DNA of 64,000 bases from contig OZ237759.1 in assembly GCA_965178125.1 (NCBI GenBank), forward strand, positions 186,001-250,000, in the 5' to 3' direction. Shown one piece after another: positions 1 to 64,000 of this stretch. A program made the translations under genes and the position numbers. The notes below the pieces were generated by a model. The model saw only the letters and a program-made list of their open reading frames with translations. It ran no database searches and was not told where the DNA came from. Position 1 is the first letter of the stretch; each line of letters begins with the position of its first letter. The stretch is from Bilabrum cf. latius. Its lineage: Eukaryota.

Positions 1-2
1 AC

Positions 3-3000
3 GGGGATACGGAGCGGGAGTGGGTGTTCGACGCGGTGATCCGGTACATCAAGGTGGTCGGGGGTCCCCCGGGGGCAGAGGCTCTCCTGGTGGGCCTGCG
101 CAACGGCGCGGTGATGCAGGTGTTCGTGGGGAACCCCTTCCCGCTGGAGCTCGTGCGGCAGAAGACGTCCATCCGTTGCCTCGACCTCTCCCAGTCCAGG
201 AAGAGGCTGGCCGTGGTGGACGACCAGACGAGGGTGTGCGTGTACGACGTGGGGACCAAGGAGCTCCTGTGGCAGGCCACGGGCGCCAACAGCGTGGCCT
301 TCAATTCCAGCCACGAGGACAGCCTGTGCTTCTCCGGCGACAACCACCTGAGCATCAAGGTGGGGGACTTCCCCGTGGACAAGAGGCCCATGCCTGGGTT
401 CGTGGTCGGGTTCAACCGGTCCATGGTGTACGTCCTGCACTTTGTGGCCATGCGCACCGTGGACGTGCCCCAGTCCACGGCCATGGCACGATACCTGGAG
501 CTGGGCAAGCTGGACCGCGCGTACGACGCGGCGTGCCTGGGTGTCACGGACCAGGACTGGCGCACGCTGGGAGCCGCGGCCCTGCAGCAGGGCGACCTGC
601 AGGTGGCCAAAGGGGCATACAGCCGAGTCAAGGACGCCCGCTTCCTGTCCCTGGTGTTCGAGTCGGAGACCAAGGAGGCTGCGGGCGGCGTGTCGCCGCA
701 GGAGATCGCGGGGGAGGCACTGGCGTACGCCGGCAGGTTCAGCGAGGCCGCCAGGTCCTTCGTGAGGGCGAGCAAGCCGGAGCGGGCCGTGGACATGTTC
801 GTGGACCTGCGGCTGTGGGCGGAGGCCAAGCGGCTGGCGCAGTCCACGGGCAGCGTGGACGTCGAGGGCCTGATGCTGCAGCAGGCAGGGACGCTCGAGG
901 CGCAGGGGGACTACGCCGGGGCTGCCTCGGTGCTGGTGGCGGTGGGGCACCGCATCCGAGCCATCCACTTGTTCAAGGAAGCGGGGCAGTGGGTGTTCAT
1001 CGGGCAGATGGTCACCGATGCTGCCAACCACGTGCGCCGTGCGAAGCGCGGCCAGGTATTGCCGGCTGCGGCCTCGGGGGCTGGCGCGGATGCTCCCTCA
1101 GGCGAGGCCGGGTCGAGCAGCACTGGCGACCAGAAAGAGAGCCACGAGGAGGTGCTGCGCGCGGCCGCAGTTGCCCTTCGGTCCATCGGCACAGAGGGTG
1201 CCCTGTCTTCGGCCAGGGAGGCCTACGTGGCGCTGGGGGATGACTTGGGGCTGGCCACGCTGCTGGTGGCCATGAAGCGATGGGACGAGGCCAGCGCGCT
1301 GGCGGGGCGGGTGGCGCTGGAGGCTGCCGCGGGGGGCAGCGGGGGAGGCGCTGCTCCCGGGGATGCGGAGCGTCGGGCCCGCGAGCTGGCGGTGAAGGTG
1401 TTCTTGCCTCTGGCCGAGCACAGGGCGGTGGAGGGCGATTTCGAAGGGGCCCGGAGGGCGTACGAGCAGGCGGGGCGGCCGGACCTGGCCTCTGTGCTGC
1501 TGCGGGTGCTGCTGGACAACGCCATCAAGATGGACGAGCAGCAGCAGGCGGCAAGGCTGGCCTGGAGGCTGGCGGATGCCGAGATGGCGGTGGCGAGCGG
1601 GGCTCCTCTGGTGGCGGGCGGCAAAGAGGGCGAGGGCAAGGAGGCGGGGGAGGAGCTGGACGTGGAAGGCAAGTACGGCTCGGCCCTGGGACCGGAGCGG
1701 TACGGGGAAGCGGAGGGCCTGCGCCGGTGGTGGCTGCTGCGGCGGCGGGGGGACATGCACCTTGCCTTTGGCGCGGTCTCGGAGCTGTCGAGAGCCCCCT
1801 TCGCCAGGGAGGGCCCTGAGACGCTGCTGCACGCGGCGTGCTTCTTGGTGAACTGCATGGGGGTGTCCGAGGACAGCGCCAGGGAACAGTCGGAGGGGTG
1901 GGAGAGGGCGTGCGGGGGCGCGGGGGGCAGGGCACTGGACGCGTTGCTGGCTCCCCCCGAGGTGGGGGCGGGGGTGGGTTTGCACGAGCTGTGGGAGGAA
2001 GAGGGTGAGGTGAGGCGGAGGGCAGAGGACGCGGCCATGGGTGCTGCCGAGGGCGAAGAGGCCAAGGAGGGCGAGGAGGAGGATGCTGGGGCCAGGGGGG
2101 GCAAGAAGAGGGCTGGGGATGACCTAGATGGCCTGATCGCCGAGGCAGAGGCGCTCGCTGGGCCAAGAGTTGGAGGCAGGTCCGGAGGCCTGGGGCTGGC
2201 AGGTGACGGCAGCAAGGGGTCCTCCTCCTCCTCTTCTGCGGTGCTGCCCATGCTGCGCGCCCGACCGGCCCGCCTGCCCCAGGGGATCTCTCTCACTGAG
2301 AGCCTGTACGCGCTGGGCAAGACCTCCCCCGCGCTGGGGGCATTCAGGGCTGCACGTCACGCCCTGGATCTGCTCTCCCAACGGCGGATCCCCGTGGCCT
2401 GGCGGGACGACGTGGACGGGGCCGCGCTGGCGGTGCAGGCGCAGGCCTTCGTAGACAACGAGGCGCTGCTGCCCACGTGCCACCGGTGCGGGACTTCCAA
2501 CGCCTTGCTGCACCCCGCGGGAGGGGGCGACCGGTGCGCGAACTGCGGGCAGCGCTTCTGGAGGTCGGCTTCGACGTGGGAGGTGCTTCCGGTCGTGGAG
2601 TTTTGCGTGGTGGGGGATGGAGGTGGGGATGGCGAGGGCGAGGGCGGTGATGGCCCGGTGCCGGCGGAGGAAGCGCTGCAGGTCATCCGTAGGGCCGGGC
2701 CGAGCGGTGGCGCGGGTTAGGGTAGGAAGGGAGGGGAGACGCGAGGGACGGCGGGGGGCGCGGAGACGCTCACCTTCGAAGGGGGGGATTCGGCGGGGGG
2801 TGGCGCTGGGGGGGCGGGGGAGGGTTAGGGGTAGGCCGGCAGCGCGTCGGATCCATTCCGGCCGCTGCTAGCGGACCACTCGCTGGTCAACAGGCCGGGT
2901 CCCTTGCGCGTGCCCTTGTCGGTGGCGGGTATGATACCTGCCAGCGAGGTGCTTGCGGTGAGGGTGCCCCCCACGGTGGGGGGAGCTGCGGGGGGAAGAG

Positions 3001-3251
3001 CGGGCGCCAAGGGGGCACCGATGGGAGGCCGCGCGGCGCCGCGCATGACGGTTTTGCTGCGGAACATGATCCCCGACGTGCCCCTGTTCGCGTGTCCGTC
3101 GTGCTCGCACGTGTTCCATCGGGAAGACCTTGAGGCCAAGGCACTGCAGAAGGGGGGCTGCCCGGCGTGCGGGGCCTCGCTGGCCGAGATGGGTCTAGCG
3201 GATGCAGAGGAAGGGGGCGATGTGGAGAGCAAGGAGGCGCGGTTAGGATGA
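3..3251 (+). CDS. IFT122: Intraflagellar transport protein 122 (IFT-A, WD40/TPR/Zn-ribbon), 5'-truncated by the window edge
   Basis: EREWVFDAVIRYIKVVGGPPGAEALLVGLRNG, IRCLDLS, AYDAACLGVTDQDWR and the C-terminal CPSCSHVFHREDLEAKALQKGGCPAC match IFT122. ORFs 24..2720 and 2904..3251 are in one frame, joined across TAG at 2718, 2826 and 2832. Ends TGA. Confidence 0.93.
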
Positions 3252-3373
3252 TTGTGCGTGGATATTGTCCAGATCGTCGTATTTGACCAGTTCGACCTTC
3301 ATCCGGAGCGCTGCTGCCAGCCGCGGGTTGCCACTGCGCATGACAACATAAATCAGTTGAACGACAACTCACC

Positions 3374-4693
3374 ATGGACTCTTTAGAGCATACATCAACG
3401 CATGGCAGCTCAAGTGGTGCAATCGATCCAGCTGACGGCGTTGTTCGGAGTGTGCTGGAAGCCAGGAACGGCGGGGCCGGAACGACCGAAGAGCGTATAG
3501 CGGCGGCTGGAGGTGCCCATTTCTACCATTACAATTGCTCAGGAGAATGTGATGAGGGATGGGGATGCTGCTACCGCGCATGCTAGTCCATGCTGCACGG
3601 AGCGAAAGGGAGCGTGCTGTCGATCAAAAACATTCAAAAACTCCTTGCGAGCGCCCCAGAAGCAGCTTCACGAGGCTGGAGTCAAGATTCCGTTGGAAGC
3701 ACGAAATGGATGGAGCCACCAGACGTAGCTATTGTGTTGCGGCTCCGTGGCCTTCCCCCTGGCACCGAAATGCTCGAATGGGACGCCAAGCTGCCTGCAG
3801 CCAACGATCCAATGGGCAAACGCGCCGCTGGCCAGCTATCGAGCGCACTAGAAACCGTATCAAGCAACCTGTGGCAAGTGCTGTGGTCAGACGAGAAAGA
3901 AAAGTCGGGTAGGCCAGTTGATGCCAAGGAGTCTGGTGTGGTTGCGCCAGCGGTGATCGATGACGGGACATTCGCATACACGGTGGCTGCCATTCGCGAG
4001 CGGCCCCCGTCGGCTGGACCCTCTCCCCGCTGCAGAGGCAGCCCGCTTCAGGCTCTCGCCGGCATGCTGCCAGCGGGCGGGATTGGTCGCACCCGGTGGG
4101 GCCCAGATCTCCATGCACTGGCACTGGCAGTCGGGAAGGAGGACCCCGACCCCGAGCTGGCCAAGAGGCTGGACCGCCTTGGCCGCACGGAGATCCTTGT
4201 CTTGGACACCCATTACACGAAGCGAGTGGACGCAGGCGCTTTCGATCCCCCAGAGAGCCGTGCAGGGCCGGGGCTTGAGTCAGCCGCGGGGCCAATGGGG
4301 GGGGCTGCTGCGAGCGACTTGAAGGGCGACTGCGGCTCAGCGAGCAAGGCGATTACCAGTGGTGTCGACCCGAGCGTGGCTCATTGGGAGCAAATAACCC
4401 CCGAAATAGAGGGCGGTAGGAGTGGGGCTGTCGCCGCCACTGGGGAGGCGGCTGCGGGTGGGGCGAGTGGGGGCACGCCAGTGGTGGAGGCAGAGGTAGG
4501 CGAGGGCAAGTCGACGGGCGAAGAGGCAGAGGAAGCGCCTGGCACGCCCGCCCCGAAAGCAAATGTGTCAATTCTGGGCCAGCAGGGAGTATCCTGGGTC
4601 TCCCTACCCGCTTTCCTGAGCAGGAGCAGGTCATCTCGGTGGATGGGCGCGGGTCTTCGGAGAACTGCCGCAGGAGCAGGGGCTTCATCATGA
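3374..4693 (+). CDS. Ufm1-specific protease (peptidase C78, UFSP-like)
   Basis: HFYHY..DEGWGCCYRAC[TAG 3584]SML matches the family YHY..D.GWGCxYRxxQ catalytic-Cys motif. ILVLDTHYT corresponds to the LILDPHY Asp/His motif. ORFs 3374..3586 and 3590..4693 are in frame. Ends TGA. Confidence 0.85.
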
Positions 4694-4984
4694 TTTGGGC
4701 TAGTACGGGACTTTGATTCAGTACAGATGTGATAGGACACGAGCTAAGAATCGCGCGCAAGGTACATGCGTTTGCCCACGACAGACCTGAGGCCGGCTCG
4801 CGGGATTTTCAATACACCCATCCATCCCGGATTCTTCAGCCGGACCCGTCAGCGCCTGCCATCCTTGGAGACCTACTCGGGCCGCTCTCCTGCCCTCCTG
4901 CGGAAGTCCCCGCCTCTGTTGCCACTTTCCCACCGATGCCAGCTGCACCGCTCGCGCAGATCGACCCAGGGGCGCCTGTGTTCC

Positions 4985-7900
4985 TCATGGCCCCGCCAGC
5001 TGCCCTTGCACCTTATTCGTGGAAGGCTGCTCCACCCCACTGCCCTTCTCCTCCGCCTCCGCCTCCGCCCCATCCTGGTCAGACCCGGTGCCAAGCGACC
5101 TCAGCAAGAAGGCCCTGAGCTCATCTCTGTACTGGGTGATTGCCTTCTGGTTGGTAAACTCGCGGATGTCCTCGCTGTGCCACCCCGCCGCCGCCCTCTC
5201 TGCATACAGCAGGCAAGCCACTCCGCAGTCGAAGCCGGTCTCTTGATGCTGCGCGGGGATGGCGCTCCGGGCCACGGACTGCCAGCTGCTCGATGCAGAC
5301 TGCGAGGGTGAGGATAGGCCGGTCCTCCCCTTGCTGCGGCCCCCCGCCGCGGCGGGCAATGGGGCCACCCTGTCCAGCCAGTGCACCACCGCTCTGGGCA
5401 TGGACCTAAAGCTCATGCTCTGGCCCTCTCTTCCTCCCCGCGTGGTGGGCTTGCCCATCGGCTCAAAGACCTCCAGCAGTGGGGCATCAGGGTCTAGCAC
5501 AACACGCACGAGGTTCCAGTGGTTCTTACCAGGGTTCCAAAAGAAGAGTATCTGCGGCGGAGGGGCCACGCTGACCCGCTGGCATACCAGCATAGCCTTG
5601 ACCATCGGGCCGTCTGCTGCTGCCGTTTGTTTTGATCCACTGCTGGATGCAGCGGCAGAGTCGGACCACGCCGAGGACGAGGACCCAGTGGAGCGAGGGG
5701 AGTTGACTTCTCCTCGGAATGTCCCCCGACCGCTGCCACTGCCGCTGGTGCCGGTGCTGCCACTCGCGCGGATTTTGGCTGCAGCCCGTGCCCGCGCGGC
5801 CTCCTGCTGCTCTCTGGCTCTGGCGTTTTCCTCCTGCTGCTGCTGCTCCTCTGCCTCCTTCACCGCCTCCTCCCACTCCTGTCTCCTCTGCTGCTGCAGC
5901 ACCTCCCTCGCAGTCTCCACGCACGTGTTCACGTGTGCAGCCAGCATCTCCTGACTCTGCCTCATGATGGGCTGTTGCACGCGCTGCACCTCTGCCATGT
6001 CCACGGTCTCCACCGCCACCTGCGCCTGCGCCGCCACTGGAGCCATGCCCTTCTCTATGAGCTCCCGCATGCGGGTCGACTGCAGCCGGTTGATTTCCTA
6101 AGTGCCCGCCCTCGTCAGCTCATCCATCCGCTCCTGCATCCAGCGGCTCGCCGGGTCACAGAGAGCAGCCCGCGCCGCCAGCGCTACGCACTGCTTCTGC
6201 GGCCCGTCGGGATGTGCAGCTGCCACCCCGTCGATGAAGAGCAGCGCCACGCTGCGGCAGGGCGGCGACCAGGAGGTGGGGACCGCGCGCCCCATGCAGA
6301 GACGCGTGAAGTACTGGAGCAAGTCGTCTTCGGTGACCGGGCTGGGCTCGCTTGGGGGCTGCAATGCAGCAGAAGGGGAGGAAGCCGTGCCAACGAGTTG
6401 CAAATGGTGCTGTCCGCTTGTAGCACTGGTGCTGGTACTGGGGCTGGTGCTACCAAGGGCGCGGCCGGCTGCCTCTGGCTCTGCGCCTTCCCGCGGGCGT
6501 TTCCGAGGGGACCTCGGCTTCGGAGCAAGCACCTTGGCAGCCTTGCGGGACCCAGCCCTGGGTCCCCCCTTGGAAGTTCGGAGGCGCCGCCTGTAGACCA
6601 CCGGCCTGCAGCACAGCTCAACTCGAAACCTGCCCGGGAGGCCATCCAGCGCACTTGGGTTCCTGCCGCTTGCTGCTGCTGCTACTGCTGCTGCTGTGCT
6701 ACCCCCACCGCCCTGCCCGACCGAATCTTCCATCCCGGGCTGGTTCCACGACCCCTTGATACTTGTCCCCGGAGCCGGAGACCCTTCCCCGCGCTGTTGG
6801 AATATGCTCCGGACATCCACCCTCCTGCCCAGCAGGTCCGTGGGCTGATACTCCCGCAAGTTGGTCTCTGTGCGGCACGCGCTCTCCGCCTCAAAGGCAG
6901 CAAAGGTGCACGGCAACACGTGCGCCGCTGGGTAGTTCCTCTGGATATGCATGCACACTAGGTCGATGAGGGTCCCAGTCAGCCACGAGTCCCCATCCAC
7001 GGGTGCTGCTTCCAGGTCCATCTGGCAGGCGGCCCTGGCCACTGCGGCTAGGTCGGGGGGAAGGCGGTGCGGGCTGGGGCCAGCGCGCGATGAGGATGAA
7101 GACTGGGCGCCAGATGCTAGTAGGCCGGGGTGTGATCCTGCAGGCCCCACGGACAGCTGGAGGGGGGGCGGGGAGGAAGAAGAAGAGGCAGACGAGGAGG
7201 GATGCCCCCGGCCTTGCCCCTCTTGCGCCCCGCTGCCATCGCTAGAGGACCTGCCTGTGCTGGAGGCAGTGCCCGCAGCAGAGGTACCGGGCCTCGTGCC
7301 CTCGTCCCAGGGCTGGGGAGCAGCTGTGACGAGTGCATCGCCCTCGCTCCACTAGCTTGGCCAGCGGCCGGTGTGCGCCCCAGCAGCTGCAGTGGCGGTG
7401 CTGCGATTCTCTTGCCCAATTGAGTATGCTGATGCGTCTGTTGGGGTTGCATCTCCCGCTCGTAAGTCCCCGCCATGCCTGCCGATGCCACTGCCCCGCG
7501 AGACGAAAGAATAGGTGCCTGGGGCAGGCCACCGCAGGGGGGCTGCAGCCAGTGCCGCCCGTGTGGCAACCGCGCTGGGGGCCGCTGTGCAAGAGACACA
7601 CGATCGTAGGAATGCATCTGTTTCCAGAGGGCCGGGAACAGAGGCGGAGGATGCTACTGATGCTCCGGGCGACGACGACGACGACGACGACGACGATGAA
7701 GAGGCGCATGGGGCCGATTTGGCGCTGCTATGGGAGCGTTGCGGCAAGCTCGGGGCACCGGCCCCCGCTGCCATCTTTGCAGATAGTACGATGCTTCGGG
7801 CGAGCTCCTCCAACGAACTTGAATCTTCTGCATCCTCCTCTTTGTCTTTTTCTTCCTGCACTTCTTGTTTCTTCTTCTCACCAAGGCAGGTCTGAAGCTC

Positions 7901-8116
7901 GAATGGGTCCTCTTGATAGCACCAGGGAGTGCGGCAGCGAGGAACTCGCAATCGCACGAGAAGACCAGACGGCTCAAAACCGTTCAATTCCCTTGAATCT
8001 AAGCCGCGGACCATTGGAATGCCGTCTACGCTACCGTTCCAACCTGTAGCATCTGCAGCAACACCCGCCACCACGCCGGCATCCTCAATTGCCGCTGGCT
8101 TTGCACCAGATGCCAT
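4985..8116 (-). CDS. Ulp1/SENP-family (C48) SUMO/ubiquitin-like protease, ~1043 aa
   Basis: Three ORFs in one frame joined across TAG 7352 and 6098. Motifs SWLTGTLID, NPGKNHWNLV (His), VFEPMG (acidic) and QHQETGFDCGVACL (Gln/Cys). Ends TGA. Confidence 0.78.
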
Positions 8117-8445
8117 TCAACCAAATGACTGCAAGTATTGAAATTGTGCCGCTAACTGGTTAGAGGGCTTTTACAATACTCGGTATTGTGGTTGCTTGCT
8201 CCAATGCTAGCGTAGTCTCGACATCTTAATGCAACAGCACCATAATACAATCCAATTTTCAGATCGAAGTCTTACGGTGGTACACTTGATTACAATGCGA
8301 TCGAATGTGTGCGCAATTCCTGTTGCCCTGTCGTTAGTAGTGATTTCATCTTGCCCGCAATTGGTCGTCCGGAATCTTCCAAATGATGAATTGCGCGACT
8401 AGTCTCTACGGGGTCATTTTCGCGCTAGTATCGCAAGTGATAGCC

Positions 8446-9875
8446 ATGCAAAAGAGGCTTTTTGACACAATTCGTACGGCCACAAGCGGTATGAGCAGGA
8501 TAAGGGGCTTGGCATCTCGGGGGGCCCCATCTAGATTCTGCGCTGTTGCTGTTGGAGGCGTGACAGCCGGCGTAGCGATTTCGGCTGCTCTATTGCAGCC
8601 CACTAAGCTAGAGCAGGGCGATAGTAACAGCAAGAGTGTTCACAGCCCGGGCAGTGTGGATTCTCCTTGGTAGAGAGTAGCACACGTCAGCGAGCACCGC
8701 ACGTTGCTTGAGTTTCCCCTTCGCATCCCACCTGGCACGTTCGGCAACAAGGAAGACTTGTGCTCTGCCGGCACTGCTCTCCGTGCTATGCTCGGAATGT
8801 CGTGGGTACCTCTAGCGCGGGCGTACTCTTTTGGGTACTACGTGTCGCCGTCCGCGCTATCGCATCTCGAGAACCACCCTGAGGTGAACAGCGATGCTAC
8901 GGCAAGCGTGGTGCAGCTCTCTAAGGATCAAACACCAGAAACTCTAAGCATTGACCCATCCAAAGCGGAGCGCACCCTGCTTCGTGCCCCGGAAGGAAAC
9001 GTGAACGCAAGCCTGCTAGACGCGATCCTGCGAGCGAGCGGAGGCACTGGCACCGGCGGCGCGGGGAAAGGGACCGAGGTGGGTGTGATCCTGCGCATGT
9101 CTCGAGATATCGATGGGCCACACCTGGCGCATGGGTTCAAGAACTCGGGTAAGTTGCTGCATTGCGTACCTGCATATTGACATGGCTGGCGTCCCACAGT
9201 CCAGTGCCCCAGTGATTGGCACCATGGCACCATCGTTGTCGCCATCGTCACACGCCGGCCGCCTCCCAACGCTCATTCCCCACCGCAGTAGAGAAGCAGC
9301 TGAAGGTGACCCAGCGGGCACTGGAAGCAGCGAGCTCGGCAGCCGACAAGGCCAACTTGAAGGCGAGCACGAAGTCGACATCCGGAGCAGCTGCTCCTCG
9401 CCCCGAGGGGGGCAACGGCCCCGCCTCCCCTGCCGAGACGAGGGACATGCTGGCCCTGCGGCTGGGGCCGTCGTCAGAAGAGCAGGTGAGGGCCGATGCG
9501 GTGGCCGCGCTGAGCGACCGCTTCAACGCCCTCAAGCTGCGCAAGGGGGATGACGTGGCGTTCTGCTGGAGCGCGGGGGGTGGCCTGCGGTCCTTCGTGA
9601 GGGGGGGTGCCGCGGCCAGGGAGCGGGCGAGGAGCGGGGCGGGGGCTCCGGGGCAGGGCGACCCGGAGGCACCGCTGGAGGTGGGCGCCGCGGTGATGGT
9701 TCCGCAGATCGGCCGCGCGCTGTTCGGAGTGTACTGCGACGACACCGCGGTGAGCTGGAGGGGAAGGAACACGTTCGCCAGGAACGTGCAGGCCATGGCA
9801 AGGGCCAGGAGAGACGGGGGCGTGGTGGACCCGGGGCGCATCGTGGCGCTGGAGCACGCGGCAAGGAGCAAGTGA
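8446..9875 (+). CDS. Chalcone-isomerase-fold protein (Aim18/Aim46/FAP-like), probably mitochondrial; intron 9149..9288
   Basis: Basic N-terminal presequence plus hydrophobic stretch, TAG 8671 read through, then EHRTLLEFP..GTALRAM..RAYSFGYYV and C-terminal IGRALFGVYCDDTAVS. A GTAAGT...CCGCAG intron restores the frame (KNS-V-EKQL). Ends TGA. Confidence 0.68.
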
Positions 9876-9949
9876 TGAGCTCCGATCGCCATGTGAGGCA
9901 TTTTAGGTGGGCGGCCACAGTGGGCCGGTAAATCGTCCATCAGCGCAAA

Positions 9950-11680
9950 ATGAATTCCGTATTTTCGATTCTATGCGCATCCGTTGCGGTTGCCCAACTC
10001 CACTCATAGATGCTCAGGGCGTACTATGTGCTCAGCCCCAACTCTTCAAGACCGCACGTCCCAGATCAATCCACGCTTGCCCCCAGGCTTGCCGATGGGA
10101 CAGCGCTTCTGTACACTGCGTTTGGAGATACGTATCTATTCTAGAATGGGTCAAGCGTGGATGTTTCGGGTGATAAGGAGCTGTGGCACGATGCTGGGCA
10201 CGGGGACATTGAAACAATGGTGGGCGACGCCAAAAACGCATCGCTCGTGCATGGCTACGTGCACATTGAGCACGGCTGGTATGTAAATTCATAGTATCGG
10301 TACTATGGGACGGTACACTACAGCGTCTCGGAAGATGGCGGTGCTAGTTTCTCCTCTGTCGATGCCAAGGACACGCTTTGCGTGGTCAGCGCCGGCCCGC
10401 CCGACATTGGCGGCCCGAACAACACGGGCACGGGCCCGCAGTGGGCTGTGCTGCAGCCAGAGGCTGGCTACATCTACCTGTACGTGTATGACGCGTTTGC
10501 CATCGACGACGCATCGGGAGCCCCTGTGGGAGGCGTCACCGTGGCCCGCTCGAGCGTAGGGGACGCGGGCAGGCCCGGCACGTGGCACAGGTATTTCCAG
10601 GGCAGCTGGGATAGCCCTGGGGTGGGCGGGAATGCGAGCGCCCTGACAGGCATGCGCGGCACGAAGGTGATATACTGGCAGTCCCAGGGGTTGTGGGTCT
10701 CGGTGGACTACTAGGGCGGGCTTAGCACCTCACAAGATGGACTTGTGTGGACCCCGGAGCCGTTCCCGCTGTTCCCCGCGCCCCTCCCCGAGGCCTGGCA
10801 GACACCCCCGATCAAGCCCGCCAAGTACTACTACACGAGCCTGATCCCGCAGAGCGGAGGCAGCGTGTGGGGCAATGGGAGCACCACTGCAGCAGACGCC
10901 GAGGGCGTGGTGACTGGCCGCGCTGGGCGCGAGTCACAGCTGTCAGCGGATCCGAACGCCGACGAGATCCTGTATCTGTTCTACCTGTACAACCAGGCCA
11001 CCACCGACTCCTGGCATGATGTGGTGCGCGGGCTGGCTCGGTCCTCGGTCAGCCTCCGCATGGGAGCCCCCTCGAGTGGGGGCGGAGCTGAAGGCGAAGG
11101 TGATGGTGAAGGTGATGGTGAAGGTCTTGACGGCCAGGGCATCGTGTCGGTCCTTGGGCTGGGGAGGTACGAGAAGGCCGGGGCCGGGGGAGACGTGACG
11201 GACCACTGGGCCACCGTGGGCCCGCCCACTCGCTCCTGCGATGCCTGCAACACGAGCGACTACCAGTACGTCATCCTGCTCGGGTATCTGGCCACAGATC
11301 CGGCTGCGTGGGGAAGCGAGATCCTCGCTGCTGCTGGTGCAGACGGAACAGCGGGCCCCGTGGGGCTGGTGGACTGCTATGACGCGCAGAACGACGACCA
11401 CATCGCCACGCTGGAAGGGGAGTGCGCCGGCATGAACCAAATCGGCCAGCACCACTCGCAGCTGCACACGGACGGGCTGCCCAGGTACAGGGCACTCGCT
11501 CTCATGGGCTACCTATCGAGCAAGCAGTCGGCCAACCCCGCCCCCAAGGAGTACGACCTGCTGCCATTGGCCCGGTGCTTCGTGAACCAGACCAAGGACC
11601 ACTACCTGTCTCCGGTCTACCCGTGCAAGCAGGGGGAGCAGCAGACGGACATGGGATTCATCTTCTGGCCCGCGAGCTGA
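9950..11680 (+). CDS. Secreted Asp-box/BNR beta-propeller-like protein (possible glycosidase) with Cys/His C-terminal repeats, 576 aa
   Basis: Signal peptide MNSVFSILCASVAVA. Single frame across TAG 10007, 10142, 10292 and 10712. Asp-box-like SEDGGASF and SQDGLVW; C-terminal DC(Y)..DDH / RCF..KDHY repeats. Ends TGA. Confidence 0.62.
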
Positions 11681-11775
11681 GGGGAGCAGCAGACAGACAT
11701 GGGATTCATCTTCTTGCCCGCAAGCTGAGGGGAGCAGCAGACAGACATGGGATTCATCTTCTGGCCAGCGAGCTG
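11631..11775 (+). repeat. Tandem triplication of a 48-bp unit spanning the gene's stop codon
   Basis: Three near-identical copies of aggggagcagcagacRgacatgggattcatcttctKgccMgcRagctg, encoding GEQQTDMGFIF(W/L)PAS. Confidence 0.95.
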
Positions 11776-11942
11776 GTGACGAGGCGGCCAGCCATCTATA
11801 CGTGTGCTGGGGTTCTGCTCCCGCGCATGGATCGTTGGTTGCTGGCCAACCCCATCGGATCATCTCGACCTGCTGTGAGTGGCTGCAATTTGAATATATC
11901 GGCGGTGCGGAAACAACAACATTTTTGGTTTTATGGGTACAG

Positions 11943-14900
11943 TCACCCCAGCGGGAAGTGACAGCCCGCGGCCTGCGAGGCATACACCCACGCTATCCCC
12001 TCACCCCCCACATTGGGGTCAGCTGCAGCGGCTGGCGCTCCCAAGGCCCCGCCCACACCCCTAGGTCTACCAAGCTGCAGGGCCCCCACCCCCACACCCG
12101 CCCGCGCCCCCAGCCCTCCATCCAACCTCCGGCCCACCGCAACACCAACACCAGCTCCAGCCCCGGCACCTGCACGCGTCCTCTGCGGTCGTGCCTTGGA
12201 AACATGTTCGCCGCCCCTGCGAGCCCCGCCCCCCACGTTGGGGTCAAACGCCTCGATCCCCTCGATGAGGAACCGCGACACGAGCCTCCTGCGGCCGTGC
12301 GCCGCCCTCTGCTTCCAGCTCTGCATGCACCGCCGCAGGAGTGACAGCCTCGAAGACCGCTGCACCTTGGCCTCCAGCAACAGGGCTCTCTTGGCAGCCA
12401 GCTCCCTCTCCCTCCAGCTGCGAATGCCCGCCTGCACCCCAGCGAACTCCTGCGCAGTGAGGGCGAGGGTGCCCCTCGCGCCCCTGCCGCGCACTGCAAG
12501 CACACTGCCAGCCGCTGACCGTCCAGGGAACAAACCCCCTGAGCCGCTCCTGTCGCCCCCCAAGCCCAGGCTTACCCCGGAGTCCACCGTGCCCCCGTTC
12601 ATGCCCCCGATTCCTTCGGCCAAGGTCCATCCCCCCGTCCTGGTGCTCAGGCTAGAGGCCCTGGCCCCTGGGGCTAGCGGCCTCCTGGCTCGACCATCGA
12701 TGGCGTCGCCCACCTGAGCAGACCGGGGGCGGGGAGCCAGGGGGTCTCGTCCTCTGCCCCTCGGAGCGGATCGGCTGCGCTGGCTAGGCCCTCCCTGGCT
12801 TGGCCCTCGCTGGCTAGGCCCTCGCTGGCTAGACCATCGCGCGGCAGATGCCCTTCTTTGCCGGACCCTGGCTTCATGCACCGTCGCGGACGAGCCGCGA
12901 GCGAACAGGTTCGATCCAGTTTCTGTGCCATCCATGCCCCCGTCCTTGCCAACCTGCTCGATGCCCACGCCCACGGTCACTGTCACGGGCAAGGGCCGGA
13001 ACTCGAAGGAGGGTCCGCCTCGGTGCACGCGACGGGCCGCATCCACAGCAGGAGAACCTCGCCCCGCATCATCGTGCAGTGCACCCAGGGCCCTTACACG
13101 GCCCCCGATCGAGGACTCCCACGGCGCTGCCTCCTTCACATGCCCCTGCACAGCCGCCCCCCTGGCCGTCGTGGATCCACCGGTCTGTCCTCGGGCCATC
13201 GCAGCAGCGTCGTCCACCGAGTGCAGTCCGATCTCATCCTCCTGCTGCATGCCCCCATAGGCCCCCGCCAGCGCTCTGACGGCAGCAGCGGCACGAGAGG
13301 TCTCATCCGCCCTGCGCATCGCTCTCTCAACCGCCTCGCGGCGCGCCCGCTGGCCCTCGCCCTCGGCAGCACCGTCCACCTCTCCTCTCACTGTGTGCTA
13401 CATGCGAGCCAAGCCCCGCCGCAGCCTGGCTCCCCGCCCCTGCAGATGCTGGGCCGCGTCATCGCGCGAGTCCGTCTCCCCGCGAATCGTCGTGCGCCCG
13501 CTGGACAGCTGCCGCCGCCGAAACTCAACGGCTAGTTGCTACCTCCTTCTCTGCAGAGCCTCAATCTCGGCCACTGCGCGCCAAGTGCGCAGAGGCCCGA
13601 GGCAGCGCCTCCTGCGGGCCATGCGGCGAGCCCTGTGAAGCAGCACCCAGGCACGGAGCACATGCCGCCCCATTCGGGTCTCCCCTCGCTGCACCGCATG
13701 CTCTTCCACGGATTTTCTGCGGTCAGCAGCCTGTGACGCGGCCTATTTCCAAGCTCGGAATGCGGATCTGCAAGTGCGCAGTGCATCCCAAGCGGCTGCG
13801 GCCTGCTCCGCGAGGTCAGGGGCAGGGGCAGGACCGGGAGCAAGACCGGAGCTGCGACTCCCTTGGTCGTCCGGCTCCGTGCCTGGGCCATACCTGCCGG
13901 GATCGGGACCGCTGGTGCTCCCCCACGGATTGTGCTCGATGCTACCACTAGTAGGAGCAAAGCCCCGCGGGTCTGTGCCCTCGCCCGGCTCTCCATAGCC
14001 CCGTTGACCGTGCTGGGCAGAGGTCTTGCCCGCATCGCCAACATCGCCTGCATCGCCGCCGCTCTCCTCAACCCAGCTGCCCGGCCGAGTCGGGGGTGCA
14101 CTCCCTCTGCCGCTCTTTCCGCCGGCAAATCGGGAGCCGCGGCTGGCTGCATGCCCTGCACCTGGTCGTGCTTCGTCACCCGGGGCAGCTGGGAACTAAC
14201 CGCTGCTGCCGCTGCCGCTGCTGTCGCCCACCCCTCCTTGAGTCAGTGCTCTTCGCATCGGGGCCGCCACTCCGCTGTGCCCAGCTCTCGAGCGGATGGA
14301 ACCAGTCCCTTTGGCACCGGGTCTCAGTGCGGCCGTCACGCCACCCGCCGATATGACCGACACGGACTCGATGGAAACAGCGGACCGGTTGCTGTCACCG
14401 ACACCCCCGTGCCTCGACCGAGACCGCATCGAACCGCCAGAGAGAGACACGTTCAGCTCCGACTCGGCCTCTTCATCGATGGACTGCAGCCGCGACCGGA
14501 AGCTCCGTGCCGCACGCTGCCTGCCTGACCACTGCATATGCGCCACGCTGCCCCTGGCGCTGCCCATGGATCGAGCCGAGGCTGAGTGGCCTTTGCGCGC
14601 GCCCCACCCCAGACTTGCTGCTCCCACCTCACGGCTTGTCCCACTATGCTCTTCATGTCCAGATCCACTCTCTGGTGCTTTTCCAAACTGGCCATGACCC
14701 GGCCCGCCCTCATCCGACATTCCGGTGCTGGATCGCGGGCGCCCCCTCCACGCACCTAGCCCCGCGGTCTAGTGTCCGAACCCAGACGCACTGCTCCCAC
14801 CCATCTCCATATCTATCGTGGCACTGCTCGGTGCCCTTCCGAGCGGATTTCCAGGAGATGCACCCAGCCGGAAGCTCATACCGCTGCTGGCACGAATCAT

Positions 14901-17900
14901 GCGGCCCCGCACAAGAGCAGACTGGGGTACTGCAGCAGCAGCAGCGGCAGTGCCAGCTGCGCCCGCGCTGCTACCCGCCGTCGACCGGAAGCTGTGCCTC
15001 CCCACCCGCGCACCGCCACCCATGCGCCCCATGCTCCTGCCCCCCATGCTGCGTGCATGCAGCGGAGGCCTGCTGGCACCATGCCCGCGAGGAGGCCCAC
15101 GCATGCTCTTGGCTCCATGGACTAGCACCCCGGCTGCATTCTGGCGTGTGCTGCTGGCACGCTCTCTTTGTCCTCGCCCTCCCATGGACTCCGCCGAGCT
15201 ACCCTCGCTCCCCGACTCTTCGACCACCTCCAGCTCGTCCACCCAGGGCCCGAGCGACGTAGCCCCCGAGCCTTGGGATCCAGCTCCAGGGCCCGCAAAA
15301 CTGACCGACCTCGCCGCGTGAAATCCGCTCCGAATCCGCTGTAGGGCTCCTATGAGCGTGGCAGCTGAGGGCATGCGCCGGATGCCGGGGCCTGCCGATC
15401 CCGGTCCCGACCTGGACCCCGACCCGGCCCCTTCCTGCATGGCTCGTCCTTCGTTTTCCTTCCCGCCATCCGGCACATCCTCTACGCCGCTGCCCCCGCT
15501 CCCGCCCCCGATGGATCCCATCACCCGGCGACACGCCTCCATCCCCACGGCCGTGCGGCGCTCCCACTCCGACGAGGCTCCGTCCGCCGCGGCGGCAAAC
15601 CACGCCCGGAGCACCTTCCGGAGCTTGGCATGCCGACCTCCCCTTCGCACCGCTGCGTGCCGCTGCAGCGCATGCAGAGCTCTGAGCATCGGACGCTCCT
15701 CCCCAAAGTGACGCCGGAACAGCTCGATCTTGGCCTGCCTCTGCCTTGTCCTCACCGCCCACACCCGCAGAGCCCTCGCCGCTCGCCCCCTGCGCCTCGC
15801 CTCTCCCACCTTGCGAGTCGCTACGGCTAGTCTCCAGTCCCGCACGGCCCCGAGCAATGCCCACGCCCTGTGGTAGGCCCCTGCAGTCTCCTCCAGCGCA
15901 CTTGCCCTCCCCCTCTCGCGCTCCTCCGCCGCCCATCTCCGCCACCGCGACAGCACTGCATGCGCCAACTCCACCGATCGATCCGCCGCTCGCCCCTGCT
16001 CCTCGAGCCAAAGCCTCGACCTACCCGCCCACCCTTCCAGCACCCGTTTCAGCAGCAACCGCTTCCGAAGCTTGGATCGCCAGGCCGCCACGCACTGCCC
16101 CGCGACCCTGCCCTTGCCGATCGTAAATGCCGCCTCGCCCGCCCGACGGAGCGCGATCGTGCGCTGCACACGCTGCCTCCACCGTGCCACAGCGGCCGCC
16201 GCCCTCGCTGCACCCGACTACTGCCCCACGGCTTCTCGCAGCTGACGAGTGGCCGCCCTCCCAGCGGCCCATTCCTTCCATCGCCTCACAGCGGGCTTGC
16301 AGTGGTGCTTGGTGAACACCCGCCTGGCCCTGGCCCATGCTGCCCTCCTGTACCCCTCGGCGTTCACGCGCATGCGTCGCAGCGCCCAGACTCCCAGCAA
16401 CATGTGCCTCGTGTGTTCCCTGGCTGCACGCACGGCTGTCCTGATCCTCCTCTTGTACCACCGCAGAAGGGAGAACGACCGCCGCAGCGCCACCAGTCGG
16501 TTCGTGCGGCCCATGCGACGGGCCAGCCGACGCACCTCCACGACCTGTCGCAGACCCTTGAAGGCTCGCTGCGAGGCGTCTCGCTCTTCGGCCGCCCTGG
16601 CTAGCACTGCAATGGGATGCAGCTAGTCAATGGCGCACACCTGCCTCAGTCTCCGCACCAGTGCGGCTCTCTCTCCCGACACTGGGCCCATGGTCTGTGT
16701 GAGGCCGAGCAGGGAGGCCCAGTCACGCGACTCACCCGGAGGATGCTGGATAGAGACATGCGACTCGTTGGCATCTAAATCCCTATCCTCAACCATGCCA
16801 GCCTCCACTTCTCCGCCTCCGATTCCGGCGGAGAGCACCACCCGCGCCTGCTCCCTCCACGCTGCCTCCACGGCCCGCCCGCCTGCAAGCATGGCTGCCC
16901 CCATTCGACCAAGGGGAAAACCACCCCCAAAGCGGTGGACTCGCACCACAGCGGGAAGCTAAGGAACACATGTACCGCGCTCATCTCCAGACCAGGACAC
17001 ACTGCTGCCACCAACCTCCACATCATGCCCCTCCAACACCCTGAGCACCCTTGCCGCTGCCCCCTGCAGCGAGCCCCCCGCCACGTTCTAGCCCCACGTG
17101 TCGAAGCCCATGGCGCCTGGCGATGCATCTTCCAATCTAGCTCCCCGCTGCCTGGTGGCTTCCATCCCTTGCACCACTGCCTCGAGGCCGAAGCACTCCA
17201 CCAGAACTCTGTGCCACCTGGGGTGCACCCCCCGCACGAGTCCCCACCGCCGGGCCCTGGTACCCCGCACCCGTCCCGACAGCCAGAAGGACCGCCACCG
17301 AGACACCCCGGTGCCGCCCGCAGGACCCGCTGCATAGTCCTCGGGCAGACCCAGCGCGGCTCTCACGCACCGCCGCCCGCGCAGGGATGGAGGGGGAGCG
17401 CCCGTCTGCAAGAGGCCCGTGTCACTGCCTGACGCCTGCAAGCTGCGGGCTCTGCCCGTAGGGTCCCGCCGCGGTGCTGCCGCTACGGCCCACTGCATCC
17501 ATAGCGTGGTGCTTCGTTCCTCTTCCTCGTCTTTGTCTCCGGTGAGAGTGGCAGCGGCTGCGCACATCTGCCGCAGTCGTGCATCGAACCATGGCCCAGC
17601 GGTAGCGAGTGCAGCCCGGGCCCCGCGCTGTGCTCTGTCCTGCGCGTGCCCCACGGCGTGCTGCCGGGGCACGTATGGGGTCAACCCCATGCTCAGCCGC
17701 GCACGCAGCGCAGCCTGCCGTTGCGACCAGTCCAGAGACACGTCGAGCGCAGCCGTCACGGTGCTCATCAGCCGCCCGGCGACTCCCGCGCCCTTGAGGG
17801 CCCACAGTGACCTCTCGCCCCGGGCGAGCAGCTGATGCGCCTGCCGCACCAAGTCCGCGCACTCGGCGCGCAAGCCAGTGTGTCGGAGAGATAGGCATGC

Positions 17901-20900
17901 TGAGTGAGAGTGGGGCGCACGGGGCATGCGTTTTCGCCGTCCCATGGCCCTGCCGGCATGCTTGTCCAGTGTGGAGAACAGGGACACCATCTCGCCCTCG
18001 CTCTGCGTGCTGCCGCGGGTGCGAGTGACGAGCCGTGGTTCTGCTGCATCCTCCGCCTGCTGGCTATCTGTTGCTTCTGCTCCTGAAGACATGCCGAGCT
18101 CCACCTCCGAGCCTGCCGCCGTTGCTGCATCATCTGAAGAGGATGCTCCCTTGCCGACATCCGTGCCTGCCCCCCCTTCCGCTCCATGCTCCTCACTACC
18201 CAGGCCCACAGAGCCCCCGAGCGCCTCGCTCGGGTCAGACAGTTGCGCTACAAGCACCGGTGGAGACCTGCTTGAGGTCGGGCCAACCCGCCTGCCTAGC
18301 CGAGCCGCGATCATCCCGCTTCGTGCGGCTGCTGCCTTCCATCCCATGAAGCACCTGGCTCTCACAAACCCGTCGCGCCACATGGTGGCGGACCTGCAGG
18401 CGACTCGAGCAGCCTTGCGAGCCAGCAGCACCGCCCTGAGGCCCCGCAGCGCGCGTCCGAGCACTAGCCTCCGCCCCGATACCGCCGCCAGCATCTCGTA
18501 CCTCTGCGCCCGGCGTGAGGCCATGCTGTCCTGGTGCCAGGCGCGGACTACCATGCCCGCGAGAGACACGATTGCGGCTGCCTGCAGCTGGTTGGCTGCC
18601 GCCACTTTCGCGCGACGCACCACAACGCCGTGCGCCATCACGCACATCGCCGCTGCCTGGGTCAAGGCCGACCGCAGCCGACTGGCAGCCACAGCGCCCC
18701 GCAGTGCGATGCACCTGACCTGCGCCTCCCCAGCCAGCGCAAACAAACAGGCCCTCTGCCTGCACGCGGCATCGAGAGAGGCCAGCATCGCCGCCCGGAA
18801 CCGTGTGCCCTGCCACACGGCCACAGGCCCAGCATGACGAGCCGCAGCAGCGATGCCGTCTGCGCCTTCGCCGCTCGAGCAAGGGAGCGCAGCTGCTGCC
18901 ACCTCGGCCTGCTGCTGCCTCGCGGACGCTGCCATTCGATCGGAATCATGCCTCACACGGGCCCTGGCTGCATCTGCAATGGCAAATTTAACGTGAGTGG
19001 ACATGGGTGGGACCTAATTGCCCGCACCGTGTTGGTCACGCAACGAGGAGAGGACCGCCTGGGGAGCGCGGGCTCGACCAGCGAGAAAAGGCGACCCGAG
19101 CCCTTGTGGCGGTTTGCTGGAGCCGCTCTGCAGGTCGCTACCAGTGCCAGCGCCCCAGCTCCGCATGTGCGCGGCCACGGGGGCCAACGCCACCTGGACC
19201 GCATCGGGTGGGCTGGACCACGCGGCGGAAGGCAGCGCCTGGCCGTACCCAGCGATGGCATCGCCCCAGGGAGAGGCGGGTGCAGCTGCCCCTGCATGCA
19301 TGAGCGGCTGTGAAGCATCCCTCTTGGCAGCATCCAGCACCTCTTGCTCCCTGCCGTCGTGCGGTGCAACCGTACGAGCCTACGCAATAGAACTGTCCTC
19401 GGGTGGATCCAATGCCTGGGTCTGCGCACGTAGGCTGCGGAACAGCCGGCCCAGGGCATCCCCAGAGACAGGCCCTTGGGCACCATTGGGGCTAGCGGAG
19501 CCGTCCTCAATCCTACCACCACCTGCGCCAGGCGGCCCATCGCCGTCAGCCGGCAGATCCGACCCGCCTGCATGCCCGGTTCCGTGCCCCTGTGCCTGCA
19601 AGCGCCGTTCCTGCGCCGCTGCCACCCTCGCCACCCTCGATTGCTCCCTGCGCAAGGCGGCTTTGGCCTACTAGCCCCGCCTCCAGGCAGCTAGTGCAGA
19701 CCGACGGGCACCCATCCGGACCACCCGAGCGGCATCCCTCATCCAATGCAGCGCAGCTCCTCTAGCGTGTCGGCGGATAGCAGCGACAGCCACGATGCGG
19801 ACAGCCGACGCGAACGCGCCTGGATTCGGCAGCTACAATCTGGTTGAGGTAGCACCGACATGGGTGCTCACTGCAAGCACCACAGCATGGAAGGCGTATG
19901 CCAAGCCCGCCGCGCAGCGCTGCTGCCACCAGACCGTGCACGGGTTGACATCCGACGCGGGATGAAAAGTGGATTCGGTTGACAGCAGGTGCGCCCACGC
20001 TCGATCCACGGTGTCGCAGCATTGCTGGTGTTGTCGTGACGAAGGCCGTCTGTCCGGACCCCCAGGAGCCACGACGCCCCTACAGCGCAGCCTCTTTGCC
20101 AGCCAAGCTTCCAGCTGTGCCCTGCCATCGTGCGCTCGCAGCAGCGAGCGAATACTTGGCGACGAGGCAGCGCGCCGAACCACATCACTGAACGACCCGC
20201 GAGCCGGTAGGATGGGCTCGCTGGGACTTATAGCCATATCCTGTGCACCGGTGGCGGATGCTACCGCCTTCGCGAGAAGCCTGTTGCACGCCGATGCGCA
20301 CCGGCGGGAGGACAGCTGACTCAAGTGCGGGATAGCCTCGAGCAAGTCAGAAGCGGTGACGGCTGAAGTGGTCCGTAGTGCGCTAGAGAGCGTCGTGTAG
20401 GGTTGATCTCCCGCCTGTGTCGCCCTCAGCATCCTGGACGCAGCAGTGCTCTCCTCCCTGGACGGAGTGCAGGCCTCGAGCACTGCTTCACTCGACGAGG
20501 GCAGGCCCCGGCTCAGGCCAGCGCACAGCTCTCTCCGCCCGTGTGCGCGGGTCTCTCCACCCTGGCCAAGCAGCGCGGGCAGAGCCACTGGCCGCCCGGA
20601 GGTGTGCCGACGAGGTCTTGAGGGCTGGCTGGTCACAGTCCCTAGTCTGTGGGCATTCCTGGCCAGTAGGCTAGCGGGATGTCCTGCTGCGGATCGCTAC
20701 GAGGGTGGCACCGGTGCAGCAGGTCTCTCCGCTTGAGCCCGTGCCCAGCCATCTCGAGTGCTGCCGCGCGGCCATGACTTCCTCCTTCCCTTCCCTCGTG
20801 GGCGGCTGCTACCCGCACCCGCGCCCTGCAGCCGCTCCCCATCGCTGGATGTAGGTGCCAACAAAGACCGGCGAGTACCCCAGCTCGCGCCTTCATTTCC

Positions 20901-22259
20901 ACCGTGCGTAGGTCTCTCCGACAGACTAGCACGCCGAGCATGGCTCGGGCCGCTCATACCCCCTGGAAGGTCCACCCCCTCCACTCCGCTGTGCCCCTCC
21001 TATCCAAGAGTGTTGGCGGCATCTTGTCGGCCGGATGAAGCGATTTCCCCCCTCCTTCGATTGCTGCCCTGCCTTCGAGTGCTGGCACCGACAGATCTAG
21101 ATCTCCGCCCGAAATCACGCCCACTTGCCCCTGCAGCGCTCCACCTTGCATCTGCTGCTCCGCGACCTGCTTTCCTCTTGCCCGCGCGAGCGCCTTTGCC
21201 CTATCCTGTACGTGTGCCCTTGTCAGCGCCACCACAGCCACTGGCCTGACCACCCTTTGCCCGATCCATTTCGGACACACCTACCTGCATCCCCAGTGCA
21301 GTGCACCTGGCCTCCCACCCCGCCCTCCTGCGGCCGGCTGCTCGGCTGATCCGGGCGACGTATCCTGCCGGCAGCCTGCTGTCGTCAGCAGTTGCACTCG
21401 GGCCCTCTGCTTCTCCTTCTCCTTCTCCTTCTCCTCGAGCCTGGCCCACGCCTGGACCATGTTCGCTCTCAGCTGCACCCTCAGTTCCACCACTGCTGCT
21501 GCCAGCCCCGCTTCCTCTAGTCCCTGGTAGAGGCAGCCACGCGGCCCATGCTCGCCTGGCACTCCGCGGACTGCCTGCCCTGCCTTGGGCCATCCCCGGC
21601 TGGCGCTGCATCGAGTGGCGGCGCAAGCCCTCTGGTCCACTTGAATCCAATGAATCTGCGAGCCGACGCATCGGTTTGGACGGCTCAGCCACCGGGTAAT
21701 CAGGAGCGGCAGAAGGACCCCAGGGGGCTGGCTTGCCTTGACTGGGTTGAGCTTGCTGTGGCAGGGTACCCTTCCATCGGAGTCTCTGCGCCTGCTCGCC
21801 CGTAGGGGCATGAAGTGGGGCGTGCCGCCGACCGTCTCCAAGAGGCGTATCGAAAGCAGCATCAGCGAGCATCTGCTCCCTACGGCTCGCGGGGCGGCAT
21901 TGCGAAGTGTCTCTTGCTGGCTCGATGTGACCGGAGGGCTGCGCCAAGGCTTCAATCCCTGGCTATATGACTGATGGCGTTAGTCTACGCCAGCCAGTCG
22001 GCGGCTGCAGCGGGGTGATTGGGGATAGGACCATATCGTCGCCCCCCGCAGCAGCAGCATGCGCTCTTGTGCTTTCGCCAGCATCAGTTCGGTGAACAGA
22101 GCCCGCATCAGAGGTTCCCGAATCGCTTGGATTACTAATTTCGTTGGCATCAACGGACTAACCGTCAATACTATCCACTGATACTTCGTCGAGAAATGCC
22201 TCCAATGTTGCGCCAGTATCAGGCTATCCAAGGCCTAGAACCGGAAATCCTGCGCTCAT
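11943..22259 (-). CDS. Giant Sfi1-like (centrin-binding repeat) protein, ~3438 aa, apparently intronless
   Basis: Eleven track ORFs share one minus-strand frame. The junctions checked are TAG only (~20, including tandem TAG TAG at 19668-19673). ATG at 22259 after AAA, TGA at 11943. Many Arg-rich ..L..W repeats (CRSAFRAWK, VLRAWF, CVAAWR, CFMGWK, LRRCMQSWK). Confidence 0.7.
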
Positions 22260-22477
22260 TTTCGGCAAATGGGATATATTAACAACACTAACAATGCAAA
22301 TTATTCAACACGCGTCTACATCATTGGCCTACACGTGATGTTTCACCGCTTTTATTCGAATCGGGAGCAACGGCAAGTGAGCTGAGCTGGTTCCGGTTAT
22401 TGTAGACAACGCATTTGGGGTGTCATTAATGAGCCCCAAAGCCCCTCATTCACCCGTTGATGCAATTAAGCATGCCA

Positions 22478-25093
22478 TCAAATGGCTGAGAACTCCCCTG
22501 GAGCTGCAGCCGCACGCCCCTGCTCCCCATCCCCCTAGTCCGCCCCACCCCCCGGACCCCCGCCGTACCTGGCCGATCTTGCAGGGGCCGCCCCGCCCGC
22601 CACAGCCCCCTCCTCCTCTCCCTCCGCCAGGCGCGACCCTCCCCTCCACAGTGTCCCATCCGCCTCTACCACCGGGTCGGGCCCCTCGTCCTCTCCTCCC
22701 CCCGCAGCCCCCCCTGCGGCCACCTGCCCGGCAGCAACACCGACACCCCCCGCCCCCGGCCCAGCCCCAGCCCCAGCATACCACGGCCCGCCGGCACGTT
22801 TCGCCCTCGCTTCTCCTGCACCGGCCATGCGCAGGCCCTCCAGGATGAATGCGCCCGGGTCCTTCCCCGCCCCTTTTGCGACCTCTTTCAGCACAACGGA
22901 CACGTCCAGCTGCGTGCGCTTCTCCTTCATGAAGGTCCGCTCGAAGTGCGCTAGCAGCGCAACGCCGAAGCCAAAGACGGCGTGCCACACGGGCCCGCCC
23001 TCGGGCACGCCAGCGTCCGGCACATCCATGCCCGCCCTGATGGCTCCATTGAGCCTCCCCATCCGCAACACCTTGACGGCCTCCGCCAGCACGGCGAAGG
23101 CCGTCAGCAGCAGCGGGAAGCCCAGCCGCGCATTGGGGTCCGGGTGCAGCACCTGCCGCCTGATCCAGAGGGGGTATGCCTCCACCAGCCGCAGCACGAA
23201 GACCATTCCGGCCATTCCGTTGGACCTTAGGTCAGTGTCAGGCCCGCTGGCTCTCTGGGCGCCCACCACCTCCCAGTTCTCAGAGCCCGGGGGAAGCAGA
23301 CCTGCCGGCACCTCCTGGGTGCACTGCACGAAGGTGCTCCGCAGCACCCGCCCGTGCACTGGGTCCCCCCTCTGCAGCCGCAGCAGTCGCATGGCCAGCA
23401 CCATGTCCCGCTGTTCCTCATGCGCCTGAGACAGGGGGGGCGGGCCTCCGCCCAGGCAGCCGCACATCCCGCCCCCCTCGGGATCTGGAATCTCGCGCAC
23501 CAGCTGTCGCGAGGTATGGCGGAGGTGATCCGGCGTGGCCATGGCTCTCCATGCCTCACGCCATCCGATCGGAGCCAGCGACTGCTGCTCACCGCCAGCA
23601 GCCGCCCTGCCCGTCGTCCCGGACGCGACCACCCGGCCTGCCCTGGGCATCGCCGACGTGGCGTTGAACTCGTCCATAGCTGCCGCCGCCGCTGCACCAG
23701 CTTCGGCTCCAGCTGCAACCGCTGTCCCCGCCCCATTAGCCATAAGGGGAGACACGGTCTGGCCCGCCGCAGCAGCCGCGGTGCCGGTATTGCCCTCCTC
23801 GTCTACCACGCCCTCCACCCCCGTGTCTGTCCCTGCACTGCTGCGGGGAAGACCGCCTGCTCTATTGTTCCCTGGTATCTAGGGCGGGGGCACGATGGTC
23901 CTAGAGGTGGCGGTCGTGGCTTGGGGCTAAGCACCTGGTGCTTGCTCTGGCTCTTGCTCTTCCTCTTCTCCCTCCTTTCCGTCATTCTCCTCTTCCTCGT
24001 CCTCTTCTTCTTCCTCCTCGTCCTCGTCCTCCTCCTCTTCTTCTTCTTCTTCCAGCACTTCGCCCATTCCCCCTGCGGCGCCTGCCCCCCCCGCCCCCGC
24101 CCCCGCAGTAGAGGAGGCCCCCGCCCCCTTGGCCACTCGCTTGGCCACCTCCTGCATCGCCGCATGCGCAGCGGCTTCCTCCTTGGCCCGTGCGTCCGCC
24201 TCTGCCTTCTTCTTCCCCTGTCGCACCGCACGCAGCGCTGCCCTCCCGTCCAGCAGCGCACTCACGTCCTCCTCCTCCTCCCCCTCCCCCTCGCCCTGCT
24301 CCTCGGCGCCCACGCCGCCCTGTCCGCCAGCACCCGCTGCGCCGGCCCCGGCCTCCTCGAGCTCTTTCTGTTCTGCTTCTGCCGCGGCTTTGGCATCTGC
24401 AAGCGCCTTGGCCATCGCCTCTTTATCCTGGTCGCTGTCGCCGCCGCTCGCGGCTTGGGCCATGCGAGCTCGGGCGGCCTCAAGCTACTTCTGCAGCGCC
24501 GCGGCTTTCTCGCCCGATCCATCAGGCTCAGCTGAGGCGCTAAACCCGAATTCATCATCGTCGTTGTTTGCATCAGACGAGCCCTATTCACTTTCCCCCA
24601 GTCCCTCTGCTCTGAGCAAGGTTGAAGACGGCTTGGCTGCTCCGGCGTCGGTTGGCAACACGACCCGTTGGTACTGAATGCCAAACGGGTCCAGCTTTGC
24701 CTAGCTTTTAGTTGTTTGACCATCTTTCTACCTAGCATCCGCATCGGCGCGAGCGTTGCTGCTCGAGGGCGGCTTCGGCGGATCGGCTGCTACCGGTGGA
24801 GCGCTGGCAGCCATTGCTTCGCCGTGCTTGTCGAACACTTCCAGCTCGGCATCGTCTTCCAGAGGAGCCGACGGTTGCCTCTATTGACCGTTTTCATGTC
24901 CAGCGGGTTCGTCATCGTCGCTATCGTCTTCATCGGATATCGCCATGGAACCGACAACCGCCGGTTTCAGGGCTGCCTCGGGCTGCGCTGCACCTGGTTC
25001 GAACGGAGACGGCCCTGTCCCAGTCGCTAGACCTGACTATTTCTCCCGCTTCTCAACTTCCAAACCGAGGATATCAGCAAGTGGATTAGACAT
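22478..25093 (-). CDS. ELMO/CED-12 domain protein (ELMOD-like Arf-family GAP) with long acidic N-terminus, ~871 aa
   Basis: NWEVVGAQRASGPDTDLRSNGMAG resembles the ELMO W..IGFQ..DP.TDFRG.G motif; also GFPLLLTAF. One frame from MSNPLADILG across at least 8 TAGs (e.g. 25037, 24485, 23927, 23879, 22535) to TGA 22478. Confidence 0.72.
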
Positions 25094-25299
25094 TCCACCG
25101 CTTGATTTAGTAGCAGGTGGTCCCTGCGCAAACGTGCGCGAGACGCCAGCAAACGGATGACGAGTGGAGGGCAAATTGCACTGGCGTGTGCAGCGTAGTG
25201 TGAGCACGTGCTGTACTTTATAAACAGTGCCTGATACATGCAAGCGAACACCTGGCCAGACCACCGGCATGCCTCACCCCCACCCTCACCCTGGGTGAG

Positions 25300-27360
25300 T
25301 TACTCATCCAAGTGGAGAGCAAGCTCGAACTGAGCCGGCAGCACGGCCCCTGCAGGCCCCGCCTCCCAGTCGGCCTGCTGCAGAGAGAGCGGCCACTGCG
25401 TGACGAGTCCAGAGGCGGCAGTGGCCTCGGCTCGCAGGATGGACACAGGGCCCTGCCTCGTCCACCGGATCGGCGAATCGGAGCTTCCGACGGCGTTCTA
25501 CCCCCCGTCGCCGCCGCCACTGACACTGGCCTTCCAGCGGGACCGCACGGGGAGGACGGCGTACCCGGGACCCACTGCAGTGGGCTGCACCTCCTCGCCA
25601 TCGAGTGTGAAGGACAGACCCGAACCGTCCACGGGCACGAACGGCCCGCCCACTCCACCCACTGGCACTCGTCCTTGCACCGCGCTCTTCGAGGTGAGCC
25701 CTACCCACGTCACGTTCACCTCCGCGTGCCCCTGCAGCACCGCGCCCGTGGGTGGGCTGGTGGGCAGCAGCACGGTAGATGCCCCCAGCGCCGCCGCGGG
25801 GCCCTCCTTCAGCACAGCGGTAGCCAGTCGAAGCAGGTTCAGCTGCCTGTAGCCGTATCCGCCGCACGTGGCGTTGGGCCGCTTGTACCCGCAGGCCGCT
25901 AGATCCGTCGGCTCCATGTCGTTGGTAAGCTCGGAGCTGTACGAGTCCACGAATCGATCGTGCTGTGGGCCATACCCGCCCCCGTTGGGCTGTCCCGCGA
26001 ATTCGTTCCATTGGTTCACCAGCACAAAGCTGAGATCAGCGCCCTCACTCCCGCTCTGACTCTTGCTCTGACTATTGCCCTGACTCCTCGCCCAGATGGA
26101 CAGCACGGTCCTCAACAAAGTGGCACCGCCCTCGTGTCCCGCGGCTCCAGCGCCAGTCCAACCGTACTGGGCGAAGTACGCAGAGGCAGCCGTGGCCGCC
26201 TCTGCGGAACCGTCCGGGCGCCGCGCGATGATCGGATCAGGCACGCCGTCCATCCACGACCAGTACTGCAGCTGCTCGGTGCGCGGGGGCATGAGCTGCA
26301 GCTGCGACGCCATGAACCTGAGGGCGAACCGAGGGTGCCTCCAGTCGCTGTGGTTGGCGCCCGAGCCGTCGAAGATCACGGCCAGGGGCAGCTGCGGCGC
26401 GCCGGGTGCATCGGACTGCGGCGCGGTTACGAAGCTGTCAGCTCCGACCGACTGGTTCGCGACCATGGCCTCGTACACGAAGTCCAGCTCCTCGTAGATG
26501 GCCTCCTGCGTGGTCTTGGGGCCGTTGTCCAGGCCGAGGAGAAGCGCGAACCGGGGGACCGATGCCGCTCCTATCGGATCGCCGGATGCCTCACGGCGCC
26601 TCCGCTCTTGCGAGTACACGCCCATCGTCAGCTGGGTGGCGTTCACGATCTCCTGCACGTTAGGATTTCGCTGCGCCCAGGCGGTCTTGCCCCACAGGTT
26701 GTTGCTCCAGTCCACGAAGAGGAAATCCACCCCCGCCGCCTCGATCCAGGCCATGTGCTGCAACATGGGCAGCTGCTCCGTGCTCGCATACCTGCCCACC
26801 GTCGGAATAGCTTCGGCGGTCATCACGCCGTTAGCCCAGTTGAAGTTGTGGGGTGTGAACCATGGTTCCCAGTCTAATCCAACTAAGGGCGCCCCGCTGG
26901 ACCCGCCGGCGCTCGCTCCCTTGTGGTTGTCGGTTCTCCTGGCAGCTGCTGCAGCGACCTACACGGAAGCAGCATTGCTTTCAGCCACAGATTGGAAGGC
27001 AGACGACGGTTTACCGACAGTTGGTCCGAGGCTTGCCATACTGCTGAAAGGGCATGCCAGCAGGGTGACGGCGTGCTCGCCCGGAGCGTGTGGCACTACG
27101 AGCTGAAATGAACCAGCCACGCTTTCGTTTCCGGCGGCAACATCTGATCCCCACTGCAGGCCATCCACGAATGGAAGCATGATTAAACTACCGGAGATGC
27201 TCACTGACGCGCTCCACTGACATGCAAGACCCCGAAACTGCGAGACTGTAGGAGGATCGCATTGGATCTGAAGCGAGAGGCCCGCAACATTCATGCAGTT
27301 CGCAGCTGGCTGCAGGACAGCGATTAAAGCCGCAGTAATAACAATTCGTGACACAGTCAT
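25300..27360 (-). CDS. Secreted glycoside hydrolase, GH99-like TIM barrel, ~686 aa
   Basis: Signal peptide MTVSRIVITAALIAVLQPAANC. Motifs VGLDWEPWF, PTVGRYAS..LQHMAWIEAAGVDFLFVDW and VLVNQWNEF. Joined across TAG 26959 and 25498. Ends TAA. Confidence 0.68.
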
Positions 27361-27479
27361 TGCGACAATTGCCTTCAGAGGGTGCCGAATGGCTCTCCAC
27401 TTGCCCGGCCGAGACTGCTCGGAGCCAAATACAAACCTCTGCAATTCGTCGCCAATCACTCGTTGGCGGCGCACAATAC

Positions 27480-29186
27480 ATGATACATGGCACGGATCAT
27501 GCAATTTTGATACTTCGAACGATCCGCCGCTCAATCGTCGGAGCTCTTGCCGACTTGAGCGGGACTGTGCATGTCGATTCGAAGCTTGTTGGGGGCTCTC
27601 AGAACGCGATCCGATGCATTGCACGGCATAAACTACCGGTGCACTTTTTAAGTAATACGTCAAAGGCGCCAGCCTCGGCTATAGTCAGCTAGCTGAGATC
27701 ATGCGGTCTCTCGGGCATGTCTACCACCAGCGTAACAACCTCACTGACTGCAACAAAACGCTTGATAGAAGCAGAGAAGCATAGGGCACTACTGCTTTTA
27801 AGCGATTCTGCATTCACAGAATTTGAGGATATCGAGGGGTGCGTATTGGCTCCAAAGTCTGGCCAGGAGGCTCCGTCAGACGGGGACCTTGCGAACCTAT
27901 CAGCAGTGGTTGTTGGCCTTGCGCCGGACCGGTTGCACTACACCGCACTAGATGCTGCCATGCGGGTACTGATTGGATGCGACAGCAACTCGTCTCCAAC
28001 GGCAACGCGCCCAGCCCGTAAGCTGTACGCCTGCCACACAGGCACCCACCAGCGCGGGGCAGACGGCTCCCTACACTTGGGCCCCGGCCCGTTCGTGCGC
28101 GCCCTGGCAGAAGCAGCGGAGGCTGCCGGCTGGGGCAGACGAGAAGGCGAGTGTATTGAGGACAATCTCCATGTAGTGGGCAAGCCGTCTCTGGCTTTCT
28201 TTCAGGCCGCTGTGGCCAGGCTAGGCGATCAGTAGTCGGTGGCCAGGTTAGGCGATCTGTAGTCGATGGCAGACGGAGACGGAGGTTGCACCGGCACCGG
28301 GGCACGCGATAGGGCTCCTTGGTCGGATCCCCGGGATGGCGCCAGGGACAAAAGTGATACATCCACGCATACAAGTGGAAGGCAAGAGGCGAAGGAGAAG
28401 GAGAAACGTCAGGGCGGGACGTAGGCCGAGGAGGAGGAGGGTGGAGTAGCTGCAAAGCGGAGCACTAGTCATGAATCAAACTCTTCTTCTGCAGGAGGCA
28501 AGGGGTATGCAGCGACTGTGGGTGCTTCGATGGTTCCGGGCCCTGCCTCTGTCCCCGTGGATGCAGCACCAGCTGTGGCGCCCCTGCCGCACGTGATGAT
28601 GATCGGCGACGATGTGCGGCAGGACGTGCTGGGGGCAGTGGAGCATTCGGGTGCGTTGCGGTGGCGAAGTGGCGGCGCTGATGAGTCCGGTAGCGGGAGC
28701 AGCTGTGGCTCTGCCCTCGGCATGGTGGGGGTGCTCGTGCGAACTGGCAAGTACCGAGGCAGGGCAGGCGGTGAGGATGTGCTGGTGGAGGAGGCCAAGA
28801 GGAGGGCGAGAGAAGGGAAGCACTGGTGGCCTGTGCTGTCCCTGCGGTGGAGGGGCTCGGGCGTGGGAGAGCCTGGTGTGGGAAAGCATGGTGTGGGGGG
28901 TCCTGGTGCGGGGGAGGACGAGCTAGCGGCAGGTGCAGGTGCATGCAATGGACTTGCAACCGAGGCGAAATCAAGCGCAGATGCTGCCAGTGGGAGTGGG
29001 AGTGGGAGTGGGAGTGGGAGTGGGAGTGGGAGTGGGAGTGGGAGTGGGAGTGATGCAGGTTCCGCTGGTGCTCGCCCGATCCAGATTTCAGCTGAGGTGC
29101 TTGTCGAGGGACCTGCAGATTGGAGGCATGGGGCGTTGGTGGTGGCTGATAGCTTTGAATAGGCGGCACTAGCTCTGGTGTAGTGA
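27480..29186 (+). CDS. HAD-superfamily IIA phosphatase (HDHD2/LHPP-like) with low-complexity insertions
   Basis: Motif I ADLSGTVHV, FLSNTSK, VVVGLAP, LGPGPFVRAL, VVGKP, MIGDDVRQDV and VLVRTGKYR lie in one frame across TAG 27690, 28233, 28260, 28422, 29160 and 29181. Ends TGA. Start codon uncertain. Confidence 0.85.
28212..28265 (+). repeat. 27-bp tandem duplication inside the HAD CDS
   Basis: gtggccaggctaggcgatcagtagtcg / gtggccaggttaggcgatctgtagtcg; each copy carries an in-frame TAG. Confidence 0.9.
28989..29051 (+). repeat. (AGTGGG)10 microsatellite encoding a Ser-Gly linker
   Basis: Perfect hexamer run within the HAD reading frame. Confidence 0.95.
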
Positions 29187-29350
29187 AATTTGCCGCATGG
29201 TTGGTCTCCAGTGACTATTTTGCTGACGGCGCGATGCGACCATGCTACCCCAGTCCAGCGGTTCGGCATCATTTGCCGCTTCCGGTTTGGTGTAGTCGGG
29301 CGGGAAGTGCACGAACTGAACGGTCTGTGGCGCCTGGACCCAGCTCTTCA

Positions 29351-32300
29351 ATGGCATCGCTATCCCCAGAGCACTATGTATTTCACTACATTATCGCTGG
29401 GATGGCTCTCCTTACTCTTGTGCTGTCGCTGGTAGACCGTTTTATGGACCCTACCGCAACCACCGACTCTCCTCGCATAAACCTTGGACCAGTTTGGTAC
29501 TGCATATCTGGAGTGCTATTTGCGTATTCATTGTTTTCATTGTGTGGTGCGTTTGGATGGAAGAGCGATTAGATAAGGCTCTTTCTGATAGCGTCATCGG
29601 TTGCGAACGCTGCTGTGAGCACGTGATATACTGCATACAAATTACTCCCCCAGAATTGCTTGTTAACAATGAGCGCCCCATTATGGTAATTTGATTGACT
29701 TTTATTTGCGCAGGCCTTTTCATCGCTCGTGCACCTTGCAGCTGGGGCATCTTCGAGCCGAATAATCTTTGGAGAGCCAAGCCTAGCGTAGCAATGGCTG
29801 TACAGCGCTGCATCCGTCATGAGCATCGGAAATGAGATAACTATCGCATTTAATTGCAGGAGGCGCAGATTACTCGGTATGTTGCTCGCTGGGCTGGGGT
29901 TGTGGGCGATACCGCTTATTTAGGCATATCCAGTCCATCCGTCCTTTGATGTGTTGATGATAGTAGCTCCATGCATAGCATTCCCCATGTCGACTGTATA
30001 TCTCCTTTTGGAAGCATTCAGGGATTATTTGTAGTGGGTGGATGAGGCCTTGGACCCGTACATGTCGTGGACATTTGAGACTGGCTGCTGTCGAAGCCGC
30101 ACCCCTACACGCGTGGCTCCGAATGTGGCGAACTTGAACTCACCACCAGGGGGCATCGCAGTCTAGCGGGATACAACCAGCAACGGTGATCACCCTCGTG
30201 ATGGTACCACCCGCCAGAAGGATGCTCCCGCCGCTACTCGGCGGCCCAAGGAGGCAACCGAGCTGGACGCGGATCCGCCAATGGCACCAGTCGGCCTGCC
30301 TCACTTCTTGCTTGCCCTTGGAATATTGTTTGGAACGATATACACGTATTCGTTCCATGCACCGAGGTCATTCGGTGTATCTTTTGCAGTGACCGAGTAC
30401 ATCTGCGTGGTATCGGCTGCCCTGTTCGTGATCTCAAGAGGCGCGCTGGCTCTGACAGTGCTGCGCAACGACGTGATGACCGTCTCTATGCAGGCAGCTG
30501 AGTCGCAGAAATGGAAGCGAGAAGCCGCCGATGCCCGCCTCAGCACCATCCAGCAGTTCACCAGGTACATCTTCCACGAGGCCCGGGTGCCTCTTCAGGC
30601 GGTGTCTCTGTCGGTGCAGGAGCTGCGGGAGAGCCTGAAGGAGATCCGCGAGCACGACAGAAAGATGCAGAGGGCGCTGCAGGCCACCTAGCAGCTAGTC
30701 CACCGCGAATTTGGGACGGACCCTGGAGCAAGCAGGGGCGCGGCTGGGCTCCTGGCGCGGCTGGCTGAGCTGGTCTAGCTGCGCGGAGAACTGGGTGGCA
30801 GCTTGCACGACGCCAAGGACGTGCTGATGTCCTAGCAGCAGGGGTGCAAGGGGCTGCAGTGCATCTTCGATGACGTGCTCGAGGCCCATCGCATTGAGCA
30901 GGGCAGGCTCAAGCTGAGACAGGAGACCGTGCAGATGGCGCACGTGCTCGCCGACGTCGAATCCACGTTCCGTCGCACAGCAGTGAGGAATGGGCTGTAG
31001 CTGGATACTAGCATCGCGGACGATGTCCCTATGGCGATTAGAGGAGACTCTGTCCGGATCGGCCAGGTCCTGTCCAACATGATCTCCAACGCGCTCAAGT
31101 TCACCCCGACCGGCGGACGTGTGCACGTGCACGTGGTGGCTTCAGGCCTCAGGGCTGCTGATTGGCGTGGACACCCAAGCGTGGAGTACGGCAAGGAAGG
31201 AGACGAGGCGGTGGAGTACGTCGGCTTAGCCATTCGCGTGCAAGATACCGGGTGTGGGATCTCCCAGGCTGATTTGGCCCAGCTATTCACGCCCTACAAG
31301 CAGGCCAGGCACGGCGAAAAGTACACGGGGTCCTCCTCCGGCCTGGGTCTGTACATATCTCGCGGGATCGCTCGTCAGATGGGGGGTGACCTGAGAGGCT
31401 ACAGCGAAGGCGAAGGGAGAGGCAGCACGTTCCTCTTCGAGTTCGAGTCATAGGTGCTGCCAAAAGCGTCCAGCGGGAGCGGGTCGGGATCTGGTGCACT
31501 AGACACAGGGATGAGGCAAATGACCTTGATATCAGCCGCAGGATCGGTGGCCCCAGCGACTGAAGAGGAGGATGCTGCGGACGAGCGGCAGCACTCCCAC
31601 CTTGAGCTGCAGCCCATCTCGGAATCAGTCGAGGTCCGATCCTCGGCGGGAATGGCGTCATCGCTCGAGTCTCACTAGGACCAACATCAGGACGATGAGC
31701 GCGTGCATCGGCAAGATGGCACGTCTCCCTCAATGCGTCCCTTGCCAACCTCGCACGATGAATAGGGAAGCACATAGCCGGGCAGCATGGAAGAACGCAG
31801 TCGCAGTCAGTACCAAACCCCGAAACCAGGCTAGACGAGGAGTCAGCTCCGCCGAGTGCGAGGCCGGGGCCGGGTCAGCTAGGAGCGGGAGGCTGCTCAT
31901 GCCGAACAACATGTCGCAGTGGCAGCAGAGTCGCGACTTACCACTGCGCGGGGCGGTGTGACTGCTGGTTCGCTGGATGTCGGCGATGGCTTGCGCGGCA
32001 GCACGGCAGCAGCAGCCAGCTCGAAATCCAGGATGCGTTCCGGCCAGCATACCATGTCACCACCTCTGCATGAAAGGACACTGCCATCGGTGCACAGTGA
32101 TCCACACTCCAACCAAGCAGCCGATGCCGCTGTGGATAAAGGTGAATCCACTCGCGTGGACGCTGTGCGAGCTCGAGGTGAACGGGATCGTACATTGGAC
32201 AAAGTACGGGCTGACCCCAACAGACCGACGGGCAGACACAGCGACGAGGCCCGGCCTGAAGCCAGGATGGCGGCTGGTACTACTGGGGCTGCATCGGCGG

Positions 32301-32737
32301 CTTGTGCTGGCTCTGGTGGCGATGCTCCTCGCCGCGACGCCGATGCACTCAAGCAGTGGTGCCTCGTCGTGGACGATGTGGGCGTCAACCGTAAACTGCT
32401 TGCCAGGGGAATGCGAAGGCTGGGCTATGCAGTGCACCAGGCAAAAGACGGGAGCGTGGCGGTGGAAGCATGCCGGGCACGCGCCGCCGATGCTGGGCCT
32501 GGCGTTCCTTGCCTCGGTCTCATCACGATGGACAAGTCGATGCCCGTGATGGACGGCGTGGAGGCGACACTTGCGATCCGAGAAGAGTTTGGAACTCGGT
32601 TTGTGATTGTGGGGCTTACCGGGGATGCTTTGGGTGAGGACCTCGTATCGTTCAAGGCAGCCGGGCTGGACGATGTGCTGAGCAAGCCGTCCAGCGCCAA
32701 GGACATGGATAGGGCAGCCCGTGCGTGCGTGCCGTGA
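29351..32737 (+). CDS. Hybrid histidine kinase (multi-TM rhodopsin-like sensor + HisKA + HATPase_c + receiver), ~1095 aa; intron 29615..29713
   Basis: H-box IFHEARVPL, N-box QVLSNMISNALKFT, G1 VQDTGCGI, G2 SSGLGLYIS and receiver VVDD..MDKSMPVMDG..LTG..SKP. One frame across 15 TAGs after removing a GTGAGC...GCGCAG 99-nt intron. About 8 hydrophobic N-terminal segments. Ends TGA. Confidence 0.88.
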
Positions 32738-32886
32738 TCCGATCTGGATGCAAGTGGAAGGAATACGTCTGGAGAATCCACCAAGTGAAGCTGCTCTGTA
32801 GAGTTGTTTAAAACGACAAGATCCAGATTCCGGATGCTACCGTGCACTGCAACGCGACGATCGTACACCTCAGTCCCGAGGCCAAA

Positions 32887-35800
32887 TCACTGCCTGCCAC
32901 CCTCTCGCGACGACTGCGCCATCGCAGCGTGTGCGGGTGGTCGCAGCAGCTCGAGCAGCTGCCCAGGCTCTGGTGTGCTCGTTACACCCATGGCCTCGCC
33001 CATCGGATCCAGCTCGCACACGTACGCTTGCGGGATATCACCCCCTGCTCCGCTACCGTCGGGCAGCGTCCTGAAGTCCAGCCCCTCCCATGCCAGCGCA
33101 GAATCCAATGTAACGGGGGCGAAATGCTCAACCTCACCCTCCCTTCCGCTGGCAGGCTAGTCACCTAGAGCCCCCGCTGCACCACCACCCGTAGATCCCG
33201 CGATGCTGGGCACGGGCACTGCATCCAGCGGTGTCACCGCACTCTCTCCGTCGACCAAGTGCGCCGCCACAACCCCAGGGCTATACCTGGAGAACAACGC
33301 GTACTGTAGAGCTGCCGCCTCAAATCCCCTTGGGTCGGACGCCGCGATGGCTACACGCCTAGGAGACAGCACACCGGGCCCCTCTAGCTCACCCACCTCG
33401 CCAGCACCCCACTCGCCAGCACCCCCTTCCTCGCTCGCCTCTTCACGATGCCTCGCCTCCATCTCCGCCTCCTCCTCCCCATGGTGCCTTGGCCAGCCCT
33501 CGGAGGCCGGCCACCGGGCCAGCGACTCGGCCACCGCGGCCAGGGAGGGTGCTTTCTGCGCCGCGGCCTCGCCAGTGCCGTCCATGTCGAGGATGCCCAC
33601 CAGGCACTCGGCCGCCTCTCGCGCCCGCCTCGCATGGGCGGGGTCACCTGAAAGCACCGCGAGGCGCTGCAGGTTGCGCACGCTCTCGGAGGCTGGAGAT
33701 GCGCGGCGGGACTCAAAGGAAGCTGCAGCACGCTCACGGGAGGCACCGGCCGCTCCGTACGCACCCGCCTGCGCCCGCGTCGCGCTGAAATACCCCACGC
33801 TGCGGCCGCCCCAGAAGAGCCTGTCCTGCGTGTACTGCAGCTAAGTCGCCCATTCGAGCCACTCCTCCTCCCCACAGGCGCAGTGCAGTTCCAACAGCGC
33901 AGCGATGGTGGCCGTGTAGTCCTCCAGCAGGCCCCCCGCCCCCACAACGCCCGGCCTGCTGGCGTTGTATCCCCGCTTGAGACCCGCCAGCACCGTCCTC
34001 TTGCCGCTCCCACTTCCACTCCCGGCCGAGGACGACACCACCGCAATCTCCGCCGAAAGCCTCTCCCGCGCGAAATGCCCGGCCTCCACCGCAGCGTCCA
34101 GCCACTTGCTCCTGCATGGCTCGGCGAACTCTGCCATCGCGTGCGCGGTCATCACCCGCTCCTCCGCCCCGTGCACCGCCTGCCACACCCTGGAGGGCAT
34201 GACAGCACCGTCCTGTCCTGCAGAACTCCTCTGCGCCTGCAGCTGCGTGATTGCGTCGTGCGTTTGCTTCCTCTGCTGGAGGCCCTCCATCGCGTGGCGG
34301 GGCTCTAGATACAGCCCACCCTCGGCCTGCGGACCCGCCCCGCCGCCCCCCTGCAGAGGCACCAGGGGAAGCACGCCCGCCGCCCTGGCCAGTGCCTCGG
34401 TCACCCGTGCGTGGGACTGGGTCAGCACCAGCGGGTACGGCACCAGCGCCTTCCTGGGGTCTAGCTCGGCGGCGCGGCGCAGGCAGAGGTTTACCTCGCC
34501 AAGCGCAGAGGTGACGGCAGCGGTGGTGACCCTGGGCATGGCACCGGAGTCTCGCAGGGCGCGCGCCAGTCCCTCTGGGGAGGAGGACTCGCGGAGCACG
34601 TTCATCCCTGTGCTGGGAGGGAGTGGGGGCCTTCGCTTGGGAGCGTCGGTCGACGTGTCGCCGGGGCCTGGTGTCCCATCGTGTTCTTCTTCCGCGGCTG
34701 CTACGCTCGGGTCAGGGGCAAAGTCGTCGTCTTCCCCACTCGCCACAGCAGCAGTATCATCGCTGTCTGCCAGCACCGCTTCTGTCGTTCTCCCGCCCGG
34801 CTGTGCCGCCTTCCCGCGAGCCCACTCGCCCAGCCAGCCGACAGCCGCCGCCTGCTTCTGGGTCTGTTCCTTGGACGACAGAACAGGATACCCCGCCGCG
34901 ATCCCGTCCGAGACGTTGCCCCCGGGGGCCAGCCCGTAGTGCGCGCACGCCAGGAGGAGGGCGTCCCTCCAGCGGAGCACGGGCTGCGAGGGCGCGCCGG
35001 AGTCCTCCTTGGCCACCTACCCACGGTTGGTCAGACGCACGGGGAGCCCGTGTTCGTCCAGCCCGCCGGGGTGCTCCAGCAGCGGCTCCAGCGCCCTCTG
35101 CACCTCGTCTGTGCTCCACAGGGCCGGGAGCAGCGGAGGGGCGGCCGGGGGCACTGCCTGCTCCTTCATGGCTTCCAGCAGCTTCTCCCGCGTGGGATCC
35201 TACCCTGCCCCTGCCCCTGCCACCCCCGTGCTGCCGCTCCCTTCCCTCTTCTGGGCCCCCTTCGCGCCCTCCGCCGAGGCCCTGGGTCCAAGCCCAGAGT
35301 AGAACCCCCCGCCCTCCGTCCGGAAGTCCCTTAGGCACCTGTCCAGGGCGCGCCCCGCTGCGTTAGCCAGCACCGGGTCCTTGGTGCACTGGTACCCCTC
35401 CAGCAGCATCATGGCGATGTCGCCCTGGTCCTCGGCCATGACCTCGCAGGACGATGGGAGGTGCCAGCGGCGGCTCCTCGAGTACCTGTAGAAACCCCCC
35501 CTCGCGTGGTCATGCCAGCCCCCCTGCAGCATGCGCCGCATGGAGAACCACGCCTCGGCAAGCCGCGCCTGCAGCACGTGCACCCCTCCGCCTCGGCGCA
35601 GCATGGGGGATGGGAGCGCGGCGCCGTCGGTTCCCTGCGGAGCTGTACCCGAGTCCGAGCCACCCTGTTCTCTATCCACTTCCCCTTCTCCCGGTTCCAG
35701 CAGCCCGCCCCACGCCGCCCTCCTCCTCCCGTCGCGACCAGGCAGTGCGTCCACAGCAGCGTGCGGGTCGCTCCTCAGCGCATCCGCTAGCAGGCCCCTC

Positions 35801-37458
35801 GTGTCCTGCAGCAAGCCCGGGTCGGTGCCCTGCAGCAACGCAGCAACCCGAGCGTCCGCACTCGTCACCTTCTGCTGCTCGCGCGCGGCCCGCACGGCGT
35901 CGTCATCACGCGCGGCCTGCTCCGCCTCGGCCGCCTCCAGTTCCTCCAGCTCCCTCTGCAGCGGGCCCAGGACCTCCTCCCTCCTCGCCTCCCTGCCGTC
36001 CTGGAGCGCCTGCACCCCGCCGCTCCCGCCGCCACTCTGACCACCCTCTCCGCCCTCGGTGGGAGCCGGGGCACCCGGGGGCCTGCTTAAAATATCCTGC
36101 GCCTCGGCGGGTTTCATGTGCTTGATGTCGCTGGCGGTGTATCCCCTGTCCAGCAGGTCAAGCTTCATGGAGGCAGTGATCATGAAAGCCACCTGAGCCA
36201 CCGTGCCGCTCGCCCCGGCTCGAGCAGCCTCCTGTTCCCTGGCCTCCTCCTCCAGCTCGTGTTCCCGGGCCTCGAACGCGGCCTCGGCTGCCTACAGCTG
36301 CCTCACCCGCTCCGCCGCCGCCCCCTCCCGCCTCCGCGCGCGGGCCTCGCGCCATGCCTCGATGGCCCGCGCGCGGCCCGCAGCACCAGCGATCGCATCG
36401 CAGCGGGCAGCCACAGCGGCAAGCAACGCCCTGATCCTGACTGGCCTGGGCATCTTGGGCATGGATCCCTCCCCGCCGAACAGCGGGTCCAGCTGGGTCG
36501 TGTGCTGGCCCATCAGGGCGGCGTGCGACCGTGCTGCCAGGTGGGCGAGTCGTGCTCGAGGTGCTAGCGATCTGCTCTGCGGGGCCTCCCGCGCACTGGT
36601 GTCAGTCTTTGCTGTGTTTTCTTGCTACGTGCCTTCCTGCACTGCCTCCAGCCAGCGCGCCCCTGCGGCCCTCAGGGCTCCCCTGGACGCATCCCCTGCC
36701 CAAGCCTCCGCCACCGCTCTGGCTTGTGACATGAGACCACGCACGGTAGGAGGGGGTATAGGGGCGTCTGGGTCGGATTGAGATGCCTCCCTGACCTCGG
36801 CCTCGTACTTGGCCTGCTGCTCGGGGGCTAGCGAGGCTCCGGCCGGCAGCACCGTGAGGGTCGCAGGCAGCGCGGCTGCTAGCGGGGCACGGGTCTCCGG
36901 ATCCAGAAATACGGCGTACGGCCATCCAGCACCGACTGAACCCGCTTGATGGCTAGCAAAGTCTACCAAAGCGCTGTCGGCATGAGGGTGCTCATCTCGG
37001 TCGAGCAACACGGGCACAAAATGCTCGGTTAGGTACTGTGCCCGCTTCGTGTGCCGGAAAACGCTCGCGCTCCATGCACGCATGCTCCCACGTCCCAAGA
37101 GACCTGAAGAAGAAATGCACATCACGGGAACGCCACGTTTGGCTGCCTCATCGAACGCACCAGGGCCCCACGTCCTCCATTGCACTCCATCTACCGCGTG
37201 CGAAGCCACAAACGGAGAGCCTGACGCCACTGCTCTCCCCGTCGACTGTGACGGAGATCTTTGTTTGGTGTCAAGCTTCGTTGCTTTTGTCGAGTGGCCC
37301 CTCATTGGCATTATTCGAGCCGCTCTGTCGTCTACGTCAATGGGAAATGGTGCACATCTTGCGTGGCGCTGCACGGCACACACTAGCCTCGCATACCGCA
37401 GAAAGGGTTTATCTAGGCGGCGGAATGCCCGTCTTGAAGCGTCCACAGTATCTTTCAT
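32887..37458 (-). CDS. SPATA20/YyaL-like protein (thioredoxin-like DUF255 + six-hairpin glycosidase-like), ~1520 aa
   Basis: SGSPFVASHAVDGVQWRTWGPGAFDEA, HFVPVLLDRDEHP, GWPYAVFL, GGWHDHARGGFYRYS..WHLP, GGFYS and LEDY..LLELH..WLEWA[T][TAG]LQYTQDRLFW. Six ORFs in one frame joined by TAG. Ends TGA. Start could be 37533. Confidence 0.85.
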
Positions 37459-37664
37459 GGGGCGCTATCTGGACGATCTGAAATCTGCGTTCGCACCAGC
37501 GTGGGCTGCAGCATTGGGCGCTGCGCAGATCATTCATCAGGTTCCGCACTGGACGGTGGATCCAAGTTGACGCATTACGGTTACGCTTTCGCGCGTGTTC
37601 GGCTGTAGAACCGTGGGAAAACGGGCGAAAAATCAAGAGAAATATTACTGCATTCTTCTGAATC

Positions 37665-38747
37665 ATGCACGCTATCTTGATCTCCGCTGCAGCTGCCCTA
37701 GCGGCGAGTGCAGTCGCCTCAACGTAGAACTGCACCCAAGGACCCAACACCGCGTGCGATAGCCAGTGGACCTGCTGCCAAACAGAGTATTCGAACTCTA
37801 ACACAGGATGCTGCCTGCTCCCGGATGCTGTGTGCTGTGGCAACGCACCGCCACCGCCCGTTCGCACTGCCGATGCGAAAGGCGAGCCACTCCCGTCCTG
37901 GGGAGTGGGGTACTGCTGCCCGTCCGGACACAAGTAAGAGATCCAGTACCATAATCAAGCCTCCTGCATGCATGGTATTGGCTGTACCCCGCATCCCTGC
38001 TGTTGCACCTTGTCAGCGCGCAGGTGCGTCAACATTACTGGCGGTGGGATCGGCTGCGAGGCCTCCGATTGGGCGGCTGCGGCAAGCGCGGCCAGCGCCG
38101 GCAGCCCCACCCCTGCCAACTTCGTGTGCAAGCCGGGGGCCTCCAAGCCGACGAGCCGCACGCAGCCCAACATCGCGGTCCTGGGTGACAGCGTGAGCAT
38201 CGGGTACGAGCCCCCTACGGCTGCCATGCTGTCATCCAAGTACTTTATCCAGCACACGCCGTGGGACACCAGGGGAGGGGGCAGCGGCACGTCCCAGTAC
38301 GGCCTGGAGTGTCTCCCCGCCCTCATGCGTACCTCTATGAGCGAAAAGGTCAGCTGGGACCTGGTGGTCTTCAACTTCGGGCTGCACGACCTAGACCCCT
38401 CCAACTCGTCGCAAGCCACGTACGAGCAGCAGCTCAAGGAGATCGCTCAGCAGCTGCGGCAGTACAGCGCCAAGCAGCTCTACGCCCTCACCACGCCCTA
38501 CATGCCCGACAAGACCCAGGGCATCGACATCGTGCAGGAGCTCAACGCCAGAGCCGAGGCCGTCATGAAGGAGCTGGGCATTCCCGTGGTGGACCTGTAC
38601 TCGGCGGTGACGGACGTGTGCGGCAAGGTGTACACGGACTGCAGCATCTGCCGCAAGTCGCCTTGCTCGTACCACTACACCCCGGAGGGGTACCAGGTCA
38701 TCGCAAAGACGCTGGCGCCAGCCATCGAGGCCCAGATGGCGGGGTGA
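37665..38747 (+). CDS. Secreted SGNH/GDSL hydrolase with N-terminal granulin-like Cys-rich module; intron 37934..38023
   Basis: Signal peptide MHAILISAAAALAASAVA, TAG 37725, then C..C..TCC..GCC..AVCC..CCP..C. SGNH blocks VLGDSVS, VFNFGLHD and YHYTPEGY. GTAAGA...CGCAG intron. Ends TGA. Confidence 0.78.
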
Positions 38748-38934
38748 GATCAGGTCGCCCATGGCTTCTATCTGCCTTGCCCACGGGTTCCGGACGTTTG
38801 TCGTTTGCTCTAGTTGTCGATTGGTTCGGTTCCGCTGGCACGGCTGTCCTCGCGAATGATTCCTAGGTGTCTGTCTATGCCTAGCACCCGCCCCATACGG
38901 CAAGTCACCAGACCCATGCAGCCACTGCACGGCA

Positions 38935-40752
38935 TCACCTCCCCGAGTCCATCGCGGCCGCGACCATTTTCCTCCTGCGCTTGCGGCTGCGCGCCAGCTC
39001 GTCCGCCCCTGCATCCACCCCTTCTCCCCCATCGGCCCCGCCCCCGAACTCGGCCGCCTCCGCCGCCGCCGCCAGCATCTTCTCCCTCCTCCTCTCCTTC
39101 TTGGAAGGAACCGCCCCGCGGCCCCGCTTGCGCCCGGGCCCCGCCCCCTCCAGCCCCTCCCCGTCGTCGAGAGCGTGAGCCAGCGCCTCCCTCGCGTCTC
39201 GTGCCACCGCCTGCGCCTGCCTCGCCGCCTCCTCCACCCTAGGCTGGTACGCAGCAGCGGCCGCGTCGTCCTTCGGGTACTCCGTCAGCTTCTTCCCCAG
39301 GGCCGCCTCGATGGACTTGTACTGCTCCACGTCATACTGAGTCACCACCGTCACTGCCCTGCCCGAGCGGCCCGCGCGCGCCGTGCGGCCCACCCTGTGC
39401 ACGTAATCCTTCCCAGAGGAGGGCACGTCGAGGTTGATCACCAGGTCCACCTGCGGGATGTCCAGCCCGCGGGAGGCCACGTCCGTCGCGACGAGCACCT
39501 TCTTGTTGCCGCTGCGGAAGTCGTGCAGCTGCTGCAGGCGCCGGGGCTGGCTCATGTGCCCGTGGAGGCAGGCCACGGGGAAGCCCAGCACCCTGAGGAA
39601 GCCCGCGGCCCTCTGCGCCAGAGCACACGTAGCCACGAACACGATGGCCGAGCAGGATCGTCTCTCCGCCAGGATGGCCACCAGGTGCGCGTCCTTGATC
39701 TTGGCGGGCACGAAGATGTACTCCTGCGTGAGCTTGCCCACGGTCTGGTACTCCGAGGCGGAGACCTCCACCTTGACGGGGTTGCGAAGGGAGGCCCTCT
39801 GCAGGCGGGCCACCTGCGTGGTGATGGTGGCGGAGAACAGAAGGGTCCTCCTGTCGCTGGGGGCCGCCGCTAGGATCTTGTCGAGGGCCTCCTCGAAGTC
39901 CAGAGACAGCATCCTGTCCGCCTCGTCCAGGACGATGAACCTGAGCTTGGAGGCGGTGAACCCCTTGGTGTTCTCCAGGTGGTCAGCCACCCGCCCGGGG
40001 GTGCCCACCACAACGTGCGGCCGCCGGGCCAGCGCGATGCTCTGGGCCATGAGGTCCACTCCGCCCACGAGCGCCACCACGGACAGTCCGATGCCCTGCC
40101 CCAGCCGAGAGAGCTGGTCGTGGATCTGCAGTGCCAGCTCCCGGGTGGGGGCCAGCACCAGGCCAAAGAACCGCTGCGGGGAGGCCAGCAGGGCCTGCAG
40201 CATGGGAAGGCTGAAGGCGGCCGTCTTGCCGCTGCCCGTTTCCGCCAGCCCCACCACGTCCCTGCCCGCGAGCACATGCGGGATGGCAGCGGCCTGGATG
40301 GGCGTCGGGCTTTTCCATCCAAGGGCCGTGCACGACTGCACCAGAGGGTCGCACAGGCCCAGTTCCGCAAATGATTTGATCTTGGGTAACTTAGCGGGCT
40401 CCTCGCTCCCTGATGCTCCGCCCGAGCCGCTTCCCGATGCGGGAGCGCTGCCGGCTGCGGACGCCGAGCCCTCGCTTGTGTCCAATTGCGAATGCTTCCT
40501 AGTTGCCGAGCCGTCCGATGATTCAGCCCTAGGTGTGGACCGTTTCGAGGGAATCGCGTCAGACTGTCTTGACTCGGCCAATTTCTTTTGGAGGCGCAGC
40601 GCTTGCTCCATCAGACTTCCATCTGGCTATTCCCGAGTAGAACTAGAACCTGGCCTCTCTTTCTTTGATTTCTTTTGCTTCTTCCCACTCTTCTCCTTTT
40701 TATGTTTCTTCGATTTCTTTTCCTTGCGAGATGGCGCGCCAAAAAAATCCAT
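38935..40752 (-). CDS. DDX47: DEAD-box RNA helicase DDX47/Rrp3 (18S rRNA processing)
   Basis: Q motif, AETGSGKT, PTRELA, TPGR, DEAD, SAT, HRVGRTARAGRSG and VTQYDVE. Lys-rich N-terminus from ATG 40752 joined across TAG 40627. Ends TGA. Confidence 0.88.
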
Positions 40753-40890
40753 GGCACGAGTGAATGCGACGCTTGCAGTTCGAGACAAATGGAGTTCCTT
40801 GGTTCCGCTCCGTCATCACGAATGCGCGGCGCCGCTCCCTGCTGGCGCCACTTCTGCAACCGGAGTTGCGCCTGCGACAAGCCTGTAACC

Positions 40891-43549
40891 ATGGACGGAG
40901 ACTACGTGGACTTGCCATAGGCTGAACTAGATATGCGTCGCAAGCTATTGAACAGCTTCTAGTCAGCATCCGGACCTGGTTCGTGCGTCCTGACAGCGGA
41001 TATGTTTCGGGATCTTGTAGCTGCTGCAAACCTCACGGTGGGGTCCCCAGAGCTAGATCGCGTCGTGCTCGAATGCAAAATAGACCCGAGTGGATCCGTG
41101 AGAGTAGGAAAGCAACAGGCCTAAACTTCTCCGTGCAATGCATACGCAGTTGCCTCACACCTCTACAAGCAGCTGAGACCCGGCAGTGTGCTGGGCATCG
41201 GCTCCCGCAATTTGTCGCATCGTCAACGTCACAGCGCGTTGTGTTCATAGTATTCTCCAATTGCAGGTGGACTTCTCTGCGTTCAAGGCGAGCGTGCTTG
41301 CCGTCGACGAGAAGGTGGAGCTCACTCGCCGGCAGGACGAAGCGGTGCAGCAGGCAGAGCGCAACGCCGGTATTGGGTCATCTGGGGGCGCAACAGGCAT
41401 GGGCGCTCGAGGCACGTAGTTTAGGGAAGCACTCGAGTCTGCCACTGGCCGCCACCAGTCGAGCGACCGTTCCTCGGTGCCCGCCGAACTGCTCGCTCTC
41501 CCTTAGCAACAGAGGGTCCGCCGGCTCACGCGGCAGATCTCTTCCCTGTTCTCGGAGTACGACAACGGGCGCTGCTCCCTAGATGTGTTCCGCGAGCGGC
41601 TGCGCCAGCTCGGCGTGGACGAGACGGAGGAGTTCCGCAGGGCCCTTCGCATGCCCGCCGACCTGACCTTCGCCACACTCTTCAGGGCGCTGTGCACCGC
41701 CGACGCGGCCCCAGCTTCATCGGCGGGCGCGCCCTCGGCCAGGGGGACCGGAGGCGCGCGGTCCGATCTGCACATGCAGGTGGGCGCGGGCCGGTCTGTC
41801 CCCTCCGCTGGCAGGCGGCTGGGACCCCCGGGGGGCCGCCGTGACTCTGACGTCATCTCGTGGCGAGGCTCGAAGGAGTCGTACGCCGCGAGGGAGGACA
41901 AGGCCTCTCCCGCTGCCAGCGGGCACAGGGCCAGGGCACACGGGGCCTACAGCCAGCTCGGCGGGCAGGGCGCGGGTGACGCGGTCAGGATGGGGACGCC
42001 GATGGGCGGGCCAGGCGTGGGCCAGGGGCTGGCAGCCTCCTCCTCCACCGCAGCCTCCTCCCCGGGAGCGGCCTCACAGGCCAGCGGGGTACCAGGACGT
42101 GCCGCTGGTCGGGCTACCGGCGAGGGGCAGGTGTCGTACTCCACGGGCAGGTACGATGCGCGCGCGATGAAGGAGTCGGGTGCGGGCGCCGTGATCTTCG
42201 GGAGGGGCACGATGGCGCCGGGCGCTGACAGGCACGGAATCAGCGTGTCGGGCGGGGTGACCATGCACCATTCCATGAGCAGTCAGGCGGGCCAGCGGGC
42301 GGCGCAGATGGCGCGCGCCACCCAGGGGGGTCGCGGGGTGGCAGCCACTCTGGTGGACGACGCGGACAAAGCAAGGGACGACGCCCGGTGGGAGTCGCTG
42401 GCACAGGCCCAGGCCAGGGACGTGGTGCGCGGCGCCGGCATGGTTCCGTAGTCGGGCGTGGGGATGGCCCCCACGGCGCGGGCGGGGCACGGTCTCCCCG
42501 ACAAGGGCCTCCTCAGGGAACAGGTGTACTCTCTGGTGCGGCAGCTGGACAAGGGCATGCTGACTGCGGCGGGGTTCCGCGCCCGGGCGGCGCAGATGCA
42601 GATCGCCATCCCCCCCGCAGTGGACAAGCTGCTCTTGGACTTCGAGGCGAACGGGCGGGCGGACTTTGCCCGGTACGTGAAGGGTTTCGAAGACTACCTC
42701 CACGCGAGGGCCAGGGAGGCAGGGGCGGCGGCAGCGGCGGCGCAGGCGCAGGAGGGCGTGCCTGTGGGTGCGCGTGCGGTTGAGACGGCCGAGGAGCGCC
42801 GGGAGAGGGAGGAGAGGGACGCGGCCGCGGGGGCTGCGGCTGCCGCCAGCGCGCGGGGCCTGGGGCAGGTGCAGAGCGCCACGCGGTCCCACGGTGATAT
42901 CATCGGGTGGCATGGAGGGGCCGCTGAGAAGGCGGCCAAGGAGGAGGAGGAGTCCTTGCGGAAGCGGGGCCTCAGGCCGGGCATGCAGAGGAACACGGCC
43001 CTATGGAATGCCGCTGCGACAGTTGGGTCGGGCAACCCGACGGGTGGCGGGTCTGCGGCAGACATGGGCACCATTCTGGGGCCGGCTTCGCTGAACGCCA
43101 CGGGGGGGCTCCGCACCACTCGCAAGGGCAAGGGCCCAACCAGCATCGCGGACCGGAGCGCGGGGAACATCATCGCGTGGGCCGCGGGGGCACCTCCCTC
43201 GCAGGGGCCAGGGCAGGGCATCCCGGCCGCGGTACTGTCGCCCAGCGGACAGGCCCCCGCCCATGACCGGGCGACGCTGATGGCAGGCGTATCTGGTGAC
43301 CCCGGATACACGGGGGGGGGTCCCCAGGGCGGGGACCTCCTGCCGGATGGGAGGCCCGTCGGCAAGGGGCGCGCGCACGTCGACTCGGAGCTCGGGCGGC
43401 TGGCCATGGCGAGGGGCCGCGCGCCGTTCGGCACGGAGAAAGATTTACCACACAAGCCTCAGTATGAGAGAGGGGCCGACGGAAGGTATCACAGGGTCGT
43501 CTCGCCGGCGGGAGGCGGGCGGGGCCCGTCTGCGGGGCACCGCGGCTGA
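40891..43549 (+). CDS. Uncharacterised protein with degenerate EF-hand-like modules; intron 41098..41266
   Basis: One frame across TAG 40918, 40960, 41417, 41504 and 42449 after a GTGAGA...TTGCAG intron. Three similar modules: IDPSGSVDF; YDNGRCSLDVFRERL..LTF; LDKGMLTAAGFR..NGRADF. Ends TGA. Confidence 0.55.
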
Positions 43550-43580
43550 GGCTGCGGTAGTTGCCCTTGCTTCGCAAATA

Positions 43581-45113
43581 GAGGCCCCGCACAGAACCTG
43601 AACGAACCCGAATCTGAACAGTTTTCCTGTACCCCGATAGAGCAGGTTAGCGAATATGAAACGGAGTGTAAACGCCAGAACATATTAAATACTTCATATA
43701 GTATCTTAATTGTGGGTTTGACTGGCGACTGTCATTCATACAGGCCTAGGATTGTACGGTGTCCAAGAATGCAACGCAGAAGGCGATGCTCCCTTTATCA
43801 AGCGTTTTATCGAGGCTATACTTAGTTTGAATGAGAAATATTAATAAATACTACCATCTAAAGCTAACGCGTTGTAAATTGACGCCTAAAGGCTTAATAT
43901 AGTGCACTTCTCGTGATAGGTGTTTGGCCATGCACGGACTGCCCTTGACGGTCATCACTTTTTGCAATTCTGCGGACGCGACGGAGGTGTGTTTGCACCA
44001 ACCTGCAAGATACGTCCAATTAGTGTGTTTTTACAAGGCATGGTGTGCTCTATAAGGCGGGGATGCTGAGCTAACTGCATATTTTGTCAGCGGTCGCATC
44101 AAAATGGCGTGCAAGCTGGCACAGGCTGGGCAAGCCGCAGACTTCTGGTACGCGTGATTTCTTGGTAAATTAGTAGTATCAAATGTATACAATGTAACGC
44201 TGAGTCCTTGGTGCAATTTTGTCGAGTTGTAACAGGTATTGAAATCCTGGGTGGAGAGCCAATGCTGGCTATGGCAGCCGTATTGATGAATTTGTGCATT
44301 AATTTGGAATGGCGTGATGATTGTGCAGCATCTAGACTTTAATCTTCCTATTTATGCTCGTGTAGGTATGTTAGATACATGGGATCGAGAGAATCGGCCA
44401 TGCAACCGTAGCACGCGGTCAAACTGGGCGATTGCAGCCGTTAAAAAGGCAGCCCCGGCAAGTAATTGTGTACTGAAAGTATAAATTGAGAATGATTACT
44501 GGGTTTCCAGGACGCAACTGTGAAAACGAGAAGAGGAAAGGCCGTTTTGTTGTAGGGCAAGCTACTGGCGATCCCGAAGAATGTGGAGGATTTCGACTGA
44601 GAAAGTTGCGTATAGGGGTGGCCAGGTGCTCATTTGTATTCTCAATACTTAAATATACCTACTCACTAAGTGCCGGAGTTCTTCGCTTGTCCAATGGTAT
44701 GATATCATAACAAGTATGTGTTTCTGAGGGGGGTGTTCAGGGTCCCTCCGCGGCTGGAAACGACCTTTATGGCGCCTACGGCTCATCTAGTTACAAAGCA
44801 ACGTTTAGCAAGTATATCCTTCATGCTGTCTTGCATAAAGAAAGAGGGTAGGAGTACGGCAGGCTGCTACTTCAGCAGTGATGCTCGATTGAAAACAAGC
44901 TTTTTGTCCGTTGTGCCTGCAAGTTTTCCCTTGTGTTTGGGCTGCGATAACTTTCGTTGTACTTGACTCTAGAACAAGCTGAAAATCGCATTAATTAAAG
45001 CTCCAGCCCGCGCTCAAAGCAGCATATTCGGTCTCTTTCCTAGAAGTTTCCTTGAGAAGAATCAGGGAAAACTAAGGAGGAAGGTTCCCCGTTCAGGTTC
45101 CGTGCGGGGCCTC
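43581..45113. mobile_element. Non-autonomous TIR DNA transposon (1533 bp), TA-flanked
   Basis: 24-bp TIRs gaggccccgcacagaacctgaacg (43581-43604) and its inverse at 45090-45113, with one mismatch. TA on both flanks. The AT-rich interior contrasts with the GC-rich host genes; no long ORF was found. Confidence 0.85.
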
Positions 45114-45430
45114 TATACGATGTTACTAGCAATTAGAAAACTATAATTTTTGGGGCTCCCTGTCATTTTGTAAGTGCAACCATGAATCGATGCAAGTGGG
45201 TCTCGAGTATGATTTGCAGCGCAGGCACACTGTCGAACAGGAAATCGGGCATGTCCAAGTACCAAGACACGGCAATCAAGCGCGCGTAGCGTTTGCAATG
45301 CTTTGACACACACAGGTGCCCGATCGGGTAACCCTGCCCATGCAAGGCACCAAAGAGGGTTCCACCAGAGAGACGGACCTTGCCTCCTTGGAGCCACGCC
45401 ATCACGTCACACAAATGACGGCCTGGCCGC

Positions 45431-46914
45431 TCACAGCTCCTCGTCCTCCTCATCGGCGTCCTCCTCCTCCTCGTCCTCCTCCTCCTCGGCGGCCTTGCGC
45501 GCCTCCTCCTCGGCCTTGCGCTCTTCCTCGGCCTTCTTCCTCTCGGCCTCCTTGGCATCATCGTAGGCCTTCTTCTCGGCGTCCTTGTTTGCCTCGAACG
45601 TCTCCTTGGCGAAGGCCTCGGCCTCCTCCACAGAGTCAGTCACGATGATGTCGTCGAAGATGGTGCCGGCCTTGACCTGCCACAGCTCGAACGCGACGTT
45701 CGTGCAAGGGTTCTCCTTGGAGCAGACCGCGTACACGTTCTCGTCCTCCTCGTAGTCGGGGTTGGGGATCTCGGGGTGCACCCAGGCGCCCTTGTAATCG
45801 GGGTTGTCGATCATCTTGGGGGACCACTCGCCCTTGTAGTCGGGGTTGTCGATCATGGGCGCCTCCCAGTCCCCGTCCTCCTCGTCGTCCCAGTCCTCGG
45901 GCTTGGCTGCCTCGGGGTCGGGGATCTTCTCCGGCACATCGTCCCATCCCTCGGGCTTCTTGTCCTCGGGGTCGGGGATCTTGGCCTCGTCTACCCAGTC
46001 CTCGGGCTTCTTGGCCTCGGGGTCCTTGATCATCTTGGGGGCCAGGAAGTCCCAGTCGTCGAAGAGGGAGCCGCTCTCGACCTTGCTGCCGTCGATCTGC
46101 ACCTCGTACGTGTTGTCGGGGCTCACGATGAACGTGTAGCGGTGGGACAGGTTGTCAGTCTCGCACCGGATGCTCTTCTTCGTCAGCAAGTTCTTGCCCT
46201 TGTACGTGAAGATGGCGTGGGTCTTGCGGGTGGAGGTGCCGCAGACGTCGGGGCCGAACATGATGGCGTACTCGTCATCGCCGCCGAACTTCTTGGGGTC
46301 CTTGATCTTGGGGGTCAGCTTGATGTAAGCGCCGCCGCAATCCAAGTTCTGCTCGTGGCGCACGGTGTACGAAAGCACGAGCTTGTTGCCCTCAGACACG
46401 AACTCGGTGTCGAGCGGGGCCGAGGCCGAATAAAAGCGAGCATCCTGGCCGGTCTGGATCCCGACATTACTCGAGTCCGCGAGGTTCTCGGCAAGCTTCC
46501 ACTCTCCCATCTGCAAAAAATAGACAATAAATTATTTAATTAGTGCAGAGGTCACTGCCAGGCCATTGTGCGGTGGTGCCCCACGTTGGCATCGCCACGT
46601 GGCTGGAGCGGGCCAGCCAACCGCAACTGCGACGCAAAGCCTTAAACTCACCTCTGAAGAGGACTTCCACTCCGATCCGATGGTCCATCGGTCCTGCCAA
46701 TCAGCTGCGAATACTAGTAGGAGCTGGTACAGGCGTGAGCCGACAATGGCACGCGGCACGACGCGTGGGAGATCACGTGGCAAGGATCCCACGTTGCAGT
46801 CCCTTCGATGCAACCTAGCGACCGCATTCACTCACCGTCGAACGAATCCTTGAAGTATGTCTTTGCCGAAGCAAGAGCAGCAAGACCAGCAAGCACTGCG
46901 AGAACGACGCGCAT
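45431..46914 (-). CDS. CALR: Calreticulin; exons 46914-46836, 46704-46652, 46510-45431
   Basis: Signal peptide MRVVLAVLAGLAALASA; IQTGQDARFY, HEQNLDCGGAYIK, IMFGPDVCG, KPEDWD P-domain repeats, ELWQVKAGTIFD; acidic tail ending DEEL. Two GTGAGT..CAG introns. Ends TGA. Confidence 0.96.
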
Positions 46915-47137
46915 GTTTTTCCTCAGTCTTCACCTTTGGCGGGCGGACGGCAACAGAGCCACACTGGATCTGTATTACAGACATGTGCACGCTATATACA
47001 ATGCGCGGCGCCCGCAGCACCAATTGGTTCCGTTCTGCGATTGCACTTCAGCACAACGTGTCACTATTTGCTTCCTTTGGCGCGTATCAAGGTCTTACTG
47101 GACGCTATCCAACGACATCGTGCTATCAAAGCATTAA
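46915..47137. promoter_or_regulatory. Probable bidirectional promoter between calreticulin and ER DnaJ
   Basis: 223-bp head-to-head spacer containing the palindrome CCAATTGG (~47020) and a TATATA element. Function is inferred from position only. Confidence 0.4.
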
Positions 47138-48613
47138 ATGTCGGCACTTGTTCGCAGGTATCGTCGAAATAAGGTGCTGGGATTGGCACCACTGACGCTG
47201 CTGGGTTTGATCATATTCCTGCCAGCGCTTGCGCTTGGCGGGACGGACTTCTACAGGGTCCTCGGTATCCAGCGCGGTGCGAATGATAATCAAATTAAGA
47301 GAGCGTACCGAAAGCAGGCACTGAAATGGCACCCTGATAAGCACCCGGACAATGAATAGAAAGCGACGGAAAGATTCGAGAAAGTCGCAAAGGCGTACGA
47401 GGTTTTGTCAGACCCAGAGAAGCGAAGAATCTACGACCAGGTTGGTGAAGAAGGCCTCGATGGAAATGGTGACCCTCACGGTGGTGGGCCTCCCGGATCC
47501 GGGGGAGGCGGTCCAGGCTTTGGTGGGCAAGGTGGGCCCGGTGGTGGTCCTGGCATGCACTTCTCCTTCTCGGGTGGACCGGGTGTCAACTTTGGGGCCT
47601 CTGCGTTTGACATGTTCGAGAGGATGTTTGGGCAGCGTGGCGCGGGCGGCGGCTTGTTTGGTGGGATGGGCATGGGTGGTGGTGGTGGTGGTGGCGGCCG
47701 TGGCGGCCCTCGGGGTGGTCGGGGCCGAAACCGTGGTCCGCCGCCGCCTCTGTTCCCCAAGGGATCCGCAGTGCATCAGCTGAGCGCCGCGGGCATGAAA
47801 AAGGTCGGGAGAACGGGACGGGGCCGCACTGTCTGGCTGCTCGCGTTCCTGGACGGCAACGACCGGGGGCAGGGGCAGGGCGGCTCTCGGGAGGTCGCCG
47901 GGGCCCTGGACAAAGCGGCAGATGCGCTGCAGGGGGCCGCTAGGGTGGGTGTCGTGGATTGCGCGCGGCACGGGAAGGTGTGCCAGGCCCAGGGGATCCA
48001 AGAGGTCCCGCACATTAAGGTGCTGGGGCCAGACCGAGCAGAGGAACACAGAGGCAACCCAGCCTCCGCGAAGAGGCTGAGAGACGCGGCCGTGAATGCG
48101 CTGCAGGAGGCGGAGAACAGTTTTCGGGTTAGGGTATCCGGGGCGGGGCAGGCGCAACTCAGGGGCCTCAAGCGGCGGTGCGCCCGGTCTGCTAGTGGCT
48201 GCGGGCTGCTCCTATCCTCCTCGCAGCAGCCCAGCGCTCGCCTCCTTGCCCTAGCCGGGGCCCTGCGGGACCGAGAGGATATGGAGGGTGTGGCGAGTGG
48301 GCTGGACCTGTACCTGGTGAGCCTGCCGAGGGACAGCCCGGAGGCTTGCCGCGAGGTGGACAGGGCCCTGGGGCTGCCCAACGGAACCGCAGCTGGCGCC
48401 GCGCAAGGGCCCGCTGTGCTCACGCATGTCAGTGGTGAAGACGGTTCATCTGCCTCGGTTCACAGTTAGGACAAGGGAGGACGGGGAGGCGCGCAGGGCA
48501 GCCACGCTGGTGGAAAGGGGTCTTCGAAGTCGGAAACCTCTGCATGGACGATGTAGAACAGCATGGCCCGGTTCTTGGTCTAGCAAGCGGCTCGCCGAAG
48601 GGGTGCAAGGTAA
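47138..48613 (+). CDS. ER-type DnaJ protein (signal peptide, J domain, G/F-rich region, thioredoxin-like domain), 491 aa
   Basis: [28 protein letters not shown][TAG 47357][26 protein letters not shown] is an intact J domain only with readthrough. Trx-like VWLLAF..VGVVDC..C..P. Further TAGs at 48467, 48554 and 48581. Ends TAA. Confidence 0.9.
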
Positions 48614-48780
48614 CCTACTCGTAAGCAGTTCTTTGTAGCTTATCCACCCTGTTTTTGGACGGACAGCAACACCAGATTCGTATGGGTATTATAACCTGAT
48701 CGAGCCGTAGCTACCCGTAGAATCAATGCGAAGATGGGCATCCAAATTATCCGAAAAACATGTGATATTCACCGACTTAG

Positions 48781-51700
48781 CCGGCGCCGTGAAAGGTCGG
48801 ATTTGGCCGACCGACCGGTATCGCCGATATCGGTACCTTCAATTCACCTTACCGATTCTCGCGTACCATTCAAGTAATCCTAAAATAATATCAAGATATT
48901 GAAAATTGTATAAGTTAACTATCGACTGCGAGTGTTACTCATTGATAAACTTGCGACAATAGTATACTTGGTGGTCATGAAACCAAACGCTCGATTTTCA
49001 GGAAGGGCTACTTTGATACTGCAGAAGTTTGTCCAAGCAGGCATGCTTGCAAAATAAACAAGCTTTTTTGAATTAATCGGTGGTTATATTATATATAAGT
49101 CTTAGCGCAAAAAAGTTACCGAACGGTTTACAAGATATTGAATCGAATGTGGACCTGCCATGAATTACGTGCTTCGTGACCCGATTCTTGTGCATCTATC
49201 TACTTGGCATTTATATCAACTTAATCTACATCACAGCCAAATCATGTTTCCAGATGATACAGAGATTCTTTACAATCCCCACAAATGAACTTGCAGCAGC
49301 GTGAACACACTTTGTAGGAAGAAACCGACTAATGATGCTGCCGCTTGCTGCATCTGGAGCCCTTGCACTTGGCGCTGCACCCCCCTCGACGGCTCTTTGA
49401 TCGTCCGCTACTGAGAAAATTAATCAGTCCTGCTTGTAACTACTCCTTTCCAATCAAATGGAGCGAGCCCAGCAGCGTAGCTACCACGTGCTGCTTTCTA
49501 CATCCAAGGTTCCCGGGGGTCGCCTCCGCACGCATCCCAGCTGAGGTTGCAGCACCGCGAGTTCCTGCACGTGCATGTCGGTAAGGACGCATCAATTCGT
49601 CATACAACAGCTGCACAAACATACCACGAGCCTGTCGATGCCGCACCATGTGCTAAACCTGTTCCTGAACGGATTTGCTGCTAGCTCCAGCAGCTTGCCG
49701 ACGAGTGGGTCCGTGGCGTAGCAGTCGACGTGCCTCCAAGTTGACCCAGATGATGTACGTATTGACGATAACTTGCTCCATTAAACCTTCCCACACTCTT
49801 AAGTATGCCCTAGTCTCTCCCTGGAATGAATTTGTTAGCGAAAGTTGCGTCCGGAACTTGTCAGCTAGATCCACACCCCCCATGTACTTGTTGTAGAGGA
49901 CGGACACGAGGGGCGCGTTCACCACACTCAGGTCGCCACCATCTCTCCGTAGCGTCTTTACCAAGCAAACAAAGTACTTCGTAGGAATGTTAGAAGCCAT
50001 AAGAAATGGTTCGCGGTCACAGTATCCAAAAACTTGCATCCCATAAGCTGAATCATCTGGCGAGTCAAAGGCTACTGTCTGGCCAGGGCTCAACAGGCCC
50101 CGACTGCCAAGGTCCTCTTCGGCCAGCAGCGATCCCGCAGGAAGCTCACTCGCATCAAAAACATCACCAGCTGTTACATTACATAAAGATACTTTGCTGG
50201 GCCCAAGAAGAGCGCGCTTCACAGTATGCCCGCGTTCGCCTGGGGTTCGTCTGTTCAGCTAGCCAATCGCGTGGTACAGCTCACCGCTCACTTTGCCTTG
50301 GCGAAGCGTGCCAACAACCCGAAGGCCTTTGCTGGTGGCCCAATCACACAGTGGAGCCGATGTAAAGTAGTTATCCACCGCTAGGAGGCCCCCGTTCAAG
50401 TTTTTGCCCATTGCCTTCGACGCAACAGCTGCTGTTTGCAGGTCCATCCGGGTCAGCTACCCGGCAGCGGTGCCGCTGCCGGTTGCTACCTTATACGAGT
50501 ACTCAGTCTTCCCTCTGTACTATCGTGTATCATCGGCAACAGATGTTGCTAGATCCAAATGGTACACATACCCGTCTTTTCGTGCAGCTGCCCATAGCTT
50601 AAAGCCATGCGATGTGGGCTTGTTCGGCATGATGACACATGCCCGATTTCGGCCGTACGCCATCACCATCATCTCATCGACGGCGATGCTCTTTGGGCTC
50701 AAAGTAGCGGCACGAAAGTACTCTGAAACTGCATCTAGCATGCCTGGTGGATATTCTATGAGTACCCGCTCGCGAGGACTGCCCACACTCCCTAGCCTCA
50801 TTGTGGCGCGCTCCTCCGCCAGCAGGGGTGCCGGAGCCTCCTGCAACCTCCCGGCGAAAGACAAGTTTCGATGGAACCGATTCCAGTCTTGCACTACGAT
50901 ATCGTCTTTCATGCGCACCAGGAACTACTTTGATTGCAGCAATTCTAAAGGTATCCGGGGTCGAATGAGAGACCGAGTCAATACCACGGCCAGGAACATC
51001 ATGGCAACTGGCATGTCCATTGGTTGGTCGCTGCCGGCTGGCCGGCTGCCTGGCCAGCTACCTCTGCCGCTGCAGTGCCTCGCCACGAAAATGCAATATC
51101 GAGAGGCACCAGCGAGCACAGAATGCGTATTGGAGATATTGGTTGTTCATGATGAGCCGTCATCCAGCCTTTGACATACTCAGTAGCAGCCACATGAGTA
51201 GCCGCTGTGCGAGCGATCGGGATCCCATCACCGCCAATCACAACCCGGTCATTCAAGAAGTACCTATATTCAGGCTCATCAACCAACGATGCAATTTTGT
51301 CCATAGGAAACATACTTTCATATTGCTCTATTCTGCGCCGCTTTGCTTGGTGAGCCTACTGCCTCCTACGATGCTGCACCGGAGGCCGGCTCAAAGTTGC
51401 AGACCGACTGGATACCGGCTCGTCCTCGTCTGAATCGCCGACATAGTCCATCTCATCATCGCTGGCCTATGCTTCGCCCAACAAATCACGTAAATCATCA
51501 TCTTTTGTCGATTTATTTGCATTGTCCTCTTGCCGTTTACGCTTGGACCCAGCGCGTCGGCTCGAACTGGCCGCATGGGACGGGCTGCTTCTTGACTACT
51601 TGCTAGCAACCGAAACGCTAGATATAGGTTTACAAGACTCCAATGAGAATTTTGGGATTGACTGAGATGCTTCTGCGAAGGCTAAGCACAAATAAGCGAT

Positions 51701-52675
51701 GAAGGCTGATATCAGTGGCCTTGCAGCAACACCGTGCATGGCCAATTCTGCACAGGACGCAAGCCCGATTGTGGCCCTATTATACCTCTGTATAATTATT
51801 TAAGCTCGTCCACATCACCATGGAATGATTTTCAACCAACACCTCGTCAAGCATACCACGGATGCATGGATACTGTCAATGAGTGCCACATTCATGGCTT
51901 CCGGTGCCTCTGCGGCAGATTGTACGGTACCCCGAAAATAGCCGGCTACAGCCCATGCAATTCCATCAACCATAACAATACCGTACTCACTTTGATCGAT
52001 GAGCCTGAGTTTGGCGGATTTCTGCTCGTGACGCCGAGACGAGGCACTCCCACCAGGGGCACTTGCACCCCGAGACCCAACTTCGGACGCGCCGCTGGAG
52101 CCACTTTTTCGCCTCCCACTCGTTCTTCTCGCAAACTTAGACGGAATCCTCCACATGATATTGCATTCAATACCCTTGTATCTCAACAGTAGTGCCAGTG
52201 TGTTAAAAGTCTATTGCGCTAAGGTATAAATGCCCTGCAAATTTTGGAACCGTTTGAACCGACGTGTGTTGGAATGGCAGCCAAATTTCGCTAGATTGCT
52301 AATGAATGAGCCTGGCGACCTGATAACATGTTGTCAAGTATGTGTTTAACTACTAAGTACCAACAGAAACCAAAGAAAAGCTTTTTTGGCGGCACACGGT
52401 GCGTGCATCTGGCACCCCTCGCCAGCGAGTAAAATCTTGGGCTGGGGGTGGTCGCCAAAAATGGTGGTCGCAAGCACGACTCGTTTTCAGTCTAATGCTG
52501 CGAATTGCATGGCTCCGTTGGGACTGCATTACATTTAAATGTTACATTAGATATTTTTGCAATGTAAATTTACCCAAGAAATTGGTCCAGTTCTCAGCAA
52601 TGGGAGCCTAAAGGCACGATGGTCGCGATTTTGGGACTCGGAATGCCAATAATGGCGGACCTTTCACGGCGCCGG
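48781..52675. mobile_element. piggyBac-superfamily DNA transposon (3895 bp) with TTAG target-site duplication
   Basis: Perfect 18-bp TIRs ccggcgccgtgaaaggtc (48781-48798; inverse 52658-52675), flanked by direct TTAG (48777-80 and 52676-79). Encloses a piggyBac transposase and has lower GC than its flanks. Confidence 0.93.
49242..51739 (-). CDS. piggyBac transposase (DDD) with C-terminal Cys-rich domain; one apparent frameshift at ~51020-51060
   Basis: AVDEMM..MPNKPTSHGFKLW, AVDNYFTS, VVGTLR, YNKYMGGVDLAD and C-terminal CSRCCKFICGDC..H. Ten in-frame TAGs; ends TGA 49242. The acidic/basic N-terminal part is in a different frame from the catalytic part. The 5' end is uncertain (possible upstream exon ~51815-52156). 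Confidence 0.85.
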
Positions 52676-52707
52676 TTAGTACTCGGCCCGAATAGCAAAC
52701 TACTGAA

Positions 52708-55700
52708 TTAGGCTGGAGCTAGGCCAGGACACGGCTGTAGCGATCGCGACCAAATCAGGGCGAGCACAACCATCGGCACCGACACGCTCAGCAGCTGCAG
52801 CCGCTGCAGGCCCACCAGCACTGGCTCCAGCCCATACACAGCGCGATCCTCCGACTCCTGGAGCACTGACCGAAGCAGCTCGGCATCATCCCCGCCCGCT
52901 GCCAGGCGAGCCGCCGCCAGCGAGCACTCCTGCCAACCACACACCCCGAGCACGCACAGCACCACCCACACCAGCACGCCTGCCACCAGCACGTCCTCCG
53001 CCAGGCGAAGCCACCATCCGTGCCTGTGCACAACGCCAAGCCGCAGCTGCAGCGACCGCCACGCCAGCTCTTTCAGAGACTTGCGGGGCCCTTCCTTTTG
53101 CCCAACACCATTATTGTCTACATGGTCCTGCAGCAACGGCCGCCTGCTGACATGCCTGGCTGCCTGCACATCGTCCCTGTATGCCATCCATGCCGCGGCT
53201 GCCTGGACCTCCCATGCCAGCACGGACAGGCCCCTGATGGCCGAGAAGAGGGCGGGCTGCAGGGCCTGCATGCGGGCCAGTCCCGCGATGGCTCGGTCCT
53301 CGCTGGAGGCAGAGGCGCGCAGCGCGGCAGTGAGCACCTGGGGATCTTGCCGCAATAGGTTGCTTGGTACTCGTTCACTCTGGACAGCAGTTGGAGTGGA
53401 CCGATGAATATCGTCGGTTTTGCTTGCCGCCTTCCGCGGCTCACAGACAGTGTGGTCCTGGTGGCCAGGCGCCAGCACACCTCCCGTCGACTGGACGATC
53501 TGCTCGTCCTCGGTATCGAAGAAGTCCATGGATCTTGCCAGGTCACCCAGAGTACTCCGGGAATCGTACGGATGATCTTCCGAGTCAGAAACTGAGTGTG
53601 AGTTTGGCTGCTGCAGCGGCCCTTGCACCGAATTAGCATCGCTATCTGCAGCTTGTTGGCATCGAGCTGTGGACCGCAGCACGGCAAGTCTGGTCCTGGC
53701 CAGCCTTGCTGTGCCCCCTTGTGGGCGACTGTTGCGGTCTCGCCATGATGCCGCGTTCTAGCCACGGGCATCCTCAGGCGCCTTGGCAGACCCACCGGCA
53801 GGAGGAGCCGGCTTCCGCGGTCCCCTGGAGTCAACGTCTGGAGGAGCCCATGCCTGCTCGGTCCCATCCGTCTTGCGCCCCGCCCTCCTCAGCTGTCGGC
53901 CCTGAAGGGGAGCCCCCACACTCGTCCACAGCGCGGCAGGGTCTGACTCTCCAGATGTTTGGTTCTCGGATGAACCTCCCCACCCACCAGCACCAACGAG
54001 TGCGGCCGTCAAACTGGCACAAATGGCGCTGCAACCATCGCAGCAGCAATAGCAAGTCTCAGGGGGCATGCAAAGCAAGGAACACTGGAATTGCTCATTG
54101 GCTTCCTATTCATTTGCCGGGCCAACATGATTGGGCTACTCGCCTGGCCCCCCAACTGAATACGGCTACCCAGGAGCAAAGCCTGCATCGCCCATTTCGG
54201 CCCTGGCTGGAGCTTTCCATGCATCAGCTACAGAACCGAGCAAATCCACTCTGCACCCCAGCACCATCCCTAGTCGAACCACGCACATAATGGCCAGTCC
54301 CAGCCCCAGCACTAGTGCAGGCAGCGAGCACTCGGCATACACGAGGGTCACCACTAGCGTCCACAGCCAGACAGTTCTCGATGCGAATGCACTAACCCCG
54401 GACACGTCGTGCCAAGCAGCGGTGCTATCATCGCGACGTGATTCTGACTGTGCCGTTTGGACACCATGTTGCCATACTATCGGATCCTCGTACTAATGGT
54501 CGTCATCAGAGCCTTGCTACAGCACTTCATCTTCAAGACTAGTAGCATGAACAGAATCCGCCATCATGACCCGCAAGTCAATTGCGCCGCATAAAGTCGC
54601 GAAGAATGCCATGGCACTGGCTGCAAGCAGAAGCAGCTGCGGCCACATCGTCGACTTGCCAAGCAGCACGCCCCACTCCTGCTCGCAGTGCTCTGCTCTT
54701 GCCTTGCCCATCGCCTTCAGGCATGGCAGCTGCACGCTGTACGACACGGACTCGGGATCCACCGCCAGCAGCCAGGTGCCGCCCTCGCTGCCCGGCCGCT
54801 GGCCCCGGAGAGTGGCGGCCAGGCGCTGGGCCACGGCGCCGGCGGACCGAGCGCGTTGTGGCAAGTTGGATACAGCAGCCGATTGATTGCCATTTGGGGC
54901 TTGCGGGTGTACCAGCACAGTGATCGACAAGCGCATCGGCAGCATCGGCCGAGTACTTGACGAAGGCCTACTGCTCATATTTACGAGCGCAGCTGACCCA
55001 GTGCGGATCAAAACCACCCGAGCATCCCACCGTCTGGACTCAGCAGTGTCTCCGGCCAGATCTCTGAGGTCATCCAGTAGGTCATCCAACATCCACTGGA
55101 TTTGGGTGGGGCCGGGGTTCGGGTAGTCTAACCCAGGCGGCTGATCCGCGCCCCACCAGATTGCCATGGCCTGTGCAGGCAGCCACACGTTCCTGTCGAA
55201 CAGAAGGTCAAACGTGAGTACTGCACGAGCCACGAGCTCGCGCGAGCCCCAGCTCTGCAGCAAGAACCGATTGTGCAGGTGAAAAAACCGCTGGCTTCCA
55301 GAAGGGTGGTCCTACCTACATACCATCTCTGGTGGTGCTGGAATAGAGCTAGTATTGGAGCCATACCTGGGTACGGGGTACCCGCCCTTTGCAGCTCCGG
55401 GTACAAGAGGTACCACGGCCGGTGCTTTCGCAAGCCGATCCACCTGCAGCAGCTCGTCCGACTGGTGCAGCCGAGGGTGTCCCAACCACTCGCCGTACCA
55501 CACCCGCACCACGCTCGCCAACTGCTCCCAAGCACCCTCAGACTGCTCCAGGCCCACGTCTACTGGCAGCCGGATGGGATCATCGCACGCTGCCACGCAC
55601 ACGGGCCGGCCCGCGAAGTTGCCCAGCAGGCTGGATCGGTGGCAGACCCACGAGCCCCCCTAGATGCGCGGCAGGGAGCTGTCCGGGTGCAGCGGGAAGA

Positions 55701-57783
55701 TGCGGGAAGGGACGGCACCACGGTACACGGCCAGCGGGCCTGATAGCATGCTTTCCACTCTTGGCAGTCCCTGGTCTGCGGGACTTTCTTGATAGCGTTG
55801 TTGCGTCAGCTTGTACTGCCCCAGCCCAAATGAGAAGTTTCTCGCAATCTTGCCCGGCACACCCGAAGGGATGGGATACCGGCCTCGCGTCGCCGGGAAC
55901 ATCGGACTCCGCAGGTCATGCTTGCTCTAATAAGGCCGCATGGTATTACCGAGCCCGAAAGCTCGGGAGTTCTGCGACGCCGGCAGGTCGGTCGGCATCA
56001 GGTCCACGTTCCACATGGAGTGGTCCACATCGTACGCCACCGCGCACCCCAGCCTAGCCCGAGGGAACAGCCCGCTCACCGCATCCGTCCTGCTGTACTG
56101 CTCCAGCAGCTGCACCAGGCTGGGCGTCGAGTTCCACGAGGCCATGCCCACGTCGGGGGTACAGTTGCGGCCCTGGACGCACCAGGGGTCGTCCAGCAGC
56201 ACCCGGATGCCAGTTACTGGCGCCCCAGCTCCGCTGCTAGACTTTGACGAAGGGGTTACAGTGCATTGGGCGTCTGATCTGCCGGAAGAGCTCGAACCAG
56301 CATGGTTCGAGCCCGATTTCGTGCTCATCAGCTCGCTTGTAGGCACATCGACAGTCATTGCCACCACGTGCGCCCTGTTGACCCTCCACTGGTAGTCGGG
56401 GCTATCCCCCACGATGGGGGTCCCGGGGGTTATGGGAAGCACGGCCACTGTCCCGGGCGGATACATTGTCATGAGAGATTGATGCCAGCGTGGCGTCCCC
56501 TGCTTTGCCACCACGTGCGACCTCGAGCTCAGGCTCACAGCCCCGATGGAACATACCCTGATCATGAAGATGCTCGCTGGACCCGGTACATGTACCTAGG
56601 GATAGAAACTGTCGATGTTGCGGCCTTTCCACACCGGACAGGTCGAGTTTGGTGGCCCATCTCCACTGCCTGAGCTCCGCACGGCCGGCCACTGCTGCTT
56701 GGGGGGCCACACGGTGAGCTGCCTGCAGACGTCGTTGCCTTCTATGGTGGTGTTCCAGGTGGTGTTGATGGGGCTGTATATGGACCGGGGACAAGCATAA
56801 GCCACAACAGCTAAGCACATTGTGGTTGAGACCACTGCACCATCGTTGGACAACAAGAGCTGTGTTCCGAAATCGTCGGCCATGGACGGCGCAAATCCAT
56901 GCCGGTGTCCCCCACTTGCGAATGAAGGAGTCGTGGCATATGCCTGCGCACCTTGGCTATACACTGATGCTACGAATCCAGCGGACATTATCGAGAACCA
57001 GTTCTCCACGCTCCACGGCTCGGCCGCCCTGGTGGGGAGGCTCATCGCGTAGTCGCTGGCGTTGTGGCCAAGGTGCGCCGGCTGCAGCTGGGGGGTCGCC
57101 AGGGCCGGTGCATTTGTAGGAAGCGTAAGTGCAACCGAATTTCCCCCTGCGTAAGATTCTTCCGAAGATTGAACAGAGCGTGGTGCGCGCTTGGCGAACG
57201 TGAAGTGACAGACGTTGTAATCCCACAAGAAGACTCACACCGTCTTGCCAACGTGGAATGCCCGCCAGGACAGACTGGCCATTGCCAACGGTACCCACGA
57301 TGTGCCCAGTACGCCATTGGGCCAGCTTCATTCATCCAAGGGAGTGCGACCAGCGATGCGCTGTCCTCCTGCACGACAACGCTCGCGACCGCGGAGGAAA
57401 GAATTCTTTGAGTCCGACATTGCAACCCACCAGTCCCTACACTCAGCACAGTTGGAACCCGGTACCAAGTTGCTGCGCTCCGACGATTGGAATTAGAATA
57501 GTGAGGAAAAATAGCAGGCTAGGGTTGAAGGTCCTTGGAAGGCCATCGGCTTACCGTTAGATGTAGCGGCTGGCATGATACTTGAACCAATACCAGCGAG
57601 ATTGCTACAAGAATACTCATCATCGAACCTACTTTCATGAGGAGAAACCATGATTTGCGGCTACATGGTCTCAATGCTGAAGTAAACTGCATTAGAGTTG
57701 CCCTCGGATGCGATAGCTTTGCTCATATTCGATACGACTGCGCTTAATGCTATCGGAGTAGCAAGAAACGCTAAATACTTCAT
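52708..57783 (-). CDS. Large uncharacterised membrane protein (signal peptide, long ectodomain, several TM segments), ~1630 aa; introns 57554-57473 and 57238-57147
   Basis: Nine track ORFs share one frame and are joined by TAG (57661, 56596, 55927, 55660, 55312, 54517, 54493, 54166, 53758). N-terminus MKYLAFLATPIALSAVVS. GTAAGC and GTGAGT introns. Ends TAA. No family recognised. Confidence 0.6.
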
Positions 57784-58078
57784 GCATTTTTTGTTATCAT
57801 TGTATGACGGCCGCATATGCGCCGTGATTGTGACAGTACAATCCTGGATGGGCCGAGAGGCTGGCACTCAGAGAGTCTCTTCATCTTCAAATGACCATGC
57901 CTGCCACCTCAGGCTATCGACTCGCCGACTATGATAGTATCGAGGATCCCGACAGAGAAAAATGGTGGAACCGGGAAGGCTGATCTAGCTGGCCAACCTT
58001 TCGTGACTTCGATCCGATACAGCGCTCGGCGACCGTGAATCACGACAAACGTACGGGCACGGAACCATGCATCACCGC

Positions 58079-59603
58079 TCAGCTCTGGTTCTTGAAGAGC
58101 GCCGACACGCTCTCCCTTGCGCTGATCCTCTCGATGGCGTGCGCCAGCAGCGGCGCCACGTTAAGCTGCCTGATCTTGCCGCAGGTCTTGGCGTGCGCGG
58201 GCAGCGGGATGGTGTTCACCGTGACGACCTCCTCCAGCACCGAGTCCTTGATCCGATCCACGGCGGGGCCAGAGAGCAGCCCGTGGGAGGCGAAGGCGTA
58301 CACCCTCCTGGCCCCGTTGTCCTTGATGTGCTTGGCGGCCTTGCACAGGGTACCCGCCGTGTCGATCATGTCGTCCACGATGATGCAGTCAGCGCCCTCC
58401 ACCACGCCCACGAGGTCCATGCGCGCGATTGAGTTGGCCTTGGCCCTCTGCTTGATGATCATCGCGAGACCAGTAGAGTCAGTGTCCGTGGCCTTGTTGA
58501 GACCCTCTCGGAACCTCTTGGCCCTGTACACGCCTCCCGCATCGGGCGACACCACCACCACGTTCTGGAGGTCCTTGATCCCGGCGAAGTACTCCACGCC
58601 CACCTGGCCCGCCTCCAGGTTGTCCACGGGCACACGGGGTCCGAAGAAGCCCTGGATCTGGCCGCAGTGAAGGTCCACCGCCACCACGCGGTCCACGCCG
58701 ATCGCCTCGAGCAGGCGAGCAATGTCGGCCGCGCTGATCGGGACACGGGACTGCATCTTCCTGTCCTGGCGGGCGTAGCCGTAGTACGGGATCACGCACG
58801 TGATGTTTTCCGCCGAAGCGCGGCGCATGGTCGACACCATGAGGAGGAGCTCCATGAGGTTTTCGTTCACCGGGGTGCAAGTCGGCTGCACGATGTACAC
58901 ATCCTTACCACGGACATTCTCGTTCACCTGTGCGAACCAATCCAACATATTACAAGGCATTGCATGTTGATTCATGGTCGACGTAGCAAGTTTAGAGCAT
59001 AGTGCCGCAGGGGTTAGGGGTTGCGTTGGATCAGTGGCGGCAACACAATAATTGCAGTTTAAGCCATGTAATGCTTACCTATACATTGACTTCTCCGTCC
59101 ATGAATCGCCCGACGGTGATATCGCCTAGTTTCTGCAGCTGAATGGTGCCAAGGTGCGATGCAATTCCTCGTGGCAGCGGCAAGCAAGAACTCGAGCTTT
59201 TGGCAGAGACCAGGGGCAGCATACGGACCAAAAGGCGCGAATAAGTTAACATGACTTCAAGTTTCTGTTTTCAAGATCTCACAGTGCCGAGGTGCTTCGC
59301 AATGTCTGCCGCTAAATCAAGGTTGGCGTTCCCACTGAAAATTCGAATGGTCTCAGAACCATTCCGTGCTGGGCTGGCAGCACGAATGGTACCATGGCCT
59401 ACCACTGGCTCTTCCCTGGCTTCACTAGCCTCACACTAGACTGGAGACCCCCAAATGCCTGCTGCGAGCCCTAGTCCTGCACCAGCAACTGCGGCAGCCG
59501 ACACGGCACGAGTACCAGCTCCCATCGTACCAGCACGAGATGCCATTCCGCCGAATGACCAAACAGATCTTGATGTCAACTTTCGCATTGCCCTGGCGAA
59601 CAT
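58079..59603 (-). CDS. PRPS: Ribose-phosphate pyrophosphokinase (PRPP synthetase); exons 59603-59283, 59132-59079, 58927-58079
   Basis: IFSGNANLDLA|KLGDITVGRFMDGEVNV[TAG]|VNENVRGKDVYIVQ, PYYGYARQDRK, VDLHCGQIQGFF, VSPDAGG, IVDDMIDTAGT. Canonical introns; TAG also at 59436. Ends TGA. Confidence 0.95.
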
Positions 59604-59916
59604 ATTCGCTGAAACACTGATGTGATTGCTGGTTGCAAGTCCATCCTTGATTGTTTGCGATGATCCGATCGGATCTATATGCCTCAAATTGGTTACAACC
59701 GTAAATGCGCATTGCGTAGTCAACACAAAAAGGAGACGCCCTTGCTTGGAATGAACTTGGCTGCGACTGTGATGCACAAAAACGGTGCCGAGAGAAGCGC
59801 CACAGAATTGTGGTGAGCCTCAGCAGCGGCACGGGTCACTGGCACGCGGTCCACACATCGCGGGCCTGTCCCGTCAATCTCTGGCCTCACTGAAAGCAAG
59901 AACGGGCTCGCCTGCA

Positions 59917-61908
59917 TCACTGGTTCTTCAGGATGGCCTCCGAGATCTGGTCTTTGGTCATGCTGTTGCTGACTTGGGCCCCCTCGTCCTTTGCTAGGCC
60001 CATCAGCTCGGCTTTCTTCATCTTCATCAGGGATGCCTTCGAGTGAGAAGCAGACTCCTATTCTTCTCCTTCCTCTCCATCCTCATCCTTGTCAACCTTG
60101 GTAGACGGAGCGGAGGGGTTTCCTTCATCGTTGTCACCGCTGCTCGAGGCGGCCTCCTCCTCCTTGTCTCCCACGGCGGGCCCGTCTCCACCCTGCACCT
60201 GTCCCTGTCCCTGCACCTGTCCCTGCACCTGCACCTCGTCGTCCTCGGCGTCCCCCTCGTACTCGTCCTCGGAGGCCTCCCGCGGAGTCCCGTTGATGAG
60301 CTTGAAGAGGATCCGCAGCATCAGGTACCACCAGTACAGGTGGAGCAGGAAGAGCACCTGCAGCAAGATGTTGCTCTCGAACCACATGTGGATGAACTTG
60401 CCCACGTGGTGCGACTCCACGCCGACAGCCATCACGCAGACGCACTGCCACCGGAACCAGGCGTAAGGGTTCAAGTACCACGGGTCCTCTGGGGGGGTCA
60501 CGATCGTGCCGCCAGTGTACCTGCTGGGGAACAAATCGCGGTCGATGTTGGCGGCCAGCAGCTCCTGGGCCTCGTCCCAGGTCTTGACCGAGGCTCCCTC
60601 CCCTACGGGAGGCACCTGGTCGTCGGTCCACCGGATCGAGTCCGACGCGCTCCTGGATAGCTCTGCCTCCCCGGACTCAATTTGGCGAGACTCCTCGATG
60701 TAGACCCCCCGAAGCTTGGAGACGAGGTCCTCATCACACACCCGCTCGATGCATGAGTACGTGATGCCCGTGTCGTTGGGGTCCAGTTTGGAGTTGTCCA
60801 GTCGGACGAGGACGTGCCGATGGTCCATGGCCAGCAGGAGGTTGGACTGGCGGTATGCGTTCATCTCGTGCGCCCGCCAGAATGCAGTGTAGAGCACGCG
60901 GCCGGGTCCCTCCCAGATGCGCCAGTAAAAGTGGAAGAAGAGCATCTGGAAGAACGCGATCTCCACGATGAAGAAGCCCTTGAGCCCGTCCAGCGTCAGG
61001 AAGTTGGCCATCTTGAGGACGTCCACGCTCACGTCGCAAGCGTCGTTGATGAACAGGACGAGCATGCCGGCGCGCTCGTTCCAGGAGAGCAAAGAGGACG
61101 CTGCGGGGGAAACAGGTAAGAGTAATAAAGGGATGGTTGAAAAGGAGGGATGTGTCAGGCAACTGAAACACCACGGAATCGCGGTGCAACGATGCGTCCT
61201 CCTCTCACCGACCAGCGCGATGGTGACCACGTGGTGGATCAGCATGGCATAGAAGTCCTTCTTGCGGTGCTCAAAGTACACGCACGAGAATCCAGTGTAA
61301 GTCCAGACCCCAAGCTCGGCAAAGTAGAAAACCAGCAGCGGCATGTTTTCAAACTCCTTGGCCTGCTGCTCTTCAGGGTGAGGGTACCAGATCATGTGCG
61401 GGTCATCCCACAAGTTCGGCCATGCAAACCTGGTGTTTTGTCCTTCCTTGGCTTGCCAGGGCTGGTAGAACAGAATGTACACCTCCCAAAGCATGAATGT
61501 TGTGTGGACAACCAGCTGCCAAGCCTGCTCCTTCCACTTGTGCATCTGCTTCTTGTTGCGAAGCGGCCGCTCGTCGACCATTCCCCACTTTGTTACTCGA
61601 TGGGATATGGCGTGCCCAATGTGCTCAAAGATGAACTTGGAGAGCTCCACTACAAGCGGTGCAGCAATCATGGACGCGGCGTACGCCAGCAAATGCGACT
61701 TCTTGTTACGCTGGATCAGCGCTACAACCATCCAAATTGGTTCAATGATGAGAAGAAATACGAGAATCTCTTCTAAAACGGGGATATACTTGTAATGATT
61801 CGTCCTCTTAGGCGCCGGGGCCTTATCAGTCTTTGCTACCATGTTTGCTGGGTCAGGGGGTGACTTGCCGGCTGCCACCTTAGATGACGCTTCTTTACTC
61901 AATGGCAT
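59917..61908 (-). CDS. TLC-domain ceramide synthase (LAG1/LAC1 family) with C-terminal HeH/Rho-N-like helical module; intron 61208-61101
   Basis: KWKEQAWQL; Lag1p motif RKKDFYAMLIHHVVT..GMLVLFINDACD..LKMANF; LHLYWWYLMLRI. Readthrough of TAG 60058 adds SLMKMKKAELMGLAKDEGAQVSNSMTKDQISEAILK. Ends TGA. Confidence 0.85.
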
Positions 61909-62120
61909 ATGTGTCACAAGTTCCGTACAGTTCGATGTATGGTGCTGCGGCTACCTGACACAGCGCCAACGCGACGCAACTGCTTGTTCACCACAACTTG
62001 TGGCCGTTGGCGCCGAGCCTGCGGAGCGGTTGCAACCTGCGAATGAAGAAGAGGACCAAAATCCACCACGGGCTTCGAATTTGGAAGCACGCACGCCGCA
62101 TACCTTTGACGGTGGTGAAA

Positions 62121-64000
62121 TCATCGATTCAATTCATCGGTTCGCGCAGGTCTCTCGCTCCTGGCACCGGCCTGCCGAAGAGCCTTGACCTTCAAGCTGC
62201 CACTGGCACTGGCAACACGCGCTGCCCCAACCCCCGCTCTTGCCGCATAGCCCGCCGGAGGCACTCGCTTCCTGGGCATCTGAACGGGCACCCGCCTGCT
62301 CGTAGTAAACCTGCGGGCCTAACGTCCCGACGCAATTCGTGACCGGTCATCCTCGACAAGAGCTGCCACTCCGCTTGGGCTCGGGCTTGAGGGCCCCTGT
62401 TGTGCCGCGCCCCGCCTTGTCTGCTCCTTGGAGCCCGGTTTAAAACGTCTGCCCCTCTTCTTCCTCTTGCTACTGACCATGCCGTTGCCTTCGGTCTTGC
62501 CTTTGCCGCTCCTACTGACCTTGCCTTTGCTCTTGGCTTTACGTTTTCCCATTGGCACAACTCTTGCCTCGTTGCCACTGCCACTGCCACTGCCACTGCC
62601 TGCTTCCTCATGGCGCCCATCAGCAGCGTCCTAACCCTCACCCTCGTCATCGAACGCACCCACAGCTGCAACACCAGACGGAGTGAGAGGCACCTGGCCA
62701 TCAGCATGGCCAAAATATACCTGGCCATCATCACGAGCGTGGTCGCGGGCATCGCCCTATTCATGCGTCCTGACTGCCCCTGATATTTCGCCATGCATGC
62801 CGGCCCTGTCTCCGTCAATCTCATCCGGGTGAAACACGGAAGGCATGGTGTGCTCATGCAAGCCTGGCCACGGACGGCGCAGCAACTCAGCCGCATCACT
62901 GGAGCTGCCCTCTGTACTTAAAAAACCACTATAACCACTTCCCTGTAAACCAGCGCGGACTGTAGGACGTACAGCACCACTGGCACCCTTGGATGCCTCG
63001 TTTTCCCTCCGTTGCTGCACACGCTGAAGAAAACTACCTACGTCAACTCCAGCACGAACGCCAGCCACATCGCCGCCTGCTCCGGCCGTACCCAACGAGC
63101 CTTCTTCGTCTTGCTCCACGGAAGCAGGGCTGGCCCGGGCGCGCAACCTCCAAGCAATCTCTCCGGATGGGCTCGTTGAGGCCTGTCTCACCGCATCATC
63201 GCTGCGCATGGCCCCGCCTGCACCAGGTGCATCGCCGCGCCGTTGAGTCCTCTATCCTGCTTGTAGCGACGTTCCTTCAATATAAGACTCATCTGCTAGG
63301 CTGCTTTTTAATGCGCCATTTGCAGCGGCATCTAGCTTCCAGCGGACACCCAATAGGTGCTGGCTGCCTACTGCAGCCTCGTGGCCTGGCAAACTCCGCG
63401 CAGAGTACCTATCGCCGACCATTGTCGTATCAGCAACGCGCCCAGAGGAAACCAAAACGCGACTCTGCTCTTGGTCTTGCCCCAGCCCTGGCCCGTCCTC
63501 CAGTCTCCTGAGCGCCTCGTCCACCTGAAGGAGAAGTGATCGGTTGCCCCGATATCCCGCATCAACACCTGCGTCTGATCCAGTAGACGCGGATGAATGG
63601 GGACCCCCTGGCTTGGCATACTCCGCACCAGCAGTTGTCGGCGAAGGTGCTACCGTCACGTGCCCAGGGGAATGCACCCCAAGGATGGGTGGCGAGCGAA
63701 GCGCGGCCTGCGTCTGCTCCCGCACTGGCGTATCACAGGACTGAACCGAAAAATCAGAGGTGAGCTGTGGATGTGCGTGTGTTCGAGCATGCGACTATTT
63801 GCTGGCCGGTGATTCATCAGCTGAAATTAAGGCCGCAGCAGGAGCTGCAGGCTGCTCCTCACCTGATGCTGGTGTCGGGGCCTGCACTGGAGCAGCAGGC
63901 TGCTCCTCACCTGATGCTGGTGTCGGGGCCTGCACTGGAGCAGCAGGCTGCTCCTCGGCTGATGCAGGTGCCGGGGCCTGCACTGGAGCAGCAGGCTGCT
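62121..64000 (-). CDS. Low-complexity/disordered protein with 16-aa tandem repeats, 5'-truncated by the window edge
   Basis: ORFs ending at 63795, 63252, 62757 and 62319 share one frame and each ends in TAG. First TGA is at 62121. No family recognised. Confidence 0.55.
63844..64000 (-). repeat. 48-bp coding tandem repeat (PVQAPTPASGEEQPAA), at least 3 copies, runs off the window end
   Basis: Unit gcaggctgctcctcacctgatgctggtgtcggggcctgcactggagca repeated on the + strand. Confidence 0.93.

Follow-up and report, generated by a model that had tools for sequence, protein, structure and literature searches.

Introduction

Reassignment of UAG alone to glutamine is rare and known from few other lineages. 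In the fornicate Iotanema spirale, UAG encodes glutamine, with UAA and UGA as stops (Panek et al. 2017, PMC5304391), and according to McGowan et al. (2024, PMC11687900) the same UAG-only reassignment has been documented in Protocruzia tuzeti, Hartmannula sinica and Trochilia petrani as well as in Iotanema. In the account given in PMC11687900, both UAR codons are read as glutamine (NCBI table 6) by many ciliates, hexamitin diplomonads, some ulvophycean green algae, Amoeboaphelidium and Streblomastix. UAG has also been assigned to leucine (the rhizarian exLh and TARA phyllopharyngeans), to serine (Scotinosphaera) and to glutamate (the ciliate PL0344, in which UAA encodes lysine).

Here, we analyzed a 64-kb stretch of DNA (the window), whose source would be the nuclear DNA of a GC-rich (~63%), compact and intron-poor eukaryote. 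Very probably, UAG is read as glutamine throughout, with UGA as the main and UAA as the minor terminator, which corresponds to a code of the NCBI table-15 type. TAG is an ordinary in-frame codon of nearly every gene, stands where relatives and homologues have glutamine and is retained in the spliced mRNA. This bears out the core reading of the initial annotation, namely UAG as a glutamine codon with UGA and UAA as stops, the part on UAA less directly.

Results

Sense use of TAG in the window

When ORFs were delimited stop-to-stop with only TAA and TGA as stops, 20 ORFs were obtained from the 64-kb window. Their 17,905 codons include 101 in-frame TAGs; downstream of the first ATG there are 99 in 17,427 codons, distributed over 17/20 ORFs. 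The first exons taken from spliced contigs add one TAG to the CDS of a GDSL lipase and two to the 41177 gene (within 40912..43549), so that 18/20 CDSs carry the codon, the remaining two being the calreticulin CDS and PRPP synthetase, for which the ORF alone was considered. The initial annotation had counted about 100 TAGs in 20 of 21 CDSs, which is close on both figures.

Under the standard code, the longest frame of the window has 905 aa. With TAG as sense, the longest frames reach 3453, 1548, 1508, 1082, 1043 and 1012 aa. Treating TAA as sense leaves the longest frame at 905 aa, and treating TGA as sense extends it to 1174 aa. Off-frame counts over the same ORF spans amount to 539 TGA, 93 TAA and 221 TAG per 35,770 codons, and from these rates the chance of 3,453 codons free of TGA and TAA is about e^-61. 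Frame lengths and off-frame stop rates together therefore place the openness of these frames to TAG beyond chance. TAG is found at a rate of 0.57% in frame (after the first ATG) versus 0.62% off-frame, is evenly spread along the genes (13, 15, 12, 7, 8, 10, 9, 7, 8 and 10 per decile) and makes up 12% (101/824) of the Gln codons. Within conserved genes, UAG is thus as frequent in frame as a sense codon would be.

According to Pfam, domains of IFT122, ELMO, HisKA/HATPase/REC, DUF255 (SPATA20-like), DnaJ, HAD, piggyBac-type DDE, DEAD, TLC and peptidase C78 proteins cross TAG in a single frame, in agreement with the earlier observation that protein fragments rejoin in one frame only across this codon. 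Among the domains lying downstream of TAGs, the C-terminal zinc ribbon of IFT122, the HATPase and receiver domains of the kinase and the ELMO domain must be translated. The previously reported TAG TAG doublet is real and corresponds to codons 878-879 of the 3,453-codon ORF. The proposed tendency of TAG to sit beside CAG or CAA is weak, with a Gln codon following 8/101 and preceding 3/101 TAGs, where about 4 are expected on each side.

Genes of the window

At the left edge of the window, the C-terminal part of IFT122 (3..3251, plus strand, open at the edge) contains three TAGs and ends in TGA. Pfam recognizes a beta-propeller, TPR and zinc ribbons at 819-865 and 1030-1056, and the TAGs (codons 906, 942 and 944) lie between these two ribbons. 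The best PDB match of IFT122 is 8bda_L (423.7 bits), compared with 244.6 bits for 8hmc_A; we take 8bda to be from Chlamydomonas and 8hmc from Tetrahymena. A UFM1-specific protease-like ORF (peptidase C78, PF07910; 3344..4693, plus) has its single TAG at codon 81, inside the GWGCxYRxxQ box, and is followed by a 1,043-codon ORF belonging to no Pfam family (4985..8116, minus; 2 TAG, TGA end). The ORF at 9932..11680 (plus; TGA end) encodes a secreted-looking protein of an unnamed family with 198 homologues at E<=0.001; its four TAGs occupy codons 26, 71, 121 and 261. Next to it lies a 3,453-codon low-complexity ORF (11943..22304, minus; 20 TAG, TGA end). The ELMO-domain protein (22478..25273, minus; 9 TAG, TGA end) carries PF04727 at residues 631-794, downstream of eight TAGs. 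An ORF matching no Pfam family (25300..27684, minus; TAA end) has three TAGs, two of them past the first ATG. The HAD-family (HDHD2-like) phosphatase assigned by Pfam (27342..29186, plus) has six, with one TAG in each copy of a 27-nt tandem repeat and the last TAG adjoining the TGA stop. In the hybrid histidine kinase (29699..32737, plus; 14 TAG, TGA end), identified by Pfam and PDB alignments with HisKA, HATPase_c and receiver domains, the HATPase domain (449-582) lies past eight TAGs and the REC domain (889-1006) past all 14.

A SPATA20/DUF255-like protein (32887..37533, minus; 7 TAG, TGA end) is supported by PF03190, 7tkv_A and an orthologue in the relative L001. The GDSL lipase gene (Pfam; 37615..38747, plus) has a 90-nt GT..AG intron at 37934-38023, and its only TAG lies in exon 1. 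It is followed by a DEAD-box helicase of the DDX47/Rrp3 type (Pfam; 38935..40812, minus) with one TAG at codon 62, and by a gene of no Pfam family (40912..43549, plus) with a 169-nt GT..AG intron at 41098-41266 and five TAGs in the spliced ORF. The calreticulin gene (Pfam; 45431..47000, minus) has, according to contig joints, two introns at 46511-46651 and 46705-46835; once spliced, its ORF counts 403 codons starting at the first Met, contains no TAG and ends in TGA. The gene also showed the highest contig depth in the stretch that was compared with the run contigs. The DnaJ/thioredoxin-like protein (Pfam; 47138..48613, plus) contains four TAGs, one within the J domain, and ends in TAA. The rest of the window holds a piggyBac-type transposase ORF (PF13843; 49242..51146, minus; 7 TAG, TGA end), a 1,508-codon ORF of no Pfam family (52708..57234, minus; 10 TAG, TAA end) with the relatives P0166 and P0167, PRPP synthetase (Pfam; 58079..59074, minus; 0 TAG, TGA end), a TLC-domain protein (Pfam; 59917..62133, minus; 2 TAG, TGA end) and an ORF open at the window edge (62121..63998, minus; 5 TAG, TGA end).

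Amino acid assigned to UAG

Judged from alignments, the amino acid encoded by UAG is glutamine. The DEAD-box helicase of L001, a syntenic relative from a metagenome, has four TAGs, all of them opposite CAG in the window (codons 83, 173, 213 and 492), and one of the four stands where the Q motif of DEAD-box proteins has its invariant Gln, a column with Q in 5/5 PDB chains among the matches listed. Across all comparisons of the window with L001, Gln codons account for 9/22 TAG-versus-sense pairs, and for 7/9 at sites with a local identity of 0.6 or more. In the closest relative from a protein collection (85-92% identity), the residues opposite seven window TAGs are Q, K, Q, Q, E, Q and E, i.e. 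Glu or Lys in 3/7 pairs; six of these (Q, K, Q, Q, E, Q) come from the fragments P0168, P0169 and P0170 (85%), which are collinear with the 3,453-codon ORF. P0168 ends where this ORF has CAG, at codon 1548, and the fragments of the relative of the 9932 ORF (92%) break near codons 71 and 121. With both relatives pooled, 13/29 pairs are Gln and two are Glu, against a background of 4% (P = 2.8e-11). The expected enrichment of TAG columns for Gln is therefore present, and it is through the close relatives that UAG columns match Gln in homologues. A BLOSUM-based likelihood over all 56 aligned residues favours Gln over Glu by 11.2 and over Lys by 23.6 ln units; Ser is 30.9 units behind, and Leu is outside the best six residues. 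In addition, the TAG in the UFSP box of the window aligns with Gln of 2z84_A.

TAG in transcript contigs

For the region 29001-49000, we compared the window with assembled contigs, not raw reads, of the runs X6, X7 and X8; contigs drop rare variants, X6 is flagged as probably DNA, and X7 and X8 were taken as RNA by guess. GT..AG-spliced joints are present in contigs of all three runs, which therefore contain mature RNA. The joint 37933>38024 of the GDSL lipase gene was found in X6, X7 and X8, and the joint 41097>41267 of the gene at 40912..43549 in X6 and X7. Among the contig pieces listed, 26/29 TAG codons are covered in X6, 7/29 in X7 and 5/29 in X8, and not one of the covered codons shows letters other than TAG. 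For example, one spliced X7 contig extends over 41417 and 41504 and has TAG at both, and contigs of X6, X7 and X8 span 47076-48749 around the DnaJ ORF, again with TAG at every covered codon. On the level of assembled contigs, UAG is thus present in mature mRNA. The retention of TAG in spliced contigs argues against editing and contradicts CAG in the mRNA, one of the findings named by the initial annotation as speaking against reassignment.

Stop codons and alternative readings

TGA terminates 17/20 ORFs and TAA 3/20. Some TGA ends coincide with the C-termini of homologues, namely in the 9932 ORF and in the DEAD-box helicase of both the window and L001, so that UGA is kept as a stop, as previously proposed. 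With regard to UAA, a ciliate-type table-6 code, in which UAA would encode glutamine together with UAG but be too rare to be seen, leaving UGA as sole stop, is quite unlikely. UAA and UAG are usually reassigned together (PMC11687900), none of the three TAA ends is matched by a homologue's C-terminus, and UAA would be rare anyway because the genome favours codons ending in G or C (CAG 574 versus CAA 149). However, reading TAA as sense lengthens almost no frame in the window or in L001. Six ORFs with homology support over their full length contain 48 TAGs and no in-frame TAA in 8,227 codons, a count that partly depends on the ORF definition, whereas a Gln codon TAA used in the CAA:CAG ratio of 0.26 should have occurred about 12.5 times (P ~4e-6). 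Moreover, transcript contigs end 72-136 nt past the TAA of the DnaJ gene. Within the 64 kb covered, the data point to UAA as still a stop in this code, with good but less direct support than for UGA. Quite improbable is also a double meaning of UAG depending on context, as in Condylostoma, with sense inside genes and termination at some gene ends. The HAD ORF does terminate as TAG TGA, and the DnaJ ORF has three TAGs within its last 50 codons, a stretch that is not conserved; yet all 20 ORFs reach TGA or TAA and so can do without TAG as a terminator, and TAG positions are uniform along the genes with neither pile-up nor gap at the 3' end.

Similarly, it is very improbable that UAG encodes glutamate, or another amino acid, instead of glutamine. 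Among distant homologues and PDB chains Glu is the commonest partner (8 E and 5 Q in 27 aligned residues), and on these residues the likelihoods do not separate the two (E 0.0, Q -0.2). For instance, codon 117 of the HAD ORF is opposite E, E and Q in PDB alignments. In the 92% relative, E is the residue opposite codon 261 in the 9932 ORF, and E also stands at codon 1097 of the 3,453-codon ORF, homologues have hydrophobic residues in two TAG columns (I/L/V/M at codon 71 of the 9932 ORF, A/I/M at kinase codon 379), and codes with UAG as Glu, Leu or Ser are known (PMC11687900). Against this stand the TAG that L001 has in place of the invariant Q-motif Gln, the 13 Gln versus two Glu in close-relative pairs, and the likelihood over all 56 residues. 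The chance that the standard code is intact, with U-to-C editing, pseudogenes or assembly errors accounting for TAGs that would be taken out or skipped ahead of translation, is practically negligible. The RNA status of X7 and X8 is a guess and the case rests on nucleotide sequence, but the spliced contigs keep TAG, the same sequence was found in runs of four studies, the interrupting codon is always TAG and never TGA or TAA in 17/20 ORFs, and the frames are open and conserved in relatives at 79-92% identity.

Relatives and decoding machinery

The sequence of L001 (GC 0.58) shows the same pattern: its longest frame has 279 aa if the standard code is applied, and reading TAG as sense gives frames of 648, 639 and 566 aa. 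The trait is common to at least two related species and is therefore older than their split. Extrapolating from PMC5304391, decoding would need a tRNA-Gln with anticodon CUA, which would pair with UAG and not with UAA, as well as an eRF1 with weakened UAG recognition. New TAG codons would mostly arise from CAG by C-to-T change and turn over by first-position changes, again following PMC5304391. Within the 64-kb window, neither a tRNA (ARAGORN, Rfam) nor an eRF1 gene was found, and the sequences L001-L007 yielded no tRNA with anticodon CUA.

Comparison with known codes

Altogether, the code probably falls within the known table-15 type and is not another kind of code. As described for Iotanema (PMC5304391), UAG alone is reassigned to glutamine, with UAA in the window apparently still terminating genes, and the predicted mechanism, a tRNA-Gln(CUA) with an altered eRF1, is alike. 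The dominant stop differs, being UAA in Iotanema (PMC5304391) and TGA in the window, which in addition has 63% GC, a hybrid histidine kinase and calreticulin. With table-6 codes the window shares the change from stop to glutamine and the placement of TAG where relatives have CAG, but it lacks UAA as sense. An uncoupling of UAG from UAA is likewise seen in exLh, the TARA phyllopharyngeans, Scotinosphaera and PL0344, as far as described in PMC11687900; unlike in these, the amino acid here is glutamine according to the likelihoods, with Glu 11 ln units behind and Ser and Leu lower.

In Hartmannula sinica, Trochilia petrani and Protocruzia tuzeti, UAG is, as in the window, a widespread Gln codon present in most genes. 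In the data of McGowan et al. (2024, PMC11687900), it makes up 18.5-31.8% of the Gln codons in these UAG-only ciliates versus 12% in the window, and UAA accounts for 84-92% or more of their stops, whereas the window uses mainly TGA. Their GC content is given as 27-54% (PMC11687900), and the window further differs from them in being a 64-kb multi-gene contig with GT..AG introns of 90-169 nt and in having an IFT122 that matches 8bda_L with a higher score than 8hmc_A. The combination of TGA-dominant termination with 63% GC is thus unlike the UAG-only taxa as described in PMC5304391 and PMC11687900.

Gene content and organization of the window

The window is eukaryotic nuclear DNA with a GC content of 53–69% (mean ~63% over 64 kb) and a density of approximately one gene per 3 kb, with both strands being used. 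Pfam families identified here include IFT122, ELMO, a DDX47-like DEAD-box helicase, DnaJ, calreticulin, PRPP synthetase, a UFM1 protease (UFSP), a hybrid histidine kinase and a piggyBac-type transposase, among others. Contigs assembled from three sequencing runs omit segments of 90, 169, 141 and 131 nt with GT..AG ends, and therefore spliceosomal introns are present. The region at 44001–52000, which harbors the calreticulin, DnaJ and piggyBac-type genes, has a GC fraction of 0.53–0.56, compared to 0.60–0.69 over most of the remaining window and 0.57–0.60 at 52–64 kb.

Convergent genes are closely spaced, with gaps of ~150 nt between the kinase (29699–32737, +) and the SPATA20-like gene (32887–37533, −) and of ~190 nt between the GDSL lipase and the DEAD helicase (38747–38935). 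A single contig of run X6 (30845–37467) crosses both the kinase and the SPATA20-like gene, which reflects either overlapping 3' UTRs or DNA in this run. At 11633–11775, the final 48 nt of the 9932 ORF (9932–11680, +), including its TGA, occur in three tandem copies with a 93% match; thus, downstream of this ORF, its last 15 codons and the stop are present twice more. The HAD gene contains an internal 27-nt tandem duplication (28212–28270), each copy of which holds one in-frame TAG. The spliced calreticulin CDS (45431–46531, −) encodes the C-terminus DEEL, the usual retrieval signal being KDEL or HDEL, and its contig depth of 1,554 in X6 is the peak of the examined stretch. In the DNA run X1, summed contig depth reaches ~128 at 30335–31001, within the histidine kinase gene, and ~112 at 48344–49000, adjoining the piggyBac-type ORF, compared to 13–25 elsewhere. 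Variant X1 contigs were found at 30541, 30615, 30877 and 48895–48957, and both high-depth stretches look multi-copy.

TAG is a sense codon throughout the genes

Read with the standard code, the window has no stop-free frame longer than 905 codons. Reading TAG as sense extends the longest frames to 3453, 1548, 1508, 1082, 1043 and 1012 codons; this maximum remains at 905 when TAA is read as sense and rises to 1174 for TGA, the commonest stop triplet. Across 20 stop-to-stop ORFs, for which only TAA and TGA were counted as stops, 101 in-frame TAGs were found among 17,905 codons. This confirms the in-frame TAGs reported in the initial annotation, with 99 of the 101 located after the first ATG and distributed over 17/20 ORFs. 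Spliced first exons bring additional TAGs into the GDSL lipase and the 41177 gene (40912–43549, +), so that calreticulin (CDS) and PRPP synthetase (ORF) are the only two free of TAG. Off-frame, the same spans contain 539 TGA, 93 TAA and 221 TAG per 35,770 codons. The in-frame TAG rate (0.57%) is thus approximately at the chance level given by the off-frame rate (0.62%), while TGA and TAA are missing for thousands of codons.

TAG positions are uniform along the length of the genes. Several domains can be reached only by translation through TAG triplets: in IFT122 the C-terminal zinc ribbon, in the kinase the HATPase and receiver domains, and the ELMO domain. The TAG TAG occurrence that had been described is present; the proposed adjacency of TAG to CAG or CAA turned out to be weak. 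The piggyBac-type transposase ORF holds seven TAGs and has either been resident under a code with UAG as sense or is decaying.

The alternative that the mRNA carries CAG at these positions, through editing or assembly error, was checked on assembled contigs rather than on reads. Spliced contigs are present in runs X6, X7 and X8, and the listed contig pieces cover 26 (X6), 7 (X7) and 5 (X8) of the 29 TAG codons in 29001–49000 without a single difference. A 577-nt X7 contig combines the spliced joint 41097>41267 with two TAGs. The RNA status of these runs is a guess on record, with X6 marked as probably DNA and no RNA run listed, so that mature RNA was judged from the spliced joints, and the TAGs are unchanged in the spliced contigs. 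At least half of the words of the stretch 38900–48700 are present in runs X1–X8, which come from four studies under four coded organism labels. X1, X6, X7 and X8 (three labels) match it with almost no differences, and the organism may go by several names in the records or accompany other cultures.

Close relatives assign UAG to glutamine

Alignments with distant homologues are ambiguous with respect to the meaning of UAG. In PDB alignments, Q stands opposite the TAG in the catalytic box of the UFSP; E, E and Q opposite that of the HAD domain; E and E opposite that of the J domain; and the TAG columns of the kinase show E, E, P, E and A, I, M. The four TAG columns of the 9932 family show Q/Q/Q/E, I/L/V/M, D/S/T and S/T/E. 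For the piggyBac ORF, a word-based homologue search among 7,992 candidates and a PDB search both gave no match, and a search with the 52708 ORF (52708–57234, −) among shorter proteins yielded only two matches, with T and R opposite TAG within poorly conserved stretches.

Close relatives decide the matter. The first of these, a 92% relative, has Glu opposite one window TAG, which made UAG = Glu a live rival to glutamine. Fragments of an 85% relative aligned to the giant ORF (11943–22304, −; 3,453 codons) show Q, K, Q, Q, E and Q opposite six window TAGs, and one such fragment terminates exactly at a window CAG. A metagenome scan with the DEAD helicase (38935–40812, −) retrieved contigs L001, L002 and L006 with 79–92% identity and a GC fraction of 0.58, which share with the window the gene order 41177 gene, DEAD helicase, GDSL lipase and SPATA20-like gene. 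In the relative represented by L001, standard-code frames reach at most 279 aa, and the longest frames with TAG as sense are 648, 639 and 566 aa; this relative therefore also requires TAG as a sense codon. All four in-frame TAGs of its helicase lie opposite CAG in the window. One of them occupies the glutamine position of the PTPIQ Q motif, a column that is Q in all five PDB chains shown (CshA, DDX47, Has1 and two chains of DBP10); this Gln is what defines the motif in DEAD-box proteins.

Comparing the window with L001, and leaving out the L002 and L006 rows as copies of the L001 species, we obtained 22 TAG-versus-sense pairs, nine of them with Gln (eight CAG, one CAA). Among pairs with at least 60% identity over ten aligned flanking positions on each side, Gln accounts for 7/9, besides one His and one Asp. 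Pooled with the 85–92% relative, Gln is found in 13/29 pairs versus a background of 4% (binomial P = 2.8e-11), and a BLOSUM62-based likelihood over 56 aligned residues favors Gln by 11.2 ln units over Glu and 23.6 over Lys. The close-relative Gln pairs, the Q-motif TAG and this likelihood led us to reject UAG = Glu as unlikely. Where the closest relative does not have Gln, its residue is Glu in two pairs and Lys in one. The G-ending codons of these residues, GAG (Glu) and AAG (Lys), are each one first-base change away from TAG, and these partners would fit TAG turnover by single first-position changes in a relative known from protein fragments alone. Altogether, the assignment of UAG to Gln proposed in the initial annotation was borne out, with close relatives confirming it at the level of sequence comparison.

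UGA and, with less certainty, UAA as stops

The retention of UGA and UAA as stops was likewise supported, UAA being less certain than the rest. TGA terminates 17/20 ORFs, and the TGA ends of the 9932 ORF and the helicase coincide with homologue ends. TAA terminates the remaining three (25300–27684, the DnaJ gene and 52708–57234), with homologue-confirmed ends in 0/3. The six ORFs that homology supports from end to end (IFT122, 9932 ORF, DEAD helicase, kinase, SPATA20-like gene and giant ORF) contain 48 TAG and no TAA in 8,227 codons; the CAA:CAG ratio of 0.26 would predict ~12.5 TAA.

Predicted decoding of UAG

By analogy with published UAG-only cases, a tRNA-Gln(CUA) would have to exist, because CUA alone among anticodons reads UAG while ignoring UAA, according to the text sections of PMC5304391. 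On the same analogy, the eRF1 would be expected to have lost its affinity for this codon (Panek et al. 2017, PMC5304391). Within the 64 kb, ARAGORN gave no tRNA and Rfam no match of any kind. ARAGORN called no tRNA with anticodon CUA in the metagenome contigs L001–L007, where its calls were limited to Leu(CAA), Met and Gly. The 88-nt tRNA-Leu(CAA) call (L001 6867–6954, −; L006 3422–3509, −) lies antisense within the SPATA20-like coding region, has no called counterpart at the matching window site and is probably false. Contig depth is highest in calreticulin and in the second GDSL lipase exon, both without TAG, which would fit UAG being a minor, less efficient codon, contig depth being a poor measure of expression.

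Lineage and comparison with known UAG-only codes

Against PDB chains, IFT122 scores 423.7 bits with 8bda_L, 402.9 with human chains, 264.8 with 8f5o_C and 244.6 with 8hmc_A; we take 8bda to be from Chlamydomonas and 8hmc from Tetrahymena. These scores, together with the multi-gene contig, the introns of 90–169 nt and the GC content of 63%, argue against a ciliate; the organism may be a fornicate or belong to another lineage. As a lineage signal, the clusters from the ESM Atlas were all generic (IFT and calreticulin). Neither the green-algal TGTAA signal nor AATAAA is enriched after the window stops, and a chlorophyte affinity is therefore unsupported from that side.

For annotation, we advise table 15 (UAG read as Gln, UAA and UGA as stops). 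Standard-code gene calling splits most proteins of the organism and its relatives, as exemplified by the fragmented database entries P0002, P0017, P0152, P0168 and P0169.

According to the sections of PMC11687900 at hand, nuclear codes that uncouple UAG from UAA are rare, occurring in about eight lineages. UAG alone means Gln in four of them (Iotanema spirale, Protocruzia tuzeti, Hartmannula sinica and Trochilia petrani), Leu in a rhizarian and TARA ciliates, Ser in Scotinosphaera and Glu in the ciliate PL0344. Full-text literature searches, with subscription journals and supplements outside their scope, turned up no nuclear code with UAG = Gln beyond the four taxa named. The window code is thus of a known kind, probably in a new lineage and common to at least three related species. 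We consider it moderately likely that it represents an independent, undescribed UAG-only Gln origin, as suggested initially; the clade in question would bear cilia, have compact, GC-rich genomes, comprise at least three species-level lineages, be neither ciliate nor fornicate and use UGA as its main terminator.

Codes splitting UAG from UAA bear on eRF1 discrimination, on the usual joint change of UAA and UAG and on the fixation of code changes. The independent origin, if true, would bring a table-15-type code to a strongly GC-rich nuclear genome for the first time; there, the codon-capture route, with UAG lost under AT pressure, would fail as an explanation. In the sections of PMC5304391 and PMC11687900 at hand, Iotanema and the UAG = Gln ciliates have UAA as their dominant or preferred stop, whereas UGA is the main stop in the window; these ciliates are also AT-rich, whereas the window has 63% GC. 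A UGA-dominant case of this composition would consequently test the need for composition-driven codon loss.

Follow-up and report, generated by a model that had tools for sequence, protein, structure and literature searches.

Nuclear genetic codes that give UAG and UAA separate meanings are rare; the accounts of Panek et al. (2017, PMC5304391) and McGowan et al. (2024, PMC11687900) place them in one fornicate, one rhizarian, one green-algal genus and a handful of ciliates. Reassignment of UAG alone to Gln is reported in the fornicate Iotanema spirale (Panek et al. 2017, PMC5304391) and in the ciliates Protocruzia tuzeti, Hartmannula sinica and Trochilia petrani (McGowan et al. 2024, PMC11687900). 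According to the latter paper, UAG alone has become Leu in a rhizarian and some ciliates, and Ser in Scotinosphaera. For I. spirale, UAG is described at hyperconserved Gln in 22/28 positions, and gene ends are given as 104 UAA and 15 UGA (PMC5304391). The same preference is reported for the ciliates with codes of the table 15 type, where 93.5-100% of aligned protein ends are UAA (PMC11687900). Both UAR codons mean Gln (table 6) in many ciliates, hexamitin diplomonads, some oxymonads, some Ulvophyceae and Amoeboaphelidium protococcarum, as listed in PMC11687900.

Here we analysed a 64-kb stretch of DNA (hereafter the window) from a GC-rich, few-intron eukaryote that very probably reads UAG as Gln genome-wide and keeps UAA and UGA as stops, as in NCBI table 15. 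The first-pass annotation had pointed to an in-frame TAG beside the catalytic cysteine of a putative protease, whose features are as follows:

3374..4693, + strand: Peptidase_C78 (UfSP/ZUFSP-type) cysteine protease gene, 439 codons (one of them an in-frame TAG) plus TGA
3530..3532, + strand: Tyr53, 12 residues before the catalytic Cys, Y in 42/44 covering homologues
3557..3583, + strand: GWGCCYRAC active-site motif, with Cys65, W63, G64, Y67 and R68 conserved
3584-3586, + strand: in-frame TAG, codon 71, probably read as Gln, six residues past the catalytic Cys65
4205..4213, + strand: Asp278-Thr279-His280 (GAC ACC CAT), the catalytic-triad Asp and His, in frame beyond the TAG

Once the TAG is read through, a single frame runs from the ATG at 3374 to the TGA at 4691-4693; with the stops of table 11, the same frame is cut into 3374..3586 (70 aa) and 3590..4693 (367 aa). 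Across the TAG, the + strand at 3557-3595 reads GGA TGG GGA TGC TGC TAC CGC GCA TGC TAG TCC ATG CTG (G W G C C Y R A C * S M L), with the first G at 3557-3559, W at 3560-3562, Cys65 (TGC) at 3566-3568 and the last L at 3593-3595. The GWGCCYRAC-TAG-SML arrangement that the first-pass annotation had placed at 3560-3590 is thus as described, its interval being correct but for the initial G and the final M and L. It had also argued that a stop here would part the catalytic Cys from the downstream Asp and His, and this is what we find: Cys65 would be left on the 70-residue peptide and Asp278 and His280 in the 367-residue frame, so that they share a chain only if the TAG is read through. Since the triad Asp and His downstream of the TAG stay in the frame of Cys65, the two halves are to all appearances one gene, and the protease gene looks intact. 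Tyr53 would be the counterpart of the oxyanion-hole Tyr of UfSP.

To see how this site compares across the family, we relied on two sequence searches. The first, word-indexed search was dominated by low-complexity words and gave one match, the protein P0002. An exhaustive search of a representative set of 1.84 billion sequences gave 48 matches at E <= 0.001, of which 45 were aligned with the protease; P0002 (from residue 133 on) and two matches limited to residues 146-210, P0024 and P0045, were dropped. Opposite the TAG, 44 of these 45 homologues have Q and the remaining one (P0003) has a gap, so the column is Gln-dominated, as the first-pass annotation had predicted (44/44 covering homologues). 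The motif fits the C78 consensus, the 44 homologues giving GWGCxYRxLQM. W63, G64, C65, Y67 and R68 are each conserved in at least 43 of the 44 covering homologues, and Cys65 itself is opposite C in 44/44. Further downstream, Asp278 is opposite D and His280 opposite H in all 38 covering sequences (seven have gaps here); between them, the window protease has T, shared with one of the 38, in contrast to the D-P-H of the other 37. The conserved residues past the TAG are intact and in frame throughout: G108, S109, W112, E114 and P115; P192, D196, D197 and Y202; D278 and H280. We also considered an intron that removes the TAG; this was ruled out, as the C-x-Y-R-x-x-Q spacing is the same in all 44 homologues and no residues are missing.

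The nearest relatives of the window protease are P0002 and P0003, and two long insertions (approximately residues 125-190 and 205-270) are common only to the protease and these two. The C-terminus of the protease is identical to that of its relative P0002. The first residue of P0003 is a Met that falls close to the position following the Gln column, as if this relative had a stop (TAG) at that column; its first 12 residues align unreliably, and we give this little weight. Among bacterial and archaeal genomes, 131 pattern matches to the protease yielded no confirmed relative.

The Pfam Peptidase_C78 profile (PF07910) gave a similar result. With the TAG masked as X, the check that had been proposed for this site, the protein matched at 37.8 bits (E 1.9e-9) in a 409-residue reading and 38.9 bits in a 295-residue reading, above the cut-off of 29.1; the match spans residues 43-123 and profile positions 5-93 of 200. 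PF07910 is matched by 45 of the 46 members of the protease homologue alignment. We then set the TAG to each residue reachable by one base change. Q scored best (43.4 bits), followed by S (41.2), L (40.0), K and W (39.2 each) and E and Y (38.9 each, the same as X), a gain of 4.5 bits for Q over X. A sequence search of the PDB found mouse UfSP1 (2z84, E 4.1e-4) and C. elegans UfSP (5ejj, E 0.012; 5xda, E 0.3), and in all three alignments the TAG lies opposite Q (GWGCGYRTLQT, GWGCAYRSFQT and, for 5xda, GWGSAYRSFQT). The segment ILVLDTHYT pairs weakly with FLVLDPHYT of C. elegans UfSP.

We also predicted the structure of residues 1-295 with Gln at position 71 using AlphaFold (mean pLDDT 77.3, pTM 0.80). 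In this model, a helix spanning residues 65-78 begins at Cys65 and includes residue 71. Foldseek returned 12 matches from the PDB at E <= 0.001, all of them UfSP, UfSP2, UfSP1 or ZUFSP. The best was 5xda_A (UfSP; E 2.1e-5, probability 1.00), with UfSP2 (3oqc), ZUFSP (6fge; E 1.2e-4) and UfSP1 (2z84) among the other top matches. TM-scores were 0.30-0.40 when normalised to the query and 0.53 when normalised to UfSP1, modest values because of the insertions. Together, profile and model indicate a member of Peptidase family C78 (PF07910) with a papain-like UfSP fold and two long insertions. The likeness to UfSP1/UfSP2 and ZUFSP/ZUP1 extends to the GWGC.YR..Q Cys motif, the Tyr 12 residues upstream, the downstream Asp-x-His and the predicted papain-like fold. 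The GS..W.EPPD motif of the protease is that of the majority of the 45 homologues, unlike the solved UfSP chains in the PDB alignments. The first-pass label of 'UFSP' was therefore correct as to C78 membership and narrower than the evidence allows: by sequence, only UfSP1 and C. elegans UfSP are found in the PDB, and by predicted fold ZUFSP is nearly as close (E 1.2e-4 against 2.1e-5), so that the protease may belong with either UfSP or ZUFSP.

Codon 71 alone is indecisive, because a CAG>TAG nonsense mutation would look identical; it is the evidence from the whole window that decides. This evidence, independent of the protease site, supports the first-pass assignment of UAG to Gln. We collected 17 long frames comprising 16,909 codons, including the protease and leaving out a frame antisense to calreticulin. 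Two of these frames are used repeatedly below:

11943..22304, - strand: 3,454-codon frame with 20 in-frame TAG, to which fragments from a close relative align
29699..32737, + strand: hybrid histidine kinase frame with 14 in-frame TAG (Pfam HATPase_c and Response_reg)

The frames contain 101 in-frame TAG, or 5.97 per 1000 codons, compared with 6.48 per 1000 out of frame; as the frames were taken from stop to stop, some of the 101 may fall in untranslated leaders, and the absence of internal TAA and TGA follows from the definition. Stop-free frames reach at most 906 aa with all three standard stops. If TAG is treated as sense, the three longest measure 3,454, 1,549 and 1,509 aa; if TAA is treated as sense instead, frame lengths are almost unchanged. 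Out of frame, TGA occurs 15 times per 1000 codons, 2.3x as often as TAG, and because of this rate frames of 1,000-3,454 codons without a TGA cannot be due to chance. The TAGs are spread evenly along the frames (11, 17, 11, 9, 8, 10, 9, 8, 8 and 10 by decile). They are followed by G in 34 cases, C in 33, T in 20 and A in 14, which resembles the base after CAG. Among the 101 TAG in the 17 frames, there was no sign of a read-through context or of a bias towards gene ends.

Eukaryotic Pfam domains were found in eight of the 16 non-protease frames (9/17 of those scanned when the calreticulin-antisense frame is included), the families being IFT122, ELMO, HAD hydrolase, hybrid histidine kinase, DUF255/Thioredox_DsbH, DEAD-box helicase, DnaJ, piggyBac-type transposase and TLC. 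Because its frames carry these domains, we regard the window, which has a GC content of ~63%, as nuclear DNA of a eukaryote. The IFT122 frame scores 408 bits against PDB entry 8bda and 382 against the next entries. The helicase frame is DDX47-like, and in a protein atlas this helicase and calreticulin are assigned no more finely than to Eukaryota. Read-through of TAG is here inferred from conservation. A self-comparison of the window, searched for repeats that pair TAG with another codon, gave 23 non-self matches, covering none of the 101 TAG. The protease codon is the only TAG in the window on a near-invariant column.

The frames end at TGA in 14 of 17 cases and at TAA in three. CAA and CAG occur in the frames in a ratio of 143:543, and at that proportion TAA should occur ~27 times if it were a Gln codon as well. 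Beyond the TAA at the end of the DnaJ frame, five more come within 175 codons, in sequence that does not look coding, and TAA is also found just upstream of likely starts, such as the signal-peptide-like one of the frame at 9932. C-termini common to the window and a relative stop at the same TGA-delimited residues. These patterns argue for TAG being sense and both TAA and TGA being stops. TAA as a second Gln codon (table 6) was tried and ruled out: it brings almost no gain in frame length, ~27 would be expected inside the frames, which contain none, and TAA ends three frames and clusters after DnaJ. The HAD gene ends ...GTG TAG TGA, with a TAG directly before the TGA, and this terminal TAG could be a real stop.

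Which amino acid the TAG stands for was judged from 13 informative TAG sites. In a word-indexed search, the 3,454-codon frame matched three fragments from a close relative (P0170, P0171 and P0172) at 79-85% identity, and six window TAGs lie opposite Q, K, Q, Q, E and Q. The end of P0170 coincides with a window CAG, and P0171 begins right after another; this would be the pattern expected if TAG and CAG had been exchanged between two species sharing a code. In the histidine kinase, comparison with the orthologue P0050 (44% identical) places Q opposite the TAG at codon 379 and D opposite that at codon 434, and distant homologues from the PDB have A and I at codon 379 and E, E and P at codon 434. 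Distant homologues have E, E and Q at TAG codon 117 of the HAD frame, DNAJC10 alignments give P, E, E and one gap at TAG codon 74 of DnaJ, and one DUF255 site is opposite K. With each of the 13 codons counted once, a BLOSUM62 tally gives Q 33.1, E 25.1 and K 15.3; leaving out the protease site lowers Q to 28.1 and E to 23.1. TAG thus probably encodes Gln. Pyrrolysine was also considered and is ruled out by the invariant Gln column and the eukaryotic genes.

Glu is the only serious alternative among the residues, and would place a Glu at the invariant Gln site of the protease. It is second in the tally both with and without that site, E is often opposite window TAGs in distant homologues, and codes with UAG = Glu or UAR = Glu are described (PMC10553269, PMC12153298), the precedents being UAR = Glu in Blastocrithidia and UAG = Glu in one ciliate. 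Against this, the close relative has Q at four of the six sites and E at one, and at 79-85% identity most residues should match. The protease column is Q in every covering homologue and E adds nothing over X in the Pfam comparison, the histidine-kinase TAG at codon 379 is opposite Q in the nearest orthologue, and the relative has its in-frame stop opposite a window CAG. With the close relative and the invariant protease column both favouring Gln, we consider Glu quite unlikely. A different objection is that TAG is sense in part only, with some of the protease being made as the 70-residue fragment. Ambiguous stop/sense codes are on record (PMC4967479, 10.1101/2022.04.12.488043), and the TAG TGA at the end of the HAD gene would suit such a code. 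Yet no frame needs TAG as its end, as all 17 run to TGA or TAA; TAG is neither enriched nor depleted near 3' ends and is followed by bases much as CAG is; and the C-termini common with the relative end at TGA-delimited residues. The frame with 20 TAG would also give almost no full-length product unless decoding were efficient. We regard partial termination as very unlikely.

At the protease site itself, the standard code could explain the picture equally well: a single C>T change at a CAG Gln codon, or a sequencing error, would produce the same TAG, the gene being a pseudogene or a misassembled copy, and an ATG two codons later (3590) would open the table 11 frame of 367 residues without the Cys. 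It is the rest of the window that makes this highly improbable, with 101 TAG and no TGA or TAA inside 17 frames that include IFT122, a DEAD-box helicase, DnaJ and a histidine kinase. In addition, the conserved protease motifs past the TAG are intact and in frame, and the relative's fragments are broken in the same way in the same genes. Perhaps the TAGs could instead be restored to CAG by U-to-C editing of the mRNA before translation with the standard code, which would account for the same Gln at every site. However, we saw no motif or context around the TAGs, and we know of no nuclear system that edits ~6 sites per 1000 codons specifically at TAG; editing is hardly credible here.

Our preferred reading, with UAG as a Gln codon, would work as follows. 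UAG would be decoded as sense, most likely as Gln, throughout the nuclear genes, with termination mostly at UGA and also at UAA. Codon 71 of the C78 gene would be an ordinary Gln codon, and the gene would give one protein of 439 residues whose Cys65, Gln71, Asp278 and His280 all lie within one UfSP-like papain fold. By analogy with the reasoning of Panek et al. (2017, PMC5304391), UAG would be read by a tRNA-Gln with anticodon CUA, derived from tRNA-Gln(CUG), since a tRNA with this anticodon can decode UAG and leave UAA unread. Perhaps the simplest source of such a tRNA is mutation of one tRNA-Gln(CUG) copy. As in other UAG-only codes, eRF1 would presumably recognise UAG inefficiently. Within the 64-kb window, no tRNA genes or Rfam families were found, and none of the scanned frames gave an eRF1.

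With standard stops, all the long genes of the window fall into pieces, and table 15 would be needed for correct annotation and homology-based binning of this organism. It is only as such pieces that the relative's genes are present in public protein sets. For the protease, standard annotation would leave the catalytic Cys on an orphan peptide of 70 residues, and the remainder would look like an inactive protein.

The kind of code is known, and this instance of it may be new. A search of the literature outside subscription journals and supplements found no GC-rich non-ciliate with UAG alone as Gln besides I. spirale. We tentatively propose, as a possibility that we would not yet favour, an independent origin of the UAG-only change to Gln among GC-rich, few-intron flagellates with mainly UGA stops, in a lineage for which no variant code has yet been described, a change that would be clade-wide and include at least one sister species. 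On this proposal, the source of P0003 (30-43% identical), whose protease frame starts just past the Gln column, may share the code. If true, the code would be clade-wide and the first of this type outside the fornicate and the ciliates; it would also belong to a high-GC genome, in which mutation favours UAG over UAA as the UAR codon. A GC-rich case that stops mainly at UGA would also provide a test of why UAG escapes and UAA does not, with a non-wobbling tRNA(CUA) and GC pressure as the explanations to be compared.

Compared with the described codes, the window shares with I. spirale and the table 15 ciliates a UAG that is sense and falls on conserved Gln, genes that end at UAA and UGA, and no apparent gene end at UAG. 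The evidence is also of the type reported for I. spirale, namely in-frame UAG at hyperconserved Gln columns. With the table 6 codes, it has in common UAG as Gln and, presumably, a tRNA-Gln with a changed anticodon; it differs from them in that TAA in the window is not sense and ends frames. It is also unlike the described carriers of table 15, because its stops are dominated by TGA (14 TGA to 3 TAA) and its GC content is ~63%, in contrast to the UAA-dominated gene ends reported for I. spirale and the ciliates.

In the HAD-hydrolase gene, one of the window's long frames with in-frame TAG (read here as sense, most likely Gln, with TGA and TAA kept as stops), there is a short tandem duplication at 28200-28260 on the plus strand (SVARLGDQ-TAG / SVARLGDL-TAG). 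Both copies carry TAG in the same position, so this codon was duplicated together with the coding sequence around it. The frame ends in GTG TAG TGA (29178-29186, plus strand), with a TAG immediately 5' of the terminal TGA and another seven codons before this TAG-TGA end; the final TAG TGA could be Gln followed by a stop, or the remnant of a tandem stop. Further frames on the minus strand are as follows:

11943-22304, minus strand: frame that runs for 3,454 codons without a stop and includes 20 TAG; no domain found in a Pfam scan
45431-46531, minus strand: calreticulin with C-terminal DEEL; no TAG; GC3 0.91
49242-51146, minus strand: piggyBac-type transposase frame (DDE_Tnp_1_7); seven in-frame TAG, no TGA or TAA
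58079-59074, minus strand: ribose-phosphate pyrophosphokinase; no TAG; GC3 0.82
59917-62133, minus strand: TLC-domain (ceramide-synthase-like) frame; Pfam match to profile positions 1-91 of 198 only

Because calreticulin and ribose-phosphate pyrophosphokinase are TAG-free and have the highest GC3 values of the window, highly expressed genes may avoid TAG. Both frames also lack the start of their Pfam profile, which suggests an exon upstream of each and hence the presence of introns in this genome. In the TLC frame, around codons 300-350, some 40 unrelated residues follow the profile match before TLC-like sequence resumes; an insertion, or a short intron that keeps the frame open, probably accounts for this interruption. 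The frame shares 13 bases (62121-62133) with another at 62121-63998, on the same strand but in a different reading frame; the two may represent separate genes in very close packing, or a single gene that contains an intron or a frameshift.

GC content is 0.53-0.56 across 43600-52000, compared with 0.60-0.69 in the rest of the window. There are intergenic clusters of in-frame TAA triplets (e.g. 43170-45092 and 46739-49141). The piggyBac-type mobile element seems to have adapted to the variant code or to be resident in a genome that uses it.

Arg, Ala and Trp are abundant in the 3,454-codon frame, which also has numerous loosely repeated 'A..W R...R' stretches, and protein fragments of a close relative (P0170, P0171 and P0172) match it with 79-85% conservation.

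Follow-up and report, generated by a model that had tools for sequence, protein, structure and literature searches.

Reassignment of UAG alone, with UAA kept as a terminator, is an uncommon type of code on record for Iotanema, Protocruzia, two phyllopharyngean ciliates, a rhizarian and Scotinosphaera, as described in parts of Panek et al. 2017 (PMC5304391) and McGowan et al. 2024 (PMC11687900). The decoupling of UAA from UAG is therefore not new, and according to the passages on mechanism (section 9 of PMC5304391, Discussion of PMC11687900), which name a CUA anticodon together with changes in eRF1, this direction is mechanically easy because such an anticodon pairs with UAG and not with UAA, and wobble blocks only the reverse case, in which UAA alone would be reassigned. 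In Iotanema spirale (Fornicata), as in the 64 kb stretch of DNA analysed here (the window), UAG is read as glutamine and both UAA and UGA are stops; for that organism a tRNA-Gln(CUA) has been predicted and a change in eRF1 is suspected in the sections of PMC5304391 that deal with it. The two cases differ in that Iotanema has UAA as its primary terminator, whereas UGA ends 18 of 21 genes in the window, and in that Iotanema, an anaerobic metamonad, is known from transcriptome data (PMC5304391, same sections), whereas the window is DNA with 63% G+C whose best named hits are stramenopiles. The ciliates Hartmannula sinica, Trochilia petrani and Protocruzia tuzeti share all three assignments with the window and also use UAG heavily in frame, but the order of their stop codons is reversed, as the window favours UGA (PMC11687900, in the parts on these lineages). 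In Rhizaria sp. exLh and three TARA phyllopharyngean genomes (Leu) as well as in Scotinosphaera (Ser), UAG is likewise decoupled from a retained UAA, but the amino acid is another one (parts of PMC5304391 and PMC11687900). The more widespread code 6, in which both UAA and UAG mean glutamine, is used by many ciliates, hexamitin diplomonads, some ulvophytes, Streblomastix and Amoeboaphelidium (listed in a part of PMC11687900). It agrees with the window in UAG, whereas UAA, a sense codon there, is absent in frame here and stands at three gene ends. The same pattern of assignments as in the window is found in NCBI translation table 15 (TAG = Gln), which can thus be used to annotate the genome but says nothing on lineage or mechanism. 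That table was named for Blepharisma. The term 'genetic code 15' also appears in PMC9523058, whose abstract uses it for phages. The window thus adds one more UAG-only case, and the lineage concerned is probably a new one with high G+C.

The window is best explained as part of the nuclear genome of a eukaryote that has a flagellum, few introns and a high G+C content. When TAG is read as sense, the longest ORF grows from 905 to 3,453 codons, and no further large ORFs are joined when TAA, too, is read through. ORFs, spliced contigs and Pfam matches together gave 21 gene models (Table 1), 12 of them with a Pfam hit that passed the thresholds; orf9216, the 3,453-codon ORF, orf41177 and orf62121 have no Pfam hit at these thresholds and were modelled from ORF length and codon bias only. 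The original prediction had counted 18 coding sequences ending in TGA and three in TAA (25300, 48611, 52708), and exactly these numbers came out of our own models. That UGA dominates is correct as a count, but it is also what 63% G+C predicts: the forward strand of the window holds 200 TAA, 399 TAG and 676 TGA triplets, and the ratio of 3:18 fits this abundance, so that the excess of UGA over UAA at gene ends can be ascribed to base composition. The best explanation, which we hold to be quite probable, is a cytoplasmic code of this GC-rich eukaryote with the pattern of table 15, in which UAG encodes glutamine while UGA (common) and UAA (rare) terminate translation.

Table 1. Positions of the modelled genes, TAA gene ends, introns and selected in-frame TAG codons in the window.
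Feature	Positions	Strand	Gene end	In-frame TAG	Basis or remark
IFT122	3..3251	+	TGA	3	5' end cut by window
Ufm1-specific protease-like	3344..4693	+	TGA	1	
Gene with protease-like C-terminus	4985..8116	-	TGA	2	no Pfam hit; orthologue in L001
orf9216	9216..9875	+	TGA	0	ORF and codon bias only; GC3 0.83
orf9932, secreted-looking protein	9932..11680	+	TGA	4	one homologue, 36% identity
3,453-codon ORF	11943..22304	-	TGA	20	no Pfam family
ELMO-domain gene	22478..25273	-	TGA	9	
HAD-hydrolase (HDHD2-like)	27342..29186	+	TAG TGA	6	
Hybrid histidine kinase	29159..32737	+	TGA	15	two exons
DUF255/thioredoxin-domain gene	32887..37533	-	TGA	7	
GDSL lipase	37665..38747	+	TGA	1	two exons
DDX47/RRP3 helicase	38935..40812	-	TGA	1	
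orf41177 gene	40912..43549	+	TGA	3	no Pfam family; spliced at 41098-41266
Calreticulin	45431..46900	-	TGA	0 in 360 codons	at least 3 exons; 5' limit approximate
piggyBac-like transposase ORF	49242..51146	-	TGA	7	inside repeat element
PRPP synthetase, last exon	58079..59074	-	TGA	0 in 332 codons	
TLC-domain gene	59917..62133	-	TGA	2	
orf62121	62121..63998	-	TGA	5	ORF-only model; cut by window end
TAA end of 794-codon ORF 25300-27684	25300..25302	-	TAA		gene model; no Pfam family
TAA end of DnaJ/thioredoxin-like gene 47138-48613	48611..48613	+	TAA		gene model and RNA-like contigs
TAA end of 1,508-codon ORF 52708-57234 plus upstream exons	52708..52710	-	TAA		gene model
Putative intron, hybrid histidine kinase, 99 nt	29615..29713	+			sequence alone; GTGAGC...GCGCAG; holds TGA 29624
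Intron, GDSL lipase gene, 90 nt	37934..38023	+			GT..AG joint in X6, X7, X8; donor GTAAGA holds TAA 37935
Intron, orf41177 gene, 169 nt	41098..41266	+			GT..AG joint in X6, X7
Intron, calreticulin gene, 141 nt	46511..46651	-			joint in X6, X7, X8; holds TAA 46532
Intron, calreticulin gene, 131 nt	46705..46835	-			joint in X6, X7, X8
Intron, gene ending at 52708, 92 nt	57146..57237	-			joint in X6, X7; donor GTGAGT after one-base shift
Intron, gene ending at 52708, 82 nt	57473..57554	-			CT..AC joint in X6, X8; holds TAA 57493
TAG at WGCxYRxx[Q] site, Ufm1-protease-like gene 3374-4693	3584..3586	+			Pfam PF07910 and alignments
TAG in J domain of DnaJ gene, kept in RNA	47357..47359	+			RNA-like contigs
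TAG, CAG in another strain's contig	55660..55662	-			codon 524 of ORF 52708-57234

Judging from the alignments, TAG most likely stands for glutamine. The clearest site is the TAG at 3584 in the Ufm1-protease-like gene, which is aligned to a glutamine of the UfSP1 chain 2z84_A and falls in a column that is Q in 34 of the 34 homologues bearing the motif (36 hits, two of which begin after it). In the metagenomic relative L001, which is more distant and has kept the gene order, the matching site also carries TAG, and at four further sites a TAG of the relative faces a glutamine of the window. When only the 12 sites with six or more identities among 16 flanking residues are counted, the partner of a TAG in the orthologues of window and relative is Q at four sites, TAG at one, R at two, A at two, and V, D and E at one each, so that Q or TAG is found at 5 of 12 conserved sites, against a glutamine share of 3.9% of residues, and leucine at none of the 12. 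In run X6, which represents another strain, a G replaces A at 55662, and this turns TAG into CAG on the coding strand. At the TAG site of the HAD gene, the PDB alignment gives Q and R. The sample of sites is small, and several other sites align to other residues: three histidine kinase sites to I, A and M, to L, and to E, E, E, P and T, the J-domain site to E, the TAGs of orf9932 to I, S and T of its single homologue, and that of the DUF255 protein to K in a poorly scoring stretch. There is no RNA editing of UAG. RNA-like contigs of X6 to X8 over the DnaJ, DDX47 and orf41177 genes span in-frame TAGs without any deviating letter, and as those over 47149-48737 also agree with the DNA in every letter, the TAG in the J domain is not edited away.

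The behaviour of UAA is entirely different. Counted from the first ATG, the 21 genes comprise 17,553 in-frame codons, among which there are 101 TAG, but no TAA and no TGA. In the two alternative frames of these genes, TAA occurs 36 and 51 times (87 in all), and CAA, the glutamine codon that also ends in A, is found 129 times. Ratios of NNA to NNG range from 0.19 to 0.30 in the two-fold codon pairs and go down to 0.14 (GTA/GTG) when four-fold boxes are included. If TAA were synonymous with TAG, ratios of 0.14-0.30 and about 100 TAG would lead one to expect 14-30 in-frame TAA, and the Poisson probability of finding none ranges from 8e-7 down to 9e-14, so the absence is not due to chance. Bounding ORFs by TGA alone, which does not assume that TAA is a stop, also revealed no TAA between two segments with coding evidence, except in introns, and three orthologous genes of L001 contain 17 TAG and no TAA, all ending with TGA. 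That UAG is sense and UAA a terminator within the window, and that the two codons are thus decoupled as had been predicted, is supported by these counts together with the three TAA gene ends. UGA is a terminator by the same measure, being absent in frame and present at most gene ends.

The claim that UAA still terminates rests on these three gene ends, one of which (DnaJ) is covered by RNA-like contigs, and it was upheld, as all three TAA lie where they had been predicted and the DnaJ contigs end before any in-frame TGA. Contigs from X6, X7 and X8 cross the TAA at 48611 unspliced and without a deviating letter, and end at 48737, 48685 and 48749, respectively. These RNA-like contigs, from three runs and two studies, thus stop 72-136 nt after the TAA codon, whereas a DNA run continues; the ends carry no poly(A), and they give a weak hint of transcript support for UAA termination in this gene. 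Reading on from this TAA, one meets another in-frame TAA at 48692 and, after 175 codons, the first in-frame TGA (49139), which lies in a repeat element. An extension past the TAA at 25300 would add 110 codons up to a TGA at 24967 and would overlap the beginning of the neighbouring gene (ATG near 25093) in another frame, and past the TAA at 52708 the next in-frame TGA follows 37 codons on, within a repeat element whose start is 28 nt beyond the TAA. GC3 drops after all three TAA codons (from 0.78 to 0.67, from 0.62 to 0.40 and from 0.72 to 0.60), and it does likewise after most TGA stops.

Four other readings of the data can be considered. A code resembling code 6, in which UAA also means glutamine but is too rare in frame to be seen, so that the three TAA ends are chance and the genes continue to the next TGA, would agree with TAA being the rarest of the three triplets on the forward strand and with UAR=Gln being the commonest nuclear variant (PMC11687900, in its survey part). 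We regard it as extremely improbable, as the in-frame count is zero where 14-30 are expected although TAA occurs out of frame and CAA is in regular use, TAA interrupts gene ORFs only inside introns, the DnaJ contigs end ahead of any in-frame TGA, and extension past two of the three TAA would enter a transposon. It is very unlikely that UAA is unassigned or avoided and that the three ends are model errors, for example terminal introns with the TAA in their donor. RNA evidence exists at one TAA end only, two of the three TAA stand in a splice-donor-like context (G|GTAAC), and the confirmed donor GTAAGA of the GDSL gene does contain a TAA, but all seven donors seen are GTRAG with G at +5, where both candidates have C; moreover, the third end (GCC TAA TTC) has no GT, no consensus acceptor downstream of 25300 restores the frame with the next gene, and over 48611 the DnaJ contigs from all three runs follow the DNA without a break.

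A context-dependent code, as described for some ciliates (Condylostoma and Parduczia types) and for UAA in Blastocrithidia, would make UAG sense inside genes and a terminator near the 3' end, and some of the TGA and TAA would then lie in 3' UTRs. In its favour, the last 20 codons of the genes hold five TAG in 420 codons where 2.4 are expected, two of them in the HAD gene (1 and 8 codons before TGA), two in the DnaJ gene (10 and 19 before TAA) and one in the ELMO gene, but this excess is not significant (P = 0.098). In L001, a C-terminal motif (QGVSWV...RWMGAG) that is conserved with the window lies beyond a TAG that stands 35 codons ahead of the TGA, and this 3'-proximal TAG is therefore read through; as McGowan et al. 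also report no dual meaning in the other UAG-only lineages in the part concerned (PMC11687900), such a code seems quite unlikely. UAG may also encode another residue, with UAA and UGA as stops; precedents are Leu in the rhizarian exLh, Glu in a plagiopylean ciliate and Ser in Scotinosphaera. The hydrophobic residues opposite two histidine kinase TAGs (I, A and M at one, L at the other) and the E opposite a third and opposite that of the J domain speak for this, whereas the invariant glutamine column, the share of Q or TAG and the lack of leucine among the conserved L001 sites, and the TAG/CAG strain difference speak against it, so that we consider another residue unlikely.

With UAG read as glutamine and UAA kept as a stop, the decoding may be pictured by analogy with the described systems: a tRNA-Gln with the anticodon CUA, one change away from CUG, would read UAG, and eRF1 would no longer recognise UAG, or only weakly, with UAA and UGA recognised as before. 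As a CUA anticodon does not pair with UAA, that codon could have been kept as a stop. A tRNA gene search of the window and L001 found none, an Rfam search of the window gave no match, and there is no eRF1 gene among the gene models of the window, so the mechanism is inferred from the published cases. As to the lineage, the best named protein hits are stramenopiles for the two proteins searched, with no ciliate among the named best hits of these two, and in a DDX47 tree the sequence forms a long branch in no starred clade, so the organism was not placed by it. It is possible, and proposed here tentatively, that UAG came to mean Gln independently, in a case not reported so far, in a clade of GC-rich flagellates that is probably related to stramenopiles, with UGA as the main terminator and with at least one metagenomic relative sharing the change. 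The UAG-only lineages whose stop usage was compared (Iotanema, the rhizarian exLh and phyllopharyngean ciliates) rely on UAA, according to parts of PMC5304391 and PMC11687900. If the proposal is true, a UAG-only case that combines high G+C with UGA as the main stop would speak against codon capture, in which UAG is lost under A+T pressure, as the general route, and in favour of one through an ambiguous tRNA-Gln(CUA)/eRF1 intermediate.

According to the original prediction, the only in-frame TAA or TGA inside genes, at 29624, 37935 and 57493, lie in canonical introns. Spliced contigs bear this out for the latter two, and the TGA at 29624 lies in a putative intron that has the same consensus as the six RNA-supported ones. 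The word 'only' was too narrow, as four more introns were found, one of which, in the calreticulin gene, holds a TAA at 46532; the conclusion is unaffected. The calreticulin gene has a high coverage by RNA-like contigs.

Gene models were built for 21 genes of the window independently of the original prediction, 4 of them from ORF length and codon bias only, and they reproduce its count of 18 TGA and 3 TAA ends, the latter at exactly the same positions (25300 and 52708 on the minus strand, 48611 on the plus strand). Counted from the first ATG, the 17,553 codons of these models hold 101 in-frame TAG, no TAA and no TGA, with at least one TAG in 18 of the 21 models, and in the other two frames of the same DNA, TAA occurs 36 and 51 times. 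Were the two codons TAA and TAG synonymous, 14-30 in-frame TAA would be expected from the ratios of A-ending to G-ending codons (CAA/CAG 0.23, GAA/GAG 0.30, AAA/AAG 0.28, TTA/TTG 0.19; lowest 0.14), and the probability of seeing none is at most 8e-7. As ORFs that are defined by TAA make such a count circular, ORFs bounded by TGA alone were also listed as a second test, and in these, introns excepted, no TAA was found between two segments with coding evidence. The earlier observation on stop usage is thereby confirmed, and its interpretation, a decoupling of UAA from UAG, is supported by these numbers together with the three TAA ends. UGA dominates as had been claimed, but the 3:18 split between TAA and TGA ends is what triplet abundance predicts (200 TAA and 676 TGA on the plus strand of the window), and this dominance therefore needs no special explanation. 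In three genes (11943, 22478, 49242), a TAA follows in frame within 3, 3 and 6 codons of the TGA stop, and in these few cases it may serve as a back-up stop.

With the standard code, the longest ORF of the window has 905 codons, while ORFs of more than 1,000 codons are numerous once TAG is read as sense, the longest then reaching 3,453 codons; adding TAA as sense beside TAG joined nothing of note. When the long ORFs were scanned against Pfam, TAG being entered as X, the proteins marked in the table were named, and judged by these domains the gene set is typically eukaryotic. The longest ORF itself has almost no third-position G+C bias (0.70/0.64/0.68) and is rich in Ala, Arg and Gly.

Features of the window, with in-frame TAG counts per codons and third-position G+C (GC3) where reported
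Feature	Coordinates	Strand	Remarks
IFT122			Pfam-named
Ufm1-specific protease	3344-4693	+	Pfam-named
orf9932	9932-11680	+	
Longest ORF	11943-22304	-	no Pfam family; 20 in-frame TAG
ELMO-domain protein	22478-25273	-	Pfam-named
orf25300	TAA at 25300	-	
HDHD2-like HAD hydrolase	27342-29186	+	Pfam-named
Hybrid histidine kinase	29159-32737	+	Pfam-named; TAG 15/1,160
DUF255/thioredoxin protein			Pfam-named
GDSL lipase			Pfam-named
DDX47/RRP3			Pfam-named
orf41177	40912-43549	+	
Stretch under RNA-like contigs	43650-45000		~1.4 kb
Calreticulin	45431-46510		Pfam-named; GC3 0.92; TAG 0/360
DnaJ protein	47138-48613	+	Pfam-named; TAA at 48611
Mobile element	48778-52679		
piggyBac-like transposase ORF	49242-51146	-	Pfam-named; TAG 7/635
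Gene with TAA end	TAA at 52708	-	
PRPP synthetase	58079-59074		Pfam-named; GC3 0.82; TAG 0/332
TLC-domain protein			Pfam-named
Intron	29615-29713		named before; putative; ends GTGAGC...GCGCAG
Intron	37934-38023		named before; X6-X8 contigs
Intron	41098-41266		from contigs
Intron	46511-46651		from contigs
Intron	46705-46835		from contigs
Intron	57146-57237		from contigs
Intron	57473-57554		named before; X6-X8 contigs

Four sequencing runs were aligned onto 37850-57800, the DNA run X1 and the runs X6, X7 and X8. The latter three are not on record as RNA and X6 is marked as probably DNA, but their contigs carry GT..AG joints and are thus derived at least partly from spliced RNA, which is why they are termed RNA-like here. 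They bear out two of the three introns to which the original prediction had assigned internal stop codons, the remaining one, which lies outside the aligned stretch, being a putative intron recognised by its sequence ends, and they add four others. In the DnaJ, DDX47 and orf41177 genes, the contigs span in-frame TAGs and agree there with the DNA in every letter, and the TAGs are thus not edited away. Three further joints, 54369|54634, 54846|55399 and 55740|55969, are present both in the DNA run X1 and in X6; they were rejected as introns and represent variation in length or collapsed repeats within the large gene.

In three runs of two studies, whole contigs of the DnaJ gene stop shortly after its TAA, at 48685, 48737 and 48749, whereas cover by the DNA run extends further, and the next in-frame TGA (49139) lies past these contig ends, inside a transposon. 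This is a weak hint that the DnaJ message ends its ORF at UAA, and the sole positive RNA sign among the three TAA ends. At 25300 and 52708, where the support is at sequence level, GC3 falls after the TAA; a read-through product of orf25300 would overlap the start of the next gene out of frame, and at 52708 the support includes the transposon, which starts 28 nt downstream. The TAA triplets could instead belong to hidden splice donors, as two of the three stand in a G|GTAAC context, but each of the seven donors in the window follows the pattern GTRAG, contigs of the DnaJ gene run across 48611 without splicing, and downstream of 25300 there is no consensus acceptor that would restore the frame with the ELMO gene, so that this explanation is very improbable. 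A fusion of orf25300 with the ELMO gene, in which the TAA would be removed as part of an intron, was likewise rejected, the sole frame-restoring acceptor being non-consensus (ATCAAG).

A syntenic metagenome contig (L001; 57% G+C), which was found through one of the Ufm1-protease matches, shares with the window the 3' end of IFT122, the Ufm1-protease and a protease-like gene on the opposite strand (positions 1-6950 against 2700-8116 of the window), and as these three genes and their order agree, it comes from a relative with conserved synteny, the two Ufm1-proteases being 41% identical. Within its three orthologues, TAG stands in frame 17 times and TAA never, and each of these genes ends in TGA, which indicates that the reassignment is common to a wider clade. 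Two database proteins from relatives (P0122, P0123) start just past the position of an in-frame TAG, the pattern that is expected from annotation with the standard code. That code would truncate or split most genes of the window, and annotation of the source genome and of its relatives requires that TAG be read as Gln.

That the code is context-dependent and that some genes terminate at a UAG close to their 3' end is improbable on the evidence of these 64 kb. Over the final 20 codons of each of the 21 genes, 5 TAG were counted where 2.4 are expected, an excess that is not significant (P = 0.098), and the HAD gene (29144-29186, plus strand: ...GAA TAG GCG GCA CTA GCT CTG GTG TAG TGA) has two TAG among its last nine codons, the second adjoining the TGA. 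Of two PDB searches with this C-terminal end, aimed at read-through of both TAG, one returned Gly-Ser linkers only and the other gave no match; the C-terminus of HDHD2 is presumably a helix that matches the end of the HAD gene. Against early termination stands the relative, in which one TAG lies 35 codons ahead of the TGA, with a conserved C-terminal motif between the two, and UAG is thus read through near the 3' end there.

As to the amino acid, it is very likely that UAG encodes Gln. The Ufm1-protease offers the clearest site (WGCCYRAC-TAG-S), where TAG stands opposite a Gln of mouse UfSP1 (2z84_A) in a column that is Q in 34 of 34 homologues with the WGC motif (of 36 matches, the other 2 begin after the motif), and L001 likewise carries TAG at this invariant-Gln position. 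At four more well-conserved places, TAG of L001 corresponds to Gln in the window, for example IPA-TAG-HQETGFDC against IPAQHQETGFDC. At the 12 TAG sites between window and L001 where 6 or more of the 16 flanking residues are identical, the partner of TAG is Q 4, TAG 1, R 2, A 2, V 1, D 1 and E 1, with a Gln background of 3.9% of residues, and at 55660-55662 the window has TAG where an X6 contig from a slightly different strain has CAG. Other sites are mixed: TAG is opposite Q and R in the HAD domain, E in the J domain, and I/A/M, L, and E, E, E, P, T at the first, second and third sites of the histidine kinase, and the three sites of orf9932, which has a single homologue at 36% identity, are uninformative (I, S, T). 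The residues neighbouring TAG gave no clear signal (Q 1.4-fold, N 2.05-fold enriched). TAG behaves as a non-preferred Gln codon; it is absent from the genes with the strongest bias, calreticulin and PRPP synthetase, and frequent in low-bias genes such as those of the histidine kinase and the transposase.

UAG-only reassignment itself is already known, and the window is a further case. It was first described by Panek et al. 2017 (PMC5304391), who found UAG read as Leu in a rhizarian and as Gln in Iotanema while UAA stayed the main stop. McGowan et al. 2024 (PMC11687900) contribute three phyllopharyngean cases and name Protocruzia tuzeti (Gln) and Scotinosphaera (Ser) as well. Different residues for UAA and UAG are described by McGowan et al. 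2023 (PMC10553269). According to PMC11687900, a CUA anticodon pairs with UAG and not with UAA, and a decoupling in this direction therefore needs no special mechanism. By analogy with the published cases, a tRNA-Gln(CUA) would read UAG in this organism and its eRF1 would be blind to UAG, making it a natural variant that rejects UAG and keeps UAA and UGA; Panek et al. (PMC5304391) consider eRF1 variants to be of interest for eukaryotic genetic-code expansion. Neither tRNA genes nor Rfam RNAs were found in scans of the whole 64-kb window, nor tRNA genes in a scan of L001. The codon assignments are the same as in Iotanema and the Gln ciliates, but the lineage is apparently a different one, and while those are AT-rich and depend on UAA, which ends 86.9-98.3% of genes in the ciliates of PMC11687900, with UGA as the rarest stop, the window has 63% G+C and UGA at 18 of 21 ends. 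A literature search that covered few subscription journals found no such code described for any stramenopile, labyrinthulomycete or GC-rich flagellate; as the sequencing runs date from 2025, a description may exist or be in preparation. Each new independent UAG-only lineage strengthens the case for separate evolution of UAG and UAA, and a GC-rich, UGA-terminating case offers a contrast for weighing codon capture against an ambiguous intermediate.

The source organism is possibly a stramenopile, judging from its closest named relatives among the matches listed, which are Cafeteria for DDX47 (64%) and an MMETSP entry, Triparma and Cafeteria for IFT122 (44-50%). In a DDX47 tree of 28 rows (the window and 27 of the 120 matches listed, chosen as those with a name plus some top-ranking ones without), the window is on a long branch beside a second long branch and within no supported clade, and no placement can thus be drawn from that tree.

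The mobile element is multi-copy, with an X1 depth of 118-155 against 13-20 in the flanks and loose X1 ends at both borders, and it has 18-nt inverted ends (CCGGCGCCGTGAAAGGTC) with TTAG on both flanks. As its transposase ORF contains in-frame TAG, the element is written in the code of its host. It lies 28 nt past the TAA at 52708 and 164 nt past that of the DnaJ gene, and it has no cover in the RNA-like runs, X6-X8 leaving 49172-52501 bare. Between orf41177 and calreticulin, the stretch 43650-45000 is covered by RNA-like contigs of X6 (41267-44983, continuous with the upstream gene) and X8 (43970-44733); it contains no ORF of at least 130 codons even with TAG as sense, and possible readings are a long 3' UTR and a non-coding RNA.

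Follow-up and report, generated by a model that had tools for sequence, protein, structure and literature searches.

In-frame TAG codons in a spliced PRPP synthetase gene from a genome in which UAG is sense and most likely glutamine

A PRPP synthetase gene with two in-frame TAG codons

Here we describe a 64,000-nucleotide stretch of DNA from Bilabrum cf. latius, referred to below as the window, whose minus strand carries an intact class I PRPP synthetase (PRPS) gene with spliced contigs from three sequencing runs. The coding sequence is 408 codons long including the terminal TGA, with no TAA or TGA within the preceding 407 codons. Exon 1 (59283..59603) starts with the ATG at 59603 and contributes 107 codons, comprising an N-terminal extension and the start of the enzyme. 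It aligns to homologues without gaps, and transcript-like contigs that extend to 59626 and 59611 support it by joining 59283 to 59132. Intron 1 (59133..59282; 150 nt, GTGAGA...CTGCAG) leads to exon 2 (59079..59132), an 18-codon exon made up of KLGDITVGRFMDGEVNV followed by TAG at 59079..59081, the focal codon. Intron 2 (58928..59078; 151 nt, GTAAGC...CACAG) separates this TAG from exon 3 (58079..58927), whose 282 codons are closed by TGA at 58081..58079. Exon 3 matches the Pfam families Pribosyltran_N (E-value 1.1e-35, 122.4 bits), Pribosyl_synth (8e-30, 104.6 bits), and Pribosyltran (2.3e-14, 53.4 bits), all above the Pfam thresholds. Like the class I ribose-phosphate pyrophosphokinases, of which 7xmu, 1dkr, and 3dah are solved examples, the gene product has all three Pfam domains. 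Unlike them, it is extended by 70 residues at the N terminus and is encoded with TAG at two positions, and the TAG column is variable in the family. The gapless fit to relatives that had been claimed from the DNA alone extends to 119 eukaryotic homologues among the matches listed, which are 71–78% identical to exon 3.

On the minus strand, the focal TAG (59081..59079) runs directly into GTAAGC (59078..59073), and the intron ends with CACAG (58932..58928) ahead of GTG AAC GAG from 58927. One contig from each of the runs X6, X7, and X8, with no differing letters, omits exactly 58928-59078 and 59133-59282, both GT..AG introns, and so reads ...GTC AAT GTA TAG GTG AAC... in frame. The original prediction had placed the TAG as the last codon of exon 2 against a GTAAGC donor, with GRFMDGEVNV-TAG-VNENVRG as the spliced reading. 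Both points are correct, and the contigs use the predicted junctions across both introns and keep the TAG. The GTAAGC donor is used in all three transcript-like contigs. The runs, which come from two or three studies, are labeled RNA by guess only, one run being marked “probably DNA”. We take the X6 to X8 contigs as transcripts because both introns are missing exactly and their depth is unlike that of neighboring contigs. These contigs pass through the TGA into a 3' UTR, and a contig from a DNA-like run (X1) is colinear with the window and unchanged in sequence.

The focal TAG had been described as the only lesion in the gene, which is incorrect. A second in-frame TAG lies at 59436..59438 (minus strand, 59438..59436), at codon 56, within the weakly conserved extension, and the transcript contigs carry it without a joint. 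The first ATG of these contigs is upstream of the codon-56 TAG, with no in-frame ATG between that TAG and the enzyme core. Both TAGs are retained in the message with no mismatch to the DNA, in an examination of retention that covered PRPS alone. The database protein P0001 is a 298-residue fragment of this same enzyme that begins inside an intron. In this genome, standard gene callers will truncate the majority of long genes at their TAGs.

A syntenic metagenomic relative, L001, also has in-frame TAGs, and its PRPS gene has introns at the same two positions. The two PRPS genes are about 94% identical (94.7% amino acid identity in exon 3), with first exons of equal length (107 codons) and 16 of the 17 non-TAG residues of exon 2 the same. 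The codon-56 TAG pairs with an Ala codon (GCT) in L001. The L001 codon homologous to the focal TAG is CAA, which is likewise exon-final and followed by GTGAGT. Three further loci, L002 to L004 (76–77% identity), have CAG, CAG, and CAA at the focal codon.

TAG, TGA, and TAA across the window

In-frame TAGs occur throughout the window. When TAG is read through, 19 long frames (approximately 18,900 codons) contain 101 in-frame TAGs but no TAA and no TGA, while the off-frames of the same 19 contain 125 and 95 TAG, 247 and 285 TGA, and 37 and 51 TAA. The longest stop-free frame grows from 905 to 3453 codons once TAG is read through. This frame (11946..22304, minus strand) has 20 in-frame TAGs without TAA or TGA, and the other two frames have 37 and 52 TGA. 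Of the 19 long frames, 16 are closed by TGA and three by TAA, which suggests that UGA and UAA still terminate. For UAA the evidence is thin, since TAA is rare in GC-rich DNA (52–71% GC in the window) and its status rests on few cases.

TAGs are also found in single frames within or between the Pfam domains of IFT122, UFSP, histidine kinase, HAD phosphatase, DnaJ, and piggyBac-like transposase genes. In the UFSP-type cysteine protease (Peptidase_C78), the TAG at 3584..3586 (plus strand) lies five residues past the GWGC cysteine box, and in the HDHD2/LHPP-like HAD phosphatase, the TAG at 27690..27692 (plus strand) is within the Hydrolase_6 domain. A hybrid histidine kinase frame (29699..32734, plus strand) has 14 TAGs in frame, and the stretch separating the His box from the receiver domain accounts for 10 of these. 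The DnaJ/thioredoxin-like frame has a TAG within the J domain (47357..47359, plus strand) and three more at 48467-48469, 48554-48556, and 48581-48583; its L001 orthologue has 10 in-frame TAGs. Pfam applied to 90 further small frames found a GDSL lipase only, which is TAG-free. NCBIfam on 10 frames gave nothing beyond the HAD family, and a PDB search with frame 9932-11677 gave no match. A self-BLAST of the window returned three short repeat pairs only, and thus no paralogue pairs in which TAG could be compared with other codons.

Based on the in-frame TAGs in the 19 long frames and those in Pfam-domain genes, UAG is, with near certainty, a sense codon in this genome. TAG occurs in many genes and survives splicing in the message for a core enzyme, which means that it has to be decoded as an amino acid, as had been argued for the PRPS TAG before its retention in the spliced message was known. 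The best named protein matches of the window are stramenopiles, with Cafeteria roenbergensis first, and the organism is probably a GC-rich, intron-bearing, flagellated eukaryote with a UAG-sense nuclear code. On this reading, the TAG at 59079-59081 is an ordinary codon in a functional PRPP synthetase gene. By chance it closes exon 2, where the ...AG|GT context suits a splice donor. Among 28 other metagenome loci of at least 3 kb (L002 to L079; from 80 fetched), there was no clear gain in frame length with TAG as sense. Some gain in frame length was seen for L051 and L076.

The residue encoded by UAG

The focal TAG was originally assigned to a conserved Gln of the PRPS family and was said to identify the residue as Gln. 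The column is variable, with M 55, Q 25, V 24, I 4, A 3, R 3, S 2, K 1, H 1, and one gap among the 119 closest homologues in the matches listed. Alignments of five solved structures have E, Q (three E. coli-type sequences), and N. In the family HMM, Q leads E, Y, and L by just 0.9 to 1.8 bits and trails M by 0.1 bit. In the PRPS tree, the clade nearest the window's sequence has S, A, and A at the TAG column, and Cafeteria PRPS has Ser. The PRPS site is informative only because the close relative L001 has CAA there. Gln stands as the likeliest meaning, but its identification from this site alone does not. Relying on one “conserved” site from a bacterial motif can be misleading, and the column in the closest relatives needs to be checked.

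The TAG of the UFSP protease (3584-3586) is the better single site, with a stronger case for Gln than the PRPS TAG. With motif spacing respected, a HMMER search found Gln in 52 of the 53 homologues covering this column, with no Ser, Ala, or Leu. The query carried X at the TAG, so this result is not circular. An earlier homologue search with the UFSP segment gave 356 candidates, none of them significant, and the full HMMER search was used instead. Mouse UfSP1 (2z84) also has Gln at this column, and the UFSP Pfam score is highest with Q (43.5 bits), with S 1.7 bits under Q and A at 39.5 bits. At the HAD column, solved relatives have R, R, and Q, and the top Pfam residues are K, Q, H, and R. TIGR01458 scores R at 52.5, Q at 52.0, S at 50.0, and A at 49.8 bits, with K also ranked at the top after R and Q. 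The HAD Pfam score is 47.8 bits for Q versus 45.8 for A, and Q is over S by 1.5 to 2.0 bits across Pfam and TIGR01458.

We also scored the TAG as each of the 20 residues in the five Pfam domains above threshold. The summed scores were Q 303.8, S 299.8, K 298.8, M 298.3, E 297.3, L 296.9, A 296.9, and Y 293.8 bits, a lead of 4.0 bits for Q, with E, L, Y, and T falling 6.0 to 10.0 bits under it. The DnaJ and HATPase_c columns are flat, with spreads of 1.3 and 0.5 bits. The HisKA column places I, L, V, and M up to 4.7 bits over Q in a weak match below the Pfam threshold. This match is distrusted: it ends at profile position 54-55 of 66, and the alignment probably enters an insert. A comparison of the SPATA20-like frame with the PDB pairs TAG with K, but the segment scores -2.9 bits and was unused as evidence.

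From these sequence comparisons, UAG is most likely read as Gln, a predicted meaning that we consider quite probable. Our full explanation, to which we assign a probability of somewhat under 0.8, is that UAG is an ordinary sense codon, most likely for Gln, with UGA and UAA ending genes. Gln decoding would need a tRNA with a CUA anticodon charged with Gln, which one anticodon change from CUG would supply, and also a release factor that no longer recognizes UAG. The window contains no tRNA genes (ARAGORN) and no Rfam matches at the gathering threshold. We infer the Gln-tRNA(CUA) and the altered release factor, since neither gene lies within the window, and the amino acid itself has the same standing.

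Two further tests bear on small residues. In poorly conserved orthologous stretches (46–51% identity), the eight TAGs of the window pair in L001 with A 4, S 2, N 1, and Q 1, and three of the four TAG/Ala pairs lie in robust equal-length alignments. The L001 partners of canonical Gln codons there are Q 8, E 6, R 4, T 3, K 2, M 1, G 1, and A 1. The partner profiles give empirical likelihoods of -25.4 bits for A, -26.5 for S, and -27.4 for T, all well over Q at -36.1. In the second test, codons were held out, resampled, and assigned by their neighboring residues. Ser ranked 8th for TAG with a margin of -14.4 bits, while for held-out Ser codons Ser came 8th or below in just 24 of 1800 resamples. 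Held-out Gln codons resemble TAG, with CAA placed 8th or below in 284 of 300. Of the four Ala codons held out, three were recognized as Ala and TAG was not, while GCC behaved as TAG does (8th or below in 158 of 300).

It is unlikely that UAG encodes Ser, with TAA and TGA as stops, even though the green alga Scotinosphaera is reported to offer a precedent with the matching stop pattern (PMC8271138). Ser is second in the Pfam sum, supplies two of the eight weak L001 partners with a likelihood well over that of Q, and occupies the column in Cafeteria PRPS. Seryl-tRNA synthetase ignores the anticodon, and a tRNA-Ser(CUA) would therefore be easily charged. However, Ser is absent from the UFSP column, L001 has CAA at the PRPS codon, and the HAD column favors Q. 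Held-out Ser codons are recognized as Ser where TAG is not, and the best protein matches are not green algal. Decoding as Ala or another small residue is similarly improbable. We know of no precedent for a stop-to-Ala nuclear code, so an Ala meaning would be a novel one. The four Ala partners in L001 give Ala the best likelihood, two of the three nearest neighbors in the PRPS tree have it, and the behavior of GCC means that the neighbor test permits it. Against this, at an Ala frequency of 14% in these proteins, four or more of eight partners would be Ala by chance in about 2% of cases (a binomial estimate). Ala is also missing from all 53 UFSP homologues when motif spacing is respected, it scores below Gln in UFSP, in HAD, and in the Pfam sum, the PRPS codon in L001 is CAA, and most held-out Ala codons are recognized when TAG is not.

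Another residue (Thr, Glu, Leu, Tyr, Lys, etc.) or an ambiguous meaning, whether context-dependent sense and stop or a mixture of residues, is very unlikely. Thr is third in the weak-pair likelihood, and UAG as Leu and as Glu exist in other lineages (PMC11687900). E, L, Y, and T nonetheless trail Q in the Pfam sum, L, E, and Y are found in none of the 119 PRPS homologues among the matches listed, and the UFSP column is almost entirely Gln. With regard to ambiguous decoding, up to 20 TAGs per frame rule out inefficient read-through. That the focal TAG is untranslated, through a pseudogene or truncated gene, another splice form, assembly error, or RNA editing, is largely refuted: TAG is a stop under the standard code and a possible donor GTATAG lies 6 nt upstream, but that donor would remove two aligned residues and is rejected by the transcript contigs, which keep the TAG and match the DNA as the DNA-like run does, and the open 407 codons, the near-identical exon 3 of L001, and the window-wide TAGs all argue for translation.

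Relation to known nuclear codes

A UAG-only case in a group other than the ciliates, fornicates, rhizarians, or green algae would be an independent addition to a short list, and a reassignment at 52–71% GC bears on models that relate base composition to the capture of stop codons. Because TAG positions are not the same in the window's species and in L001, the pair offers a way to trace how a new sense codon spreads. Full-text searches of the open literature turned up no nuclear UAG reassignment in a stramenopile or stramenopile-like lineage. At somewhat less than even odds, and hence tentatively, we suggest an independent and unpublished UAG-sense nuclear code in a GC-rich stramenopile-like lineage, present in at least two species (the window's organism and L001), in which UAG might stand for Ala or Ser instead of Gln. 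Such a code would be the group's first nuclear stop reassignment.

UAR encodes Gln in many ciliates, Dasycladales, Trentepohliales, Cladophorales, hexamitid diplomonads, Streblomastix, and Amoeboaphelidium (PMC11687900; PMC2984419). The window's code would share with these a stop-to-Gln change, presumably via a mutated tRNA-Gln. Unlike in the UAR codes, TAA is absent from the 3453-codon frame and closes three of the 19 long frames. UAG encodes Leu in an uncultured rhizarian from Lygus hesperus and in a phyllopharyngean ciliate (PMC11687900). There too UAG alone is reassigned, but in the window Leu is 6.9 bits under Gln and is absent from the PRPS (0/119 among the matches listed) and UFSP columns. 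In the ulvophycean Scotinosphaera sp., TAG is Ser with TAA and TGA as stops in the nuclear code (PMC8271138). This is the same stop pattern, and Ser is the second-ranked meaning for the window. Conversely, the strongest conserved sites of the window favor Gln, its neighbor statistics are unlike Ser, and its protein matches are not those of a green alga. The pattern of NCBI table 15, in which only UAG becomes Gln and UAA is kept as a stop, is known from Iotanema spirale (Fornicata), Protocruzia tuzeti, and two phyllopharyngean ciliate lineages (PMC11687900; PMC5304391). The genome of the window is like these cases in that UAG is sense, UAA and UGA end frames, and Gln is the likeliest residue; it differs in that its best matches are stramenopile, its GC content is 52–71%, and its Gln is predicted.

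The PRPP synthetase gene and its spliced message

The PRPP synthetase (PRPS) gene lies on the minus strand in three exons. The gene model gives exon 1 (59603-59283, 107 codons) and exon 2 (59132-59079), followed by exon 3 (58082-58927), whose Pfam matches are the three PRPP synthetase domains (Pribosyltran_N, 1.1e-35; Pribosyl_synth, 8e-30; Pribosyltran, 2.3e-14) and which starts with GTG AAC GAG at 58927 after the CACAG that ends intron 2 at 58928. The TAG at 59081..59079 is the last codon of exon 2 and directly precedes GTAAGC, so the minus-strand sequence bears out the donor described in the original prediction. The gapless fit of the spliced protein to its orthologues through the TAG also held when the three-exon model was aligned with 119 other proteins from the homologue search, the window's own fragment P0001 (the 120th) being excluded. 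P0001 is a 298-residue public protein of the same species; its start is an ATG within intron 2 and it spans exon 3 only, an example of gene truncation by standard-code gene calling in this genome.

Eight public sequencing runs contained at least half of the stretch's sampled words, and four were compared with the window. The contig from X1 is colinear with it. One contig each from X6, X7 and X8, representing two or three studies, matches the window except for the precise absence of two intervals with GT..AG ends, 58928-59078 (151 nt) and 59133-59282 (150 nt). The contigs extend from 59626 or 59611 to 57859 or 57834, and that of X8 covers the compared stretch from its start to 59527. The proposed check across both introns therefore gave a spliced form, ...GTC AAT GTA TAG GTG AAC GAG..., with the TAG in frame. 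We read these contigs as transcripts because both introns are lost precisely and the depth is unlike that of the neighboring contig (343 versus 60 in X8), the RNA label of the runs being a guess (X8 is labelled "probably DNA"). The TAG is kept in the mRNA, within open conserved frames. None of these contigs is spliced at the upstream GTATAG donor, and RNA editing of the TAG is ruled out since none of their bases departs from the DNA.

The gene had been thought to carry no other lesion, but a second in-frame TAG lies at codon 56 (59438..59436, minus strand) of the same message. The PRPS contigs have their first ATG at 59603, and no in-frame ATG follows the codon-56 TAG before the conserved enzyme start, so the full enzyme requires decoding of both TAGs.

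A metagenome scan with PRPS exon 3 returned 80 loci. Among them, the close relative L001 matches the exon at 94.7% protein identity and 80.6% DNA identity and has the C-terminal part of the same upstream gene beside it. Both intron positions are shared with the window, exon 1 is likewise 107 codons long, and exon 2 consists of TLGDITVGRFMDGEVNV and a final CAA, directly before GTGAGT, with 16 of 17 residues equal to the window; CAA (Gln) thus occupies the exact codon that is TAG in the window. A donor context of ...AG|GT is usual, and the exon-final place of the TAG is without special meaning, L001 having CAA|GT at the same spot. Intron 1 ends in 36 nt that share the exon 2 frame and encode IASHLGTIQLQ (minus strand), and 59145-59165 matches the end of exon 1 (59283-59303, IAKHLGT) at 16 of 21 bases. 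It resembles either a locally duplicated end of exon 1 or the relic of an alternative exon; the L001 intron at the same place has no such copy.

TAG as a sense codon

TAG is almost certainly a sense codon in this genome. With TAG read as sense, the longest stop-free frame grows from 905 to 3453 codons, whereas the same treatment of TAA has little effect. The 3453-codon frame (11946-22304, minus strand) contains 20 TAG and no TAA or TGA, compared to 37 and 52 TGA in the other two frames of this interval. It has no Pfam match, a composition high in Ala, Arg and Gly, and many loosely repeated tryptophan-containing segments. Nineteen long frames (about 18,900 codons) hold 101 in-frame TAG versus about 559 CAG and 145 CAA, and end in TGA (16) or TAA (3); they were bounded by TAA and TGA, so the lack of either inside is by construction and the evidence is the frame lengths. 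Up to 20 TAGs in a single frame indicate that TAG is decoded efficiently and rule out leaky read-through as the source of these proteins.

Pfam matches place TAGs inside the UFSP protease domain (3584-3586), the Hydrolase_6 domain of a HAD phosphatase, a J domain and a piggyBac-type transposase, with three more between the two zinc ribbons of IFT122 and ten in a hybrid histidine kinase, in the part that links its His box and receiver domain. The HAD phosphatase frame contains a tandem duplication, VARLGDQ-TAG-S and VARLGDL-TAG-S (TAGs at 28233-28235 and 28260-28262, plus strand); since both copies have it, the TAG is older than the duplication. The transposase frame (DDE_Tnp_1_7, 49245-51146, minus strand) has seven in-frame TAGs and no TAA or TGA, and the element is either a long resident under this code or decaying.

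On its other strand, L001 carries an orthologue of the window's DnaJ/thioredoxin-like gene whose frame contains 10 TAGs, including six within a (GGATAG)n repeat, and this relative therefore shares the code. The microsatellite, (GGATAG)6, is read in frame as six Gly-TAG pairs. In L001 the gene (2470-3513, minus strand) is adjoining and convergent with PRPS, while its counterpart (47138-48610, plus strand) lies about 10 kb from PRPS, indicating rearrangement of the region. No clear TAG-as-sense signal was found in 28 other loci of at least 3 kb. With TAG as sense, frames lengthen from 471 to 888 codons in L051 (70% PRPS identity) and from 336 to 848 in L076 (65%), which could be chance or further TAG-sense lineages. 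The TAG at 59081..59079 is one instance of a genome-wide code, and its value is as an entry point to that code rather than as the decisive site.

The amino acid specified by TAG

We consider Gln the most probable meaning of TAG (about 0.8), based on conserved sites (UFSP, PRPS via L001, and HAD), a neighbor test, and the known nuclear UAG reassignments. The original prediction took the PRPS site to be a conserved Gln that identifies the codon as Gln rather than Leu, Tyr or Glu. However, the column is variable in the 119 homologues (M55, Q25, V24, I4, A3, R3, S2, K1, H1, one gap) and in five solved-structure alignments (E in 3dah; Q in the E. coli-type 7xmu, 6asv and 4s2u; N in 1dkr), and the supposed family motif is in effect the E. 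coli sequence. A profile from the homologues scored the TAG as M 646.2, Q 646.1, E 645.2, S 645.1 and L 644.3. In a quick maximum-likelihood tree with this column masked, the clade nearest the window carries S (Cafeteria), A and A in its three sequences (support 0.87); the next adds Q and Q, and a clade of 26 has 17 Q. The motif is present in 58 of the 80 metagenome loci (M22, V14, R9, Q7, D2, T2, A1, S1), with CAG, CAG and CAA in L002-L004 (76-77% identity), where the intron is absent. The site alone does not identify Gln, which is favored here through the CAA of L001.

The UFSP TAG is five residues past the GWGC box, at a position that is Gln in mouse UfSP1 (2z84). With the TAG entered as X, a full HMMER search (E <= 0.001) gave 54 proteins, and the column is Gln in 52 of the 53 that cover it, 44 with the exact motif and 8 more by phmmer alignment; P0273 has G at the alignment edge and P0243 lacks coverage. 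Following the logic of Codetta, Pfam bit scores were compared with TAG read as each of the 20 residues. UFSP gave Q 43.5, S 41.8, C 41.7, L 40.2, A 39.5 and E 38.4, HAD gave K 48.0, Q 47.8, H 47.6, R 47.3, S 46.3 and A 45.8, and piggyBac (three TAGs) gave N 35.0, Q 34.5, and S and A 33.7; DnaJ and HATPase_c were flat. The five-domain sum is highest for Q (303.8), with S second (299.8), then K 298.8, M 298.3, E 297.3, L and A 296.9, and Y 293.8. TIGR01458 scored the HAD TAG as R 52.5, Q 52.0, K 51.6, S 50.0 and A 49.8, and the residues there in the solved HDHD2 and LHPP structures are R, R and Q. HisKA, a match below the Pfam threshold with an incomplete alignment that we think runs into an insert, gave I 24.2, L and V 23.3 and Q 19.5; adding it leaves Q 1.4 bits ahead of S.

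Orthologous stretches of the window and L001 at 46-51% identity (the DnaJ/thioredoxin-like gene, PRPS exon 1 and the upstream-gene C-terminus) pair eight TAGs with N, A, A, A, Q, S, A and S (AAC, GCC, GCC, GCA, CAA, TCA, GCT, TCC), while canonical Gln codons there pair with Q8, E6, R4, T3, K2, M1, G1 and A1. The empirical likelihoods from these pairs (n=8) are A -25.4, S -26.5, T -27.4 and Q -36.1 bits, favoring a small residue, and this is a real tension with Gln. It is softened by the small sample, the high Ala background and the likelihood that a new codon appears at unconstrained positions. With the conserved PRPS pair added, Gln partners are 2 of 9 versus a 4% background.

The neighbor test learned the residues within three positions of each residue with one codon held out (101 sites, 300 resamples). 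It ranked Gln 7th for TAG (-13.2 bits), Ser 8th (-14.4) and Ala 9th (-17.7). Gln fell to rank 8 or lower in 284/300 resamples for held-out CAA and 300/300 for CAG, and TAG behaves like these codons. Ser, despite its second place in the Pfam sum and its pair likelihood, is improbable, since over its six held-out codons it ranked 8 or lower in only 24/1800 resamples, unlike TAG. Ala is just as improbable. It has the best pair likelihood, and held-out GCC resembles TAG (rank 8 or lower in 158/300, versus 0, 0 and 3 of 300 for GCA, GCT and GCG), but its four of eight partners must be weighed against a background of 14% of residues, at which four or more arise by chance in about 2% of cases by our own estimate. 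Any other residue is slightly less probable still.

By analogy with known codes, Gln decoding would require a CUA-anticodon tRNA, for which a mutated tRNA-Gln is the simplest source, together with an eRF1 that has lost recognition of UAG; neither gene is within the 64-kb window.

The organism and known codes

The window has a GC content of 52-71%, spliceosomal introns, Ala- and Gly-rich proteins, and an IFT122 gene, which indicates flagella. The best named matches of PRPS and a DDX47-type helicase are stramenopiles, Cafeteria roenbergensis first (73% and 64% identity), with no green algae among the named PRPS matches, and on sequence grounds we call the organism stramenopile-like. Full-text searches of the literature, mostly outside subscription journals, yielded no stramenopile or Cafeteria relative with a reassigned nuclear UAG.

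Gln is the usual meaning of UAG in known nuclear reassignments, and Leu, Ser and Glu are each represented by one or a few cases (PMC11687900; PMC8271138). Iotanema spirale and Protocruzia, like some phyllopharyngean ciliates, have the same pattern of UAG as sense with UAA and UGA as stops, here probably with Gln. By the same account (PMC11687900), Scotinosphaera and a rhizarian share the UAG/UAA split but differ in meaning, with UAG read as Ser in the former and Leu in the latter.
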